From contig CAVSCK010000005.1 of assembly GCA_963726455.1 (NCBI GenBank), forward strand, positions 96,001 to 160,000: a stretch of DNA of 64,000 bases, read 5' to 3'. This stretch comes from an uncultured bacterium. Its GTDB lineage: Bacteria > Zixibacteria > MSB-5A5 > CAIYYT01. The notes beneath the pieces are model-generated. The model did not search any database and was not told the origin of the DNA. It worked only from the letters and a program-made list of their open reading frames with translations. The translations under genes and the position numbers were made by a program. Each line of letters begins with the position of its first letter. Position 1 is the stretch's first letter. Shown piece by piece: positions 1 to 64,000 of this stretch.

Positions 1-687
1 TACTGCAATTCCCGCAGCCAGAAGCGCCTGCACCGCATTGTGCAAAGGTGCACAATCGCTGGTGATTGTTGTCTCAAACTTCAGCCCCTCCCTCTGCGCC
101 ATGATCGCGATTCCATGCCGGCCTATGTCGCCGGAGAGAATTATGGCATCTCCCGCGCACACAGTTGCTGGAGCTATGCTCAGAGAATGTTCAATGATGC
201 CGATTCCGGCTGTGTTGGTATAGATGCCGTCGCCTTTGCCGCGATCAACAACCTTGGTGTCACCGGTAACGACCTGCACGTTTGACTCAGCAGCGCTGGC
301 TTTGATGGACTGCATGACACGTTCAAGAGTCTCCACCGGCAGGCCTTCCTCTAGGATCAGCCCCAGACTCAGGTAAAGTGGTTTCGCGCCGGCCATCGCC
401 AGATCATTGATCGTACCGTTGACCGCCAGTGTGCCGATATCACCGCCCGGGAAGAACAGCGGACTTACGACATACGAATCCGTCGTGAATGCCAGCCGTT
501 GCCCGCCGATTTCAAACACGCTCGCGTCATGGCACGATTGCAGCATCTTGTTGTCCAACGCGGGAAGAATGACGTTGTCAAGCAACTGATGCATCAATCT
601 GCCACCACCACCATGTGCCAGTAATATCTGTTCATAATTCGATAACGGCGTCGGGCACGAAAGTAATATGTTATTATCATCCGGCAT
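1..687 (-). CDS. hypE: Hydrogenase maturation carbamoyl dehydratase HypE (3' end runs off the window)
   Basis: Not in the ORF track. Manual translation from ATG at 687 gives [14 protein letters not shown]...LLAHGGGG...[38 protein letters not shown], typical HypE motifs. Lies directly downstream of hypD. Confidence 0.95.
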
Positions 688-698
688 GATGTGTCTGC

Positions 699-1808
699 CT
701 AACCTTTCGTCTTGTTCTGAACCGTGATACCACGGTAACGGTAATAGGCAGCACAGGCGCCCTCGGAGGACACCATAGTAGCACCGAGCGGATGTTCCGG
801 CGTGCATTTGCTGCCGAACACGGGACAGTCATGCGGCTTCTTGATTCCTTGCAGGATTACGCCACTGATACAATCTTTCGATTCCTCGACTTTGCGATCG
901 GTCAATTTGAACCTGGTTTCGGCATCGTAGGCGCGGTATTCGCCACGCAATGCCAGGCCGCTGTTGCCGATCTCACCGATGCCCCGCCACTTGCGCGGGA
1001 CGATTTCAAACACCTCTTTCAGCAACTTCTGCGCGGGAACATTGCCCTCGCGAGTCACCAAGCGACTGTATTGATTCTCCACTTCGCAACTTCCGGCTTC
1101 AAGTTGAGTGACGCACATCAGGATGCCCTGCAAGATATCGATTGGCTCGAAACCGGTGACGACAATTGGCACGCGATACTTCATGGCAATCGGCTCGTAC
1201 TCATGATAACCCATCACGGTACACACGTGCCCGGCGGCGAGAAATCCCTGCACTTGATTATTCGGCGATCCGAGTATCGCCTCGATTGCAGGCGGAACCA
1301 GAACTTGCGACACCAGAAGCGAGAAATTCTTCACGTTTCGTTGCTGCGCTTGCACGACTGTCATACCAATTGCGGGAGCGGTCGTTTCAAAACCGACGGC
1401 AAAGAAGACTACTTGTCTCTCCGGATTCTTTGTCGCTAACTCAAGCGCATCCAGCGGTGAATACACGACGCGCACGTCAGCACCCGCTGCCTTGACACTG
1501 AGCAAGTCACACCGTGATCCCGGTACGCGCAGCATATCTCCAAACGAACACAAGATCACTTCGGGCTGCGCCGCAATCTCAATCGCCTTGTCGATCAATT
1601 CAATGGGCGTCACACAGACCGGACAACCGGGTCCGTGAACAAGAGTAATCTGTGGCGGCAGTAATTCGTCAATTCCGAAACGGACAATCGCGTGCGTCTG
1701 CCCGCCACATATTTCCATGATCGTCCAGGGTTTGGTGACGACGGCGGCGATTTGATCGGCCAATTTATGCGCTGAGGCGGCATCGCGATATTCATCAACG
1801 AATTTCAC
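699..1808 (-). CDS. hypD: Hydrogenase maturation protein HypD
   Basis: [22 protein letters not shown]-terminal [22 protein letters not shown] motifs. Confidence 0.97.
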
Positions 1809-2059
1809 TGTGACTCCTCGCTGCGGGCGTCGGCTTCATCCATTTCTCGCAGATATTGAAACACTTTCTGCGCTTCGTCCTCGTCAATGATATTGAGCGC
1901 GAATCCGACATGGATCACCACGTAATCGCCAATCTTTACCTCCGGGACGTAACACAGATTCACATCTTTGATCACGCCGCCGAAATCCACCCTGCCTGTC
2001 CGAAACACGGGATCATCGCCCGTAATGCTGATCACTTTTCCCGGAACTGCGAGACACAT
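1805..2059 (-). CDS. hypC: Hydrogenase maturation chaperone HypC
   Basis: True start is MCLAVPG at 2059 (AAGGA RBS upstream); [12 protein letters not shown] motif. Confidence 0.96.
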
Positions 2060-2064
2060 TTGCG

Positions 2065-4392
2065 TTAATTCCTTCTTGTTGTTCGCGCTGCGGCCACAAT
2101 CTGACCCAGTGCGATGCCGCCGTCGTTGGGTGGAATCCGCTGATGCCAATAGGGCTGGAATCCTTCGGCGCGCAGTCGTGCAATAACATGCTCAGTCAGA
2201 TACCTGTTTTGAAAACTACCGCCGCTAATCACAATTCTCTGCTGCCCGAATTCTCTCGCTACCGCAATCATCATTTCGACCAGTGCGTTGTGAAACTTCG
2301 CGGCAGGGACCGACACCGGTGTGCCGTTGTCCCTCTCGGCAAGAACGCTCTCGACGAGCGGTTGCCAGTCCACAATGAATGTAGTCTCGTTCTTGACAAT
2401 TTCAAACGGATAGGATTCATCCGTTTGCGCGTCACCGATTGCGAATTCCAGCGCCATTGCCGCCTCGCCCTCGAACGTAGCTCGTTGACAAAGTCCAAGC
2501 AAAGACGCAACGGCATCAAACAGTCGCCCGGCGCTTGATGTCAGAGGTGCGTTGAGTTGCCGGCTGAGCATACCCCGCATTACCGAAAGTTCGGAACTGT
2601 TGAATACTATCGTCTTCAGGAGATCGCCCCTGTCGAACATCCGTTCTCCGTACAATTCAAACAACACTCCCAGCGCCGACCGGCGCGGTTCACGGATTGC
2701 GGAATCTCCGCCCGGCAATGGAAACGTTCTCAAATGTGCTACTCGCCTAAAATTCGTGTCGTTGATCTGCAGAAATTCTCCACCCCAGATTGACCCATCC
2801 GGGCCGAGACCGGTGCCATCCCAGGCGATACCCAACACCGGTGCTTCGACTTCATTGTCCGCCATGCAACTCAAGATATGTGCGTATTGATGCTGTACGG
2901 TTAGGACAGGAACCACATATTCGTGTGCCTTGCGAGTCGAGAGATAATCGGGGTGAAGATCACACGCGACAACTTCGGGCGTGACGTCATATAAAGCAGG
3001 CAAATCTGTGAGCACATTAACGAAAGCCTCATAGGCCTCTGCCGTTTCCAAGTCTCCGATATGTTGGCTGACGAAAACGTCCCGCCCCAGCGACAACGCC
3101 ACGCTGTTCTTAAGCTGTGCTCCGACTGCGATGGCTGACGGCAAGGAATGACTCAGCGTTATCGGCAGTGGCGCGTACCCACGGGCGCGACGGGTAACCT
3201 GCTCGCGGCCTGCCACGATTCGCACGATTGAATCATCGACATGACGCCTGATCGGCCGGTCGTGCACCAGAAACGAATCGGCAATCTCTGCAAGCCGACG
3301 CAGCGCCTCGAATTCGTCGGTGCATATTGGTTCTTCCGCCAAATTGGCGCTGGTTGCTACGACCGGAAATCCAAGCTCTTGCATCAACAAGTGGTGCAGT
3401 GGTGTGTAAGGCAGCATGACGCCCAGGTATGGATTGCCGGGTGCAACATCGGGGTCGACCAGAGCAGCGCCGCGTAGTCTGCGTAACAAAACGATCGGCG
3501 ACTCAACTGAGGTCAGCGAACATTGTTCAATCGCGCTCAGTTCACATGCTTCTTCTACCGATTCCAGTGTCGGAAACATCAGGGCGAACGGTTTGGCGCT
3601 GCGATGCTTTCGTTCGCGCAGCCGCATTATCGCGTCGCGATTGCGCGCGTCGACCATCAAATGAAATCCGCCGAGGCCTTTAACCGCGACAATATCGCCC
3701 GCCTTGATAGCATCTGCGGCCGCCAGCAGTGCTTCATCCTTGCGTGCCTGAACTGCACCGCCACCGTCCCACCATTCCAGTTGCGGGCCGCAGTCGGGAC
3801 AGGCATTCGGTTGTGCATGGAAACGCCGGTCCGAAGGATTCTCGTACTCTTCCCGGCAGAGCTGACACATGACGAACTTCTTCATCGTCGTGTTGGCCCG
3901 GTCATACGGCAGCGACTCAATAATCGTGTATCTCGGCCCGCAGTTGGTACAATTCGTGAACGGATAGCGAAAGCGGCGGTTGCTCGGATCACGAATATCG
4001 CCGAGGCAGTCGGGGCACGTGGCAATATCCGGCAAGACATAGGCCGACTTACCGCCAGTCGCCACGCTGGCGCGGATTTCGAAAACTGAATAACCAACGG
4101 GATCGAGTTGCGACACTTCGCAACTCTGCACAAAGGCGCGTGGCGGTAACTCCGATATCAGACGCTTGCGAAACATATCCAGCGCTTCTTGTGACGCCTC
4201 GATTTCGATAATCACTCCCTGCGAAGTGTTGGTGACGTAACCCCGCAATTCCAGATCCTGCGCCAGCCGATATACGAACGGCCGAAATCCGACGCCCTGC
4301 ACGGCGCCACGAATAGCAAATCGCAGCCGCTGCTGCTCATACTTCGGTATTGACTGTGCGGATTTCGGAATCATACTGTTCATGCGCGGCAA
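2065..4392 (-). CDS. hypF: Carbamoyltransferase HypF
   Basis: Acylphosphatase domain (G.VQGVGFRPF), two zinc fingers (CPDC...CTNCGPR; CQLC...CPDCGP), KGLGGFHL, SQHIGDL, PPNDGGIALGQ. Confidence 0.97.
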   Translation of the reverse strand: MPRMNSMIPKSAQSIPKYEQQRLRFAIRGAVQGVGFRPFVYRLAQDLELRGYVTNTSQGVIIEIEASQEALDMFRKRLISELPPRAFVQSCEVSQLDPVGYSVFEIRASVATGGKSAYVLPDIATCPDCLGDIRDPSNRRFRYPFTNCTNCGPRYTIIESLPYDRANTTMKKFVMCQLCREEYENPSDRRFHAQPNACPDCGPQLEWWDGGGAVQARKDEALLAAADAIKAGDIVAVKGLGGFHLMVDARNRDAIMRLRERKHRSAKPFALMFPTLESVEEACELSAIEQCSLTSVESPIVLLRRLRGAALVDPDVAPGNPYLGVMLPYTPLHHLLMQELGFPVVATSANLAEEPICTDEFEALRRLAEIADSFLVHDRPIRRHVDDSIVRIVAGREQVTRRARGYAPLPITLSHSLPSAIAVGAQLKNSVALSLGRDVFVSQHIGDLETAEAYEAFVNVLTDLPALYDVTPEVVACDLHPDYLSTRKAHEYVVPVLTVQHQYAHILSCMADNEVEAPVLGIAWDGTGLGPDGSIWGGEFLQINDTNFRRVAHLRTFPLPGGDSAIREPRRSALGVLFELYGERMFDRGDLLKTIVFNSSELSVMRGMLSRQLNAPLTSSAGRLFDAVASLLGLCQRATFEGEAAMALEFAIGDAQTDESYPFEIVKNETTFIVDWQPLVESVLAERDNGTPVSVPAAKFHNALVEMMIAVAREFGQQRIVISGGSFQNRYLTEHVIARLRAEGFQPYWHQRIPPNDGGIALGQIVAAARTTRRN

Positions 4393-4410
4393 TTGCGCCC
4401 GGAAAGAAGT

Positions 4411-4917
4411 TTAGACCGTCTCTGTGAACGCCATCTCGTTGAGATCGTTCATAACCCGCGCGACCACGTCGTTGACCGCACTCACCACCGATTGCGTCAG
4501 TCCGTTGCCTGCGGAAAAATCGGCCCCCTCGATACCGTAAACCACCAACCGTTCCGGCAATCGCCCGAGTGCGCGCGCCAACTCCACGGCCTCAGCGACA
4601 CTGAAGGCATGCGTGGAGTAATTGAAGAAATCGCTCGGAATTGGAACCCGGGCGGCATCAAATCGATAGATGAGTCCCGGCGTTGACGACGATTGTGCTG
4701 CGTCTATGATGATAACTGTATCTGCTTCGCCAAAACGCTCCAACAGTGACACGCCCTCACCTGAATGGACGACGGCGTTTACGCGCGGCAGTGTCAGCGC
4801 CGCGATTCGGTTCGCAACCGCAATACCGGCAGCGTCATCGTGTCGGAACTCGTTGCCGACCCCAATTACCAAAGCAGTGTTGCGCCGGACGGTCGAGTCG
4901 TCATCAGTCGCCGCCAT
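4411..4917 (-). CDS. Hydrogenase maturation endopeptidase (HyaD/HoxW family)
   Basis: IGVGNEFRHDDAAG, IIIDA, STHAFS motifs; directly after the large subunit gene. Confidence 0.92.
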   Translation of the reverse strand: MAATDDDSTVRRNTALVIGVGNEFRHDDAAGIAVANRIAALTLPRVNAVVHSGEGVSLLERFGEADTVIIIDAAQSSSTPGLIYRFDAARVPIPSDFFNYSTHAFSVAEAVELARALGRLPERLVVYGIEGADFSAGNGLTQSVVSAVNDVVARVMNDLNEMAFTETV

Positions 4918-4923
4918 TTTGCA

Positions 4924-6216
4924 TCACCGCCTGTCGATCTTCAGTTTCAGGAAATGTGTCGCGCAGGAAATGCACGGATCATAGTTGCGCACCGCCTGCT
5001 CGCATTGCCAGGTCAGATTCTCGTCCGACAGATGGATATGCCGTGGCACGAATTCCGCCAGATCATTCTCGATTGTCTTTTGGTTCTGCGATGTCGGCGG
5101 CACGATCTTGGCCTCGGTTATCTTGCCTTTTTCGTCGACACGATACCGATGATAGCAGATACCGCGGGGTGCTTCCGAGCAGCCGCATCCGACCCCGGCG
5201 CGTTTCTTAAATTCGACTGCCGGTTTCTCCGGCTTCTCATAATTTGCGATAATTCGTAATGCCTCATCACAGGCATAGACCGTCTCAATGCTGCGCACGA
5301 TTATGCCTTTGAAGGGATTGCGACAGCTATTGCCCAGGCCGACCTCTCTGGCGACCTGCTGCGGCACCGGCGACAGTCGGTCGAAATTGAGATTGAAGCG
5401 CGCCAACGGCCCCACGAAGTAAGCGCCACGCGCTCTGATTACGGAGTGTAGAGCGTGAGAATGCTTGACGTGCTCCTCCGCAAAATGCTGCTCGTACTCC
5501 TTGATCTCGATATCCAGCCCGCGATTCGACACCAGTCGTCCTTCGATGAGTGGATACTCATCCGGATGCCGCATGGCGACGAATTCGTAGTCACGCTCAA
5601 AATCCGGAAACTTGAAGGTCGCCACCCATTTTGACGTTTCGATTGCGGCATCGCGAGCCCATTTGAGTTCCTCCGCGATCGAAGCCAATTGCGACTTTTC
5701 CGGCGCCTTGTAGAATCCGCCGACGCGCACGTTGATCGGATGAATTTCGCGTCCGCCAATCAGCGTCATAAGATCATTCCCGCATTTCTTGAGGCGCAGA
5801 CCCCGCTTGACGATGTCGGGATAATCCTTCGCCAGTTGAATGGCGTCGGGATAGCCAAGGAAATCAGGCGCGTGCAGCATGTAGATATGCAGCGCGTGGC
5901 TTTCGATCCACTCGCCGCAGTATATTAGGCGCCGCAGCGCGCGTAGTTGTCCATCGACCGTGACACCGAATATCTGTTCCATCGCGCTCACCGCGCTCAT
6001 TTGATAGGCAATCGGGCAGATTCCGCAGATGCGTGCGGCAATGTCGGGCGCTTCGGCATAATGACGGCCACGCATAAATGCCTCGAAGAAACGCGGCGGT
6101 TCGAAAATCTTCAGTTTCACGTCTTCCACGCGGTCGTCTTTGATCTTCACATAGAGCGATCCTTCGCCTTCGACTCGCGCCAGATAATCGACCTTGATCG
6201 TTCTGCTATCTTTCAT
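4924..6216 (-). CDS. Group 3b [NiFe]-hydrogenase large (alpha) subunit
   Basis: ARVEGEG, L1 RICGICP, EAPRG, L2 [10 protein letters not shown] followed by a short cleavable tail (FLKLKIDRR). Confidence 0.95.
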
Positions 6217-6985
6217 GAGCTTCGCTCTCTTTCCGGAAGGTCTCCGAATAGGAGTTGTAACTCCGATACAGCCGCACGAGATAATCTTCGTTGACGCCGA
6301 TTTTGCTGAATTGCTCGCTCATCGACATGGTATTCGGGGTCTCTTTCGGTCCGAAACAACCGTAGCAGCCACGGCTGAATGACGGGCAGATGGCGCCGCA
6401 ACCGGCCTGCGTCACCGGTCCCATGCAGGGTTTCCCCTGCGCCACCATCACACAAGGCGTGCCTTTCAATTTGCATTGCAGGCAGACGGAATGCGGCGGC
6501 GTGTTCGGCTTGCGGCCGTTGAGGAAAGCGCTGAGCACTTCCACCAACTGCGCTTTGTTGATCGGGCAGCCACGCAATTCGAAATCGACCAGCACGTGGT
6601 AGCCGATCGGAGTTGACTTGTGCAGCGTCTCGATGTACTGCGGCGACGCATAGACGTAATTCGCGTAATCCATGACGTTCGCAAAATTGCGAAGCCCCTG
6701 AATTCCTCCCGCCGTGGCACAGGCGCCAATCGTGATTAAGAGCTTTGACATCTTGCGCACTTTCTGAATGCGCTCGGCATCGTGCGAGGTCGTGATCGAG
6801 CCTTCGACCAGCGATATATCGTAGGGTCCCTTGACCAAAGCGCGCGTCGCCTCCGGGAAATTGGCGATCTCCACCGCATCGGCGATGGCCAGTAGCTCAT
6901 TTTCGCAATCGAGCAGACTCAGTTGACAGCCGTCACAAGACGCAAATTTCCAGACTGCCACTTTCGGTTTGGTTTTGGTTGCCAT
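6206..6985 (-). CDS. Group 3b [NiFe]-hydrogenase small (delta) subunit
   Basis: [25 protein letters not shown]-terminal Cys cluster (C..C...C...CMGPVT.AGCGA.CP...GCYGCFGP); no Tat signal; start taken at MATKTK. Confidence 0.93.
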
Positions 6986-6986
6986 A

Positions 6987-7856
6987 TCAGATTTCCCGCC
7001 TTCCCAGCAATTCAATTACCTTATCGTAACTGAACACCGGCCCGTCCTTGCAGACGAAGGTCGGCCCGAACTGGCAATGTCCACACAGCCCGACGCCACA
7101 CTTCATATTTCGCTCCATCGATACGTAGATTCGTTCCAGCCCGAGGTCCTGCTTGATCAAACCCATCGCCACGAAGCGCATCATGATTTCCGGGCCGCAA
7201 ATCATCGCCGTGGTGTTTTCGGGATCGAAAGCCGCCTTCCTGAGCAGTGAGGTCACGACGCCGACATTGCCCCGCCAGCCGCTCGATGCGCGGTCGACGG
7301 TGACGTGTACTTCCAGGTCAAAGCGGGAGCGCCACTTTTCCAGTTCCGTGACATAGAGCATGTCATCCGGCGTTCTGGTGCCGTACAGCAGGAAAACCCG
7401 GTTGTATTTTTTGCGCTCGGCCAGAACCTGATAGACTACCGGCCGCAAAGGCGCCAGTCCAATACCGCCCGCGATTATCAGTACATCCCCACCGGCTGCC
7501 TGTGTCACCGGCCAGGCGGCGCCAAAGGGACCGCGCACGCCGATGGTGTCACCGGCCTTTAGCTTCGCCATCGCTTTAGTGACCGAACCGACGGCACGGA
7601 TTGTATGAATCAAGGTTGCCGGCTTGGTCGGATCGCCGCTGATCGAGATTGCCGCTTCGCCAACGCCGAACTTGTATAGCATATTGAATTGCCCCGCGAC
7701 GAATTTATGTTCTGCCGTTCCGTCAACGGGTTTGAGTTCCAGAGTGAACGTATCGTGTGTCTCTTTGCGATACTTTTCGATGCGATACGTCCTCGGCAGC
7801 ATCGAGTTGCTGCGGCCTGCCGGTGTTGAGGCCTTAGTTTCAAGCACGGGTTCCAT
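6987..7856 (-). CDS. Group 3b hydrogenase gamma subunit (FAD/NAD(P)-binding, 2Fe-2S)
   Basis: [40 protein letters not shown]...VCKDGPVF. Confidence 0.93.
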
Positions 7857-8301
7857 ATATGTCCAACAATTGAAGTCTGGTTGCCGACAGGCGCTCGGCG
7901 ATAATCTTCACGAAGCGCTTGAGTAACTCATATCCGAGGTCATGGTCTTCATCCAGCTTGCTGCGCAGGCACAAGGCATCGAATCGAATTGCACGTGTGA
8001 GTTCCACCGCCCGCGCGTCGAAGTGCGCCCGATACGGAGGTAGCAGCCACGACCAGCCGGTGACGTCGCCGTCCTCCAAAGTTTCGACGGTTATCGGACC
8101 GTGCGTAGGGCTGAATAGCTCCAGCGCGACTTTGCCTTGACGAATGATGTAAAATTCGGATGCTTCCTGACCTTCGCGGGAAATAAACTCGCCGGCATCA
8201 AACTTGACATTCGAGGCGCAGCCCAGGAGCAAATGCAATTGCTCATGGGGCAAGCCCTTAAAGAACGGATGTGCCGCCAGTATCGGTTCCAATGTCTCCA
8301 T
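7840..8301 (-). CDS. Stand-alone cyclic-nucleotide-binding (Crp/cNMP) domain protein
   Basis: PFFKGL, GEFISREG, FYIIRQGKV, GDVTGWSWL, FDARA; 153 aa with no HTH domain; overlaps the gamma gene. Confidence 0.88.
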   Translation of the reverse strand: METLEPILAAHPFFKGLPHEQLHLLLGCASNVKFDAGEFISREGQEASEFYIIRQGKVALELFSPTHGPITVETLEDGDVTGWSWLLPPYRAHFDARAVELTRAIRFDALCLRSKLDEDHDLGYELLKRFVKIIAERLSATRLQLLDIYGTRA

Positions 8302-8302
8302 C

Positions 8303-9469
8303 CTAATGCTCCTTTATTGCCATTGTCGCTTTTTCTCGCTTGTCGCTCGCCCGGATCGCCCGCGCTTCCTCCGTGATATCGATACCAACCGGGCACCAGG
8401 TAATACACCGACCGCAACCGACGCATCCCGACATGCCGAACTGATCCTGCCACGCCGCCAGCTTATGCGTCATCCACTGCCGATACCGCGCCCTGGTGGA
8501 GGTCCTGATGCTGCCACCGTGTATGTAAGAGAAGTCCAGCGTGAAGCAAGAGTCCCATCGCCTGATGCGTTCTGCAGTTGTTCCAGCCAGATCGGTGATG
8601 TCATTGACCGTCATGCAGAAACAGGTCGGGCAGACCATTGTACAATTGCAGCAGGTAAGACAACGCGCCGCAACATTGTCCCAGCGCGGATGTTCGATAT
8701 TGCGATACAGCAATTCGTAGATACCGTTCGTGTCCAGTTGGCGTCCCATGTTCTCGGACGACTTCTTCATGAGTTCAAACACGGTCTGCTTTTCTTCGGC
8801 GGTAGCGATTTGATTACTGACTTTGCTGATCACCGCGGCGCCTTTGTCGCTTCCCGATTCCACCACAAAATAGTGACGGGCCTTATCGACAACTTCCGTT
8901 AGCGCCAGGTCAAATCCCGAGGAAACTCTCGGACCGGTCCTCATCGAAACGCAAAAACAGGTTCCCCGCGTCACGGTGCAGTTGACGGCCACGATGAATA
9001 CTTTCTCACGGCGGGCTCGGTAAACCGGATCGGCGTGTTCTCCCTGCATAAAGATCTTGTCCTGCGTCGCGATGGCATTTAACTCGCATGAACGCACGCC
9101 GATAAAGGCGTACTTGGGAGTTTCCTCTTTCTCTTCAATGATGGTCACTTGCCGATTTTCCAGATTCGCCTTCCACAAACGCAGAGTCGGTGGAAACAGG
9201 AACTTCTTCCATGATTGCGGACCGACTACATAGCCAAAGAATGCCGAATCCTTACGCTGAATCAGACGATAGTATCCGCCGTCCTGCTCGTCAGTCCACC
9301 CGATCGGAAGGTCGTCGGTTGAGTTCAACTCGTCATACACGATCGCTTCATCGCGAACGGTCGGCCCCATCAACCGGTAGCCCTGCTCCTGCAGCACTGT
9401 GAACAGCGTTTGCAGTTGTTCACGTTGCAACGTAACTTGCTGATCAGTCTCTACTGCCGATTCCAACAT
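8303..9469 (-). CDS. Group 3b hydrogenase beta subunit (2x[4Fe-4S])
   Basis: [37 protein letters not shown]; start at MLESAV with AAGGA RBS. Confidence 0.92.
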
Positions 9470-9684
9470 TTGATTATCTTCCTTCGTGAAGTTAGTCCCC
9501 AATGATTTCCCCCGCAGCGTTCATCAATTCTGAATTCAGCCGACTAATGATAACGACTGGACTTCCTAATATCACTGAATTGCAGACAGCGATCATCAAC
9601 TATTCACCACTTGTCCGATCCGCGCCGTTCCTGCCAACCATTCTGGCCGGCAGGCGGATCGTCGCGAATCACTTTTCCGCATTG

Positions 9685-9713
9685 AAAATAGCTTAGTTTG
9701 GGCCAAATGTCAC
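9685..9713 (-). promoter_or_regulatory. Candidate sigma70 promoter of the hydrogenase operon
   Basis: GTGACA-17 nt-TATTTT on the minus strand. Confidence 0.4.
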
Positions 9714-9730
9714 GGGGAAAAAGTGACAGA

Positions 9731-9748
9731 TTGTGAAAAAAATCGCAA
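9731..9748. promoter_or_regulatory. Rex-like operator
   Basis: TTGTGAA-AAAA-ATCGCAA versus the Rex consensus TTGTGAA-N4-TTCACAA (2 mismatches); upstream of an NAD(P)-coupled hydrogenase. Confidence 0.55.
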
Positions 9749-9896
9749 TCTCTGCACGCAATGCGTTGCGCCACAACATATTCTGCATTAAAGAAATAAC
9801 TATAATGTGGCAAACCGAGGAAGGCAAGTGAGACTTCCAAAGCCATAATGTCTATCGGGAGGAATTTAGTTGTCCAGTGTTAATGCTGCAAATGAA

Positions 9897-9926
9897 AACG
9901 GACGAACATTGCTTGTCCGTCCGTTT
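9897..9926 (-). terminator. Intrinsic terminator after the multiheme cytochrome gene
   Basis: Hairpin aaacggacgaaca-ttgct-tgtccgtccgttt, T-run on the minus strand. Confidence 0.7.
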
Positions 9927-9970
9927 AGAAATCTAATCTACGCACCACCAAGCGCTTCGTTAAGCCGTCG

Positions 9971-11482
9971 TCACGGCTGCACGCCCGTGTGACACTCGGA
10001 GCAATTCATTTCCTTCCAGGCATCGCTGATGTCAACCGGATGCGAAAACTCCAGACCGGCCTCGGTAGTTGCGACCTGCAAACTGTCGGGCCTTCCCTGC
10101 AGCAAGATGGCATGACACGAATTGCATTCACGCGTCACGATCAAACCATCCGAGCTTTTGTGCTTGCCGTCGTGGCAACGGAAACATCCCTTGTTAATGA
10201 AATGCCCAATGTTGTTCGGATACACTGCCCAGCGAGCTTTCATCGTCGGGAAAATATTCTTCGAATACGCTTCCTGTGCGGCCGCAATCGCCTTATCGAT
10301 GTTTGCTTCATTCGCCGAGAAGTATGCCGCATCCCGCGCTTTATAGAAATCGTTGATCGTGCTGGCGATTCCGGCATAAGCGTCATCCTTGGTGTCGTAT
10401 TCCTTCGCAATCGCTTCGACCGCAATTTTCTTGATCTCCGGCAGCTTCCGATCGATTCGTTCTTCCAGCAGCATTTCGTCGATGGCATAATCCGGGGAAT
10501 TAAAGATATGGCTCGGGCGGTTGTGGCAATCTACGCAGTCCATTCTCCGCTTGACGGCTTTGTTGATTTCATCCTCAGTGAGCGGAGTCTCGGTATCCTG
10601 ATAGACTGTCACTCGCTTGGTCCGCTTGTCGGTGATTCTCACCCAGGGAATATCCTGCCGCTTTTCGTCGCGCGGGATGTACTCGATGTCGACGCCGACA
10701 TTCATATGCCAGTGAATTCCTGCGGTGTATCCCGGTTTGGGATCGCTGCCGCCGACCTTGACCAGCATATTGATCGTCCAGGGCGTGCTCGTTTCGTCGT
10801 ATTGGTACTGTTTGAATTCACGCTGCTGGGAACCGAATCTTTTCTCGGGCCAATGGCAGCGCTCGCACGTTTCCTGGGCCGGGCGCAGGTTGGTGATCGG
10901 CGTCGGAATCGGCCGCGGATATTTGTTCGCGACAACGGCGTAAACCTGATAAGCGCCCGACAATTTCGATTTGGCGTACCAACTGGCGCCATACCCGACA
11001 TGGCACTCGGCGCACGACACCCGCGCATGCGGCGACTGCTGATAGGCCGTGTGTTCCGGTTCCATGACGGAGTGACAGGTCAGCCCGCAGAAGGCCACCG
11101 ACTCCGTGTAATGATAGGCCTGATAACTTCCCACCGCGCTGATAACCAGAATCAACACTGTTCCCGACAAAAAGATGATCGTAGCGTTGCGGTGTCCGGT
11201 GCGGTTAAGATCCACCAGCGGCCACTTGGGAATCTCCTGCTCGCCGGTCTTCCGCCAACGCCGCCATTGCCGGTACATTCCTACCGGAATCAAAAACAAT
11301 CCAAACACAAACCCGGCGGGTAATACCATGTAAACGAATATTCCGAGGTAGGTGTTCGGCTCCTCGGCGCCGGCGCTGATAATGAGCAGTACGACAATCG
11401 CCAGACCCACGATAACTGCGATGGTAGCGCCCAGGGCGCTCGTCCAGTTCTGAGTGAGGCGCGGTAGTTTAGGTCTTTCCAT
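9971..11482 (-). CDS. Membrane-anchored multiheme cytochrome c (NapC/NirT-like N-terminus), 7 heme motifs
   Basis: Three N-terminal hydrophobic segments; CGLTCH (CX3CH) plus CAECH, CERCH, CVDCH, CFRCH, CNSCH, CSECH; start taken at MERPKL. Confidence 0.9.
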   Translation of the reverse strand: MERPKLPRLTQNWTSALGATIAVIVGLAIVVLLIISAGAEEPNTYLGIFVYMVLPAGFVFGLFLIPVGMYRQWRRWRKTGEQEIPKWPLVDLNRTGHRNATIIFLSGTVLILVISAVGSYQAYHYTESVAFCGLTCHSVMEPEHTAYQQSPHARVSCAECHVGYGASWYAKSKLSGAYQVYAVVANKYPRPIPTPITNLRPAQETCERCHWPEKRFGSQQREFKQYQYDETSTPWTINMLVKVGGSDPKPGYTAGIHWHMNVGVDIEYIPRDEKRQDIPWVRITDKRTKRVTVYQDTETPLTEDEINKAVKRRMDCVDCHNRPSHIFNSPDYAIDEMLLEERIDRKLPEIKKIAVEAIAKEYDTKDDAYAGIASTINDFYKARDAAYFSANEANIDKAIAAAQEAYSKNIFPTMKARWAVYPNNIGHFINKGCFRCHDGKHKSSDGLIVTRECNSCHAILLQGRPDSLQVATTEAGLEFSHPVDISDAWKEMNCSECHTGVQP

Positions 11483-11537
11483 AGCTAATTCATTCTCTCC
11501 AAAAAATGCACCGACCATTCTGGTCGATGCTCGCGCC

Positions 11538-11566
11538 AGAATACTATTCTAAGCGGACAAAATCAA
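11538..11566 (-). promoter_or_regulatory. Sigma70-type promoter of the cytochrome gene
   Basis: TTGATT-17-TATTCT. Confidence 0.5.
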
Positions 11567-11626
11567 GGGATTTTTCCCGGCCTGCGAGCGACACAATGCC
11601 CGCGAACATTCTCCTGAAGAAAGCAC

Positions 11627-11655
11627 TTGCCAAAGCAGACAAGAACTACTATGTT
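11627..11655 (+). promoter_or_regulatory. Sigma70-type promoter of the divergent dockerin gene
   Basis: TTGCCA-17-TATGTT, with GGAGG RBS before the ATG at 11706. Confidence 0.5.
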
Positions 11656-11705
11656 ATGTCGTCGCGAGTCATTGACCAGATACAATACCCTGCCGGGAGG
11701 ACAAT

Positions 11706-12695
11706 ATGAGAAGAGCTGTATTGATCGCGCTTGCCATCGTTTCGTTGTCGTTCATCTCATTTCTGACATCGCCGCAACCCGCCACTGCCGCCGCGATTGT
11801 CGCCGATCACACGACGGTCGCGAAGTTCGCGCAGATTCCGCAGGAATATTTCGACCAGATTCGCGCCAATTACCGGTTCTTCTATGGCCACACATCTCAC
11901 GGCAGCCAGATATTGACCGGAATCGGCATGTTGGCGTACGAGTATCCGCTGCAATGCGGCTCGCCGTCATTCTTCGAGTACGGCGACGATCTTGGCGCCG
12001 CCGGAGACATTACCTGGGTGCAGCCGACGCGCGATTTTCTCAATTCCAACCCGGATTACAATGTCGTGATGTGGTCATGGTGCGGCGGCGTATCCGACAA
12101 TACTGAGGCCGGTATTAACAGTTATCTCAACGCGATGGAGCAACTCGAAAACGAATTTCCGAATGTCCGATTCGTATACATGACCGGCCATCTCGACGGC
12201 ACCGGCGCCGCAGGAAACCTGTATGCGCGGAACAATCAGATTCGCCAGTGGTGTGCCGCAAACGGGAAAGTGCTTTTCGATTTTGCCGACATCGAGAGCT
12301 ACGATCCGGATGGCGCGTATTACCCCGACGGCAGCGACGCCTGCGAATGGTGCTATACTTGGTGCGCTACCCACACCTGCACTGACTGCGGAGGAAGTTG
12401 CGCGCATTCGCATTGTTTCAATTGCTATCAGAAGGCCAAGGCGTGGTGGTGGATTATGGCGCGTGTCGCCGGCTGGAACACGGATCCGGTTGGCTGCGGA
12501 GACGCCAACTCGGACGGTGGCATTGATATCAGTGACGCGGTATTCCTGATTGCCTACATCTTTTCAGGCGGCCCGGCGCCAAATCCGCTCAATTATGGCG
12601 ATGCCAACTGCGACGCAGCCATTGACATCTCCGACGCGGTCTACCTGATAAGCTACATCTTCGCCGGCGGCCCTGCCCCTTGTGCAAGTTGCTAG
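11706..12695 (+). CDS. Secreted SGNH-like hydrolase-domain protein with C-terminal dockerin
   Basis: Signal peptide; GHTSHGSQ, MWSWCG, YMTGH, LFDFADIES, Cys-rich CAHSHC; duplicated Ca-binding dockerin loops GDANSDGGIDISDAV / GDANCDAAIDISDAV. Confidence 0.75.
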   Translation: MRRAVLIALAIVSLSFISFLTSPQPATAAAIVADHTTVAKFAQIPQEYFDQIRANYRFFYGHTSHGSQILTGIGMLAYEYPLQCGSPSFFEYGDDLGAAGDITWVQPTRDFLNSNPDYNVVMWSWCGGVSDNTEAGINSYLNAMEQLENEFPNVRFVYMTGHLDGTGAAGNLYARNNQIRQWCAANGKVLFDFADIESYDPDGAYYPDGSDACEWCYTWCATHTCTDCGGSCAHSHCFNCYQKAKAWWWIMARVAGWNTDPVGCGDANSDGGIDISDAVFLIAYIFSGGPAPNPLNYGDANCDAAIDISDAVYLISYIFAGGPAPCASC

Positions 12696-12707
12696 CGCAC
12701 GCAACCC

Positions 12708-12766
12708 GTCATTGCGAGGCGTGCCCTTGAAGGTGGGAACGAGCGGGGACACGATAAGGCAATCTC
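12708..12766. repeat. REP/RPE-like palindromic element between convergent genes
   Basis: GTCATTGCGAG...GCAATCTC ends with inner cgtgccc/gggacacg arms. Confidence 0.45.
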
Positions 12767-12788
12767 TGTTCTCATTGGTGACGGAAAA

Positions 12789-13223
12789 TCATTTCGCCGT
12801 CTGCAACCGGCAGTAGGCAAAGAGCGCGTCGTATACAATCGATTCCTCCGCCAGCACTTCATGGTCGTCATTTAGTCCCAGATGCCGGAAACCCTCAGCT
12901 ATCGCACCCAGTCCGGCGGCCTCGGCACGGCCATAGAGATCATTTTCGCAATCGGCGCCATGAACTATCTGTGCCAGCAATTTGATCGCCGGATCTTCTA
13001 TCCCGTATTTGCTCACAATGGCTTCGAAACTGCACTTACCGTCGTGATGTCCCAGCTCGGCGCCGGCAACATCAAACGGGATAGCGTGCTCTCGCGCCGC
13101 TGTTTCCTGAACCATGTCTTTCGGCACGAATAGAAATTCTGCATGCGGATCGACGAATTTCCTGATCAACCACGGGCATGCCACACGGTCAACCTTTACG
13201 TGTTCACGGGTCACCCATTTCAT
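12789..13223 (-). CDS. ChrB C-terminal (chromate resistance) domain protein
   Basis: MKWVTR..KVDRVACPWLIRKFVDP.AEFLFV, PFDV.GAELGH, CSFEAI, YDALFAYC. Confidence 0.88.
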   Translation of the reverse strand: MKWVTREHVKVDRVACPWLIRKFVDPHAEFLFVPKDMVQETAAREHAIPFDVAGAELGHHDGKCSFEAIVSKYGIEDPAIKLLAQIVHGADCENDLYGRAEAAGLGAIAEGFRHLGLNDDHEVLAEESIVYDALFAYCRLQTAK

Positions 13224-13266
13224 ACAACACCTCCGACCAATGACGGTCGCCTATTTGATGATGCTA

Positions 13267-14475
13267 TTACGAAGCGACTTCTTTGCCGCGTAACGCAAAC
13301 CAGATCGTGCCTATGATTCCGAAGGCAAATGCGGTCAGCAAGTTTGTTTTCGGGCTGATCATCCAGAGTGCCGCCCCACCGAATGCCGCCAGCGCCACAA
13401 TCGTATCGCGAATCAGATAATATAGCCCGAACATCCCGGCCTCGCGTCCGGCCGGGGCCAGATCCATAATCATCGCCTTGCGCGTCGGTTCGCCAAATTC
13501 CTTGAGGCCGCGCAATATGAACGCGATTACCAATGGCCAGAACGAATGGCAGAAGAGCAGCACCAACGGGAACAGCGTAAAGTTCACGAAGGTAATGACG
13601 ACAAAGGGCTTCTTCTGAGTCTTGTCCGCAAAGTAGGCAACCGGAATGTAGACGAGCACCGCGGTGACCATTTCCACAGTGGTGAGAATTCCAAATTGCA
13701 CGCCGTCAACCGGAGCTGCAATTACCTTCATGCACCACACAACCACAAAGGCATAAGGAATCTGCTCGCAAAAACGAATTAGAATATCGGACACCAGCAG
13801 GTTTCGCAGCGGCTGGCTCATTTCCTTGAACAACTTCAAAGGATTGGCAATTGCCTTCTTCTGACTTTCGACAACATGCTGCCGATCGTCATCGATCATG
13901 AACTGTTGAACGATCGCGGCAATTATCGCCATCGCCAGCGCCGTCAGAAACGCCAACCGCACGCCGGTGCGCACACCCCACTGATCGATGAAGAACCCAC
14001 CGCACAACGGCCCCAGCGCCATTGGAATTCGCCGAATGAGGGAGTGCATCGTCACTCCCATCGTGCGTTTGGCTTTCGGCAAGACTCGCGCTACGAGACC
14101 CATGGTGGCTGGCAGTGATATCGCCGACCAGGTCAGAAAGAAAAATGCGCCGGCGATTACTGCCCATACCGTGGGAACCAGTATCACCAGCACGTAGCCG
14201 GCCATTGCCAGAAGATTGAAGGCCAGCAGCGACCGTTTGACGCCAAACCGATCCGAGAGATAGCCCCCGCCGAAAGAATAGACAGCTCCAACCTGGTTCT
14301 GCAACCAGCCAAGCAGTCCGATGGCAAGATCGCCTCCACCCAGGGCCAGCAAATAGATGGGCAGAAATCGTTCTGCCATCCGCTCGCCCATCCCGACGAG
14401 AATCACCATACCCATTAAGGCGACGATACTTCGCCTTAACCCAAAGAACTCGATGAACCGCCGGAAGAAGGTCAT
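13267..14475 (-). CDS. MFS transporter
   Basis: About 12 hydrophobic segments; motif A GYLSDRFGVKR. Confidence 0.9.
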   Translation of the reverse strand: MTFFRRFIEFFGLRRSIVALMGMVILVGMGERMAERFLPIYLLALGGGDLAIGLLGWLQNQVGAVYSFGGGYLSDRFGVKRSLLAFNLLAMAGYVLVILVPTVWAVIAGAFFFLTWSAISLPATMGLVARVLPKAKRTMGVTMHSLIRRIPMALGPLCGGFFIDQWGVRTGVRLAFLTALAMAIIAAIVQQFMIDDDRQHVVESQKKAIANPLKLFKEMSQPLRNLLVSDILIRFCEQIPYAFVVVWCMKVIAAPVDGVQFGILTTVEMVTAVLVYIPVAYFADKTQKKPFVVITFVNFTLFPLVLLFCHSFWPLVIAFILRGLKEFGEPTRKAMIMDLAPAGREAGMFGLYYLIRDTIVALAAFGGAALWMISPKTNLLTAFAFGIIGTIWFALRGKEVAS

Positions 14476-14604
14476 GTCTCTGCTATCCCGATTCGTACGA
14501 GAACGTACCAGTAACGTCTCTCTTCAACGCGAGAGGCAACCAACTTACCGAATTGGGGAATACTGCACAAGGAATTGGTCGGGAGAATATACATACAAAG
14601 AGAA

Positions 14605-14625
14605 AGGGCACGCATAGCGTGCCCT
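14605..14625 (-). terminator. Intrinsic terminator after rpmG
   Basis: Perfect hairpin agggcacgc-ata-gcgtgccct followed by TTCTCTTT on the minus strand. Confidence 0.75.
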
Positions 14626-14680
14626 GCAATAGCTCTTCCAAGGCCGTTCGGCAGCCACGCCGGTCAAGCCCATGGCCGCC

Positions 14681-14866
14681 TTAGCGGACTTCTTTATGAA
14701 TTGTATGCCGGCGCAGATAAGGATTGTACTTCTTGATCTCCATTCTGTCCGGGGTATTGCGCTTGTTCTTGGTCGTCGTGTACCGTGAAGCTGTCTTGCC
14801 CTCTTTGGCCGCCTCAGTACACTCGATGGTGATCATCCCACGCGCATCCGTTTTCTTCTTAGCCAT
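14681..14866 (-). CDS. rpmG: 50S ribosomal protein L33 (zinc-ribbon-less form)
   Basis: ITIECTE...[33 protein letters not shown]. Confidence 0.95.
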
Positions 14867-14998
14867 TATCTATCTCCTCAATCTCACATTCTATCTGTGT
14901 CAACCTGACGGATGGCATCCCACCGCAGGAAGCATATCAATATATATCGAAAGCTCCGGAGCGCAAGTCATTTCCATAACAAACTAATTAATAACAGG

Positions 14999-16828
14999 TT
15001 ACACCGGCGGGCAGGCAGCGCATGGCACCGGTCCCCCGCCAAATATGTATTGAATAAGGTACACCGCGTCCGCGATGTCGATCGACTTGTCACAGTTGGG
15101 ATCCCCGGCTGTGGCTGTGACCGGCGCCGGTCCCCCCGCAAAAATGTAATTTATGAGGTAGACCACGTCGGCGATATCGACTCCACCGTCACCGTTGGCG
15201 TCGCCGCAAGTGAATTCAACCAGAGTAGTCCCCCACCAAGTGCCCCAGCGCGTGTCAGCAGGGTTCGGTCCAACCGGTGTCGCCGCATATTCCTGAATCG
15301 TCCAGAAGCTGGTGCTATCCTTGGGGTCTACGACTGTGGCACTAAAATCCCCCCAGCGAACCTCAGTTCCGCCGAAGGTCTTGGTATAGATGCCCTCGCC
15401 GGCCTTGATCGTTGCCACGGTGCTCGTCGTCCCGATTGGATCGGTTGACCTGCGGCCGGTGTAAGCCGCTTCGACAAAGATGTTGGGATTCGAATGCGAG
15501 AACCCGAGAAAGACATCATTCCCGGAATTGACTGCAATACTGGGAAAGAACAGAAAGTCATTCGTGCCCATATCAACCACGCCCGATTGCACAATCGGAT
15601 TCGGTAGCGTCGCCGGATCGAGTTCATACCAGAAGACGGAAACGTGGTTGGGAGAATTCACCGGCAGGCCTGCACTGTGCGTGCACCAAATCCTGCCGTT
15701 ACGGAAGACGGCATTGAGCATACGCGAATCGTTGGTTGACACCAGTGTGGCTGTGCCCTGTTGCTTGGCGTCTGGCTGATTATTCGAGAAATTATGTGCT
15801 ACCGAGAATAACCCCGAGCCGCCAATCGTCGAACCAGGCACAGCGGCCCAAACCGGCGCCGGTCCCGTACCGGTGATTTGTGTCAATCTGAGGAGAGCTA
15901 CTCCTCCCGAGGTGAATCCGGCATTATCGACCAGATATAGTGTCGGCTCATTACCGAATGTCTGACAGACGCGAAGCGCGAAACCTGAACCGACATTGCC
16001 GAAATTGTCTGATCCCACCGGAAAACTCGTGAAGGTCAACGGTCCCCCGGCAAGCGCCGTCGATTTTTCAATTACCCACATCGACGTTCCGGAGAAAGTA
16101 TTCCCCGTCACTTTGAACATGTTGGCCGTAATGGCAATCCAGGTTCCATTATACCCGATGTCCGGATAATCAGCCCAGCTAATGTGCGAGGTGTCCGCAG
16201 GTATGCGGTAGAATTTCCAGGTCCCCATCGGATTGGCGCTGTCGCTGACCGCCATCACCACAGCGGAATTCACGGTTTGGAAGTCCGCGATGGACGACGC
16301 ATACCAACGGTTGACGCTCGGGTCGTACAGAACGTGGGGATCACTAACATTGGTCGAACCCGTTGGCGACCAGAATGTCGGATAGGAGATTGTACTCAGG
16401 ATATTCCCAAACTTGTCCTGCACCCTGATTTGTGAATTCAGCATCGTCATCACCCGGTTCAGACTTACGGCGCCGTGCGAATCCGGAGGGATCACGTGAA
16501 GGTTATCGGGCAAGGCCTGGAAATTTCTGACTACCGGCGGCACCTGCATCGGCGAAAGAAATTGCTCTGTCCCCAGACTCCCTGCACTACCCAACTTACC
16601 CAGTGGCCCACCAACCTCTCTCGGCGCCGGCATCAGCAATAGCGGTTTTACTTCCTGCACCTCCGCGGTCTTTGCCAGCGGTGCCCTCGCCTCCATGTTC
16701 TCCAAGTCCTGCCAGCTCACCTGAGCTACCGGATCAATCTGCATTTGTTGTCCGGAGACGCCAAAACTTGCCGCAGTCAGCAACAGTATTAGAACGAGCG
16801 TCGCCCGCGACGTTTGCCATATCGACAT
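14999..16828 (-). CDS. Secreted protein: uncharacterised 'PPD...RWGDFS' domain plus dockerin
   Basis: Start MSIWQ with AAAGGAG RBS; signal peptide; [43 protein letters not shown]; terminal dockerin. Confidence 0.85.
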   Translation of the reverse strand: MSIWQTSRATLVLILLLTAASFGVSGQQMQIDPVAQVSWQDLENMEARAPLAKTAEVQEVKPLLLMPAPREVGGPLGKLGSAGSLGTEQFLSPMQVPPVVRNFQALPDNLHVIPPDSHGAVSLNRVMTMLNSQIRVQDKFGNILSTISYPTFWSPTGSTNVSDPHVLYDPSVNRWYASSIADFQTVNSAVVMAVSDSANPMGTWKFYRIPADTSHISWADYPDIGYNGTWIAITANMFKVTGNTFSGTSMWVIEKSTALAGGPLTFTSFPVGSDNFGNVGSGFALRVCQTFGNEPTLYLVDNAGFTSGGVALLRLTQITGTGPAPVWAAVPGSTIGGSGLFSVAHNFSNNQPDAKQQGTATLVSTNDSRMLNAVFRNGRIWCTHSAGLPVNSPNHVSVFWYELDPATLPNPIVQSGVVDMGTNDFLFFPSIAVNSGNDVFLGFSHSNPNIFVEAAYTGRRSTDPIGTTSTVATIKAGEGIYTKTFGGTEVRWGDFSATVVDPKDSTSFWTIQEYAATPVGPNPADTRWGTWWGTTLVEFTCGDANGDGGVDIADVVYLINYIFAGGPAPVTATAGDPNCDKSIDIADAVYLIQYIFGGGPVPCAACPPV

Positions 16829-17059
16829 AAGCTTGTCTCCTTTCATCCCTTTGGACACTTCTCTTGTTATAAAGAAACCGATTCGCTCCCTCACAGTTCC
16901 CTGTGATCGGTTGTCATGAGTCTTTCTGGCTCTACGATTAAGGTACGCGGCACCCTGCCCCATTTGTGGCGTCTAATTGACCTCCATAAACACAAGTTCC
17001 TGGCGGAGTAAGCGGGCTGATTTCTGGGGGCAAGAGGCGATTCTTAAGGGTCTGCGCTC

Positions 17060-17098
17060 AAAAAGAATGCCGTCCGGAGAGACTCTCCGGACGGCATT
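17060..17098 (-). terminator. Intrinsic terminator
   Basis: 15-bp perfect stem aatgccgtccggaga/tctccggacggcatt plus T-tract on the minus strand. Confidence 0.85.
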
Positions 17099-17135
17099 AC
17101 AGTCAATGCAGATGTAGGTTATCTAGTATCGTACC

Positions 17136-19592
17136 TCAACAGCCGGCACACGGAGCCGGACCGCCGGAGAAGATGTACGCGATCAAGTAGACGGCGTCCG
17201 AGATGTCAATTGAATGATCACAGTTGGCATCTCCCGCCTCCACCGGATTTGGTGCCGGACCGCCAGAGAAAATGTAGGCGATCAAATAGACAGCATCCGA
17301 AATGTCAACGCTGCCACTGCGATCGGCATCACCGCAAACGTAAGGCGGATCGACGACTCTAAGGTTGACCGCTACTGTGTCTGTCAACGCCGGAGCGCTG
17401 CCGTCCTGCAAAGCGATCGAGAAATAGAAGGTAGATTTATAGGTTGGAGTACCTGTGATCGTCCCGACCAGGCCATCATTAAACGTGAGGCCGTACGGCA
17501 AGTCTCCACCGACGAATGACCAGGTGTAGGGTGGAATGCCGCCCGAGTGCAGGAACTGGAATTCGTATGGCTTGTGATAATAGGCATCGGGCAGAGCTGG
17601 GTTCACATGCAGCAGTGGCTCGATGTGCAGGAATCCGTCGCATGCGTCGCCGACGCCGTCCGTATCCGAATCCCATTGATCATTGTTGCTCACCAGAGGA
17701 CAATTGTCGCAGGCATCACCAAACAAGTCACCATCAGCGTTCACTTGCGACAAATTGGGCGTATATGGGCAATTGTCGACTGCATTCAGAATGCCATCAT
17801 TATCAATATCGGGATCGCAAACATCACCCAGACCGTCACCGTCAGTATCCTTTTGATTCGCGTTGGCCACTGTCGGACAGTTGTCGCAGACATCACCGAT
17901 GCCGTCGTGGTCGGTGTCAAGCTGATTGGCATTTGCCGTCATCGGGCAGTTGTCCACGGTGTCTGCAACTCCGTCTCGATCCATATCTACCATAGTCGTT
18001 CCCCACCACGTGCCCCAACGGCTGTCATCGACGCCCGGACCGACTTTCATCCCCGCATATTCCTGAATGGTCCAGAAGCTCAGACTATCCATCGGATCTA
18101 CCACGGTAGCGCTGTAGTCTCCCCAGCGCACGCGTGTGCCACCGAAATTCTTGGTGTAGGTCGACTCACCTAATTTGAGCACCTTAATCGGCGCCATGGT
18201 GCCCAGCGGGTCGGATGCCTGGCGGCTGGTGTATGCCGCCTGCGCGTAGATCGTCGGATTGGAACGCGAAAACCCAATCATCGCATCATCATTGGCATTG
18301 GCATTTATGCTCGGGTAGAACAGATATGTATTCGCGCCCTCATCCAGTACGCCCGATTGCACGATCGGATTCGGCATTGCCGTCGGGTCGAGTTGATACC
18401 AGAATACGGCATCGCGATTGGCTGAAGATACCGGCAAACCTGCGGCATGCGTGCACCAAATCTTGCCGTTGCGGAAGACTGCATTAATGATTCGCGAATC
18501 ATTGGTTGTGATCTTGGTCGTGGTACCAAGCTGGGACGCATTGAGCATTGAGCCGTTGAAATTATTGGCAACCGCGAACAGCCCGGATTCGGCAATAGTG
18601 GATCCCGCTGTCGCGTTCCAGACCGGCGCCGGTCCGGTGCCGGTTATCTCAGTTATGCGCAGTTGATGGATACTGGAGATCGTGATATTGTTATTGTCAA
18701 CCACATACAACTTCGGCTCTGAACCGTAGGTCTGACATACGCGCAGAGTCCAACCGTTGAATCCACCGAAGATTCCTGATCCCACCGGAAAATAAGTGAC
18801 TGTCAGTGGGCCGCCCGAAAGCGCTGTGGATTTGTCGACCACCCACATCGCTGGTCCCGCCTGAGATCCGCCGGCAACCGGAAACATATTTGCAGTCAGC
18901 GCGATCCAGGTGTCGTTATAGCCAATGTCCGGATAGTCCGCCCAGTTGATGTTGCTCATGTCTGCCTTGATCGTGAAGTACTTCCAGACGCCCATTGGAT
19001 TACCATTGTCCGTCACCGCCAACAGCACTTCTGAACTCGCCGACTCGTAATTGGCGATGGAGGTGGCGTAAAACCGCCCTGTGCCCGGATCGAACAGTAC
19101 GCGCGGATCGCTTAGCGTTGAGGCCCCGACCGGCGCCCAGAATGCTCCGTACGAAATCGTCGAGAGAACCGTGCCCATGCGATTTTGCACCCGCACTTCG
19201 GAATTCAGGAATGTCATGATGTATGAAACACCGACGCCGCCGTCGGTATCGGGAGGAATAACAGCGCCGTTATCCGGAATCGCCTGGAAACTTCTCACCA
19301 CCGTGGGCGCTTGCACATTCTGGCTTACACCTGCGACACTAAGCGCATCCAGAATGTTGTTTTGACCGGTCGGTTTTGCTATCTCTGTTTCTGCAGGCAT
19401 CAGCATCAGCGGCGGCACTCTGTGAACCTGCTTTTGCGCCGGCGTCATATTCTGGTCTATGGCCATCAGGTCATTCCAGCTCACCGATGCAGCAGGTGAC
19501 AGAGTCACTCTCTGACCGGTCACAGCCAATAGTGATGTGATTGAGGTCAACGAAAGAAACAGAAATACAACGAACATTCGCTTTGCACTCAT
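17136..19592 (-). CDS. Secreted protein: 'PPD...RWGDYS' domain + thrombospondin type-3 repeats + putative Ig domain + dockerin
   Basis: Paralogue of 14999..16828; six D.D.DG..D.CDNCP-type units; GG.PPYTW...LP.GLT...G.ITGTPT Ig motif; terminal dockerin. Confidence 0.88.
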
Positions 19593-19666
19593 GGCAAAGA
19601 CTCCTTTCCTGGCACTAGCACCCTAGTTCCGTAATTGCAGTAGATTTCCTTCCGGTCCGTTGGCTG

Positions 19667-19814
19667 CCGGAATGGTTTGCGGGCAGACATTGGCGCACGG
19701 TAATACTACGCTTGCCAATCAATTATGAAGAACGACATCGTAGGCCTATTCTTGTAAGTAACTAGCACTTAAGATATACATTTTGTCTTGTTTGTCAAGC
19801 CGGATGTCAGCGAA
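19667..19814. repeat. Copy 1 of a ~150-bp duplicated promoter/5' leader
   Basis: Aligns colinearly with 22520..22669 (e.g. gccaatcaattatgaRgaacgaca; cttaagatatacattttg); contains TTGACA-16-TATCTT at 19771-19798 (minus strand). Confidence 0.85.
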
Positions 19815-19945
19815 GTGCAGGACTTGGGAAGCCCTGTGCAAAGCCGCTAAACCCGCAGCGATGGCGCGGAATACTTGTGCGGCATGCCTTCCCCCCGGTG
19901 CGCGGAAGACATAGTTACGAGGTGTATGCGATCGAACACCACACT

Positions 19946-19977
19946 AAAAAAGCACCGTCAGGAACTCTTCCTGACGG
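19946..19977 (-). terminator. Intrinsic terminator after the M6 protease gene
   Basis: ccgtcaggaa-ctc-ttcctgacgg stem plus T6 on the minus strand. Confidence 0.8.
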
Positions 19978-20030
19978 CACAAATTGCGAAAGCCGCGCAC
20001 AAGCGTGCGCCGCATGCTGGCTCTATCTTA

Positions 20031-22424
20031 TCAGCACCCCGCACATGGCGCCGCGCCACCACTGAAGATGTATTGGATCAAGTACACCGCATCCGAGATG
20101 TCGGCTGTATGATCGCAGTTGGCGTCTCCCGCCTCTGCCGGGTTGGGCGCCGGACCACCGGCGAAGATGTAAGCTATCAAATAGACAGCGTCCGAGATGT
20201 CGACGCTGCCGCTGTGGTCGGCATCCCCGCAAACGTAAGGCGGATCGACGACTGAAAGAGTGAGTGAGACCGTGTCTGTCAACGCCGGGACGCTGCCGTC
20301 CTGCAGAGCAATCGAGAAATAGAAAGTAGATTTATAGGTCGGTGTACCGGTGATCGTACCGGTCAAACCATCATTAAACGTGAGGCCGTATGGCAAATCC
20401 CCGCCTACAAAAGTCCAGTTATATGGGGGCGTGCCGCCGGCGTGCAGAAACTGGTAGGTATATGGCTTGTGGTAGTAGGCATTGGATAATATAGGATGCA
20501 GGTTCAGTTCGGGCTCGATGTGTACTGAGTCGTCGCACCAGTCGCCGAGTCCGTCCGCATTTGAGTCCCACTGATCGTTGTTCGCCAAAAGCGGGCAATT
20601 ATCGCAGGCGTCGCCGAGGCTATCGGCATCGCTGTTCTCCTGACCCGGATTGACGGCGTACTTGCAATTGTCGGCGGCGTTAGGCAATCCGTCGTTGTCA
20701 ATATCGGGATCGCATGCATCGCCCAGGCCGTCGCCGTCGACGTCGTTCTGAGTCGCATTGACCACAGTCGGGCAGTTGTCACAGGCATCGCCGATACCGT
20801 CATTATCGGTATCGAGCTGGTTGCTGTTGGCCAGACTCGGGCAATTGTCAACCGTATCAATAACCCCGTCGGCATCGAAATCGCCCACAACGCCGACCTT
20901 CAAATTGGCAATCATTGTTGAGGCGCATGACGACGAGAGGACTTTAACTTCCACCAAAGTTGGCGAACCGGTGTAGGAATTGCTGTTCGGAGCACTGGCC
21001 CCGTTAAATGTCTTGTTAATCCATAGATCGCCGGCTTGCGTGGGCGGATTGTTGTCCGCACACTCGATATCGACCCAGCGGTGAGTATCGTTCGAGTTAT
21101 TGTTCTGGGTGTCATCGATATGCCAGATCGCGATTCCGCATCCGGGAAGGTAGGCATCAAAGCCAACTTGTTGCCGATTCTCTACGAGAAAGTATTGAGT
21201 ACTGGGCAATACGCTGCTTCTGAGCTTAAAGCATGACTGATTGGTTTCCGCTTGATCGAGATGAACGCCGTAGGCATTGACTGACGGCTGAGTCACCGGA
21301 AGCCAACCTTTCCGGATCTTACACCAGGCACTCATGTGCGCCGGAGATGCACCGTTCTGGCCCGGACCATTCCAACTTCCTCCCGCCATCAAACACCAGT
21401 TGCCGATTCCATCGCTGCTGTAATCAGTGTCATAAAGATCGGGAAGTCCGATGGCATGCCCGTATTCGTGCGCGAAGACGCCGATCGTTGAACGTACGCC
21501 CGACCAGACCATTTCCGGTTCCATGGTGTAACCACTGACCGTCTTGCCGCTCGCCGAGATGGAGGGGGAAAGATGACCGGAATGTGACCAGGGATAATTG
21601 GTATAACCAGCTTCGGCGCCCGGCCCGACGTGTACGATAAACAGACCGTCTACGATGCCGTCATTGTTGTTATCGAATGGCGCAAAATCGACTCCCGCGT
21701 CGCGGGCTGCGGTCACGGCCTCGGCGGCCAATATGGCGGCCCGCCCCATCCCGGAGGCATAGCCATAGTAGTTTCGATTCTGGCTCGCGGTGTAAAATCC
21801 TACGACCGTGCCCGTCACCGTGAAGGCATCGTATGATGTCTCCAGATAGAATTTGTGCAAGGAACCCAAATCGAAATTCGCGCCGTTGAATAACGAGTCG
21901 AAATCGCTTGGCGGGTAAGTATTGCCTTCATCCGGATACTTGATGAGAATCACCAGCACGTTGTTTGTCGTCGTTCTGGTCGCGCGCTGAGTCAGAGTCG
22001 GATCATCCGGGAACGAATAAAAGGACGGATCAGGTCTTCCGACCGTACTGGTGGCTGCCAGACTAAGCGGCATCTGGGCCAAAAAACTTCTCTCGGCGCC
22101 GGATCGCCTGTCCGCCGCGGTGGCTCTGAAATTCGATGCCTTGAGGTTTCCGTCTGCATCCAGAACGGCATAGCAATACCAGCCGTCAGTATCCCGGGCG
22201 ACAGTGTATCCGTCCTCGGTAATCATACGTCCGTTTCTTTCATCACCAATGACCCTAAGAGTGAGCTTTGATACTCCGTCCGGCTGGGTCACTTCAAACG
22301 CCCGATCGGGATTTGCCGGGACAGACAGCGCAGGTTGAGCAATCAAGACCACGCAAAAGGCCATCATCGTCAGCAAGTGCCCGAGCATCGGCCAGGCGTG
22401 AGCAATAGCGCTTCTCTGCTTCAT
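20031..22424 (-). CDS. M6 family (immune inhibitor A-like) zinc metalloprotease + TSP3 repeats + Ig + dockerin
   Basis: QPDG propeptide, [47 protein letters not shown]; tail homologous to 17136..19592. Confidence 0.92.
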
Positions 22425-22519
22425 CGATTTTTCTCCATTAATATGAAATCATCGTTATTCACCGGGGATAATTCTTTCCGAGACATCGAGATGACTGGGT
22501 ACATCTGCCAAAACAGCTC

Positions 22520-22669
22520 CCGGAATGGCTTGGTCGGACGGACATTGGCGACCAATTATGCTATGCCTGCCAATCAATTATGAGGAACGACACAGTAGGT
22601 ACATTCTCGCAAGTATCTGGTACTTAAGATATACATTTTGCTCCATTTGTCAAGGCAGATGTAAGCGAA
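22520..22669. repeat. Copy 2 of the duplicated promoter/5' leader
   Basis: Homologous to 19667..19814; TTGACA-16-TATCTT at 22626-22653 (minus strand). Confidence 0.85.
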
Positions 22670-22782
22670 ACGCCCGTTTTGCGGTTACAAAGAGAGACCG
22701 TCAGACGTGCTCAAGCCACCTGCAACGCGGATAAACCCCGTAGTCATTCACGATCGCGAAAGTGGCGTATGAATTTGCCTGC

Positions 22783-25700
22783 CTAACACCCTGCACACGG
22801 CGCCGGTCCACCGGCGAAGATGTACTGTATCAGATAGACCACGTCTGAGATGTCCACCGCCTGATCGCAATTGGCATCACCGGCCGCAATCGGATTCGGC
22901 GCTTGCCCGCCGGCGAAAATATACTGAATGAGAAAGACAGCATCCGAGATATCAATTGCCCCGTCACCGTTGGCATCACCGCAAAGGTAAGTCGGCACAG
23001 TTTCGTAGATGGTCAGGAACGTATCAGCAGGAATCGACGTAAATACCCGAACGGTATCAGAAGGCCAGCGAGCAATCAGAGAGTCGATCATCGTGTTCGA
23101 CCCCAGTCCGAATGCGGCTATCGGCGGGCTCTGATTCCATCCCCCGGAAACCGTCGTGATTTCGCGAATCTGCTGCTTGCCTCCAGCAACGATGCGGACT
23201 CGCGCTCCGATGCTATTCTTGTTGGATGTCGTGCCGACAAGTTTCGCCTGCAGCCAATGATTATTGTCGCCAATCTCGTTTCGAAGGAGCCGACTGCGGC
23301 AATTGTATCCGTACATATTCGACAGGTAAATGTCCAGATCGCCGTCGCGATCATAATCGGCCCAGACGCCACCCCGACCGGTGCAACCCAAATCGGTAAG
23401 AGGATTGATCAGGTTTCCGGTATAGGCCACGGCAAAGTTACCGCTCCCGTCGTTGCGGAAGAGCTTGTTGGCTTCATTGGAACCGTTCGTTACGAAAAGA
23501 TCCAAATCACCATCATTGTCGTAATCGCCCCACGCACAGCCCTGCGTGTAATCCCAAGCAGTCATCACGGCGGGCGTCACGTCCGTGAAGACTCCGTTCC
23601 CATCGTTACGAAACAACTTGTCGCTCAGCCCCGACCAGTAGACGGCAACAAACAGGTCGAGATCTCCGTCGTTGTCATAGTCGCCCCAATCCGCTGCGAA
23701 ACTATGGGAGGCAATCGCCAGAGCTGGAGGTGTGACGTCGGTAAAGGAGCCGCCGTCATTGCGCAACAGTCTGTTCGGACCGTTGAAGTTTACGATGAAT
23801 ACGTCGGGGTCATTGTCGTTATCATAGTCGGCCCAAGTCGACATATGAGTACTAAACGTATCTCCCAGGGGGCCGCTAGTAGCGTCAACGAATGTTCCAG
23901 CGCCGTCGTTACGAAACAGCTTATTCGCTGAAGTCAGTTGCGATAGATACAGATCGAGGTCACCGTCCGTGTCGTAGTCGACCCAGGCGGCACCACTGCC
24001 ATTGTTAGCATCATTTAGAGGCGCGCTGGAAACATCTGTAAAGGCGCCTCCGCCATCGTTGCGATAAAGCTTGTTAGCTCGGCTATCGTTGCGGGAGACA
24101 TAGATGTCGACATCTCCGTCGTTGTCGTAGTCGCCCCAGACTCCGACTATTCCAGTCGCCGCAGCGCCCATGCTATTTGGAGTAACCTCCACGAAAGAGC
24201 CGGCATCATTCCTGAACAGATGGCTGGAGTCCGGGTCGTACATCTGCGTCAGTAGAAGATCGAAATCGTTATCATTATCGTAATCCGCCCATGCTGCCGA
24301 CGAGATTGAGCCGTATCGTGACAAAACTCTGGGAGTGACGTCGTTCCATTCTGGCGGTGCTGAAATGAATGGAAACGCGGCCAGCAAATTCGGTCTGCCG
24401 CCGATGTTCCCAGCCGGAGGCGTGACTTGTGCCGTAGCGGTATTTTTGAGAACCGTGCGCAGAATCGCTGGAGTGAGGGTCCCGCCCAGTCCGCCGACTC
24501 CCTTCCAGCGGCCCACACAGCACGCCACTGCGCCGGCAACAATTGGAGATGCGCTTGACGTGCCCGCGAAGACGCTGGTGTATGCGTAATCAGTGCCATC
24601 GGCATTGTACAGATCTCCATAACCCGTGGTCACGACGTTCTCGCCCCAACCTTGAAGATCATAGCGAGTGCCGTAGCTGGCAAACGACAGTCGCTGCAGG
24701 TCGCCTTCCACATACGTGCCACCCGGATAAACACCACTTGCTCCGACAACAATTGCTCCCGATCCATTTGGATGCCAGTTGAGCATGTCAGTATCATAGG
24801 CGCCATTTCCGCCGGCTTCGACCACATGAATCCCGTTTGTTACCGCGTTTACAATGGCGGTGAAGACGGGATTCCATGACTGATTGTTCACGTCGCCCCA
24901 CCATTCTATGGGGATATAAGACCCTCCGCCGTAGTCCCATTGCTGTTCGAGCAGGATAATATCGCCGGCATTCAGGCTGGCAGTCGCCAGCGCAATGGCG
25001 CCAGCAACATTCCAGCTCGGCGTGGGACTTCCATAGTAAGTGCCGCATGTCTTGAGATTCGCACCGTAGCAGATTCCGGTAGTGCCCCAGCCGTTATTGT
25101 CCGCGACCATAACTCCGATGACGGCAGTCCCATGATCGTCGTCGCTGAAAGGATCGACGACATTGCTGTTTATCTGCGACCCCACTACCTTACTGATGTC
25201 TGCATGATTGTAGTTCCAGCTATATTCCAGGTCACAGACCGTGACCCCGGAACCGTTACCCCCTGTTTGCGTCCACGCGTATTGCGCATCAATCCCCACC
25301 GGAGCTGAACTCGCCGGACGCATGTATCGCTGGCCGGTGTCATAAGGGGGCGGTATCATCGGCAGCATCATTGGTTTGGGAACCGGACGCGCCCACATGA
25401 TTTCGGGTAGAAACTCGAGATCGCGGCAGAGCCCCCAAAGATCATGGCCTTTGCCAAGGCGTAATCGGTAGATGTTGTTGAGATTGTACACCGGCTGTCC
25501 CGAGTTCTGCTCGCCTACGGCTTGCATCTCATCGAGCTTCTCCTCCGAAACATTGCACGTGCGCTGCCATTCGACCGGCCCCACCGCGGCAAGCGTGCTC
25601 AACACGGAACTCAGGGACCTACCAGTAATATCCACCGGCACTCCCAGTCGTAATCTTACAGTCAGGTATGGCTCGAAGATCACCTCGATAAGGTCATCTT

Positions 25701-25869
25701 CATGTCCATATTCTCCGACGGCCTGCCTGCTCACCGACTGCGGCCCGACCGCCAGTGCCTCCGGATCCACGGCGATACTATTTCCGAAAGTCGGGGTGAT
25801 AATCACGAGCCCTACCAGGAACGCCGCCACCAGTGAGCAGACGTGCGGAACTGTTGACCTGCAATTCAC
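22783..25869 (-). CDS. S8 serine protease + FG-GAP/VCBS propeller + ASPIC/UnbV-like domain + dockerin
   Basis: Triad motifs CDLEY, DHGTAV, GTSSASP; seven W.DYD.DGDLD/N.L.RNDG repeats; IGARV...FGLG..WP; terminal dockerin; GTG start at 25869 after GGAGG. Confidence 0.9.
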   Translation of the reverse strand: MNCRSTVPHVCSLVAAFLVGLVIITPTFGNSIAVDPEALAVGPQSVSRQAVGEYGHEDDLIEVIFEPYLTVRLRLGVPVDITGRSLSSVLSTLAAVGPVEWQRTCNVSEEKLDEMQAVGEQNSGQPVYNLNNIYRLRLGKGHDLWGLCRDLEFLPEIMWARPVPKPMMLPMIPPPYDTGQRYMRPASSAPVGIDAQYAWTQTGGNGSGVTVCDLEYSWNYNHADISKVVGSQINSNVVDPFSDDDHGTAVIGVMVADNNGWGTTGICYGANLKTCGTYYGSPTPSWNVAGAIALATASLNAGDIILLEQQWDYGGGSYIPIEWWGDVNNQSWNPVFTAIVNAVTNGIHVVEAGGNGAYDTDMLNWHPNGSGAIVVGASGVYPGGTYVEGDLQRLSFASYGTRYDLQGWGENVVTTGYGDLYNADGTDYAYTSVFAGTSSASPIVAGAVACCVGRWKGVGGLGGTLTPAILRTVLKNTATAQVTPPAGNIGGRPNLLAAFPFISAPPEWNDVTPRVLSRYGSISSAAWADYDNDNDFDLLLTQMYDPDSSHLFRNDAGSFVEVTPNSMGAAATGIVGVWGDYDNDGDVDIYVSRNDSRANKLYRNDGGGAFTDVSSAPLNDANNGSGAAWVDYDTDGDLDLYLSQLTSANKLFRNDGAGTFVDATSGPLGDTFSTHMSTWADYDNDNDPDVFIVNFNGPNRLLRNDGGSFTDVTPPALAIASHSFAADWGDYDNDGDLDLFVAVYWSGLSDKLFRNDGNGVFTDVTPAVMTAWDYTQGCAWGDYDNDGDLDLFVTNGSNEANKLFRNDGSGNFAVAYTGNLINPLTDLGCTGRGGVWADYDRDGDLDIYLSNMYGYNCRSRLLRNEIGDNNHWLQAKLVGTTSNKNSIGARVRIVAGGKQQIREITTVSGGWNQSPPIAAFGLGSNTMIDSLIARWPSDTVRVFTSIPADTFLTIYETVPTYLCGDANGDGAIDISDAVFLIQYIFAGGQAPNPIAAGDANCDQAVDISDVVYLIQYIFAGGPAPCAGC

Positions 25870-25978
25870 AATAACCTCCATGCAAATAGACAGTATCACG
25901 GTCAATCCGTCCGGCAGACGGCTCGATCGCGTGCCCCTGTAGTAGTTGTTGTCAGCAGAGATGTCGTTGTCTATGTTA

Positions 25979-26007
25979 AAGATACTGCCCTTACGGAGAA
26001 ATGTCAA
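25979..26007 (-). promoter_or_regulatory. Sigma70-type promoter
   Basis: TTGACA-17-TATCTT. Confidence 0.65.
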
Positions 26008-26086
26008 TTGGAAAAGTGGAGTCGCGGGTACTGATTGCCGGTTCTTCTAACCGTTGATTGGGCATTCGGTTGCGCTCATAGGCACT

Positions 26087-26116
26087 AAAAAAAGAGGCGA
26101 CACCGCGTCGCCTCTT
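26087..26116 (-). terminator. Intrinsic terminator after the sigma factor gene
   Basis: aagaggcgac-accgc-gtcgcctctt plus T-tract. Confidence 0.85.
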
Positions 26117-26142
26117 CTAATACTAAACTCTTTAGCTGTGGG

Positions 26143-26997
26143 TCAGGTCAGATACGCCCGCAAACTTCGTGAGCGCGAGGCGTGCCGCAACCTCCTTATG
26201 GCTTTTTCTTTTATTTGTCTTACTCGTTCGCGAGTTAAGTTAAAGCGGGCGCCAATCTCTTCCAATGTTAGTGCCTTCTCATGATTCAGGCCAAAGTATA
26301 GATTGATCACCTCCGCCTCGCGGGGAGTAAGAGTGTCAAGCGCTTTTTCGATCTCCACTCTCAACGATTGATCGAGTAAAGCTTCATCGGGAGCCGGTTG
26401 GAATTCATCCTCGAGCACATCGATCAGGCTGTTGTCCTCGGACACCGAAAACGGCGCGTCCAAAGACAGATGCGAATTGGAAATCTTCAGAGTGTCGGAT
26501 ACTTCCGCTTCCGAGAGTTCCAGTTCGTGCGCGATTTCCTCCGGCGATGGTTCACGTCCGTATTCCTGCTCCAACGACGACGACACCTTGCCAATCTTGT
26601 GCAACGTGCCGACGCGATTGAGCGGAAGACGAACAATGCGCGACTGCTCGGCCAACGCCTGCAGAATCGCTTGCCGGATCCACCAGACCGCGTACGATAT
26701 GAACTTGAATCCGCGCGTCCAGTCGAAACGCTTTGCCGCCTTGATCAGTCCGATGTTCCCCTCGTTGATCAAATCCGCCAGCGACAGACCCTGGTTCTGA
26801 TACTGCTTGGCGACGCTCACCACGAAACGCAAATTGGCCTTGGTTAGTGCTTCCAACGCCGATTGATCGCCTTCATGGATTCGCTTCGCCAGGCGTACTT
26901 CCTCCTCTGCGTCGATCAACGGCGTTTCGCCGATTTCGCGCAAATAGAGGTCCAGCGACCTGTCTTCATCCCGATACTTTTTGGACTGTCTCGCCAA
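26143..26997 (-). CDS. RNA polymerase sigma70 factor, RpoD/SigA family (short form, no region 1.1)
   Basis: [51 protein letters not shown]...[12 protein letters not shown]; TTG start. Confidence 0.95.
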
Positions 26998-27084
26998 GTC
27001 TACTCCGTCCTCATGTTAAAGTTAGACAAAATGCCACCTGTCTCCTCCTCTGAACAGGTCGGACCAAAGATCATTGCTCTATCA

Positions 27085-28609
27085 CTAATTGGGCTTAATC
27101 GCAAAATACTTCACATTGCCTTTGTAATCGTAACCGATCATCGCTATCGCCTTCGTCCGCCCCTGCAACTGCGACTTGATACGGTCGAAATCACCGGCCG
27201 TCTTAATCGTTTCGTGATTGATCTCGAACAGGATCGTGCCGGGCGTAATGCCTTCGATATCTGCCGGACTCCCCTGATCAACACCAACCACCATTACACC
27301 ATCGTGGAAGTCAACGCCGTACTGGTCGGCCAAGTTCTGACTGGCAGTCTGTATCGACATTCCCAGCCAACCGGCATCGACCGACTGTTGATCGTTACGG
27401 GTTGGGCGCTGCGGCATCGTTCGCTGGGCCTCTGCCATTCCGGCGTCCCGGTCACCGATCGTGACCTTCACGTCCGTCGGCCTGCCCTTGCGATATACTT
27501 CCAAATCTATCACACTTCCCGAATGTTCACTGGCAACGAGGTAACGGAAATGGTTCTGGTCTTCGACATTGACGCTATTGAATTTCGTGACGATGTCGCC
27601 GTCATGCAATCCGGCTTGCTGCGCCGGCGAATCCGACCTTACCTGCTCGATCAGCACGCCGCGCGGACTCGGCAATCCGTTCGCCTCGGCCATGTTGTTG
27701 TCGATATCTTTCAGCGTCACGCCCAGCCAGCCACGTTCGACTTTGCCCTTGGTCATCAGGTCGGTCACCACCGATTTGACGAAGTTAGACGGAATCGCAA
27801 AGCCGATCCCCGCCGATTGCCCGGAGGAGGACGCGATAGCCGCATTAATGCCGATCACATAGCCGTCAAGATTGACCAGCGGCCCTCCTGAGTTACCAGG
27901 GTTGATCGCTGCGTCGGTTTGTATATAGTCCTGAAAATCAGGTGTGTCTTCACCGAAGTTTAGACCCCTGCGACCCTTCGCCGATACCACACCCACTGTC
28001 ACCGTGCGGTCGAGTCCCTGTGATGGGAACGGATTACCTATCGCCATCACCCATTCGCCTACTTTGATCGAGTCGGAGTCTCCCAACTCAATGTATGGAT
28101 AACCGCTGCCGGGTATCTTCAGAGACCGCCAGGTCGCTCGCAGCATCCTCGCCCACTATCTTCGCTTTGACATCGGAACGATCCGCCAGCGTAATGGTCA
28201 CATCCCGAGCACCTGCAATTACATGGTGGTTGGTCAGAACATAGCCGTCTTCCCTAAAGAAGAAACCGGTGCCCATCGACACCTCGCGTGGATTATCACC
28301 TTGCCAACCCCAAAACTGCATCCACCGACGCTGCGACGGGGTAAGCTGTTCGACCCGTTCGGCGCGGATGTTAAGCACGGCATCGCGTACTTTCTCCACC
28401 ACTCCGACGAACGGTGATTTGCCTTCCTGGGTAATCGGATAGATTGATTTGGGAGCAGGCGTAGCGCGGGCGAACTGCGTTTGGCTGGCCGCGGTGTTGA
28501 CCCAACCGGTGTTGCTGGAGATAACAAAGCCGATTACGACACCAACCAATACAAATGACAAGATTACACCCCAACGTCTAAGCGAGGAATAAACGGACAC
28601 ACCCTTCAC
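27085..28609 (-). CDS. htrA: DegP/HtrA (Do) serine protease with two PDZ domains, split by a +1 frameshift near 28123
   Basis: TNHHV (His) and DLAV (Asp) in the upstream ORF; [16 protein letters not shown] (Ser) and 2 PDZ domains in the downstream ORF; removing one base restores DLAVLKIP. Confidence 0.9.
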
Positions 28610-28635
28610 TACGACCTCCTAAGCGATAGACCAGT

Positions 28636-28664
28636 ATTATAGCCAAATTGGGACCGAAAGTCAA
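28636..28664 (-). promoter_or_regulatory. Near-consensus sigma70 promoter of degP (and possibly the sigma gene)
   Basis: TTGACT-17-TATAAT. Confidence 0.8.
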
Positions 28665-28952
28665 GCGAATTATCACATGTTCTCATCGTCTGCGCAGACT
28701 ATCCTAGCAAGTCTGAAATCCCAAATAGCGCCAATTTCCGTCTAAGCGGAAATCCCAAGACTATCATTAGTACGCTCTTACACCCTTGGCGTTGCAAGTT
28801 TCTGCCTATTTGACAGTCTCTTTCTGCAAACAGGTCTTGCTTGCGGTCTGGCTGTACAGGAGCTCCGGCAGACCGAAAGCGACCGTAAACGTCCGCCCAG
28901 AAGGAGTGACTCAGGATATCTAAAGGGGATTAAGAACCGCCCGACGGCGGAA

Positions 28953-31124
28953 TTACGATTTTACCGTAAAGTGGTAGGCGCGGGAGTCAAGATTCCCCAG
29001 CGAGAAATACAGCCCCTCACGAAGTTCCTCTGTGGTCGTGATGATTTCCTCATCCGTAAAAACATCAACCATATTTACTTTTGTCCCACGGTAGCCGTAT
29101 GCCTTAAGGTCAACCTGCACAACTACTTTAGTAGCACCGGATCGTGTGCGCCGGAATGGCTGTGACGGCGAGGAATTAAGCAGGTAGAACATCCCACTCT
29201 TCTCCCCCTTGTGGATGACAGCCCGTACACTCGGGTGGGAAGTCTTGATTCTGAACGATACGCCGAGATCAGAAAGTATGCTCTTCAGGAAACTGATCTT
29301 GGCATGGTTGCCCTGGGACGAGCAATCGAATGACAACAAAATGATAGTTCCCTTGAAACGATTTATCCGTATTCCCACGGTCTTGCCGGAATAGGTCGCC
29401 AGCTTCTTGCTCTTCTTCTCGGTCGAAACAATCGAACCGTAGACATAGCCCGGGAATTCTTCTTCGCCGGCGACGACATTGCCAATCTTGCCGAGCGGTT
29501 GCGTCTTGCAGTGAATGGCGCTGGCCAGAACCTGGCAGTTATCCAAGTTGGAGTCGTACTTCGGCAGCAATCCGACTAGAATCAAATTCGTGCCTTCTCT
29601 TGCCTTCTCCAGCAGGAACTCTTGCTTGTCGGCATCCATGATCTCGCTTACGGGGACGACAACATTTTTGAGTTTGTCGAACGAAAGCGGATTATCGAGG
29701 TCGGGAATCACAAAGTCCTGCTTGATCCGGTCGAGGTCTCTTCCCAGTTCCGGCATGGTGAAATCGTTCAGCGTCTGCACGTAGCCGAATGGGCCGGCGT
29801 CCTCCAACAATGAAACCCAATTGTGCACCTTGTAGCAGGCCATGCCCAGCGAGGTTTGCGGCTCATAGGCGCCGATATCGGTTTGTGTCGTGAAGGTCAT
29901 CAACTTGCGCACGATTTCGTAAGATTCCTGGATAGCGCCGTCCGCTCCCAGAGGCGAATCATACCAGTTTTCGGACTCCACGAACTTGTACTGATTGAAT
30001 CCCTTGATCCCACCGGCCAGTCCCAGAGTGAGCAGATATTTGGTCGCATCACCGGATATATGGAAATGCTTTTTCGATGTCGTCGAGTCAGAGGTGCTAT
30101 TGCCGACCGACACGGATGATCCCCACGGGAACTCCGAATTGGCACGCAGATAGCGAATCTTTTGCAAAGTAGCCGCCGAGGTGCGGTCCCAACCGATACT
30201 CACCGTCGGGAAGATTTCGCCATCGGAATCGATTATCGGCGTCATTGGCGCCTGGAACGATTTGTGAAACGCCAACGTCTGATAGAACAACGGCTCACAG
30301 GAATAGCTCTTATACTGCTCGATGAGATGTGCCGCGTACTCTTTAATCAGATGTTCTTTGAAACGGAACCAGTCCAGAAGCTTCGTCAACGGCCGATCTT
30401 TGGAAATGATAAAATCACGCGGCGGCTGCACCGACGCAAAATCAGCTGCGCTTTCACCGTAGGCAAGATTAAGCTTCTTGATAGTCTCGTACCGCTTCTC
30501 CAAGAACTGCGGATAAAGAGTGGTGACAACATAGGGGTTGTAGTCGGACTTCCATGGATAGGGATCGCCGCCGAAGTAGTTGCCCGCGTCCAACTCCACC
30601 AGGAACAACGGACCGCGCGGGTAGATGTAATTTTTCACGATTTCCGTCAGCCCGTTGAAATAATGCTTAACGAAATTCTCCATGCGAGGATGCATATTCG
30701 AGGGGTACGAAAATTCGGGCAGGCCGTTCTGCAGATCCGTCAAGGTGAGGGCGCCTTCGGAATCGAGCGAAAAGATCTCCGGATACTTGGATAAGAAAAT
30801 CGGCAGTCCGCCATTTTCCACTTCGGCCAGAACCATCGGCCCGGGGCGCAAGATGATCTTAAACCCGAATTCACGAGCCAGTTCGATAAACACTATCAAA
30901 TCCTTGGCAGGATCAGTGTAACCTGAGAAATCAAACTCGCGGCGAATATCTTCGTGGATCGACCAGGGAACGGCAGTCGAAATGACCTTGAAGCCGGCGC
31001 GACGGATGCGCTCAAAACAAATCGACCAATAACGCTTACTTACCCTAAAGTATTGCATCTCAACGCAATAGGGCAAGTATTCCTCTTTGCCGATTGTAAA
31101 TTTATGTCCCGTTACTGCTATCAT
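28953..31124 (-). CDS. GH35 (beta-galactosidase/exo-glucosaminidase-like) fold protein, catalytic residues apparently absent
   Basis: EMQYFRV...W, VPWSIHE, FDFSG, ILRPGP.V.AEVENGGLP, GPLFLVELD; C-terminal GH42-like trimerisation region; no signal peptide; start uncertain. Confidence 0.75.
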   Translation of the reverse strand: MIAVTGHKFTIGKEEYLPYCVEMQYFRVSKRYWSICFERIRRAGFKVISTAVPWSIHEDIRREFDFSGYTDPAKDLIVFIELAREFGFKIILRPGPMVLAEVENGGLPIFLSKYPEIFSLDSEGALTLTDLQNGLPEFSYPSNMHPRMENFVKHYFNGLTEIVKNYIYPRGPLFLVELDAGNYFGGDPYPWKSDYNPYVVTTLYPQFLEKRYETIKKLNLAYGESAADFASVQPPRDFIISKDRPLTKLLDWFRFKEHLIKEYAAHLIEQYKSYSCEPLFYQTLAFHKSFQAPMTPIIDSDGEIFPTVSIGWDRTSAATLQKIRYLRANSEFPWGSSVSVGNSTSDSTTSKKHFHISGDATKYLLTLGLAGGIKGFNQYKFVESENWYDSPLGADGAIQESYEIVRKLMTFTTQTDIGAYEPQTSLGMACYKVHNWVSLLEDAGPFGYVQTLNDFTMPELGRDLDRIKQDFVIPDLDNPLSFDKLKNVVVPVSEIMDADKQEFLLEKAREGTNLILVGLLPKYDSNLDNCQVLASAIHCKTQPLGKIGNVVAGEEEFPGYVYGSIVSTEKKSKKLATYSGKTVGIRINRFKGTIILLSFDCSSQGNHAKISFLKSILSDLGVSFRIKTSHPSVRAVIHKGEKSGMFYLLNSSPSQPFRRTRSGATKVVVQVDLKAYGYRGTKVNMVDVFTDEEIITTTEELREGLYFSLGNLDSRAYHFTVKS

Positions 31125-31257
31125 AATAAAAACAGGCGTACAATTTATGCAAAATGGACAATAAGTCAACCAAATAAATGTATATTGCCGACAATTCCCT
31201 CCAATTCGATATACGGCAATACATTAGAGACTTCGCACCATGGCTGCCATTTTGGCA

Positions 31258-31293
31258 TAAAAAAAGCTCCTCGTGACAGATCACGAAGAGCTT
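31258..31293 (-). terminator. Intrinsic terminator
   Basis: aagctcctcgtga-caga-tcacgaagagctt plus T-tract. Confidence 0.8.
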
Positions 31294-31312
31294 AATTTAG
31301 AATTTCTGCTAA

Positions 31313-32302
31313 TTACTTCAACAGTAACATCTTCTTAGTTTCGGTGAAGTCTCCTGATGACATGCGATAGAGGTAGACACCGGAGGCCACCGAAGAACCA
31401 TTCTGGTCGTTGCCGTCCCATTCGACGCGTTTGTAGCCGGCTTTCTCGTAATCGTCAAGCAAAGTCCTGACCTTCTGGCCAAGCATGTTGAACACTTCAA
31501 CTTTCACATTGCCGGATTTGGGAATCGCAAACTGAATTGTGGTCGAAGGGTTGAACGGATTGGGCACATTCTGGCTCAACTCATACTTCGTCGGAAGATT
31601 CAAATCAGCATTGCCTTCCACCGGTAACGCGATGTCGCATGGAGGAGTGAACTGCTTGCACATGGCGAATTTCGGGGTAGACTTCTTTGTCACTGTGTTG
31701 GACGCGGAGACGCCCGGTACTGGGGGCAAAGTCCAGGGAAAGATATTGGTCTCAATGAACGGGCCGGCAGGCGGATACAAAGAGACTGAGTCCAGCCGTA
31801 CCACTTGCCGAACGGTGTCAATCATCTTGATGATTATACTGCCAAGATATTGTCCGGTATCACCGGTACAGGCCGGAATAGGGGATTCACCCGAAAAGTC
31901 AGCCCAACCGAACAAGAGTGAGTCTCCCGCCGCCGACACCTTTAATTGCATGGAGCCGCCGAACAGGATGGCATTATTCTTTTTGAAGTTCTTGCTGAAC
32001 TTGAGTTGTTGACCGTTCTGCCTCACTCCGAAATTGAACCCGCCAACGGGGTAATCGTTAAACAGATAGACCGGTACGTAGAAAGAATCGCCCTTGGAAG
32101 TCGGCGAAAACGTTATACAGACGGGGCATCCAATTCGAAGCGTATCGCAAATACCCAGATCCAACTCCTTCAAGTTGGTGCTGTCGGCGTCCGCGATGCC
32201 TCCGTGTACCACATAGCACGTGTCGACCGCGTAGACGCTGGCGCCCGGCACCACCGCCGCAACCGATAGCACGAATAGCACTAGCAAAACCTTCAACTTC
32301 AT
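31313..32302 (-). CDS. Secreted single cohesin-like domain protein with T9SS/FlgD-type C-terminal domain
   Basis: Start MKLKV with GGAGG; signal peptide; DTLRIG...FYVPVYLFNDYPVGGFNF; CTD LSQNVPNPFNPST...SGVYLYR...KKMLLLK. Confidence 0.8.
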   Translation of the reverse strand: MKLKVLLVLFVLSVAAVVPGASVYAVDTCYVVHGGIADADSTNLKELDLGICDTLRIGCPVCITFSPTSKGDSFYVPVYLFNDYPVGGFNFGVRQNGQQLKFSKNFKKNNAILFGGSMQLKVSAAGDSLLFGWADFSGESPIPACTGDTGQYLGSIIIKMIDTVRQVVRLDSVSLYPPAGPFIETNIFPWTLPPVPGVSASNTVTKKSTPKFAMCKQFTPPCDIALPVEGNADLNLPTKYELSQNVPNPFNPSTTIQFAIPKSGNVKVEVFNMLGQKVRTLLDDYEKAGYKRVEWDGNDQNGSSVASGVYLYRMSSGDFTETKKMLLLK

Positions 32303-32438
32303 TTTACCTCCTATGTAGGGAAACATATTCCATTCACTGCCTGACCTTCGCATTCCAATCTCTCCTTCCTACCGCGTCAAGGATAACAGCGTTATACCTT
32401 AACTTTCTCCACTACCCACGAACGCAAAGTATTCCGAA

Positions 32439-32467
32439 TATATATCCGTTTCCGAAACTCCAGTCAA
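32439..32467 (-). promoter_or_regulatory. Sigma70-type promoter
   Basis: TTGACT-17-TATATA. Confidence 0.55.
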
Positions 32468-32490
32468 CAATTTTTTCAAAAATAATTGCC

Positions 32491-34890
32491 TCAGCAACCC
32501 GCGCATGGCGCCGGACCGCCGGAGAAAATGTACGATATCAGATAAACAGCATCGGAAATATCAATCGAGCCGTCGCAGTTCACCTCTCCAGTGCTATATG
32601 GCGAAGGCGCCGGGCCGCCGGAGAAGATATAGGCGATCAAATAGACGGCGTCGGAAATATCAACCCCGCCATCTCCGTTAGCGTCGCCGCAGACTGCGGG
32701 ACTGCCGACGGTGACGCACGCACCCTGAAACGCCCCCTGATAAGTAAATAAACCGTGCGTGAGCGACTGCGTGAAGCTGGAATAAACCGTGTCGCGAATG
32801 CAGATTTTCTGGTTTTTCAACGCATTAGTAACCTGGAATCTGACTTTGCAAATCACGCCGCTGCCTGCCGCCAGAGGCGCGTGTCCCCCGCCCATGTTCG
32901 CTCTCAGGTCAAGGGTGGCTACCTTGCCGCCGTTGTAGATGTTGCTGAAGATCGCCTGCTCAAAGCCGGCGCAGCGCGTTCCCGAGATGTCGACGACGTT
33001 CAATAAGAGGGTGTTTACGGTAGCGCCCTTCCACGTGATTGGAATCTGCATCTGATCAACCGTGGCCGTATTGGTCAGACTGATGGGCACCTCAATTGTG
33101 TCGGTCCCGGTTCCGATGTACATATCCGCCAGTGACACCGTGTCGGCCGTCACCAGGATGCTATTCCACTTAGTGTGTTTGTTCGTTCCGCGCGGCTCAG
33201 TGACGGTTAGCGAGACCGAATATAACCCGGGAGTGCTGTAAACGATCGCCGGCGGACGCTGTTCCGTTGAGGTTTGTCCGTCGCCGAAACTCCACAACCA
33301 TGAGGTCGGATTATTGGGCGATATGTCATTAAAGGTTGTCGAAAACGGCGCATTACCCGCAACAAACCCGCCCTCGAAATTGGCATCAGGCAGCGCCTGC
33401 ATTGATGCGCCGACATTGGGCCTGCGTCCAATCAGACCCGCGTACGAAGGACTATTGTAACCGTCCACATTCTCGGCATAATTAGAGATCAGGTTTTGGA
33501 GCTCGGTCAGCGTCAAGGTCGGCTGCTGCGATTTGAGCAAGGCCGCCACGGCGGCTACGGCAGGCGCCGAGAAAGAAGTACCGTCGTACGTGCGATAGCC
33601 GATCAGTCCGGAATCGGAACTGGTCGAGTATATGCCCGCGCCGGGGCCGGAGAGATCGATCCAGGAACCATAGTTTGACCAGGAAGCGATGACGTCGTTC
33701 TTGTTCAGGGCCGAAACAGTTATCACACCCGGAATGGTGTCTTTCCACTCGGGGCAATTGAGCCCTTCGTTTCCGGCCGCATGAGTGACATACATGCCGG
33801 CAGCGATCGCCGTACGAATGGATGCCGCAAACGCCGCGGAATAGCCGTAGTTCACATCACAAGGCAGACTGGCGGTGCGGCCAAAGCTGTAATTGATGAC
33901 GTCCACGCCATTCAGTCGGGCATAATCGGTCGCCTGGGATGCGGCCGCGCTGTTTATGTACCCCAGTCCGGTGTTTGCCAGATAGCCCGCGCGCAGGCAG
34001 ACAATTCTTACGCCCGGGTTATACGGCTGCCAACCGCCACCGATGCCGGCGATTCCCTGCGCGTCATTGGTCACACCCGCGACGATTCCGGCGATGAAAG
34101 TTCCGTGGCCGTTCATGTCCATGGGATTATTGTCCGGACCGTTGCAGTCCTCGAACGGAGCGCAGCCCGTCTGCGAAGGCAGGAAATCCCAGCCGTCGAG
34201 ATCGTCCACCTTGCCGTTGCCGTCATCGTCGACGCCGTTAATATCGGCGGAATCAAATACTACGCCGTTATGGTTGAGGTCTTCGCCCGGATTCACCCAA
34301 ATATTCTTCTGCAGATCAGGGTGGCGATAGTTGACGCCCGAGTCGATGTCGCCGAACAAGATGACTGAATCGCCCGGCTGAGTGTCCCAGGCCTGATACA
34401 ATTTCATTCCGTGAGTACCGTTAGAGAGCCAGTACTGCAAACTGTCTTCCGGGTCGTTCGGTTCGATTTGCATCGGATACCAGTAGACCGGTTCGGCGGT
34501 GACGATGTTATCATCAAAACCGAAATCCTTCACGGCCGTCAGCACGTCAACCACGGAGGGATAATCGACCAAATAGAATCCGGTCAAATCGCTAAATCCC
34601 GAAGCCGGATCGGGAGTCTTGGAGCCGCTGAAAACCTTGCGGATTGAAGTCACGGAGTATTTCTCGAACAGGGCATCAACCGACGCCAGGCCCACCGCCA
34701 TCTTCACGCCCTGAAGTTCCTCCAGCGTCGACGGCACCAGCCCGGGTTTGAACTGCAAGATTAATTGACCCGGTTGTATCTGTATGCCGCCACCTATCAC
34801 CGGTGGGACAAAGTTCCTGTCGGCCATTACGGATACCGACAACATCAGTGCCGCCGCAAGCGACAGCAGAGCGACTTTAACAACTCGCAT
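32491..34890 (-). CDS. S8 subtilase + PKD + cohesin-like domain + dockerin
   Basis: DIDSG, GHGTFIAG, GTSFSAP; WSFGDG PKD; EVPISLTN...PLAAGSGVICKVRF; terminal dockerin. Confidence 0.9.
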   Translation of the reverse strand: MRVVKVALLSLAAALMLSVSVMADRNFVPPVIGGGIQIQPGQLILQFKPGLVPSTLEELQGVKMAVGLASVDALFEKYSVTSIRKVFSGSKTPDPASGFSDLTGFYLVDYPSVVDVLTAVKDFGFDDNIVTAEPVYWYPMQIEPNDPEDSLQYWLSNGTHGMKLYQAWDTQPGDSVILFGDIDSGVNYRHPDLQKNIWVNPGEDLNHNGVVFDSADINGVDDDGNGKVDDLDGWDFLPSQTGCAPFEDCNGPDNNPMDMNGHGTFIAGIVAGVTNDAQGIAGIGGGWQPYNPGVRIVCLRAGYLANTGLGYINSAAASQATDYARLNGVDVINYSFGRTASLPCDVNYGYSAAFAASIRTAIAAGMYVTHAAGNEGLNCPEWKDTIPGVITVSALNKNDVIASWSNYGSWIDLSGPGAGIYSTSSDSGLIGYRTYDGTSFSAPAVAAVAALLKSQQPTLTLTELQNLISNYAENVDGYNSPSYAGLIGRRPNVGASMQALPDANFEGGFVAGNAPFSTTFNDISPNNPTSWLWSFGDGQTSTEQRPPAIVYSTPGLYSVSLTVTEPRGTNKHTKWNSILVTADTVSLADMYIGTGTDTIEVPISLTNTATVDQMQIPITWKGATVNTLLLNVVDISGTRCAGFEQAIFSNIYNGGKVATLDLRANMGGGHAPLAAGSGVICKVRFQVTNALKNQKICIRDTVYSSFTQSLTHGLFTYQGAFQGACVTVGSPAVCGDANGDGGVDISDAVYLIAYIFSGGPAPSPYSTGEVNCDGSIDISDAVYLISYIFSGGPAPCAGC

Positions 34891-34923
34891 CAGAGTGACT
34901 CCTTTCCAAGACGGAAAACGATC

Positions 34924-37287
34924 TTACTTAGACGGCGGGGGAGGACCTCCGCTAAATATGTAACTAATCAAAAATACAACGTCAGATATGTCGACCGTAC
35001 CACTGGCATCCGCATCCCCTGAGTACAGCGAGGGCGCCGGTCCATTGCCAAAGATGTAGGAGACAAGAAAGACCGCGTCGCTGATATCTATGTTATTGCT
35101 TTGATCGGCATCGCCGCGTAACCCGTGGATGTCTATCCCCCCCGACGATATGACCGGCAGATAGGCGCCGAAACTCGTCATGACGGCGGAAGTATATCCC
35201 GGATAGTCAGTTGTGTCGACGACATTGTGTCCCGGCAGCGGCGGCACCGCATCGTACTTAAGGTACATCCTAAATAGCACTCCGTCGCCCGCAGGCAATG
35301 GCGGCGAGCCACCGCCGTTATTGGCTATCATTCTCAGCACGAACTTGAAGCCCCCGGCCCAGGTTGCCGGCAGTGTGCGGCTCTCAAACGCCAAGCCGCG
35401 CGTTCCAACAAACGAAATCGAATCCAGCGATATGTCCATGTTCCCCCCGTAGGTTATCGGCAGAATCATGGACGTTATCGGCGCGTAGTTGTGCAGACGT
35501 ACGCTCACAACCAGAGGATCGGTACGGCTTCCCGAAAAGGGCTCCATGTCCAAAGTATCGGCATAGGCAATTATGTAAGCCGGCAGATTTGTCGTGTTCG
35601 TTCCTTGCGCGCCGCTGACCCGCAACTGGACATCGTAGCGGCCGGGATTTGCGTAAACGTGCGAAGGATTCTGAACTGTCGAGCTATCGCCATCGCCAAA
35701 ATACCATTTCCAGGTGTCTATCACTCCCGGGGCGGAACCGGAAAAATTCACGCTTAGCGGCGACAGACCAAAGCGCTGATCGCTGCCAATCTGGCCGGCG
35801 AAGATCTGCGAAACTGCCGTTGCCAAATTGATCCGGCCGCTTCCAAGCAGGCCGATATAGCCGGAATTCTGGGCGTCGATATTATCAGCCGTCGTGATGA
35901 TCAGAGTATCAAGCGCATTCTTCGATATGGATGGCACGCGCGAACGCAGCAAACCGGCCATGCCGGTCACGAACGGCGCCGCCATTGACGTACCCGACAA
36001 GTAGGTGTACGTGGGCGTGTTGTGATTCGAATAGGTGGAGTAGATGTTTGAACCGGGCGCTGCAACATCGACCCAGGAACCGTAGTTGGAGAATGACGAT
36101 TTGGCGCCGGACGAGGTCAGTGACGCCACTGCCAGCACATCCGTGCGGGAGCAAAGATAACTGGCTGATGAGTTGCCATCATTTCCGGCGGCAGAGACCA
36201 CAACCATTCCGTGGGCTATCGCATTCGTCACGGCAGCGCCGATGCCGCCGTCATTGGATGATCCCCAACTGCAGTTGACGGCCGTTACGCCTTTCTGAGT
36301 CGCATAGTAGAATGCCTGCGCTGCAAAATCCATCCGCACGTATCCACCTTCTTGACCACCGTTACTCTGAGACCAGCCAATTCGTAGCGGAACGATGCGG
36401 CAGCCGCGCTGCGACGGCGACCAGCCACCGGCTACACCCGCCACTCCGATACCGTTGTTGGTTATCGCCGCCATTATTCCCGCGGTGTGGGTTCCATGGC
36501 CGTTGAAATCCATTGGATCATTGTCCGGCTCGCTGCCATCTTCACCCGGCCAGGCCGAGACACCATTCACCCAATCCCAGCCACGAATATCATCTATGTA
36601 GAGATTGCCGTCATCGTCTTCCCCAGGATTGCCGTAGTACTCGGCCCAGTTGATCCAGATATTGCCGTTGACGTATGGCGAAGCGCCCGCGAGATCGGGA
36701 TGCTGCCAATTGACTCCGGTATCCATGGCGCCAACCAGGATCACGCTGTCTCCGGTCGCCGTGTTCCAGGCCTCCGGTGCATCAACATCCCGGTCATTCG
36801 ACTGGTTCAATCCCCACTGGATGCTGAACGACGGATCGTTTGGTACGGCGAAGACCGGATGTATGCTCACTTTCTCGACGTGCTCGATATCGGGAATTCC
36901 CCGAAAGTCGTTGAACGCCATTTCCAGTGAATCCTTGGCGTCGAATACGATTCGGTAATATCCCGACAGATCGAGTTCTTCAGCCGAACGCGGTTTCTCC
37001 GCGCCGACAAATAGCTTTTCAAAGGCCTTGGTACGATATTTTGAGAACAAGGCATCGACGGAGGTCAAGCCGGTATGTACGGCAGATTTCCCCGTGACAA
37101 AATGATTCCTGGCGACCTGCGGCTGAAAATTGACTACCAGCACTCCGTCGGCATACCACCAGTCATTCCCCGACCCAGCCGTCTGGGCGACAGCCGTCTC
37201 ATTCAGCAAGCCGCCCATCGTGAGGAGCGGTAGCAAAATGAAGAGGAAAAGGGCAATATAAGGGCGCGCCATTAAAGAAACGAACAT
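34924..37287 (-). CDS. S8 subtilase + PKD + cohesin-like domain + dockerin (tandem paralogue)
   Basis: AMDTG, GHGTHTAG, GTSMAAP; WYFGDG PKD; VSVRLHN...PLPAGDGVLFRMYL; Cys-free dockerin. Confidence 0.9.
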   Translation of the reverse strand: MFVSLMARPYIALFLFILLPLLTMGGLLNETAVAQTAGSGNDWWYADGVLVVNFQPQVARNHFVTGKSAVHTGLTSVDALFSKYRTKAFEKLFVGAEKPRSAEELDLSGYYRIVFDAKDSLEMAFNDFRGIPDIEHVEKVSIHPVFAVPNDPSFSIQWGLNQSNDRDVDAPEAWNTATGDSVILVGAMDTGVNWQHPDLAGASPYVNGNIWINWAEYYGNPGEDDDGNLYIDDIRGWDWVNGVSAWPGEDGSEPDNDPMDFNGHGTHTAGIMAAITNNGIGVAGVAGGWSPSQRGCRIVPLRIGWSQSNGGQEGGYVRMDFAAQAFYYATQKGVTAVNCSWGSSNDGGIGAAVTNAIAHGMVVVSAAGNDGNSSASYLCSRTDVLAVASLTSSGAKSSFSNYGSWVDVAAPGSNIYSTYSNHNTPTYTYLSGTSMAAPFVTGMAGLLRSRVPSISKNALDTLIITTADNIDAQNSGYIGLLGSGRINLATAVSQIFAGQIGSDQRFGLSPLSVNFSGSAPGVIDTWKWYFGDGDSSTVQNPSHVYANPGRYDVQLRVSGAQGTNTTNLPAYIIAYADTLDMEPFSGSRTDPLVVSVRLHNYAPITSMILPITYGGNMDISLDSISFVGTRGLAFESRTLPATWAGGFKFVLRMIANNGGGSPPLPAGDGVLFRMYLKYDAVPPLPGHNVVDTTDYPGYTSAVMTSFGAYLPVISSGGIDIHGLRGDADQSNNIDISDAVFLVSYIFGNGPAPSLYSGDADASGTVDISDVVFLISYIFSGGPPPPSK

Positions 37288-37347
37288 GAAAAAACTCCTA
37301 CGTCTGGATGGTGGACGCTTGATTGATCCGTAAACCCCTTCCCCCTA

Positions 37348-37376
37348 AATATAACACACCGTGCCGATTTTGTCAA
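37348..37376 (-). promoter_or_regulatory. Sigma70-type promoter of the S8 pair, embedded in a hairpin
   Basis: TTGACA-17-TATATT. Confidence 0.7.
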
Positions 37377-37389
37377 TCAGCACGGTGTG
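37355..37389 (-). terminator. Hairpin terminator of the 37440..40688 gene
   Basis: cacaccgtgccgatt-ttgtc-aatcagcacggtgtg, followed by TTATATTT on the minus strand. Confidence 0.65.
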
Positions 37390-37439
37390 AATTTCGGCCT
37401 ATTCCACTGGGTTAAGGCCCTGTGGACTAGTCAATTGGA

Positions 37440-40400
37440 CTACTTGCAGCCCACTCCGCAGTGAGGAGCAGCGCCACCGGCGAAGATGTACTGAATCAAG
37501 TACACGGCGTCGGAAATGTCAACTGTGCAGTCACCGTTGGCATCGCCCTTACCGAAGGCATAGTTGCAGCTTCCAGGAGCCGCACCACCGGCGAAGATGT
37601 ACTGAATCAAGAACACCGCATCGGAAATGTCAACCGCGCCGTCGCTGTTGGCATCGCCGCAATCGACGCAACCTGTGGCCGCGCACCAAGCTGGTTTTAC
37701 AGTCGGCACGCCATGGGCGCACAGGAACTTCTTGCCTGCGTCCACAGCAGCCTGCAGGCCGGCTAGCGAACCGCCTGTACGCGGCTGGCCGGCGAGGATC
37801 ACGTAAATGTCGAAGGTCCCGGTGGCCTTCGGGGTGATCGTCGCTGACTTGGCAAACACAAGCATGGAGTTCAGGTCCTGAGCCGTACCGGCAAACGCCG
37901 TGTAACCGACTGAGGTCTGAATCTTCTTCCACATCGTGTCATTCACGTAACCCTGTACACGATACACGGTGGAATTGTTATCCTGTACGAAACCGGCTTC
38001 CAACGGGTTGTTGTCACCACGAATACCGGCAAGAGCGGCATAGCGGGTGGTGTTGGAGCCCCATCTGCCCTGCTGATAAACCATCTGCCGGAGTTCATCG
38101 GTACCGGCCTGGTTGTCAGAGGAGTCATCGGGAACGTCGAAGTCGCAAGCGTACGAGATCATCATGTTGTTGATCGTGGCCGCCGGATTCTTCGGACCGG
38201 CATAGAACGCGATCTTGGCAACCATGAAGTCGGCGCTATCGGGGGCCTTCGGAGCGTAGAAATCTACATCAAAGGCAACCGACGAGTCGCGGTTACAACC
38301 CACGCCCCACGAATGACGGAACGAGGTGTTGATCGAGTCGTACGACATTCCGGACGTGCAGAACAAACGGCCGATTCTGCCGGCAAACGAGCCGATGAAG
38401 CCCGTGCTGTCGGAGAAGATCGCCGTGCTCATGTGCAAGCTGTCAGTACCCATCAGGACTGATCCGTCAAACAGATAGTTGGTATCCGGATGATCGGAGG
38501 CGTAATGGAAACCGTAACCATGGGGCTTCTGGGCGGCCGCACGGCTGTTCTGGTCGGTAACCATTCTGACGGTAGAAGTACGAATGTCCAGATTCGCTTC
38601 CATGTTCCAGGTGTTGAAGTTGTACAACTCAACCGGGAAGTTGAGAGTCTTCGCCAGCCAAGACCATGTAATCGTGGCCTTGAAGACGCCTTCGGTCCCG
38701 GGACCGGTAGCGGTCACGTTTGTCGTCTGGAAGTTGGTGCAACCGGCTGGAACTGAGCTGGTGCCTCCAACGTCGAAGGTCAACCATGAACCGGCCGGAG
38801 TGTAGGCAACAGTTCTGACGTAGTCAGCGGAGATGTTACCTACGTTGGTCAGCTTGATCGGGAAGCTGGCCGTATGGTTCGGGCCGGCTGCCGGGGTCGT
38901 ATGGAACGGCCACACTCTTTCGACAGGATCAGCGGACAATACCGCATCGGTCGCAACCGTGAAGCACGGATACGACATGTTCATGATCGGGTTAATGACT
39001 GCTCCGCCCTGGGCGTAGATATAGTCGCCCGGCGACTTGTCGACCATGTACTGAATTCTGATGGAGTCAGACACATGTTCCGCAGTACTGGTGAATCCTT
39101 CGGCAAAGCAGGCGCCGGTAAGGCAGTTGTCCGACCGGGTGTTCGACAGGTTGACCGGGTTACCCCACAGGTCGCCGTTCAAGCTGGTGGAACCTTGCGC
39201 GAAGATTTCATAGTTGACATATCTGGTGGCGCCGGAGGAAGCTGCTGCACCGCAATCGGTGTAGGTCGAATCGGCGGTCAGATAGTCGGGGTTCAACAAG
39301 TATACGGCGTACAGACGTCTGTTGCCGCCCTGCAGACACTCGGACAAGCTGGGCTTGGAAATGTTGAGCTGATATCCCGGAGGACGGCAGCTATTGTTGG
39401 AACCGTAATCGGAGGCATCCTTTACCAGGGACTGGCAACCGGAATTGCAGGAGCTCCAATGGAACAGCTTTGCCGGATAGATCAAATAAGTATGACCGGC
39501 GGTGTCATTCCACATGGTGGTATAGAGGACGTGCAGACATTCATTGTTGTCGTACAGCGGCGACATTTCGTTCGCGCGCATGCACATCACGGAACCGTCG
39601 CTGGCGACGATACTGTCTTCCGCGTTCGTGAAATGCTTCACGGTAGTGCGCGGTCCCCAGGTGGCGCCGGCGTCGTTTGATTCGCGGTAGACAATGTCAT
39701 CATTGTCGCCCCAGTTGCGGGCGAACTTGTTGGCCATCCAGCTTCTGGGATAGAAATAGACTGCCGCAACTTTATTCGAAGCGGCGACCGGGCTGGCAAC
39801 AATTTCGTACGACGAACTGGCAACGGAATCGAGGAAAGTACCGCAAGTGGCTGACGGAGCAACTACGTCGTCCGTCGACTTGTAGTACACCAACGAATAG
39901 CGACCGGTGGTGTCGCGACCCGGTGAGGTCGTGCCGCCGGCATATTCGCAGGTAAGGATATGGGCAATCGGTCTGCCGGAAACAGTATTGAGGTCACTAG
40001 CCACGGACGGCCAGATGTAACCCTCTTCGATCGTTCCCGGAATACCAATCTGGATGTTTTGGCAGTTCGGACGTGCCGGCAGCGAAGCCGGGGCGACCGG
40101 GTAATCGGCCAAACCGAAGATAAGACCGGCGCAGGAAGTCTGCATACCGGCCTGGACCGTCGAGCGGCCAAAGGTGGCATCCGGCGAAGTCCAGTGGTAA
40201 GCCATGATCGCAAAACCATTGATCGGATCGGTGGCGATCGAAGCATAACCGGAGGTCAGCGGACCAATGTCGGTCGGGAGCGGTGGATTTGACGGTGGAA
40301 CGTTGGCAACATAACGGATGTTGCGCGAACCGCCGGTCCAGTAATCGACTTCAGCATACATAAACACGTTATGAATGTTGCCGCTGCAACCAACAGCAAT

Positions 40401-40688
40401 CTGTCTCTGATTTCTGCCCGGGTTGCTTTGATGGTCGATCGTGCTGTAGCCGACTTGTTTGGTGAACATGTAATATCCCAGGGAAGACGGAGCAGTTGAC
40501 TGCGGCTTGCTGGCAACATTGCTGCCCGGATTGTCAATCAACTGATCGCCATTCCAATGCGTAGCCGAAAGTCCGACTTCCGCCGAGCGCGAGGCCTTAT
40601 CGTACGCCGCATTGGCGCCGAAGGCCGCTCCGCACAGGGATAACACGAAAATAGACAGAACAAATAGTACCGAGAGAGTTCTCGTCAT
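37440..40688 (-). CDS. Large secreted Cys-rich protein of unknown function with C-terminal dockerin
   Basis: Signal peptide; Asp-box-like ESNDAGATWG; Ig-like segment; terminal dockerin; AAAGGAG RBS. Confidence 0.85.
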   Translation of the reverse strand: MTRTLSVLFVLSIFVLSLCGAAFGANAAYDKASRSAEVGLSATHWNGDQLIDNPGSNVASKPQSTAPSSLGYYMFTKQVGYSTIDHQSNPGRNQRQIAVGCSGNIHNVFMYAEVDYWTGGSRNIRYVANVPPSNPPLPTDIGPLTSGYASIATDPINGFAIMAYHWTSPDATFGRSTVQAGMQTSCAGLIFGLADYPVAPASLPARPNCQNIQIGIPGTIEEGYIWPSVASDLNTVSGRPIAHILTCEYAGGTTSPGRDTTGRYSLVYYKSTDDVVAPSATCGTFLDSVASSSYEIVASPVAASNKVAAVYFYPRSWMANKFARNWGDNDDIVYRESNDAGATWGPRTTVKHFTNAEDSIVASDGSVMCMRANEMSPLYDNNECLHVLYTTMWNDTAGHTYLIYPAKLFHWSSCNSGCQSLVKDASDYGSNNSCRPPGYQLNISKPSLSECLQGGNRRLYAVYLLNPDYLTADSTYTDCGAAASSGATRYVNYEIFAQGSTSLNGDLWGNPVNLSNTRSDNCLTGACFAEGFTSTAEHVSDSIRIQYMVDKSPGDYIYAQGGAVINPIMNMSYPCFTVATDAVLSADPVERVWPFHTTPAAGPNHTASFPIKLTNVGNISADYVRTVAYTPAGSWLTFDVGGTSSVPAGCTNFQTTNVTATGPGTEGVFKATITWSWLAKTLNFPVELYNFNTWNMEANLDIRTSTVRMVTDQNSRAAAQKPHGYGFHYASDHPDTNYLFDGSVLMGTDSLHMSTAIFSDSTGFIGSFAGRIGRLFCTSGMSYDSINTSFRHSWGVGCNRDSSVAFDVDFYAPKAPDSADFMVAKIAFYAGPKNPAATINNMMISYACDFDVPDDSSDNQAGTDELRQMVYQQGRWGSNTTRYAALAGIRGDNNPLEAGFVQDNNSTVYRVQGYVNDTMWKKIQTSVGYTAFAGTAQDLNSMLVFAKSATITPKATGTFDIYVILAGQPRTGGSLAGLQAAVDAGKKFLCAHGVPTVKPAWCAATGCVDCGDANSDGAVDISDAVFLIQYIFAGGAAPGSCNYAFGKGDANGDCTVDISDAVYLIQYIFAGGAAPHCGVGCK

Positions 40689-41098
40689 CTTTTGCTCCTT
40701 TCAGAGTGAAAAAAACGTTGCAATAAAAAAAACCGTGTCCGATTTCGAAGTTTTCGCTCTGTAATAATTTGCTGTGACCACCTCCTCGATCAGCTTCCAT
40801 GAGAAAGCAGAGATCCTATTCTCTTTCTCTCATCAAAAGTCTGCGCTTAAACCATTTACTAATTTCATAAGATATGCTATAAAGCCCACGTATGTGCCGA
40901 CCGCTGTTCAATCAGACAAGACAGACCACGCCCACGTCGACATACACCGAATATTCGCAACAGAAAAGCTTAAGACGCGCACAATGGGCCACTTACGGAA
41001 TCCCGGCAAGTGAAGACCTGATAGACTCGATAAATCTGTGCTGGTAAAACAAAGTTTTACCGACTGAACCGCTAACAGCTACTTCCCGTAGCCAATCA

Positions 41099-41127
41099 AA
41101 AATAAGATTCTTGCGCCATTCTGTCAA
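41099..41127 (-). promoter_or_regulatory. Candidate sigma70 promoter, implying a ~400-nt 5' leader
   Basis: TTGACA-17-TATTTT. Confidence 0.5.
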
Positions 41128-41303
41128 GAAATTTTTCGGAAAAACTGACTACTCCGAGTTTGCTAACTCATTACCTTTGAAGCCAGTAAACGCAGATTCT
41201 GCGCCGAGAGTAATCGTTCGACCTTCAGAGTTTGCGTTCGAGGCAGATTCCCCCGATCGCGCCGAAAACAAGACTACTTAACCCGTTCTTCCTGCCCGAA
41301 ACA

Positions 41304-41337
41304 AGACGACCGCTGTCGGCATTGACAACGGTCGTCT
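41304..41337 (-). terminator. Terminator after the giant repeat gene
   Basis: agacgaccgctgtc-ggcatt-gacaacggtcgtct, followed by TGTTT on the minus strand. Confidence 0.7.
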
Positions 41338-41362
41338 GTAGTCACTTATGTTTACCGGTCCG

Positions 41363-44300
41363 TCACTGAGGCGGCGGCACCGGTCCATTGTTAAAGATAT
41401 AATTAATCAGATAAACACAGTCGGATATATCAATCGTGCCATCGCCATTGGCGTCGCCGTTACGAAGCGTTGCCGGCGCCGGATTGGAAGCGAAGATGTA
41501 TCCGATCAGGTACACAACGTCGGAAATGTCAATTGTGGCATCGTTGTTAGCGTCACCTCGAACGGCCTTGACCACCTGAATCCGAATGCGTGTCGTGTCC
41601 GCAAGCTGGCCATCAGAAGCCACGAATCGCAACTGGTAGCTCGAATCGGCCTGCAGGTCGGTCGGATCGAAGCGGAAGCTGCCGCGCCCGTTGGCGGAAT
41701 CGACAAATACCGCATTGTACGGCACGTACGGGGTACCGCTCACCGACAGCGTCGGTGTCGTCCCATCCGGGTCAGAAGAGCGCAACCACAACTGCATCAC
41801 CTCATTGGTGACATTGACCGTCTTTAGTGAATCGAGTTTGACGATCACCGGTTTCTGATTAGCCGCATTGATTACCGTAATTGTTACGACTTCGCTGTCC
41901 ACCTGGTACTGGGCGGTGTTCTCGGTTACCTTGAACGTCGTCGTATACACACCTGCAGCAGCGAAATTCGGCGCGTACAGGAACCGCGATTTCGCCGTTC
42001 CCGCCGGCTGTCCCGCCTGCGTGGTGAAAGTCGCCCCCGGAGGCAGACCGGTAGCGGATAACGTGACACCACCACCGTCGGGGTCAGACCCCGCGACCAT
42101 CACATCCAGCGTACCGCCTTCAAGCACTGACAAAGCACCAATCGGATCCAGCACCGGCGGGGCAAACTGGTTGGTCACGTTGACCGTGAGCACATAGTTC
42201 CGGTAACGCGTCGTATCCCGATCGTCCTTCATGAAGAACAGCAGTTTGTACTGGCCGTTCTGGCTGAAGCTCGGCTGGAAGTTGAAGTTGGCCGTGTCAT
42301 TACGATTGTCGACCAGTGTCATGTTCGCCGGCATTGCCGAAAGCGTCGTATCCGTGCCGGTGACCGTGAAGCGATTACATCTGAAGTACGGGTGCGTTCC
42401 GTCCGGATCAGGCAAGGTTGCCATGATTCGGAATTGTAACTGGCCGCCTTCGAGAATTGTCTGCTGACAGGTACCCGATCCCGGAGTGAGACAGATCGTG
42501 TAAGGATCGTACCCAATATCCGGCGGCAGTAGTATCGAGTCATTCACAACAATCGGCACCGCGAACGAATCAACCACACCGCTGGTGTCACTGTCAGTGG
42601 CATAGAATGTGACGGAGTAGGTTCCCATCTGCTGCTGTTGCGTTGTCCAGGTAAAGGCACCACCACCCGTTCCCGAATCGATGAAGGCCGCGTTGAACGG
42701 CAAGGTGGATGTCGTCAATACCGGTTTCGTGCCGTCCGCGTCGGTTGCCCGTACCTTGATCGTCATCTTTTGCTGTTCTTTTACCGTCACGCTGGTCGGC
42801 GTCACTGTCATGACCGGTATCTGGTTGCCGGCCTCTATCACTTTGATGGCGACAATTCCGGTATCTCGTTTGACGCCGTCGGTCGCGAAGAAGCGGACGT
42901 TGTAATTACCCGACTGCGTGAAATCCGGTTTGAAGCGGAACAACCCGCCTCCGTTCAGTGAATCCACGAAGATCGCGTGAACTGGTATCGTTGTCGAATC
43001 GACTTTGAGCGTGTCAATCGTACCATCCGGATCAGTCACGCTGATACGGAAGTACACTGAATCACCTTCCCTTACGATCTGCGTGTCCGCAGGAACGGTG
43101 AGAACCGGCGGTTGCGGTATGTTCACGACCTGAATCATTACATTTTCGTAATCGGTTTTATTGCCGTCGGAAGCAATGAACTTCACTGAATACAATCCCG
43201 ACTGCGAGAAGGTCGGTGTGAAAGTAAACAACGCATGGCCGTTGGCGGAATCCACCATCACCGAATTAACCGGCATGTTCTGCGCCTGGAAGAACGGTAT
43301 CGTGCCGTCCGGATCGGTCGCCGACAGGTGAATTCGCAAGGTATCGCCTTCATTCACACTCTTGGGCCCGATATACGCCAGCACCGGCGGCTGATTGGTA
43401 CGCAGCACAGTGATCACCGCGGTGTCGGCGTCACTCATCGAAGGTATGCCGTTATCGAAGCAGAGCACGATGAAAGTATGCGCGCCAGTATCGGCCACAG
43501 TCGGCTTCCAACGCAGGGATGCGCGGCCGCCGGTCGAGTCCGTAAACACCGAACCGGTCGGTTTAACCGGAGCGATCAGACTCAGATGCGGCCCGTTGGG
43601 ATCAGTCGAGTCAGTCGCTACCACGCGAATATTCAGCGAGTCTCCCGGCAGTACCGTGTAGTCCTGAATGTGCACGATGGTCGGCGGCTGGTTGACGTCA
43701 AAGGTGGTAATTTGAACTCTCTCGAAGCTGCTTGCACCCTGTGCATCAGTTGCATAGAAGGTCGCGGTGTCGATGCCAGCGGAGTAATAGTCGGGAACAT
43801 AGGTAAACGAACCCGATCCGTTGCCGGAATCCACGAACGTATAGAAGTTCTTCATGGTGACGGCGCTGACCAGCAACGACGGAATTCCGCCGTCATCGGT
43901 CGCGTGTATCCGGAAGGCCAATTGGCCGCCCTCATACACGGACTTGGGACCGATGGAATCGAGAACCGGCGGCATATTCGAAGTATTGATTACCGTAATC
44001 GGAACGACTTCGCTGTCCGCCAGAATACCGTCAGAGGCAATGAAAGTCACATTGTAGATGCCAGACTGCAACATATCGGGCACGAAGACGAATATGCCCG
44101 TACCGTTGCCATGATCGCCGAAGGACGCATGCAACGGCAGGTTAATCGCCGTCAATACTGGAATGGTGCTGTCCGGATCGGTTGCCGTGACGTTGAAGGT
44201 CAGGTTGCTGCCGGCATTAACCGACTGAGGACCGATCGCCGCCAGTATCGGTGCACGATCAGCATTGGAAATCGTGATCACAACCAGTTCGCTGTCCGCC

Positions 44301-47300
44301 AGAGTGCCGTCAGAGGCAATAAACGTGACGTTGTATACTCCGGCTTGAGCGTAAGTCGGCGTGAAGGTAAACGTCCCTCTGCCGTTCGCGCTGTCGAAAT
44401 AAGTCGCATTGAGAGGCAGGTTGATCGCAGTCAATGCTGGGATCGTGCCGTCTGGGTCGGTGGCCGACGTGTTGAACGTCATCACCGCGCCCTCGAAACC
44501 GGAATGCGGACCGATCGCCGCCAGAACCGGCGGCTGATTGCCTGCATCCGTCACCGTGATCGCCACGATTTCGCTGTCGGCCAGGGTGCCGTCAGAGGCG
44601 ATAAAGGTAACGTTATAAACACCGGCCTGCGTGTAATTCGGCGTCCAGGTGAATCTCCCTCGGCCATTCAGACTGTCTACGTATGCCGCACCGGTAGGCA
44701 GACCCACGGCCGTCAGAGCGGGGATCGTGCCATCCGGGTCAGTCGCCGAAGTCGCGAAGGACAGGACTGTGCCCTCGGCCGTAGTTTTCGGGCCAATTGC
44801 GGTCAACACCGGCGGCTGATTAACATCTGTCACCGTGATCACCACAACTTCGCTATCTGCTAATGTTCCATCGGAAGCGATGAAAGTCACATTGTACAAA
44901 CCGGCCTGCGACAACGTCGGCGTCCAATTGAACGTCGCCGTACCGTTCGCATGATCGGTATACGTAGCACCAGTCGGCAGTCCGACAGCAGTCATCGCGG
45001 GATTCGTGCCGTTTGGATCGGAGGCCGAAGCTACAAAGTTGAGGTTCACTGCCTCAGCCACTGACTTCGCGCCGATTGCTGCCAGCACAGGCGGCTGATT
45101 CACAAACACTACTGTGATTGCGACAACTTCGCTGTCAGCCAGGGCGCCATCGGAAGCAATAAATGTCACATTGTACAACCCTGCCTGCGCAAAAGTCGGC
45201 GTCCAGTTGAAGGTGCCGGTTCCGTTAAGGTTATTGGTGTAGGTTGCGCCGGTCGGCAAATTGACCGCCGTCATCGCAGGTATCGTCGCATTAGGATCGG
45301 TAGCTGAAGTATTGAAGTTCAGATTGGCGCCGGCATTCACTGATTTCGGGCCAATCGTCGCCAACACCGGCGGCATATTCACGCCTACCACCGTGATCGC
45401 GACGACTTCGCTATCCGCTAGTGTGCCGTCGGAAGCGATAAAGGTCACATTGTAGACACCCGCCTGGGTAAAGCCCGGCGTCCAGGTGAATCTGCCTCTA
45501 CCGTTCAAGCTATCAACATAGGCCGCACCGGTAGGCAATCCCACGGCCGTCAAGGATGGGATTGCACCGTCCGGATCAGTCGCCGACGTCGCAAAGGCAA
45601 GCAACGCACCCTCGTTCGCCGTCTTCGGGCCGATCGTCGCGAGTACCGGCGGCTGATTCACGTTGTTCACCGTGATCGCTACGACTTCGCTGTCGGCGAG
45701 TGTGCCGTCTGACGCAATGAATGTCACATTGTAGACACCCGATTGCGAGAAGGTCGGCGTCCAGTTGAAAGTAGCGGTGCCATTGAGATTGTCTGTATAT
45801 GTCGCACCAGTCGGAAGACCCAGCGCCGTCATTGCCGGTATCGTTCCGTCGGGATCACTTGCCGAAGTTGCGAAGTTAAGGATTGACACCTTCGTTCACG
45901 GACTTCGCGCCAATCGCTGCCAGCACCGGCGCGCGGTTGACGTTGTTCACCGTAATGGCTACCACTTCACTGTCTGCCAGTGTTCCATCCGAAGCGATGA
46001 AGGTCACGTTGTAGACACCGGATTCCGAGAAAGTCGGTGTCCAGTTGAAGGTGGCGGTACCGTTGAGATTATCAGTATAGGTCGCGCCAAGCGGCAGACC
46101 GACTGCGGACATCGCCGGTATCGTTGCGTCAGGATCACTTGCAGAAGTAGCGAAGTTCAGATTGACGCCTTCATTCACTGACTTGGCACCGATAGCGGCC
46201 AGCACCGGCGGGCGGTTCACGTTATTCACCGTGATCGCCACGACCTCGCTGTCGGCCATCGTGCCGTCGGAAGCAATGAATGTCACATTGTGCACTCCAG
46301 ACTGAGTGAAGTCCGGAGTCCAGTTGAATGTCGCGGTACCATTCAAGTGATCGGTATAGGTCGCGCCTGTCGGCAGGCCAACCGCAGTCATTGTCGGTGT
46401 CGTTCCGTTCGGATCTGATGCCGAAGTACCAAAGCTGAGGTTGATACCTTCGTTCACCGATTTAGCACCGATCGCTGCCAGAACCGGCGGCACATTCACG
46501 AACACCACCGTGATCGCGACCACTTCGCTGTCAGCTAGCAAGCCATCCGAAGCGATGAAGGTCACGTTGTATGACCCTGCCTGTGCAAAGGTCGGAGTCC
46601 AATTGAATGTTCCGGTTCCGTTGAGATTATTAGTATATGTCGCACCGGTCGGAAGATTAACAGCGGTCATGGTCGGAATCGTGCTGTTAGGATCGCTCGC
46701 CGAAGTACCGAAGTTCAGGTTGGCGCCTGCGTTCACCGATTTTGGGCCAATCGTCGCCAAGACCGGCGGCACGTTTACGCCCACCACTGTGATTGCGACA
46801 ACTTCGCTATCGGCGAGAGTACCATCGGAAGCAATGAAGGTCACGTTGTAAACGCCCGCCTGTGTGTAGCCCGGCGTCCAGGAGAATCTCCCTCTGCCGT
46901 TCAAGCTATCGACATAGGTCGCGCCCGTAGGAAGGCCTACGGCTGTAAGGGCAGGGATCGTGGCATCTGGATCGGTCGCGGAAGTATTGAAACCGAGGTT
47001 TACACCTTCATTAGCAGTCTTCGGACCAATCGTTGCCAGCACCGGCGGCAGATTCACGTTGTTCACGGTGATCGCGACAACTTCACTGTCGGCCAGCGTT
47101 CCATCCGACGAAATGAATGTTACGTTGTAGACACCCGACTGTGCGAAGGTCGGTGTCCAGTTGAACGTACCGGTACCGTTAAGATTATCCGTGTACGTTG
47201 CACCGGTCGGCACACCCAGAGCGGTCATCGCCGGAATCGTGCCATCCGGATCACTTGCCGACGTGCCGAAGTTCAGATTAACATTCTCGTTTACACTCTT

Positions 47301-50300
47301 CGCGCCAATCGCGCCAGCACGGGCGCACGATTGACGTTGTTTACCGTGATTGCCACCACTTCGCTATCGGCAAGCGTGCCGTCAGAAGCGATGAACGTAA
47401 CGTTGTAAACACCCGACTGGGTAAAGTCCGGCGTAAAGTTGAATGTGCCGGTACCGTTGAGATGGTCAGTATAAGTCGCGCCAAGCGGCAACCCCAGAGC
47501 TGTAAGAGCCGGTATCGCACCGTCGGGATCGCTCGCTGACGTTCCAAAATTCAAATTGATTCCTTCATTTACGCTCTTCGCCCCGATCGCAGCCAGCACC
47601 GGCGGTCGGTTCACGTTATTCACCGTGATCGCCACCACTTCACTATCAGCCAACAGGCCGTCGGAGGCGATGAACGTCACATTGTAAACACCAGACTGGG
47701 TATAATCCGGAGTCCAGGCGAATCTGCCCCGGCCGTTCAGACTATCCACATAGGTTGCACCAAGCGGCAAGCCAACTGCCGTCAGCGCTGGGATCGTTGC
47801 GTTTGGATCTGTTGCCGAAGTATTGAATGCCAGGATGACACCTTCATTGACCGACTTCGCGCCGATCGCTGCCAACACCGGTGGCATGTTAACACCTACT
47901 ACCGTTATCGCGACGACCTCGCTGTCGGCAAGCGTGCCGTCCGAAGCGATGAAGGTCACATTGTAGACACCTGCCTGGGAGAAGGTCGGTGTCCAGGTAA
48001 AACCTCCCGCGCCGTTCAAACTGTCCCTATAGGCCGCGCCGGTTGGCAATCCAACCGCAGTCAACACCGGGACCGTTCCATCCGGATCTGATGCCGGAGT
48101 TCTGAAGCTCAGATTTACGCCTTCATTAGCAGTCTTGGGCCCAATTGTCGCCAGCACCGGCGGACGATTGACGTTGTTCACCGTAATCGCCACAACTTCG
48201 CTGTCTGCCAACGTTCCGTCGGAAGCGATGAAGGTTACATTGTAGACACCCGACTGTGTATAGTCCGGCATCCAGGTGAATCTTCCTTTGCCGTTCAGAC
48301 TGTCCACGTAAACCGCGCCCAGAGGCAGACCCACTGCCGTCATGGTCGGGAACGTGCCGTCCGGATCGGTCGACGACGTATTGAAAGCAAGACTGACGTT
48401 CTCATTAACACTCTTCGCGCCGATTACTGCCAACACCGGCGCGCGATCAACATTATTCACCGTGATCGCGACGACTTCGCTGTCTGCCAACAATCCATCG
48501 GAAGCAACGAAGGTCACATTGTAGACTCCGGCATCCGTGTAGCCGGGCGTCCAACTGAAGGAAGCCGTACCGTTGACATGATCTGTGTAGGTCGCACCCA
48601 CCGGCAAGCCGATTGCAACCAGCGATGGAATCGCGCCGTCAGGATCTGACGCAGTCACGTTGAAGCTCAGATTGACATTTTCATTAACGGACTTAGGCCC
48701 AATCGTTGCCAACACCGGTGGTTGATTCACGTTATTCACCGTGATCGCCACCACTTCGCTGTCGGCCAAGGTTCCATCTGACGCGATGAAGGTCACGCTG
48801 TGGATTCCAGATTGACTGAAACTCGGCGTCCAATTGAATGTCGCCGTTCCGTTGAGATGATCTGTATATGTCGCGCCGGTCGGTAATCCGACGGCTGTCA
48901 TCGCGGGATTCGTGGCGTTGGGATCGGTCGCCGATGTGACGAAATTCAGATTGGCATTTTCATTGACCGTCTTCGGTCCAATCGCCGCCAGCACCGGTGG
49001 CACATTCACGAAGTTTACCGTGATCGCTACCACTTCACTGTCGGCCAGCAGGCCGTCGGAAGCGATGAAAGGTTACATTGTACACACCCGCTTGCGCGTA
49101 TGTCGGCGTCCAGGTAAATCTTCCTCTACCGTTCAGACTATCCACATAGACCGCACCGGTCGGCAGACCAACCGCCGTCAGTGACGGGGTCGTTGCATTC
49201 GGGTCGGTCGCCGAGGTGTTGAAAGCCAGATTCGAGCCGGTATTCACCGACTTCGGACCGATCGCTGCCAACACCGGCGGCACATTTACGCCTACCACCG
49301 TGACAACTACAACTTCACTGTCAGCTAACGTGCCATCCGAAGCGATAAAGGTCACATTGTAGACACCCGCCTGGGTAAAGCCCGGGGTCCAGGTGAATCT
49401 TCCCGTACCGTTCAAGCTGTCAACATAGGCCGCACCGGGGGCAGACCTAGGCCGTAAAGTCGGGATCGTGCCGTCCGGATCGGCTGCCGAGGTACTGAAG
49501 CCGAGTAACTTACGCCTTCATTGGCAGTCTTCGGTCCGATTGTTGCGAGCACCGGCGGACGGTTGACGTTGTTCACCGTGATCGCCACGACCTCGCTGTC
49601 AGCAAGCGTTCCATCCGACGCGATGAAGGTGACGTTGTATGCGCCCGACTGGGCAAAAGTCGGTGTCCAGTTGAAAGTGGCTGTACCATTAAGATTATCT
49701 GTGTACGTAGCGCCCGTCGGCAAACCAACCGCGGTCATCGCGGGACTCGTTCCGTCCGGATCTGAGGACGAAGTGCCGAAGTTGAGATTGACGCCTTCGT
49801 TCACCGTCTTCGCTCCGATCGCGGCAAGTACCGGCGCACGATTAACGTTGTTCACCGTTATCGCCACGACCTCACTATCCGCCAGAGTGCCATCAGACGC
49901 AATAAATGTCACATTGTAAACACCCGACTGGGTATAGTCCGGCGTCCAGGTGAATCTGCCTCTGCCGTTCAAGCTGTCTACGTAAACCGCGCCCAGAGGC
50001 AAGCCCACAGCCGTCATGGCCGGGATTGTGCCGTCAGGATCAGTCGCCGAAGTATTGAAGCCGAGACTAACATTCTCGTTCACGGCCTTGGCTCCGATTG
50101 CCGCCAACACCGGCGCGCGATCAACGTTGTTCACTGTGATCGCTACGACTTCGCTGTCAGCCAGCGATCCGTCGGAAGAAATGAAGGTGACGTTATAGAC
50201 GCCCGACTGAGTGAAGCTGGGATTCCAGTTGAAGATAGCGGTACCGTTAGTTTGATCGGTGTAAGTCGCCCCGCTTGGCAAGCCAACAGCGATCATAAAC

Positions 50301-53300
50301 GGAGTCGTGCCGTTAGGATCAGACGCCGAAGTCGTGAAGTTAAGATTGGCGCCTTCGTTCACGCTCTTCGGACCAATCGCCGCCAATACCGGCGCCGCAT
50401 TCACGTACACCACTGTGACTGCAACCACCTCGCTGTCAGCCAAGGTGCCGTCGGAGGCGATAAAGGTAACGTTGAAGACACCGGCCTGAGTATAGCCCGG
50501 CGTCCAACTGAATCTTCCTCTGCCGTTCAGACTGTCTACGAAGGCCGCGCCAAGGGGCAGACCAACCGCCCTCAGTGATGGCGTAGTTGCGTTCGGATCA
50601 GTCGCCGAGATGTTGAAGCCGAGGTTCACGCCCTCATTTACGCTCTTCGGCCCGATCGTCGCCAATACCGGAGGTACATTCACGCCCACCACGGTAATCG
50701 CGACGACCTCGCTGTCCGCCAGCGTTCCATCAGACGCGATGAAAGTCACATTATAGACACCTGCCTGAGTATAGCCCGGCGTCCAATTAAATGTCGCAGT
50801 TCCATTCAAGTGATCAGTGTATGTCGAGCCGGTCGGGAGACCGACAGCCGTCAACACAGGGATAGTTGCATCCGGATCGCTTGCTGAAGTATTGAAGTTG
50901 AGATTGGCACCTTCACTCACTGACTTCGGGCCAATCGCTGCCAGTACCGGTGGTTGATTCACGTTGTTAACCGTGATAGCAACCACTTCGCTATCAGCGA
51001 GAGTCCCGTCGGAAGCTATAAAAGTCACGTTGTAGACACCCGACTGCGAAAGCGTCGGTGTCCACGTAAATCTTCCTCTACCGTTTAGACTGTCGACATA
51101 AGTCGCGCCGGTCGGCAAACCGACTGCTGTCAGAGCCGGGATCGTGGCGTCGGGATCAGTAGCCGAGGTGTTGAAGGCGAGATTGACACCTTCGTTCACT
51201 GACTTCGGGCCAATCAGTGCCAGCACCGGTGGCTGGTTCACGTTGTTAACCGTGATCGCCACAACTTCGCTATCTGCGAGCGTTCCATCGGACGCGATGA
51301 AGGTCACATTGTAAACACCCGACTGTGAGAAGGTCGGTGTCCAGGTGAATCTGCCTCTACCATTAAGACTGTCGACATAGGTCGCGCCGGTCGGCAAACC
51401 AACTGCTGTCAATGCCGGGATCGTGGCGTCGGGATCGGAAGCCGAAGTGTTGAAGGCAAGATTAACGCCTTCGTTCACTGACTTCGGTCCAATCAGTGCC
51501 AGCACCGGTGGCTGGTTCACGTTGTTAACCGTGATCGCCACAACTTCGCTATCAGCGAGTGTGCCGTCAGAGGCAATGAACATCACATTGTAAACACCCG
51601 ACTGTGAAAGCGACGGAGTCCAGGTAAATCTACCTCTGCCATTGAGACTATCAACGTAAGTGGCGCCTACTGGCAAACCGACTGCTGTCAGAACCGGGAT
51701 CGTGGCGTCAGGATCAGTAGCCGAAGTATTGAAGGCGAGATTGACACCTTCGTTTACCGACTTCGGACCAATTGCTGCCAGAACCGGTGGCTGATTCACA
51801 TTGGTGACCGTGATCGCCACAACTTCACTGTCGGCGAGAGTGCCATCGGAGGCGATGAAGGTCACATTGTAAACACCTGACTGCGAAAGTGTCGGTGTCC
51901 AGCTGAAATGACCTCTGCCATTGAGACTGTCGACATAAGTCGCACCAGTCGGCATACCCACTGCTGTCAGAGCCGGGATCGTGGCGTCGGGATCGGTTGC
52001 CGAAGTATTGAAGGCGAGATTGACACCTTCGTTGACCGACTTCGGACCGATTGCTGCCAGCACTGGCGGTTGATTCACGTTGTTTACCGTGATCGCCACA
52101 ACTTCGCTATCGGCGAGAGTGCCGTCGGAAGCGATAAATGTCACATTGTAGACACCTGACTGCGAAAGTGTCGGTGTCCAGCTGAAATGACCTCTGCCAT
52201 TGAGACTGTCGACATAAGTCGCACCAGTCGGCAAACCCACTGCTGTCAGAGCCGGGATCGTGGCGTCGGGATCGGTTGCCGAAGTATTGAAGGCGAGATT
52301 GACACCTTCGTTGACCGACTTCGGACCGATTGCTGCCAGCACTGGCGGTTGATTCACGTTGTTTACCGTGATCGCCACAACTTCGCTATCGGCGAGAGTG
52401 CCGTCGGAAGCGATAAATGTCACATTGTAGACACCTGACTGCGAAAGTGTCGGTGTCCAGCTGAAATGACCTCTGCCATTGAGACTGTCGACGTAAGTCG
52501 CACCAGTCGGCAGACCGACTGCTGTCAGAACCGGGATCGTGGCGTCGGGATCAGTTGCCGAAGTATTGAAGGCGAGATTGACACCTTCGTTGACCGACTT
52601 CGGGCCGATTGCTGCCAGCACCGGTGGTTGATTCACGTTGTTCACCGTGATCGCCACAACTTCGCTATCGGCGAGCGTGCCATCTGACGCGATGAAGGTC
52701 ACATTGTAAACACCCGACTGCGAGACCGTCGGTGTCCAGGTGAATCTGCCTCTGCCATTGAGACTGTCTACGTAAGTTGCACCAGTCGGCAGACCGACTG
52801 CAGTCAGGACCGGGATGGTGGCGTCGGGATCAGTAGCCGAAGTGTTGAAGGCGAGATTGACACCTTCGTTCACCGACTTCGGACCGATTGCTGCCAGCAC
52901 CGGCGGCTGATTTACGTTGTTTACCGTGATCGCAACCACTTCGCTATCAGCGAGAGTCCCGTCAGACGCAATGAAGGTCACGTTGTAGACACCCGACTGT
53001 GAGAAGGTCGGTGTCCAGGTGAATCTGCCTCTGCCATTGAGACTGTCTACGTAAGTTGCACCAGTCGGCAAACCAACTGCAGACAGGACCGGGATGGTGG
53101 CATCAGGATCGGAAGCCGAAGTGTTGAAGGCGAGATTGACACCTTCGTTGACCGACTTCGGACCGATTGCTGCCAGCACTGGCGGTTGATTCACGTTGTT
53201 TACCGTGATCGCAACCACTTCGCTATCGGCGAGAGTGCCGTCAGACGCAATGAAGGTCACGTTGTAGACACCCGACTGTGAGAAGGTCGGTGTCCAGGTG

Positions 53301-55359
53301 AATCTGCCTCTGCCATTGAGACTGTCTACGTAAGTTGCACCGAGTCGGCAAACCAACTGCAGACAGGACCGGGATGGTGGCATCAGGATCGGAAGCCGAA
53401 GTGTTGAAGGCGAGATTGACACCTTCGTTGACCGACTTCGGACCGATCGCTGCGAGCACTGGCGGTTGATTCACGTTGTTTACCGTGATCGCCACAACTT
53501 CGCTATCTGCGAGAGTCCCGTCGGACGCGATGAAGGTCACATTGTAAACACCCGACTGCGAGAAGGTCGGTGTCCAGGTAAATCTGCCTCTGCCATTGAG
53601 ACTGTCGACATATGTCGCACCAGTCGGCAAACCAACTGCAGACAGGACCGGGATGGTGGCATCAGGATCGGAAGCCGAAGTGTTGAAGGCGAGATTAACA
53701 CCTTCGTTGACTGACTTCGGACCGATCGCTGCCAGAACCGGTGGCTGATTCACATTGTTAACCGTGATCGCAACCACTTCGCTGTCAGCGAGAGTGCCGT
53801 CGGAAGCAATGAAAGTCACATTGTAGACACCCGATTGTGATAGCGACGGAGTCCAGCTGAAATCTGCCTCGACCATTTAAGCTGTCGACGTAGGTTGCAC
53901 CAGTCGGTAAACCAACTGCTGTCAGAACCGGGATCGTGGCATCGGGATCTGTAGCCGAGGTATTGAAGGCAAGATTAACACCTTCGTTTACCGATTTCGG
54001 GCCGATTGCTGCCAGAACCGGTGGCTGATTCACATTGGTGACCGTGATCGCCACAACTTCACTGTCGGCGAGAGTGCCATCGGAGGCGATGAAGGTCACA
54101 TTGTAAACACCCGACTGTGAGAGTGTCGGTGTCCAACTGAATCTGCCTCGACCATTCAAGCTGTCCACATAAGTTGCACCTACTGGCAAACCGACTGCTG
54201 TCAGAACCGGGATAGTGGCATCGGGATCAGTAGCCGAAGTGTTGAAGGCAAGATTAACGCCTTCGTTGACTGACTTCGGACCGATCGCTGCCAACACCGG
54301 TGGTTGATTCACGTTGTTAACCGTGATAGCAACCACTTCGCTATCGGCGAGCGTGCCATCTGACGCAATAATGGTCACATTGTAAACACCTGACTGAGTA
54401 TAATTTGGGTTGAAATTGAACGAGCCCTTGCCGTTCAAACTGTCCGTAAAGGTCGCATTGGCTGGAATGTTAACCGCACTTAAGGTTAGAGCGCTGCCTT
54501 CCGGGTCGGTTGCCGACACACCAAAATTCAGATTGGCGCCTTCATTAACCGATTTGGCTCCGATCGCGGCCAGTACCGGCGCTGCGTTGCAGTAACCGAA
54601 ACCGCTCGTTCCAAGCGTGTGATGTGACTGTATTTCCGAAAGAGTCAGAGCGCGGTTATAAAGCGCCAGTTCATCGAGAATGCCGTCATAATAGGACGGG
54701 GTGCCGGTATTGATCCAACCCACGTTCATTGGCACAGTCGAGGCAAATCCAGTGGTATACGTCTGCGCGCCGAAACCTTCCTGTGCGCCGTCAACATAGA
54801 TGCGCGTCGTATCGGAATTCCGCGTGACCACCACATGATGCCACAGTCCGTCGCTCACAACTGTCGTGTTCCAGACATCCAACGAAACGTCGCTCTGCAT
54901 CTGGAAATGCACCTGCCCCGCGTGTGGCGCGGTGCAGTCGATACCGAGTGACCAACTCATCGTCGTGCCGTCAACACGTCCCACCATGACCTCCGGGCCT
55001 GTGCAGGCATTTGGCTTGCGCATCCAGAGTTCAATGGAAAAATTATCTGCCGCTCCCCAGTCAAAGGTGTTGTCGTCCGCGATGTTAACGCTATCCGAAC
55101 TCGTGCTGCCGTTGAACAGCAGCGCCCCGGCAACTCTGCCAGTAGTAGCGGTCGGACAGGTTGTACATGTGGCATCATTCGTGCCTACGGTGTCACGATA
55201 CGGTTGAGCCGTTTCGTTAAACTTCCAATAATGGCTAATGCCCGTCGGGCATTGCGCCCAGGCAGATGCCTGCGTAAGCAAGAGGGCAGCGAAGACGATC
55301 AGCAGGACCATCTTCCTGTCTAAAGCTGCGAACCTCCTGATATCTCTAGGCAACCTCAC
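41363..55359 (-). CDS. Giant (~4,660 aa) secreted adhesin-like protein: LamG/ConA-like domain + 46 cadherin-like Ig repeats + dockerin; broken by about 6 frameshift sites
   Basis: Seven overlapping or adjacent minus-strand ORFs join into one continuous repeat register; GTG start at 55359 after GGAGG, then a signal peptide; LamG motifs FSIELW, WHHVVVTR, IYVDG, GILDELALYNRAL; terminal dockerin. Confidence 0.88.
41570..54588 (-). repeat. Tandem array of ~279-bp (93-aa) coding repeats, 46 units
   Basis: Unit N.PPVL..IG.KSVNEG..L.F..SA.DPD.T.P...GLP.GA.Y.D..NG.G.F.WTP...Q.GVYNVTFIASDG.LADSEVVAITV; units at 51900-52460 nearly identical at the DNA level. Confidence 0.95.
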
Positions 55360-55552
55360 CTTAACCTCCGTATTTATGGAAACAGAATCATTATTCGAAT
55401 ACATGGTGCACCGGAATTTGTCTCTCCGCGAAATCAAGTTGCTCATATGTGTTCCGGTCTTTCTCCTGACTACTCCTATGAATGGCCTGACAACTGAATC
55501 TCCGGCCACGGAATGCGGTGACGGTTACTATTGCCGTCACCGCATACAAGAA

Positions 55553-57832
55553 CTACTTCATCAAAACCATCTTGCGCGTTTCCGCACGATCGCCCACGGT
55601 CAGACGGTAGAAGTACACACCCGACGGCGCGGTTTCACCGTTATCGTAGCTTCCGCGCCACTTGAAAGTGTACTTACCTGCCGCTAGTGGTTCATCCACG
55701 AGCGTAGAAACCTTCTCGCCCAGCAGATTAAAGACCACCAGCCGCACCGGTTTGTTAGCCATGCCGGCGCTTACCGCAAACTCGATTGTGGTCTCCGGAT
55801 TGAACGGGTTCGGGAAATTCTGGTTAAGCGTAAAGTCGCTCGGTAATGCCGGATGGCTCATACCCTTTACCGGAATCCCCGCCGCATTCGGATCGGACAG
55901 AACCGCAGTCGTAAGCTGTACATCTTTACCATCGGCTGAGATGTCACCAGAGCTTACCAGCGGCAGCTTTAGCATCGTACCGGAGCCCGGTAGAATATTC
56001 GTTTTGGATGACGCACGCGGGTAAAGCAGGACGATTAACTTGCCGTCGGCATAGTCTTTGTAACGCATATACAGCCCGGATGACAACTCAGTCGTCTGCG
56101 GCGCGGCAAAGTGTACCTTCTCGGGATTATAGTTGATCTCCAATTGCACACCGGCGATATTCGTTGGGAAGTCAACGTTTACGTCAATAGTGCTGCCGTT
56201 GACCAACGCTTCACCGTCACCCAACTGCACCACCGCTTCCTTGCCGTTCCATTGCGGAACATTCGGCGGAACACCTCCGAAAATCTGGTTGATGATCGAT
56301 ACCAGGTCGATCACGTCGACGCTGACGTTCTTGTCAAAATCGGCGGCGCTGAATTGCCGGCGCGTCAAAGTGTGATCCCCGATAATGTATCCGACCGTCA
56401 CGACCAAATCCGCGACGTCCACTCGGCGGTCACCATTGACGTCACCGAGCTCATCGACCACGAACACCCCCGTGGTATCAAATTTCAACTGCACAGAAGC
56501 CACCGAGGGATTCGGATTAACCGATTCCCAGGCATCTTCGAATAAAATCTTCGATTCGCCTACAGTTGCCATCGGGCGCACTGACGCCCAGAACTTGAAG
56601 ATTGTCGTTCCGGATACCGTTCCGGGCTGGACTTTCTGATTGTTCAACCCGAAGGCGACGACTTTCACATGGCCGGGTGAGTCGGCCAGGTTCTCGTATA
56701 CCGTGAAGTCGGTGAGACGTTCTGTCGGAACCAGAGAATCAAGCGAGAAGGCGCTGCTGTTGTAAACGAAGTCAAACTGCACACCATATACGTCGCCGAG
56801 GTTGTTCAGATTGATTGGTATTGGAATATCCAACAACCCGGGTATTCCTCCGGCAATCGCCCGGTAGTTGATCGATGACGGCGAGTACAGAATGTCTTCC
56901 GTTGGCGCCGGTGTGCCGACATTGATCGTCACCGATCGCGGCGGGTCAGCCCAGGCGCTGGAATCATCATGGCAGGTGAAAGTTATTGTGAAATTGCCCA
57001 CCTGCTGAATGTTGGGCCAGTTGAACGTCCCGGACGCTGCGCCGTTGCCGGTAACTTGTCCCCCACTGCCAAAGGTCGCACCCGATGGCAGTCCTCCTGC
57101 TATCAAAGTGATTTTCTGCGGTGAATCTGGATCGGTGGCAGTGACATTGAAATTGACCGTATTACCCAACTGGACATTGTAAGTCGTCTGTGATATCGGG
57201 CTTATTGTTGGTGGGCTGTTATGTCCCGGTACGACCGTGCCGATTGTGAGTGTGCCAGACACCAGCGTCGGCTCAACGTCTGGTTTGGTGCCGCTACTGT
57301 CGGTGTAGGTACATACTCGATAATCTTGATTGTTCGGGTCGAGAGGATTGTAGAGTCTGATTTGAGTCGTGGTCCCGTTGGGTAGACCGTCCTTGACCTT
57401 AACCCAGAACTCCATGATGTTTCCCCGGCCGCGCGGAATCGCCTGCTGCCAACCGATTCCATAGTAGACCGACGTAACCGAGTCGCTCGTTCGCATTTCC
57501 TGCGCATACTCGAACAGTGGCGGCATCATAACACCACGTTCGATCTGGTTGTACTGAATCTGAAATACATGCGCATTCGGATCCGTGGAATCTACTATTC
57601 CGGCGTATTTGACCACATTGGTATCGATGCGGAAGTAGACGAATATATTGGAGAGATCCATACTGTCGTTCACTACGAACAGCTTGATGGGAACCACAGA
57701 TCCTGCCGCCACCGTGACGTCCTGGACCTTAAAAGTGTCAATCGTCGACGTGCCCTGTGCCCAGGCCACCTGCGTCAGCACGCAGAAGGCCAGCACGACC
57801 GCCAGCAGCATCAATGACATTCGTTTAGACAT
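55553..57832 (-). CDS. Scaffoldin-like protein: cohesin-like + cadherin-like + cohesin + internal dockerin + cohesin-like + T9SS/FlgD-type CTD
   Basis: Signal peptide; IPINLNNLGDVYGVQFDFVYNS; GDVNGDRRVDVADLV...ADFDKNVSVDVIDLV; IAGVQLEINYNP; LNQNFPNPFNP...RKMVLMK. Confidence 0.85.
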   Translation of the reverse strand: MSKRMSLMLLAVVLAFCVLTQVAWAQGTSTIDTFKVQDVTVAAGSVVPIKLFVVNDSMDLSNIFVYFRIDTNVVKYAGIVDSTDPNAHVFQIQYNQIERGVMMPPLFEYAQEMRTSDSVTSVYYGIGWQQAIPRGRGNIMEFWVKVKDGLPNGTTTQIRLYNPLDPNNQDYRVCTYTDSSGTKPDVEPTLVSGTLTIGTVVPGHNSPPTISPISQTTYNVQLGNTVNFNVTATDPDSPQKITLIAGGLPSGATFGSGGQVTGNGAASGTFNWPNIQQVGNFTITFTCHDDSSAWADPPRSVTINVGTPAPTEDILYSPSSINYRAIAGGIPGLLDIPIPINLNNLGDVYGVQFDFVYNSSAFSLDSLVPTERLTDFTVYENLADSPGHVKVVAFGLNNQKVQPGTVSGTTIFKFWASVRPMATVGESKILFEDAWESVNPNPSVASVQLKFDTTGVFVVDELGDVNGDRRVDVADLVVTVGYIIGDHTLTRRQFSAADFDKNVSVDVIDLVSIINQIFGGVPPNVPQWNGKEAVVQLGDGEALVNGSTIDVNVDFPTNIAGVQLEINYNPEKVHFAAPQTTELSSGLYMRYKDYADGKLIVLLYPRASSKTNILPGSGTMLKLPLVSSGDISADGKDVQLTTAVLSDPNAAGIPVKGMSHPALPSDFTLNQNFPNPFNPETTIEFAVSAGMANKPVRLVVFNLLGEKVSTLVDEPLAAGKYTFKWRGSYDNGETAPSGVYFYRLTVGDRAETRKMVLMK

Positions 57833-57956
57833 TTTGGTACCTCTTAAATAAACAAATATTCACATGCATGAAGACACATGCTCCGAAGAGCCGTGTACTT
57901 GTCGTCTGATTCATTGATCGCGTTCTGCGTGCGCGTTATCATTCTTTTCGCGATCC

Positions 57957-60383
57957 TCACTTCAAAAGCACCATCTTCTTCGTTGAACTAAAATCGTCGC
58001 TTTGCATCCGGTAGAAATAGACTCCCGATGACAACGGCTCACCCGAATCGTTCTTCCCGTCAAATGTCACCCGGTGCCGTCCGGCAGCCATGTAGCCAGA
58101 GGATAACTTCCGCACCTGTTCTCCCAACACATTGTAAATCGAGATTGCCACCTCACCGGCGTGTGGCAGTTCAAACGCGATTACCGTCTCCGGGTTGAAT
58201 GGATTCGGATAATTCTGCTGCAATTCGTATTGTTGCGGCAGCATCCCACCGTCCTTGGAATTCGTCAGTTTGACCTCGCGTCCCTGCACGTCTACCAACT
58301 CTTGTCTCACCAACTCGATATTGTCCGCACCCAACAGTCGGAACAGCTCCTGTCCATTCGCCGTAAATCCTCTTCCTTGGGAACCAATCACCAGCACGCG
58401 CATCAGCGAATCCGTCTGGCTTGATTTGAAGTCCACACCGCTGAGTTGGCCTGCGGGGACGCAAGTCACGGACTTGCCATCAGCAATTCTGAACAGATAC
58501 AGCGCCGCCGCGATGTCACCGTTCGTATTCAGCGAGTAGACATAATCGCCCGCGTCTCTACCGAACGAATACTGGCAGTCAACCTGCGCAACATCGGCGG
58601 CAACTTTCCCAAAATCGCCTCGGATAATGCGCAGCATCAGCACCAGATCGCCCAGCGTAGCCGGATTTCCGTCCTGATTGACATCGCTGTTCGCCCAGCG
58701 CTCACCGGTCAGAGGATATCCGCTCGGATTGATGAAGTAATTGGTGTAGTACACCATATCGCCGATATCCATCGGCACGCCGTTAAGATTGATATCGCCG
58801 ACCAGTGCGTCGTACTTCTTGATCAACACGCTTCCGGAAATCAGGCTGACCTCTGCGCGCGGCAGGATCGTGCCATCCAATTCGTAAATGATGTTATCCG
58901 TGTTGGACAGCGAATCGATGATCTTGAATTCCAGCCGCGAAAATTGCCCCGCCAAATCCAGATTCGTGCAGGTCGCAAACTTCAGATGTACGACCGGGCC
59001 GTCACCCTGTGTCAGCGGCCCACCGCCCGGAACTCCGGTAACCGAATGCGCATCGATAAATATCTTGCCGTCAGTCGAGACACTCGTCGTAAACGGGTGC
59101 CAGAGTTTAGTGCGTAACGTGTCGCGCGTTGCTGATATCAGCCTCAACAGGGTAGGATCGAACTGAATTGTCAGACTGAATCCGGCGACGCCGATTCGAT
59201 TGCGCAGATTAACCGGCACATCCAGCAGTTCATTGTTAAATGCCTGCGCATTCGGCAGCGACAGCTCCGCCGGCAAAGTCGGCAGCAACTGCAGATCAAC
59301 CTGTCTATGTACCCTGCCGCCTGATTCATCAGTCGCATAGATGTCCCAGGCGTAGGAACCTGAATCAGCGATATCGCTGCCCCATATAATGTAGCCCGGA
59401 TTGCTCGAATGTATTTCTGCTCCCGGAGGGAGATTCGAAGCGCCGAAAGTTATCTGTTCGAAATCGGGATCATTCGCTACCAGCGGCACAAATACTGAAT
59501 CACCCGAATATGCCGTTACCGCGCCGCTAACGCTGATCTGCGGCAGGCGGTTGACATTGATCACTTCGATCGGTACATCCATCTGCACCGCGAGACTTCC
59601 ATCGGTCGCAAGGAATGTCGCCGCATAAGGAGAACCCAGGGCCGATCCCGGACCGACAAATGGAACAGTCCAACTGAAGGTGCCACTGCCGTTGCCGTTG
59701 TCCTTGAACTTGGCGCCGATCGGCAATCTGCTCCCGTAGAGATGCACCGCCGCGCGTTCCGGATCAGTTGCTCTGACATCAAAGGCCAGCGTCTGGCCCT
59801 CATTGACAAGTTTGCGTGCGATCGGATCAAACTCCGGCGCCTGATTCTGTGTGCCGACCAACAAAGTGCCCTTGTTGAAAGCGGGCGATATGGAAGTCGA
59901 CTGGGACGAACTCAGGAGAAACGTTCCGGCCGGAGGAATAAATGCGCTATCGATAATTCCATTCTGGCCGACTTGCGCCGTCGCGGCCGTGTGGAAGAAT
60001 ATTTCCGCAATTACACCGTTGCCCGCTGCCAGCGGCGCACCCTGCATCGCCAAACCACCGAGCAACACACTCGCTCCTGGAGTGTTCTGCGTCACGCGCA
60101 GCATCGACCACTGGCTGATGCGCGAATGCGTGAAGCTTACCGAATCATAAACTGCAATTGCCGACGGATACTTCAGCGGTATCGTGATGCCGGCAATCTG
60201 CTCGTCATTCCAAAGTGATATCTTTACCGAAAATGCGTTGCCCGTGCTGATGGTTCTGCTCTCGACGGTGACGGTGTCTGGGACCCCGTAGGGGTCAGTC
60301 TGGCACCACACCGGAGAAGGCGCAAAAACCCTAATCAGGACTAGAATAATCAGATATGCAAGGAAGCGTTGAAGATGATTCAT
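57957..60383 (-). CDS. Scaffoldin-like protein: cohesin-like + 2 cadherin-like + cohesin + internal dockerin + T9SS/FlgD-type CTD
   Basis: Signal peptide; VKISLWNDEQIAGITIPLKY; VPVNLRNRIGVAGFSLTIQFDP; GDINLNG...SDVNQDGNPATLGDLV; LQQNYPNPFNP...KKMVLLK. Confidence 0.85.
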   Translation of the reverse strand: MNHLQRFLAYLIILVLIRVFAPSPVWCQTDPYGVPDTVTVESRTISTGNAFSVKISLWNDEQIAGITIPLKYPSAIAVYDSVSFTHSRISQWSMLRVTQNTPGASVLLGGLAMQGAPLAAGNGVIAEIFFHTAATAQVGQNGIIDSAFIPPAGTFLLSSSQSTSISPAFNKGTLLVGTQNQAPEFDPIARKLVNEGQTLAFDVRATDPERAAVHLYGSRLPIGAKFKDNGNGSGTFSWTVPFVGPGSALGSPYAATFLATDGSLAVQMDVPIEVINVNRLPQISVSGAVTAYSGDSVFVPLVANDPDFEQITFGASNLPPGAEIHSSNPGYIIWGSDIADSGSYAWDIYATDESGGRVHRQVDLQLLPTLPAELSLPNAQAFNNELLDVPVNLRNRIGVAGFSLTIQFDPTLLRLISATRDTLRTKLWHPFTTSVSTDGKIFIDAHSVTGVPGGGPLTQGDGPVVHLKFATCTNLDLAGQFSRLEFKIIDSLSNTDNIIYELDGTILPRAEVSLISGSVLIKKYDALVGDINLNGVPMDIGDMVYYTNYFINPSGYPLTGERWANSDVNQDGNPATLGDLVLMLRIIRGDFGKVAADVAQVDCQYSFGRDAGDYVYSLNTNGDIAAALYLFRIADGKSVTCVPAGQLSGVDFKSSQTDSLMRVLVIGSQGRGFTANGQELFRLLGADNIELVRQELVDVQGREVKLTNSKDGGMLPQQYELQQNYPNPFNPETVIAFELPHAGEVAISIYNVLGEQVRKLSSGYMAAGRHRVTFDGKNDSGEPLSSGVYFYRMQSDDFSSTKKMVLLK

Positions 60384-60853
60384 TCTGTCCTGTCCCAATC
60401 CGGGCATAATAGTTCCTGTCATCTGCTATGCTCTTTGAGCAACATATATGCCAAGGCCGTTCTTTCAGGTCTCAGAACGCCCGAACTGTCGGGATTCTGG
60501 ACTAGCTCCTGGTCCATCAGGCAACATTGTGAAATCAAGTAACTTAATCCGTATAGTCGCCTTGTGGCGTACGCTGAAGTACAACGGGCAAGTAAGTGAC
60601 CCAGTGATCTTGACGCGTCGCGTTGCGCAACGTTCAATAATTGTGTGCAAGAATTTGCATTCATTCCTAACAGCTCACTACATCCCGGTCTAAACATAAA
60701 AAACGCCTGGCTGACGTACTTCTTGTATGGGTGCGTCATCACGCCAAGCTTGATGTATTAACCTCTCTCATATGCCGTTAGAAATGTCAGTCGCTAATCA
60801 CCTCGCTTTCCGCTGCGGCTGTCGCAATAGCCGCTTGTCGTTAACAGTTTAGA

Positions 60854-60879
60854 TATGGGGAGATTTTACTCTCCCCATA
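60854..60879 (-). terminator. Stem-loop after the 60903 gene (terminator or stabiliser)
   Basis: tatggggaga-ttttac-tctccccata; weak U-tract. Confidence 0.55.
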
Positions 60880-60902
60880 CCCGGTAAAAGATACCTGAGA
60901 AA

Positions 60903-63623
60903 TTACTTCATCAGCACCATTTTCTTGGTGTCGGTGTATGAGCCAGCGTTCAACTTGTAGAAGTAAACACCGCTCGGGACCATCGAAGCATCCCATTCAA
61001 CGGAAACATTGCCAACGCCATTGCCGTTGAAGCTCTTCACGAGCTGGCCGGCGACGTTGTAAATGTTAAGGGTCCAGTCGGACTGGGTCGGAAGCGACAG
61101 ACCAATCTTCGTGGTGGGGTTGAAGGGGTTCGGAACGTTCTGCGACAACGCAAACGAAGTCGGAAGAGCGGTCTTGTTGACGCGGGTGTTCAGCATGTTA
61201 CCGTTATAGTCGGCAACTTCGACGCCCTTAAGCTCAACATTACCACTAACCGTGAACAGATCGTTCGAGCCAGCGGCCAAACGATTGGTCATGTTTTCCG
61301 TGCCGGAATAAACGAGAACCTTAAGTTCGCCGTTGTTCTCAGCATAGTCAACCTTCATGTTCGTGTTGCTTACAACGTTGTAAGAACCGTTGACTGCGAA
61401 AGTCGCATAAACAGCGCCAAGTTCGCTACCGGCTTCGGTCGAAACCGCGCCATTAGCAAAATTGACCGTCGCCGAAGTAGCAAACGGAGCCAGCTTCGGA
61501 TACGGAAGAGCATCACCAACGATAATGCGCAGCAAGTATACAAGATCACCAACCGTCAACGGACGACCGTCGTTGTTCACGTCGGAAGCCGCGATTGAGG
61601 CCTGGCGAGCAAGCACCGGCGGAGTGACTGAATAGTCGTCAGCCGGAAGAGCAGAGGCGCCATACAGGAAGTAGTTCGTGTACAGAACCGCGTCTGCGAT
61701 TTCGTTCATGATACCGTTCAGGTTGATGTCGCCGCGGGCGTCAATGTCGCCGGCGCAAACGATGTCAACACCACCGTTCCAGAAATAGATGAACTCAAGC
61801 GGGAAAACCTTCATGCCAACAAGACATGCCTGATCGCAATAGCCACCGAAATGGACGGCACTGCCGCAATCGCTGCCGGTAATGTTGTAGTTAGGATCGC
61901 CAAGCTCACCAGTCCAGAGGTAATCTCTCACTTCTTTCGAAATGAATAACGTGTCACCAGTCTGGGACGAAATGCCGTTATCACCGCAATCCATCCAAGC
62001 AAACCGGATATCAACCTTCTGGCATTCAAACGTACGATCGTTAGTCACATAGAACTTCAGGCTGACCAGTTCGCCACCATCCGGAATCTTGTAGCAAGAC
62101 GGATGAGCAGCGCCGTTGTTCTGGTCGGCAATCGCGACTACGCGCAGGAAACCACTCGGGCACGGGCCACCGCAGTTACCCTGGGCGCCGAAACGATAGG
62201 TGAAGTATTCCCAACCGCAGGCCTTGGCGGCAGCGCCAAGCTCGGCTGAGTAGAAAGTAAGACCGGAAGCGTCATAGGCAACGAGGAAGTCAAAACCGCC
62301 CATGCGTTCGGAACCTTTAACCTTCGTGATCGAAACCCACTCATACTGGCCCTGAAGCGAGTTGTGAGTCTTTTCAATCTGAACGATAAAGGGCTGTACT
62401 TCCATAACAAATACGCTGAACGTGCAGGAAACCGTAGCACCACAAGGATCATGAGCAGTAGCGGTAAACTCGAAGGTCTTGTTGCCATCATCCGGAGCGG
62501 TGGTGACAAACGAGAACTTGCCAAGGCCACTAATGCCAAAGCTGCTGGTTCCAGCCGGAGCCGGACCAGCGGACTGCACAACACTCCAAGTCAGGTTGTC
62601 GCACGGATCAGGATCCGTAGCGTTCAACGTGTAATCAAACGTGTTGCCCATACCAACTTGCTGCAACGTAGTCGGGCAGTTGGCGATTACTGGATTGTTG
62701 TTGGTCCAGGTAATCGTGAACGGGAAGGCCTGAGTACCACCGCAACCATTGGTAGCAGTGACGACAACATCAGTCGTGCCGCACTGAGCGGAAGCCGGAA
62801 CTGACAACTCACCGGAGGTAGCATTCATCGTACCAGCGGAAGCCGTGAAAGTCACCGGATTGGCCGCCGGAGTGTTGCCACCCTCGGTCGCCGCAAACGT
62901 AAACGTATAGGCCGAGCAATGATTCTTGCTCACGGCCGGACCCGGAGTCGACGTGAATACTGGCGGAACGCAAGGGATCTTGCCCAAGCAGAACACCACA
63001 TCCGGGGCATCCGGAACCTGCGGAGAAGTATTGGCACCACCGTTGAAAGTCGGGGCATAGGCATTGCCGCTGCCTTCGTCGAATTTCCACGGACCTGCCG
63101 GCGGGAAGAAGATGTTATTGACCGTGAAAGTACCGGTCGAAGTGCCTACCGGCGGGCAAGCGTCCAATGACGGATCGGCCGGCATAATCAGCACCAACGA
63201 CCAGCAAAGGGTCGAAGTGGCATGAGCCGGAAGCGGAACGTCCTGAGCCGCGCCACCGATCATCCAAGAACCGGGAAGTGCAGAAGCCGTAAACTTCAAA
63301 CCACCTACGTCGAAAGCACCAAGTGCATCGCCGTATTCTTGGACATATTTGGCACCGGAGTTCGGCTTGTTGCCGAACGGGGTCTTCCAAGTGAAGGCCA
63401 GGGCCGGCGAAGCCGTGAACTGGAAGCCGAGCGTCGTACCCAGAATCGGGCCCGTATTGGTGACCCAGAGTTCAAATGGGTTCTCTTGTCCGACATAAAC
63501 CTTATTTTGAAGGCTGAGCGGGTACTGCATATTGAATTTGACAGTAACGTCGCCGGACGCGAAAACGCTCGCTGACAGAAGAAGCATAAACGAAATAAAC
63601 AGAACTAAACAATTGCGTTTCAT
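60903..63623 (-). CDS. Scaffoldin/surface-layer-like protein: cohesin-like + 2 Ig-like + cohesin + internal dockerin + T9SS-type CTD
   Basis: Start MKRNCL with AAGGAG; signal peptide; MGGFDFLVAYDAS; RGDINLNG...ASDVNNDGRPLTVGDLV; LSQNVPNPFNP...KKMVLMK; strongly biased codon usage by eye. Confidence 0.85.
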   Translation of the reverse strand: MKRNCLVLFISFMLLLSASVFASGDVTVKFNMQYPLSLQNKVYVGQENPFELWVTNTGPILGTTLGFQFTASPALAFTWKTPFGNKPNSGAKYVQEYGDALGAFDVGGLKFTASALPGSWMIGGAAQDVPLPAHATSTLCWSLVLIMPADPSLDACPPVGTSTGTFTVNNIFFPPAGPWKFDEGSGNAYAPTFNGGANTSPQVPDAPDVVFCLGKIPCVPPVFTSTPGPAVSKNHCSAYTFTFAATEGGNTPAANPVTFTASAGTMNATSGELSVPASAQCGTTDVVVTATNGCGGTQAFPFTITWTNNNPVIANCPTTLQQVGMGNTFDYTLNATDPDPCDNLTWSVVQSAGPAPAGTSSFGISGLGKFSFVTTAPDDGNKTFEFTATAHDPCGATVSCTFSVFVMEVQPFIVQIEKTHNSLQGQYEWVSITKVKGSERMGGFDFLVAYDASGLTFYSAELGAAAKACGWEYFTYRFGAQGNCGGPCPSGFLRVVAIADQNNGAAHPSCYKIPDGGELVSLKFYVTNDRTFECQKVDIRFAWMDCGDNGISSQTGDTLFISKEVRDYLWTGELGDPNYNITGSDCGSAVHFGGYCDQACLVGMKVFPLEFIYFWNGGVDIVCAGDIDARGDINLNGIMNEIADAVLYTNYFLYGASALPADDYSVTPPVLARQASIAASDVNNDGRPLTVGDLVYLLRIIVGDALPYPKLAPFATSATVNFANGAVSTEAGSELGAVYATFAVNGSYNVVSNTNMKVDYAENNGELKVLVYSGTENMTNRLAAGSNDLFTVSGNVELKGVEVADYNGNMLNTRVNKTALPTSFALSQNVPNPFNPTTKIGLSLPTQSDWTLNIYNVAGQLVKSFNGNGVGNVSVEWDASMVPSGVYFYKLNAGSYTDTKKMVLMK

Positions 63624-63925
63624 TTGTAGCTCCTTAAAAGGTTGCTGAAACGAATTCAGGTTCAAGGTTAACACTCACCTTGTCCTTATGTTGTAGCCCC
63701 TGTGCCGCAAAAGACCATCGCCCGAAGCGACTTCTTTTCGGCGGGTGAGATTCACAGAGGTTGCACGCAATGGCAAACTCTGACTCGTCTCAGATGGTGG
63801 TTGAACGTTTAAGCCTCTTCTTCTCCTAAGATCCTTCTCACCTCCTTTCACTTTTTTTCTCTCCTTATTCTCATTCAATTTCATCTGTCTATACTCTATT
63901 CGGTTTTCATGTCTCGCCAAAAACG

Positions 63926-64000
63926 CTAGCCGGCGCAGTGTGGCGACGCGCCGCCCGCGAATATGTACAGAATCAAAAACACTGCATCGGAAATGTCGAT
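63926..64000 (-). CDS. 3' end of another dockerin-terminated protein (partial)
   Basis: Manual translation: IDISDAVFLILYIFAGGASPHCAG*. Confidence 0.9.
   Translation of the reverse strand: MDISDAVFLILYIFAGGASPHCAG

Follow-up and report, generated by a model that had tools for sequence, protein, structure and literature searches.

Do the dockerins, cohesin-like domains and sorting-type CTDs encoded at this locus belong to one assembly, and is that assembly contained within the locus? The window, the whole stretch of 64,000 nt that was analysed, holds the locus at 11706..64000 (52.3 kb) and belongs to a 100%-complete genome of 3.64 Mb. An earlier note had read the locus as a cellulosome-like system built around proteases and a giant adhesin in a Zixibacteria-like bacterium. 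The assignment agrees with the best HypD match (81%), a Zixiibacteriota MAG, and with the Zixibacteria names borne by homologues. The cohesin, dockerin and CTD parts in the window are real, and the parts list of that reading stood; its SGNH-like cargo was not confirmed, and the 52-kb stretch turned out to hold only part of a genome-wide system. The features are collected in Table 1, and proteins are named below by their first coordinate.

Cohesins, dockerins and sorting domains in the window

All four proteins credited with a sorting-type CTD exceed the curated cut-off of TIGR04183 (T9SS type A sorting domain, 23 bits), and the PNPFNP...KKMxLxK pattern is seen in each. Cohesin modules are likewise present in all four, detected by Pfam in 55553 and 57957, both over the cut-off, and by profile homology and predicted fold in the other two. 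Relaxing the search to E<=10 brings no Pfam Cohesin match in 31313 or 60903. The N-terminal domain of 31313 aligns with cohesin A of 57957 (hhalign, 99.6% probability, E 2.3e-24), and the central domain of 60903 with cohesin B of 57957 (99.3%, E 3.2e-20). Such profile alignments support paralogy among all the modules. Seven homologues of 31313 carry precomputed Pfam Cohesin annotations. Both predicted folds match solved cohesins: Foldseek matches of the AF2 model of 31313 (pLDDT 81.4) are mostly such structures, and residues 408-624 of the 60903 model match cohesin 5nrk_A at VIA Z 15.8 (rmsd 2.5, 142/143 aligned). A search with the cohesin profile returned cohesins in 8 of 8 matches and nothing else. 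The scaffoldins gave no CBM match in Pfam searches, a relaxed one included.

Table 1. Features of the cohesin-dockerin locus
Position	Strand	Feature	Evidence
11706..12695	+	329-aa secreted protein, uncharacterised body and C-terminal cargo-type dockerin	Dockerin_1 32.7 bits, aa 265-318
14999..16963	-	654-aa ORF, uncharacterised body and C-terminal dockerin	Dockerin_1 32.1 bits
17136..19592	-	818-aa protein: uncharacterised N-terminus, TSP_3, He_PIG Ig, dockerin	Pfam (TSP_3 99.7, He_PIG 29.2, Dockerin_1 28.1 bits)
20031..22424	-	M6 (InhA-like) metalloprotease with TSP_3, He_PIG, dockerin	Pfam (Peptidase_M6 83.5, Dockerin_1 24.1 bits), TIGR03296 (207.8 bits, over cut-off)
22783..26007	-	S8 subtilase with FG-GAP propeller, UnbV_ASPIC, dockerin	Pfam (Peptidase_S8 49.4, FG-GAP_3 177.6, Dockerin_1 37.2 bits)
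31313..32353	-	Monovalent anchor with a signal peptide, a single cohesin (about aa 42-235) and a T9SS type A CTD	TIGR04183 (42.3 bits), hhalign, AF2/Foldseek
32491..34890	-	S8 subtilase with PKD, cohesin-like module (aa 582-707), dockerin	Pfam (Peptidase_S8 128.4, Dockerin_1 29.9 bits), cohesin profile (E 1.2e-9)
34924..37287	-	S8 subtilase with PKD, cohesin-like module (aa 576-721), dockerin	Pfam (Peptidase_S8 152.4 bits), motif, cohesin profile (E 2.6e-10)
37440..40688	-	1082-aa protein, uncharacterised body and C-terminal dockerin	Dockerin_1 34.1 bits
41363..55524	-	Giant adhesin, ~4,700 aa: N-terminal LamG, Ig/cadherin-like repeats, C-terminal dockerin	Pfam (Laminin_G_3, Big_9, He_PIG, Cadherin-like, Dockerin_1), repeat analysis
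55553..57832	-	Scaffoldin with three cohesins, in order: signal peptide, cohesin 27-200, Ig, cohesin 312-455, internal canonical dockerin 461-524, cohesin 528-665, T9SS CTD	Pfam (Cohesin in three stretches, 50.3 bits; Dockerin_1 28.5 bits), TIGR04183 (33.4 bits)
57957..60422	-	Scaffoldin with two cohesins, in order: cohesin A 40-195, two Ig-like, cohesin B 378-540, variant dockerin 539-604 with 13-residue loops, X module, T9SS CTD	Pfam Cohesin 45.1 bits, TIGR04183 40.3 bits
60903..63674	-	Paralogue of 57957, same architecture, in order: cohesin-like 38-222, Ig domains, cohesin 432-641, variant dockerin 648-722, X module, CTD	hhalign over the full length with the 57957 family (E 2e-88), VIA Z 15.8, TIGR04183 39.8 bits
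63926..64000	-	Dockerin tail (the final 24 codons) of an adaptor-type protein of 319 aa with cohesin and dockerin, running past the window	Tail motif, genome ORF L025

The ten C-terminal dockerins listed previously all proved genuine, by Pfam Dockerin_1 matches and tail motifs. ORFs 11706, 14999, 17136, 20031, 22783, 32491, 37440 and 41363 lie above the cut-off of 22.9 bits (24.1-37.2 bits). ORF 34924 scores 19.7 bits, below the cut-off, with the duplicated GDAxxxG..DISD..YIF pattern still intact, and the tail at 63926, cut off by the window edge, belongs to an ORF (L025) with 36.7 bits for Dockerin_1 and a cohesin profile match at E 4.2e-6. A PDB profile search with the dockerin profile found dockerins in 20 of 20 matches (best 4dh2_B, 3.7e-8). 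Both module types are enriched in the 52.3 kb, with 11 dockerin ORFs observed against 2.04 expected at genome-wide density (Poisson P about 1e-5) and 11 cohesin modules against 0.62 (P about 7e-11).

Among the cargo, Pfam bears out the three S8 proteases, the M6 protease and the LamG protein of the earlier note, as well as the lack of any cellulase or CBM3 in the window; the supposed SGNH-like hydrolase was not confirmed, Pfam detecting no SGNH/GDSL family among the dockerin proteins of the window, also at E<=10. Pfam gave no further family at E<=10 for 11706 or 37440, nor did an Atlas search give an informative lead for 37440; the body of 14999 resembles widespread hypothetical-protein clusters without a Pfam family, which is a lead only. 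A GH35/42-like gene also lies inside the locus by Pfam, and its protein has no dockerin. The giant adhesin contains about 35 tandem repeats of 93 aa, encoded by a 279-bp unit in 35.4 copies, and is split in the assembly into seven overlapping open frames by six frameshifts. In relatives, sequence matching the adhesin repeats is covered by unbroken open frames of 3,082-5,422 aa.

Module inventory of the genome and its relatives

The genome-wide count suggested earlier yielded 142 dockerin ORFs (151 modules, 135 C-terminal), about 40 cohesin modules and 57 CTD ORFs, the ORF counts being approximate because some ORFs are pieces of frameshifted genes. The dockerin is near-uniform, internally duplicated and often four-cysteine, has two canonical 12-residue Ca loops in 108 of the 151 modules, and ends ~140 Sec-exported proteins. 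Orthologue-based profiles place 41 cohesin modules in 39 ORFs, comprising 18 with a dockerin (adaptors), 10 with a CTD (anchors) and 11 with neither (free); dockerin modules outnumber them about 3.5 to 1. The system extends well beyond the 52-kb stretch, where only 11 of the 142 dockerin ORFs lie, though about a quarter of the cohesin modules do. CTD and dockerin tags are almost mutually exclusive: both occur in only four ORFs, three of which are cohesin-bearing scaffoldins.

At least 25 of the 142 dockerin ORFs match peptidases, of 13 Pfam families. A peptidylarginine deiminase and the giant LamG adhesin are dockerin-tagged too, as are many proteins of the beta-propeller and Ig types. By hand tally, 61 of the 142 have no Pfam family other than dockerin, so the functional spectrum of the cargo is incomplete. 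These unannotated ORFs and the GH35/42-like gene leave some room for a true polysaccharide-degrading equivalent of the cellulosome with glycoside hydrolases too divergent for recognition, as do four dockerin proteins that contain right-handed beta-helix domains and might be polysaccharide lyases; Rha78A-like Ig domains accompany the helix in two of the four. We consider this highly improbable, given that none of the 142 dockerin ORFs matches any Pfam glycoside hydrolase at E<=1e-5 while 25 match peptidase families, that Pfam gave no CBM on the scaffoldins and that the GH35-like protein has no dockerin.

Among 31 related genomes, dockerins and cohesins occur together in 27 and the other four lack both, or nearly so, a co-occurrence that amounts to few independent events because the four module-less genomes fall in two families and all the genomes are related. 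Every one of the 27 genomes with at least 16 dockerin matches has at least one cohesin match, and the four with 0-2 dockerin matches have none. Matches to 57957 over most or all of the protein, at 32-58% identity, were obtained from 16 of the 18 genomes of the same family and from four genomes of three other families. In two relatives (G008 and G011), scaffoldin-like frames adjoin the 57957 orthologue, and giant adhesin frames follow directly after the scaffoldin genes.

The co-occurrence over 31 genomes argues against the reading that the dockerins mostly lack cohesin partners, serving as Ca-binding, disulfide-stapled stabilising tails or as binders of an envelope ligand such as glycan or lipopolysaccharide, with the cohesin-like domains as beta-sandwich spacers. 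So do the strong clustering of both module types in a single syntenic locus, the preferential placement of cohesins on CTD-anchored or dockerin-bearing proteins, and folds that match dockerin-binding type I cohesins (Z 15.8). The reading draws on the excess of 151 dockerin over about 41-43 cohesin modules, on the position of most cohesin modules below the Pfam cut-off, and on even weak matches in only 8 of 26 further candidates; to our knowledge, many non-cellulosomal dockerins also have no known partner. In either form we regard it as unlikely. The best explanation, which we hold to be somewhat probable jointly with the surface coat described below, is that the window holds the core, or main scaffoldin locus, of a cohesin-dockerin assembly system that is non-cellulolytic and lineage-wide, in a Zixibacteria-type diderm.

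Proposed export, anchoring and assembly

The T9SS components sought were found in part: SprA (636 bits) and PorU (720.8 bits) are over their cut-offs, PorV remains below (best score 88 against a 250-bit cut-off), and GldK, GldL and GldM (PorK/L/M) were not found with four models in the complete genome. For CTD-less cargo, no outer-membrane export route was found; T2SS models stay below cut-off, the sole full secretin, which has an N0-like region, reaches 188 bits where the GspD cut-off is 351, and the matches of GspG models are confined to pilin N-termini. C25, PAD_porph and C10 are classical T9SS cargo families in other organisms. Here, two C25 gingipain-like proteins, PAD_porph and C10 bear a dockerin instead of a CTD.

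This exchange of tags would fit a dockerin that is effectively a secretion tag, by which periplasm-folded, disulfide-bonded cargo binds a cohesin-CTD carrier and is co-translocated through the SprA channel. T9SS moves folded proteins, the two C-terminal tags are almost exclusive, 135 cargo proteins have no recognised outer-membrane export signal while no T2SS is over cut-off, and the four cysteines flanking the dockerin fit folding in an oxidising periplasm. Some cargo proteins, however, exceed 1,500 aa, the secretin with its N0-like region could serve a divergent T2SS, and we know of no established T9SS co-translocation of non-covalent complexes. Such piggy-back export appears quite unlikely to us.

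For the preferred lineage-wide assembly, we infer cohesin-dockerin binding, surface location and a cargo route over the outer membrane. The CTD scaffoldins would be exported via an SprA-type translocon, after which the PorU sortase would attach them to the surface of the outer membrane, and their cohesins would capture Ca-loaded dockerins. Proteins with both cohesin and dockerin, including two S8 proteases of the window, may act as adaptors that extend the assembly into a branched coat.

Relation to known systems

A T9SS-CTD-anchored, non-cellulolytic cohesin-dockerin complex has an in-silico precedent in Cloacimonadota, the cellulosome-like complex predicted for Ca. Stygibacter (Williams et al. 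2021, PMC8542988). A 'planctosome' was proposed in 2019 for Nemodlikiaceae, a group of freshwater Planctomycetes (Andrei et al. 2019, PMC6461901). Ideas of this kind have therefore been put forward before; our literature search found no publication on such a system in Zixibacteria. As described, Stygibacter shares with the present genome a diderm FCB-group host, signal-peptide enzymes including S8 and C25 peptidases with C-terminal dockerins, a non-catalytic scaffoldin whose cohesins and T9SS-type CTD are proposed to provide cell attachment, and a proposed non-cellulolytic role (PMC8542988). Its single 3,755-aa scaffoldin combines tandem cohesins with CBM2/CBM3, whereas here several small ones carry 1-3 cohesins and no CBM by Pfam; its cargo is described as a handful with GH18 and GH57 enzymes, against ~140 here with no GH family. 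Many cohesin and dockerin adaptors, cysteine-flanked dockerins and a fixed pair of cohesin and variant dockerin further distinguish the present system. The planctosome, as reported, likewise combines peptidase cargo and TSP_3 repeats with cohesin-dockerin modules unrelated to cellulose, and it too has an adaptor with both modules and a proposed outer-membrane attachment, but its anchor is a lamin-tail domain instead of a T9SS CTD, its described components are few (M12B and M14 peptidases) and its phylum is different (PMC6461901).

Clostridial and ruminococcal cellulosomes, with examples in C. thermocellum (1ohz), R. flavefaciens (ScaC, 4uyp) and A. cellulolyticus (ScaB cohesin, 5nrk), have modules homologous to those of this system, namely a dockerin with the duplicated Ca-loop F-hand and a beta-sandwich cohesin (Z 13.9-15.8). 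Anchoring, adaptor and monovalent scaffoldins are also shared, and the number of dockerins here is comparable with that in the largest cellulosome systems. P. cellulosolvens reportedly has more than 200 dockerins. Its described cohesins number 78 (PMC5590126). The present system differs in its diderm host, its T9SS CTD anchor in place of SLH or sortase, its conserved dockerin cysteines and its fewer cohesins per scaffoldin, and neither CBM3 nor glycoside hydrolase cargo was detected in it.

In Porphyromonas gingivalis, T9SS attachment involves the CTD, PorU and A-LPS. Gingipains and PPAD are described as attached to its surface by T9SS (PMC4804311). Type A CTDs, a PorU-type sortase, SprA/Sov translocon homologues and C25, PAD_porph and C10 enzymes are common to both organisms, although these enzymes carry dockerins here, not CTDs, and PorK/L/M homologues were not found here. 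Since the CTD sits on cohesin proteins instead of on these enzymes, their attachment is implied to be indirect and non-covalent.

With ~140 dockerin-tagged secreted proteins and matching cohesins on CTD scaffolds, a large coat is probable. This uncultured Zixibacteria-type bacterium thus probably builds a large adhesive and protein-degrading coat, which would keep proteases and adhesins at the cell surface, where they may attach to and digest proteinaceous particles or other cells.

Cohesin and dockerin modules of the locus

The window is the principal scaffoldin locus of a genome-wide system: it holds 11 cohesin modules against 0.62 expected and 11 dockerin ORFs against 2.04 expected. From about 15 kb to its end, it forms a nearly unidirectional minus-strand block (ORF listing and Pfam). 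Proteins are named here by their lower window coordinate. The type I dockerin family (Pfam PF00404, Dockerin_1, curated cut-off 22.9 bits) is matched at 24.1-37.2 bits in eight of the nine complete C-terminal tails of the window, the ninth, in 34924, scoring 19.7 bits and thus falling under the cut-off. The tenth tail (63926) is truncated by the window end, and its full 319-aa genomic ORF reaches 36.7 bits. The expected dockerin layout consists of two tandem segments, each composed of a 12-residue Ca-binding loop (D-x-[DN]-x-[DNS]-x6-D) and a helix. The window tails align as an internal duplication, in which GDAxxDG-x-DISD is followed by a helix with a terminal YIF. The usual cysteine sites lie ahead of loop 1, within loop 2 and, twice, at the extreme end of the alignment; the dockerins of 41363 and 34924 are free of cysteine. 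The dockerin profile also matches the PDB chains 8x39_A and 8x3a_A, both titled only "Serine protease" (E 1.8e-6); judging by these titles, a protease-borne dockerin has therefore been crystallised.

The four proteins 31313, 55553, 57957 and 60903 all carry the T9SS type A sorting domain (CTD; TIGR04183) above cut-off. The Pfam cohesin family (PF00963, curated cut-off 24.1 bits) is matched by 55553 at 50.3 bits and by 57957 at 45.1 bits; 31313 and 60903 have no match to it, even at E<=10. The latter two are linked to the former by profile comparison with hhalign. The 60903 family aligns with the 57957 family over its full length (E 2e-88, 760 columns), the N-domain of 31313 aligns with the first cohesin of 57957 (CohA) at 99.6% (E 2.3e-24), and the central domain of 60903 (CohB) aligns with the second cohesin of 57957 (CohB) at 99.3% (E 3.2e-20). 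Five of the eight module pairs run score 95.3-99.6%, namely CohA with CohB of 57957, the 31313 N-domain with 57957 CohA and with the 60903 N-domain, the 60903 N-domain with 57957 CohA, and the two CohB domains with each other. The 31313 N-domain and 57957 CohB score 88%, and two pairs of type A with type B score 2.7% and 13%.

Predicted structures of 31313 and 60903 were compared with known folds, the nine-stranded jelly-roll β-sandwich being the criterion. The AlphaFold2 (AF2) model of 31313 (pLDDT 81.4, 46-row alignment) matches 4ums (TMt 0.65), 3ul4 (0.67), 4uyp (0.66), 1anu (0.63), 2ccl and many further cohesins in Foldseek; its family profile, run against PDB sequences, matches the CTD alone and leaves the cohesin domain undetected. 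For 60903 (pLDDT 81.5), the whole 906-aa model retrieves generic multi-Ig matches only, and the domain-level search resolves the cohesin: residues 408-624 align with type I cohesins (Z 15.8, rmsd 2.5 Å, 142 of 143 residues of 5nrk_A), and every one of the top 20 structure matches is a cohesin. All four CTD proteins carry cohesins, 55553 and 57957 by Pfam, 31313 and 60903 by homology and predicted fold. The ten dockerin tails and four cohesin-like CTD proteins that an earlier note had read from the sequence are thereby upheld, and the failure to adopt the cohesin fold that it had named as refuting is not borne out, since the domains of 31313 and 60903 do model as cohesin sandwiches.

Cohesins number three in 55553, two each in 57957 and 60903, and one in 31313; 55553 also holds an internal canonical dockerin. 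The modules span aa 27-200, 312-455 and 528-665 in 55553, aa 40-195 and 378-540 in 57957, aa 38-222 and 432-641 in 60903, and aa 42-235 in 31313. Two S8 proteases of the window carry cohesin-like modules as well. Two subtypes can be told apart by eye. The first has F/Y-x-PPAG close to the module end (31313, 57957 CohA, 60903 N-domain), and the second, more canonical, has GGF-x-F...YD (57957 CohB, 60903 central domain). A control-free complex prediction of both 57957 cohesins with the 22783 dockerin and two Ca gave ipSAE values of 0.13 and 0.15 against a mark of 0.32, for three chains plus ligand, a set-up outside the calibration of the method; it weighs neither towards binding nor away from it.

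Furthermore, 57957 and 60903 contain a dockerin-like module with 13-residue loops, which does not fit the 12-residue pattern, right after the canonical-type cohesin. A profile of this variant dockerin matches nine ORFs in the genome. The canonical-type cohesin lies immediately upstream in eight of them; the remaining one, a 78-aa fragment, adjoins a cohesin ORF. Region 425-850 of 60903 recurs at 50-74% identity in more than 100 public clusters with varied N-terminal domains, and the pLDDT of the tandem in the 60903 model is 50-74. Judged from sequence, cohesin and variant dockerin may form a fixed intramolecular unit and not a free plug.

Coordinates of the features (window positions unless a contig is named; C3, C4 and C5 are contigs of the source genome, G000)
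Feature	Position	Strand	Remark
[NiFe]-hydrogenase cluster and maturation genes	1-11518	-	
Dockerin protein	11706-12695	+	Pfam Dockerin_1 at end
Dockerin proteins 14999, 17136, 20031, 22783, 32491, 34924, 37440, 41363		-	Dockerin_1 at end
Sigma-70 factor, RpoD/RpoS-like	26143-26997	-	284 aa
HtrA/DegP-type serine protease	27085-28609	-	two PDZ domains; overlapping ORFs 27085-28146 and 28088-28609
GH35/GH42-like protein	28953-31169	-	no dockerin, no CTD
Giant adhesin	41363-55524		six listed ORFs
Variant dockerins of 57957 and 60903	58800-59300 and 61500-62380	-	seven other ORFs in G000
SprA and PorU genes	C3:164629-171041, C3:253184-257542		
Sole full-length secretin gene	C4:196988-198136		within C4:185372-198136
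Pilin-like gene	C4:191793		within C4:185372-198136
Tandem-dockerin ORF	C4:507295-508869		524 aa
C25 peptidases (two), peptidylarginine deiminase, C10 peptidase	C3:574900-579795, C5:424045-428514, C4:31861-33852, C5:377653-379752		dockerin-bearing

Genome-wide inventory and cargo

The source genome comprises 3.64 Mb in 5 contigs and is 100% complete. Among 16,871 ORFs of at least 60 aa, a profile made from the window tails detects 142 dockerin ORFs with 151 modules; Pfam dockerin matches number at least 129, with 150 of 218 candidates scored. The dockerin ends within 15 residues of the C-terminus in 135 ORFs. A signal-peptide-like N-terminus is seen in 113 of the 142 by a crude pattern, several of the others being visibly fragments or pattern misses. 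Under the strict loop pattern, two canonical Ca loops are seen in 108 of the 151 modules and three in one module; 30 modules show a single loop and 12 lack any. A 524-aa ORF carries at least four dockerin modules in tandem (Dockerin_1 123.7 bits) and is the reverse of a scaffoldin.

Cohesins were counted with five non-iterated orthologue-based profiles; an iterated HMM grew through 10, 19, 26 and 32 ORFs and never converged. The census gives 41 modules in 39 ORFs and mostly leaves out the three modules that Pfam supports in 55553. A cargo-type C-terminal dockerin is present in 18 of these ORFs, a CTD alone in seven, both in three and neither in 11. CTD ORFs number 57 across the genome (own profile), and both tags meet in four ORFs only (one with a weak CTD match), three of which are also cohesin-bearing.

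All 142 dockerin ORFs were classified by their Pfam matches at E<=1e-5; 131 of them lie elsewhere in the genome, and the other 11 lie within the window or at its border. Peptidases account for 25 (eight S8, four M1, two M14, two C25 and one each of C1, C10, C11, C39-like, M4, M6, M12, M23 and M43), and one ORF is a Porphyromonas-type peptidylarginine deiminase. By hand tally, about 27 proteins have β-propeller repeats (FG-GAP, LVIVD, SBBP, NHL, BNR/sortilin, PQQ) and about 61 have no Pfam family besides the dockerin; four are right-handed β-helix proteins. The C25 gingipain-like, PPAD-like and C10 families are elsewhere direct T9SS cargo; here, the two C25 peptidases, the deiminase and the C10 peptidase bear dockerins in place of T9SS CTDs.

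The recognisable bodies in the window are three S8 subtilases, one M6 metalloprotease, TSP_3/He_PIG stalks, an FG-GAP propeller and a LamG-headed repeat protein. They include the three S8 proteases, the M6 metalloprotease and the LamG adhesin of the earlier note; the SGNH-like hydrolase that it also listed is not recovered, Pfam finding no SGNH/GDSL family in the window dockerin proteins. A protein-cluster search with the unclassified bodies of 37440 and 14999 yielded no functional lead. Amid the scaffoldin and protease genes lies a GH35/GH42-like protein, whose match to an exo-beta-D-glucosaminidase-like family is weak (184 bits, far under cut-off).

The giant adhesin consists of seven overlapping open frames arranged head to tail, a pattern that indicates six frameshifts, from either sequencing error or gene decay, and not stop codons. 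Across the frames runs a 279-bp repeat in 35.4 copies. In relatives, matching adhesin-repeat sequence is covered by open frames of 3,082-5,422 aa, and two related genomes (G008 and G011) carry adhesin-repeat frames just downstream of their scaffoldin genes. The gene therefore encodes a single adhesin of some 4,700 aa, which starts with a LamG domain and ends in a dockerin. A frameshift like those of the adhesin seems to have split the HtrA/DegP gene. Of seven frame junctions inspected, the six of the adhesin plus the one of HtrA, only one has a homopolymer of at least five bases. The sigma-70 factor gene sits inside the dockerin block, with the gene of an S8 dockerin protease on one side and the HtrA gene on the other; its product may be a local regulator. 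The hydrogenase cluster (HypE-like AIRS, HypD, HypF, HycI protease, large and small subunits, an NAD-binding/FeS subunit, a cNMP-binding protein and a 4Fe-4S protein), followed by a multihaem NapC/NirT-cytochrome c7 protein, is unrelated to the cohesin-dockerin finding.

Conservation and export

The best public match of the window HypD (81%) is in a Candidatus Zixiibacteriota MAG, which is weak evidence of lineage because HypD is mobile. Those homologues of 31313 and 60903 for which NCBI gives a name are listed as Zixibacteria T9SS sorting-domain proteins. All 18 genomes from the same family have dockerin matches, 53-141 per genome, as do nine of 12 genomes from other families of the class. 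57957 is matched over most or all of its length in 16 of the 18 family genomes, at 39-58% identity, and at 32-38% in four genomes of three other families. In G008 and G011, 60903-like and 55553-like frames flank the 57957 orthologue, followed by the giant adhesin. A profile of ten cohesin modules from the window has 1-21 matches in each of the 27 genomes with at least 16 dockerin matches; where dockerin matches number 0-2, in four genomes, it has none. This co-occurrence is a consistent pattern short of statistical proof, because the genomes are related and the four lacking ones come from two families.

The T9SS genes by which the earlier note had proposed to check CTD anchoring are detected in part. 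SprA (TIGR04189, a sum of 636.3 bits over a single 2,178-aa frame, cut-off 200) and PorU (NF033707, 720.8 bits, cut-off 420) lie well above their cut-offs. The best PorV match (NF033710), in a PorV-like barrel, reaches 88.2 bits against a cut-off of 250, in three stretches of a 1,076-aa frame beside porU that holds a large insert. GldK, GldL and GldM (two models for GldM) have no match to TIGR03525, TIGR03513, TIGR03517 or PF12081 in this 100%-complete genome, two of these models being silent in every control genome. Either the Gld motor and ring are too divergent to detect, or the lineage has a reduced T9SS.

A single complete secretin, with GspD-like N-terminal and secretin regions, scores 188 bits (cut-off 351), and GspG models match pilin N-termini only. 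No T2SS reaches its cut-off as a candidate route across the outer membrane for the CTD-less cargo. The secretin gene and a pilin-like gene lie within about 10 kb of two dockerin genes.

We postulate that the CTD scaffoldins are exported and surface-attached like Bacteroidota T9SS substrates. Given Ca, their cohesins would capture the cargo by its near-uniform dockerin, and adaptors combining cohesin and dockerin would branch the assembly. By analogy with dual-binding-mode dockerins, the cargo dockerin could bind in either orientation, because its halves are almost identical. A bolder idea, to which we give little credence, is that the dockerin has replaced the T9SS CTD as a general tag for export and surface attachment: the cargo would fold and become disulfide-stapled in the periplasm, plug into the cohesins of CTD carriers and ride through SprA. 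If true, one secretion signal on about 10 carriers would serve about 135 passengers, non-covalent hitch-hiking would be a new principle of type IX secretion, and the presence of dockerins instead of CTDs on the gingipain-like, PPAD-like and C10 enzymes would be explained.

Relation to cellulosomes and biological meaning

Read as a cohesin-dockerin assembly on CTD scaffoldins, the system is not a cellulosome, yet by its predicted modules it is cellulosome-like in architecture. The likeness lies in non-catalytic scaffoldins, each bearing at least one cohesin, and in the 18 cohesin-dockerin adaptor ORFs. In contrast to cellulosomes, glycoside hydrolases are not the main cargo: at E<=1e-5, Pfam assigns 25 of the 142 dockerin ORFs to peptidase families and none to a glycoside hydrolase one. 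The four cohesin proteins also differ from cellulosomal scaffoldins in that Pfam finds neither a CBM nor an SLH or LPXTG-type family in them, and their C-termini are TIGR04183 CTDs.

Among published proposals, two come closest. One is the complex of Ca. Stygibacter (PMC8542988), in which S8, C25, GH18 and GH57 enzymes bear dockerins and a CTD-bearing scaffoldin carries cohesins; the other is the planctosome (PMC6461901). No relevant Zixibacteria paper on dockerin, cohesin, cellulosome or T9SS/peptidase was found among the matches listed from open-access main texts. We rate as variant features the cellulosome-scale size, the cargo of proteases, adhesins and propellers, the T9SS-type anchoring, the cysteine-flanked dockerins, and the dockerin replacing the CTD on classic T9SS-cargo families.

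If the modules bind as homology suggests, about one gene in 20 of a 3.6-Mb genome would serve a plug-and-socket surface assembly. Its size would equal that of the biggest cellulosomes, with proteases, a deiminase, adhesins and propellers as parts instead of cellulases. A testable set would then be at hand, with some 40 cohesins and a single, almost uniform dockerin, and the finding raises the question of how 135 proteins with no known outer-membrane export signal get to the cohesins. The small cysteine-stapled dockerins and monovalent cohesin-CTD anchors may be of use as orthogonal parts for Gram-negative surface display. The host phylum is an uncultured one of sediment and soil; if binding holds, cohesin-dockerin assembly would be a general strategy of the diderm FCB group for particle attachment and protein scavenging, and possibly for predation.

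Follow-up and report, generated by a model that had tools for sequence, protein, structure and literature searches.

A giant cadherin-like stalk protein ending in a dockerin, probably anchored on T9SS-sorted cohesin carriers in Zixibacteria

From seven minus-strand reading-frame pieces (13,997 nt, net +2 nt) of the 64-kb window, i.e., the whole stretch of DNA analysed here, we rebuilt a 4,664-amino-acid (aa) protein that begins with a Sec signal peptide and a LamG-type tip, continues with 46 cadherin-like repeats and ends in a dockerin (Table 1). Our best explanation, to which we give a probability of about 0.6 as a whole, is that the gene is intact and broken only in the assembly, and that its product of roughly 0.47 MDa is a fibrillar surface protein of a probable Zixibacterium, namely a dockerin-anchored stalk on cohesin carriers with T9SS C-terminal sorting domains (CTDs); we infer the docking, the export route and the ligand. 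Sec would take the giant protein across the inner membrane, while the T9SS would export the carriers and attach them to the outer surface. The stalk dockerin would then plug into an unoccupied cohesin, a socket of the kind that the proteases use, with cohesin 2 of carrier 55553 as the best candidate. The repeats, stiffened by one Ca2+ per junction, would form a rod of ~170-200 nm and keep the tip well away from the cell envelope; the stalk may attach the cell, along with the proteases docked on it, to other cells or to particles of organic matter. The original prediction, a dockerin-plugged giant adhesin sharing a cohesin platform with proteases, is partly supported; prey, which it also named as a target, was rejected, as we found no evidence pointing to prey.

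The gene starts at GTG 55359, with GGAGG 6 nt 5' of the start codon, and stops at TGA 41363-41365. Signal peptide cleavage, predicted by eye, falls after A-W-A and leaves Gln as the mature N-terminus. The tip matches PF13385 LamG_3 with 80 bits (cutoff 27.6), and its sequence matches in the PDB are weak and mixed. In the stalk, 43 repeat starts were located by pattern at a spacing of mostly 278-282 nt, and three further, diverged repeats start at 42826, 42532 and 41860. Repeats 2-13 share 82-98% DNA identity, repeats 14-36 display no clear higher-order period (identity 0.72-0.78 at all lags), and repeats 39-46 are diverged. The dockerin, 64 aa without insertions and with both Ca loops intact, follows immediately after repeat 46; it scores 35.9 bits against PF00404 Dockerin_1 (cutoff 22.9) and 21.3 bits, below the cutoff of 29, against the NCBIfam GC-type dockerin anchor NF041540, and its top PDB sequence match is a type I dockerin (E 1.7e-6). 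No TSP3 match was found in the seven pieces, in which dockerins number one, and Rfam gave 0 matches. Pfam, the pattern search and the reassembly thus confirm the domain order that had been read from the seven fragments.

Table 1. Features of the giant gene, its carriers and the dockerin clients (positions in the window)
Feature	Position	Strand	Basis or remark
Seven pieces of giant gene	53785-55509, 53241-53876, 49412-53422, 49035-49415, 47291-49033, 45876-47228, 41363-45889	-	
Signal peptide, aa 1-35	55255..55359	-	by eye
LamG/ConA-like tip domain, aa 36-257, 6 Cys	54589..55254	-	PF13385
Stalk, 46 cadherin-like repeats of ~93 aa	41567..54588	-	pattern search and model
C-terminal dockerin, two symmetrical Ca-loop/helix halves, then stop	41363..41560	-	PF00404
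Frame break 1, repeat 3	53859..53862	-	one extra base
Frame break 2, repeat 5	53342..53343	-	one extra base
Frame break 3, repeat 19	49437..49517	-	several indels in ~80 nt, net -1
Frame break 4, repeat 20	49067..49072	-	one extra base
Frame break 5, repeat 27	47312..47316	-	one base short
Frame break 6, repeat 32	45880..45882	-	one extra base
Cohesin carrier A (55553), 759 aa	55553..57832	-	
Carrier A, signal peptide and cohesin 1 (variable)	57239-57745 (cohesin 1)	-	
Carrier A, cohesin 2, most conserved	56453-56905	-	after an Ig domain
Carrier A, internal dockerin	56273-56452	-	
Carrier A, cohesin-like 3	55862-56245	-	
Carrier A, T9SS type A CTD	55556-55840	-	
Cohesin carrier B (57957), ~816 aa	57957..60422	-	cohesin, 2 Ig, cohesin, internal dockerin-like, beta domain, T9SS CTD
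CTD protein C (60903), ~906 aa	60903..63623	-	Ig domains, internal dockerin-like, T9SS CTD
Putative diverged cohesin of 60903	61755-62399	-	
13-bp hairpin 3' of 60903	60852..60881	-	z -5.1
12-bp hairpin without U-tract between 55553 and giant gene	55514..55544	-	z -3.8
Hairpin 3' of giant gene, probable terminator	41305..41336	-	z -4.2
Small protein (31313), one domain and T9SS CTD, candidate single-site anchor	31313..32353	-	TIGR04183 42.3 bits
Dockerin client	37440..40688	-	Pfam
Dockerin client, S8 protease with PKD	34924..37287	-	Pfam
Dockerin client, S8 protease with PKD	32491..34890	-	Pfam
Dockerin client, S8 + FG-GAP + ASPIC	22783..26007	-	Pfam
Dockerin client, M6 metallopeptidase with TSP3 repeats	20031..22424	-	Pfam
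Two related dockerin clients (17136-19592, 14999-16963)	14999..19592	-	Pfam
Dockerin client	11706..12695	+	Pfam

The three genes upstream, 55553, 57957 and 60903, all end in T9SS sorting domains, with TIGR04183 above its cutoff in each (40.3 bits in 57957). Pfam detects cohesins in 55553, and by fold matching this protein carries genuine cohesins and a T9SS CTD: for both aa 26-198 and aa 311-460, the top 20 matches consist of cohesins throughout (Z 12.0-16.6), and the PorU CTD fold is matched by aa 667-759 (Z 10.5). Foldseek with the whole 759-aa model returned generic Ig arrays and one cohesin-containing entry at rank 49. The cohesins of 57957 score 24.3 and 27.9 bits against PF00963 (cutoff 24.1). 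Thus, the earlier description of all three genes as scaffoldin-like holds for 55553 and 57957, whereas Pfam detected no cohesin in 60903, for which Atlas scores of 0.92-0.93 to clusters with PF00963 in 13-18% of members provide a lead only, and the orthologue described below gave a cohesin match of E 0.027, not a firm one. Slices of 60903, 31313, 34924 and 32491 likewise yielded no Pfam cohesin, and nine candidate cohesin-like domains (in 57957, 60903, 34924, 32491 and 31313) reached profile-to-sequence probabilities of at most 13.5% against the 55553 cohesin profiles, which is uninformative.

As had been proposed, the stalk dockerin belongs to the same class as those of the proteases. In one comparison it is 56-60% identical to the eight client dockerins of the window and 30-31% to the three internal dockerins. 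In another, it is 58-62% identical to all eight, as against a median of 43% for 61 dockerins that come from other genomes and belong to relatives bearing the repeat (one of the 61 reaches 55%); the profile for this comparison was built from the window's own dockerins, and the set includes no close relative of the source organism.

The linkage between stalk and cohesin genes recurs in a second genome, of Ca. Zixiibacteriota (L002), in which the four-gene order is kept: orthologues of 60903, 57957 and 55553 (35, 33 and 38%, respectively) are accompanied by an intact, dockerin-ended stalk of 3,337 aa that starts ~25 nt after the 55553 orthologue, and a one-domain CTD gene comes after the stalk. 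The 60903 orthologue is followed by a U-tract terminator, and the L002 carriers and stalk look co-transcribed. In the window, the claim that no clear terminator lies upstream of the stalk stands insofar as a scan of the stretch from 55553 to the giant gene returned none, albeit the promoter/terminator scan performed at chance level; against it, a strong hairpin follows the 55553 stop and another follows 60903, which is probably transcribed separately from the downstream genes. The adjacency of the stalk to 55553 is known from two genomes only. Of the 78 loci from a genome scan, a single one had a true 55553 orthologue, the search having been flooded by CTD patterns.

A long tandem Ig-like stalk on a diderm surface is also found in LapA and SiiE (T1SS) and in SprB (T9SS); LapA and SiiE have no Sec signal peptide and carry a C-terminal T1SS signal or RTX repeats. 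The giant protein differs from these three in having a Sec signal peptide, no RTX/T1SS signal and no CTD of its own. We found no Pfam or NCBIfam match to T1SS/RTX signals in its first or last piece, and none to Por_Secre_tail, CHU_C or TIGR04183 in its C-terminal piece (41366-45889). A T1SS/RTX adhesin and a direct T9SS substrate were both rejected on these grounds. Genes for the T9SS machinery are absent from the 64-kb window.

These features raise the question of how dockerin clients lacking a CTD cross the outer membrane. One may speculate that the dockerin is itself the export ticket, and that CTD-less clients bind a cohesin-CTD carrier in the periplasm and cross the T9SS together with it. 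Nine window proteins have a C-terminal dockerin and no CTD match, and four have a CTD; the apparent co-transcription of carriers and stalk in L002 would also suit joint export. The tails of the relatives point the same way. Among 95 stalk relatives (mostly Zixibacteria where a taxon name is given), 48 end in a dockerin, 18 in another tail and eight in a T9SS CTD, 16 are incomplete and five are otherwise, counts that are biased as one search query included the dockerin. The CTD stands directly at the end of eight short relatives (8-13 repeats) and of none of the 45 long stalks (at least 24 repeats), 17 of which end in the different tail. Nevertheless, we found no experiment or publication showing co-export by the T9SS, and type II secretion followed by docking outside would give the same anatomy. 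We regard as rather unlikely the idea that in Zixibacteria the dockerin serves as a second-hand T9SS signal for CTD-less cargo, up to a 0.5-MDa rod, which is exported with cohesin-CTD carriers and stays docked. If true, such cells would bear a surface into which proteases and long fibrils plug, the fibrils having exchangeable tips; the docking code would be specific to each genome, and one clade would use a new, uncharacterised anchor module in place of the dockerin. Export of this kind agrees with our best explanation except for the site of docking.

Since the same repeat ends in a dockerin, another tail or a T9SS CTD, the C-terminal slot behaves as an anchor slot. The 185-aa tail that replaces the dockerin in one clade matched only unlabelled clusters in the Atlas (0.86-0.87).

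The repeats are cadherin-like, as originally predicted, in both their fold and their conserved junction Asn/Asp residues. The repeat model has a pLDDT of 96.9, and the top fold match of a repeat pair is the CDHL region of SraP (Z 13.0, rmsd 5.0, 174 aligned), followed mostly by cadherins (Z 11-13); titin Ig and GH107 Ig domains also rank high in Foldseek. The junction residues N/D1 (37/40), D28 (40/40), D/N30 (39/40) and D77 (39/40) have a spacing resembling the single Ca site of SraP, and the acidic residues of the full three-ion cadherin set are only partly kept. The length of about 200 nm given earlier was overstated and is better taken as the upper end for 93-aa domains. In the binding region of SraP of S. 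aureus, likewise, a ConA-type lectin tip is projected by cadherin-like modules stiffened by a single Ca site in the stem; SraP has two CDHL modules in a serine-rich wall-anchored protein (PMC4047093), whereas the giant protein has 46 modules on a dockerin.

It is also conceivable, though we consider it improbable to a similar degree as joint export, that the function lies in the stalk, as a structural fibril, spacer or cell-cell tether formed by side-to-side cadherin-like pairing, for which a tip is optional. The LamG domain is not the defining tip of the family, being present in one of the 95 relatives (P0040); at least 23, including the syntenic L002 protein, have no tip, the repeats starting straight after the signal peptide. 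Moreover, tandem CDHL modules of SraP are reported to form dimers in solution (PMC4047093), and cohesin/dockerin proteins have been proposed as adhesins in ANME-SRB consortia (PMC10553843). On the other hand, N-terminal heads of >150 aa occur in 33 of the 95 relatives, are of at least four kinds and differ between nearest neighbours in a quick tree (the window protein and P0124; P0040 and P0004), which fits ligand-specific adhesins.

Less likely still, the stalk dockerin docks elsewhere, the neighbouring cohesins being taken by the carriers' internal dockerins and the socket being, e.g., of the 31313 or 60903 type. Each carrier does bear an internal dockerin able to occupy a cohesin, and the block of internal dockerin, beta domain and CTD recurs in CTD proteins that are otherwise unrelated, from Ignavibacteria, Cloacimonadota and other groups (L001, L004, L016, L033, L052). 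Two of three further putative pairs of a stalk and a 55553 orthologue (P0003/P0293 and P0023/P0284) have dockerin-less stalks, so that linkage need not mean docking, and the one-domain CTD gene 3' of the L002 stalk would offer another socket. However, there are three cohesin-type domains in 55553 and two in 57957, with one internal dockerin in each protein, which leaves sockets over. In addition, cohesin 2 of 55553 keeps the invariant Q352, D354, Y379 and E436, on strands that presumably form the face binding the dockerin. Complex prediction with 55553 aa 27-660, the stalk dockerin and four Ca scored 0.00 in two runs whose controls did not fold, and counts neither for nor against docking.

With its two-Ca-loop dockerin and the cohesin-fold partners that would be anchored at the surface, the proposed dockerin-anchored stalk is, together with its carriers, a variant of non-cellulosomal cohesin-dockerin surface display, with precedents in CttA/ScaE and Ca. 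Stygibacter. Cohesins and dockerins are known from complexes that digest plant fibre, but a canonical cellulosome, with dockerin-bearing cellulases and a many-cohesin scaffoldin with CBM3, was rejected, as within the window the eight other clients are S8/M6 proteases or unassigned, and the carriers have 2-3 cohesins and gave no CBM match. CttA of Ruminococcus flavefaciens, whose gene belongs to the scaffoldin cluster, is described as a putative adhesin without catalytic activity that is attached to the cell through its C-terminal dockerin, bound to the anchored cohesin ScaE (PMC5301203); the giant gene, too, lies in a scaffoldin cluster and ends in a dockerin, in both the window and L002. CttA is believed to combine two CBMs with an X-dockerin that contains insertions, and its partner ScaE is anchored by sortase (LPXTG) on a Gram-positive cell (PMC5301203), in contrast to the 46-domain stalk, plain symmetrical dockerin and T9SS-CTD carriers found here. 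An X-dockerin with a sortase-anchored partner is not what we see: the dockerin lacks insertions, and the neighbours end in T9SS CTDs. In the complex of Ca. Stygibacter (Cloacimonadota), deduced from genomes only, an S8 peptidase and other enzymes likewise bear dockerins, the cohesin scaffoldin has a CTD, and one dockerin client is non-catalytic and halomucin-like. That single scaffoldin has 3,755 aa, with many cohesins and CBMs (PMC8542988), whereas in the window the carriers are several and small, with 2-3 cohesins plus an internal dockerin, and the giant partner is the dockerin client. For the planctosome of Nemodlikiaceae, too, cohesin-dockerin display of peptidases has been hypothesised, again on a diderm cell and with small adaptor proteins; its proposed anchor is a lamin-tail protein, and the available part of the description mentions neither a T9SS CTD nor a cadherin-like stalk (PMC6461901). 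Dockerin-type giant proteins of Omnitrophota share giant size and dockerins and are proposed for attachment, but have at least 30,000 aa, many dockerin and TSP3 repeats and transmembrane anchors; the words 'cadherin' and 'zixi' occur 0 times in the available text (bioRxiv 10.1101/2023.11.21.568195). The concept is less novel than the original prediction suggested, the CttA adhesin and the CTD scaffoldin with dockerin proteases of Ca. Stygibacter being already in print. Our literature searches found no description of cohesin-dockerin display with T9SS-sorted carriers in Zixibacteria. Our findings would widen the range of such display, which includes enzymes and small adhesins, to fibrillar proteins of giant size on a diderm cell, and would offer new cohesin-dockerin pairs, a load-bearing one being of interest for mechanostable complexes (PMC7456326), as well as the uncharacterised alternative tail.

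The six frame breaks all fall within repeats, the tip and repeats 33-46 being free of them. They are probably assembly errors, as (i) no coding piece contains a nonsense codon, (ii) the repeats are under purifying selection (pN/pS 0.031/0.415 over 45 pairs for repeats 2-13 and 0.166/0.680 over 153 pairs for repeats 14-36), (iii) htrA in the window (near 28100) is frameshifted as well, its trypsin domain being divided into profile positions 1-56 and 57-144, and (iv) in 45 relatives, whose repeats number 24-61, the stalk is encoded by a single ORF; the single gene postulated from the fragments is supported by the same points. On the other hand, most of the breaks coincide with base runs just 2-3 long, a length frequent in any DNA. 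That the indels are real and the gene a recent pseudogene in this strain is very unlikely: six broken repeats in ~10 kb do contrast with one evident frameshift (htrA) among the other genes inspected, the last fragment is also in the deposited protein set (P0123), albeit from the same assembly, and very recent loss would be compatible with the selection signal, but points (i), (ii) and (iv) speak against it, as does the confinement of the breaks to multi-copy repeats, where polishing fails. Genes of this giant-stalk type hide as fragments in repeat-rich assemblies.

The original prediction read 41363-55359 as signal peptide, LamG domain, 46 cadherin-like repeats and dockerin, and this anatomy of the stalk protein proved right (see the table). 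At ~4.5 nm for a cadherin domain of 110 aa, 46 domains of 93 aa would form a stalk of about 170-200 nm when fully extended. For the predicted structure of a repeat pair (pLDDT 96.9), SraP's CDHL modules (Z 13.0) and many cadherins were the best matches, and Ig domains of titin and GH107 ranked first in Foldseek. Four junction positions, conserved in 37-40 of the 40 in-frame repeats, are spaced as in the single Ca site that stiffens the SraP stem (PMC4047093).

Features of the stalk protein, its relatives and the window
Feature	Position	Strand	Remarks
Signal peptide	aa 1-35 of stalk protein	-	by eye
LamG_3 domain	after signal peptide	-	80 bits
46 repeats, each ~93 aa		-	43 by pattern, 3 more besides
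Dockerin	C-terminal in stalk protein	-	35.9 bits
Alternative tail: FN3-like domain, duplicated ~90-aa module	last 290-380 aa		P0001-P0004, P0012, P0016, P0040, P0227, others
Strong hairpins directly after three stops	55514-55544, 60852-60881, 41305-41336	-	z -3.8 to -5.1
NiFe hydrogenase cluster: hypF and further genes for maturation; Fe-S and NAD-binding subunits	1-9502	-
NapC/NirT-type multiheme cytochrome, ChrB C-terminal protein, MFS transporter	9971-14475
Sigma-70 family factor	26143-26997	-	amid dockerin clients
htrA/degP-type protease	27085-28609	-	frameshift splits trypsin domain
GH35/GH42-like protein	28953-31169	-	no evident signal peptide; amid dockerin clients

Three scaffoldin-like genes had been placed upstream; of these, 55553 and 57957 (genes are named by their lower coordinate) have cohesins, but 60903 has no Pfam cohesin and an Atlas lead only. 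57957 carries two Pfam cohesins. The predicted structure of 55553 (mean pLDDT 77.8) contains two cohesin folds, whose top 20 structure matches were all cohesins (Z 12.0-16.6), and a tail matching the CTDs of PorU (Z 10.5) and PorZ (Z 9.1). A further domain, the third of cohesin type, scored 23.4 bits as a Pfam cohesin, slightly below the cutoff, and cohesin 2 is the most conserved of the three (54% vs 36% and 43%). These three proteins and the small protein 31313 passed the T9SS type A cutoff, and each of the three has an internal dockerin of a class different from the stalk's. A block of internal dockerin, cohesin-like domain and CTD also stands at the end of many unrelated proteins with a CTD, from Ignavibacteria, Cloacimonadota and Bacteroidota (loci L001, L004, L016, L033, L052 and others).

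Besides the stalk protein, eight window proteins (clients) end in a dockerin, including four S8 or M6 proteases. The stalk dockerin is 56-60% identical to those of the clients and 30-31% to the internal dockerins. When relatives in other genomes were included, all eight clients (58-62%) lay nearer to it than 60 of the 61 dockerins from there (median 43%, best 58%), in a comparison whose profile was built from the window's dockerins and whose other-genome sample includes no close relative; this proximity suggests a genome-specific docking code common to stalk and enzymes. Most client dockerins in 11706-34890 have cysteines both in their second Ca loop and at their C-terminus, which suggests that disulfides stabilise them; the stalk dockerin lacks this pattern. 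In the PKD-bearing S8 proteases, the domain just before the dockerin (35122-35571 and 32701-33156, minus strand) appears cohesin-like by eye and has no Pfam match; if these domains are real cohesins, clients could chain onto each other. The clients at 14999-19592 and 37440-40688 (-) have large N-terminal regions without a Pfam match.

We favor, at a probability of roughly 0.6, a joint reading in which the stalk protein would be exported by Sec, the cohesin carriers would be anchored via the T9SS, the stalk dockerin would dock on a carrier cohesin, and a Ca-stiffened repeat rod would present an exchangeable tip. That clients hitch-hike through the T9SS is somewhat unlikely and partly compatible with this reading; a structural or self-pairing fibril is an equally tentative alternative, and a socket for the dockerin elsewhere is improbable. 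Nothing in the analysis speaks for a tether to prey, which the original prediction had named as one possibility.

Among the 78 loci of the genome scan, L002 (Ca. Zixiibacteriota, JANQPI010000020.1) alone has the full gene set, with orthologues of 60903, 57957 and 55553 and a stalk gene in the window order; its stalk is intact, with 34 repeats and a dockerin and without a tip. As its 60903 orthologue is set off by a terminator and ~1.4 kb, and the other three genes are packed tightly with a single terminator at the end, the conserved unit looks like 57957-55553-stalk. Seven of the 11 orthologues of 57957 putatively have a 55553 orthologue on the same contig. Three stalks are putatively on a contig with a 55553 orthologue, two of these three ending in the alternative tail; unless that tail serves likewise, this speaks against the view that docking explains the linkage. 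The claim of no clear terminator upstream of the stalk gene stands insofar as the hairpin after 55553 has no U-tract, but that hairpin is strong. Intergenic stem-loops set transcript ratios in the cip-cel operon (PMC4423207), and our guess by analogy is that the U-less hairpin may tune them here. Both genomes encode, close to the stalk or behind it, small proteins made up of a single domain and a CTD (window 31313-32353, minus; L002 22042-22863, plus), which are candidate single-site anchors.

The best 120 of 283 matches from one protein search and 150 matches listed by a second together comprise 255 proteins, not counting the fragment from the window itself; 95 with at least 8 repeats at a mean of at least 75 bits were kept, and 160 set aside. 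Among the matches listed, the 95 end in a dockerin (48), the alternative tail (18), a T9SS CTD (8), a truncation (16) or otherwise (5), and the 45 with at least 24 repeats in a dockerin (24), the alternative tail (17), a truncation (4) or a CTD (0), counts possibly biased by the dockerin in the query that gave 283 matches. Tips vary: among the 95 listed, LamG occurs in one (P0040), a head of some kind exceeding 150 aa in 33, and repeats begin at residue 15-40 in 26, 23 being judged complete from signal peptides. A quick tree (44 rows) built on the last six repeats united the 17 alternative-tail stalks in one group (SH-aLRT 100, which the repeat register may inflate) and placed P0124, which has 15 repeats and a head containing IPT/TIG, as sister of the window stalk. 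The alternative tail, which replaces the dockerin in one clade and has no Pfam family and Atlas leads all <0.9, is possibly a new anchor. Named sources among the best 43 matches were Zixibacteria (five) and Verrucomicrobiae (one), and the window's organism is accordingly a probable Zixibacterium. We regard the dockerin-bearing stalk as a real conserved feature.

The giant gene, with a GTG start at 55359 and a GGAGG site upstream, comprises seven overlapping reading-frame pieces over 13,997 nt, equal to a 4,664-codon frame plus 2 nt. The frame switches within repeats 3, 5, 19 (which has several indels), 20, 27 and 32, and nowhere in the tip or repeats 33-46. The gene is very probably intact in the organism; a pseudogene by very recent inactivation is highly doubtful, for although the base runs at the breaks are no longer than 2-3 nt, which weakens the case for sequencing error, the coding stretches of the pieces contain no nonsense codon, pN/pS is low in the in-frame repeats (0.031/0.415 for repeats 2-13, 45 pairs; 0.166/0.680 for repeats 14-36, 153 pairs), and the htrA gene, split mid-domain, indicates assembly indels elsewhere.

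LapA, SiiE and SprB are comparison systems for the stalk protein. CttA is a dockerin-anchored putative adhesin which, like the stalk protein, has a C-terminal dockerin and is encoded in a scaffoldin cluster (PMC5301203). In Ca. Stygibacter, peptidases and a non-catalytic protein bear dockerins, and a scaffoldin bears a CTD (PMC8542988); further precedents are the planctosome (PMC6461901), dockerin giants of Omnitrophota (10.1101/2023.11.21.568195) and cohesin/dockerin proteins of ANME-SRB (PMC10553843). The main text of a survey of cellulosome-displaying bacteria does not contain 'zixi' (PMC11557425), and its supplements could list such genomes. A search that hardly covered the Zixiibacteriota spelling and did not extend to subscription journals found no paper joining zixibacteria with dockerin or with type IX secretion, and none of the broader matches listed describes a dockerin-anchored stalk in its title or the opening of its abstract.

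Twelve secreted window proteins, among them the stalk piece 41366-43981, contain the motif D-(S/T)-(A/I/L/V/M/T), the Bacteroidota O-glycosylation site, 73 times where 42.6 would be expected; 12 cytoplasmic ones contain it 9 times (expected 9.4). Stalks differ in this respect: some are strongly enriched in the motif, and others, among them most with the alternative tail, are depleted, although counts within repeats are not independent of one another.
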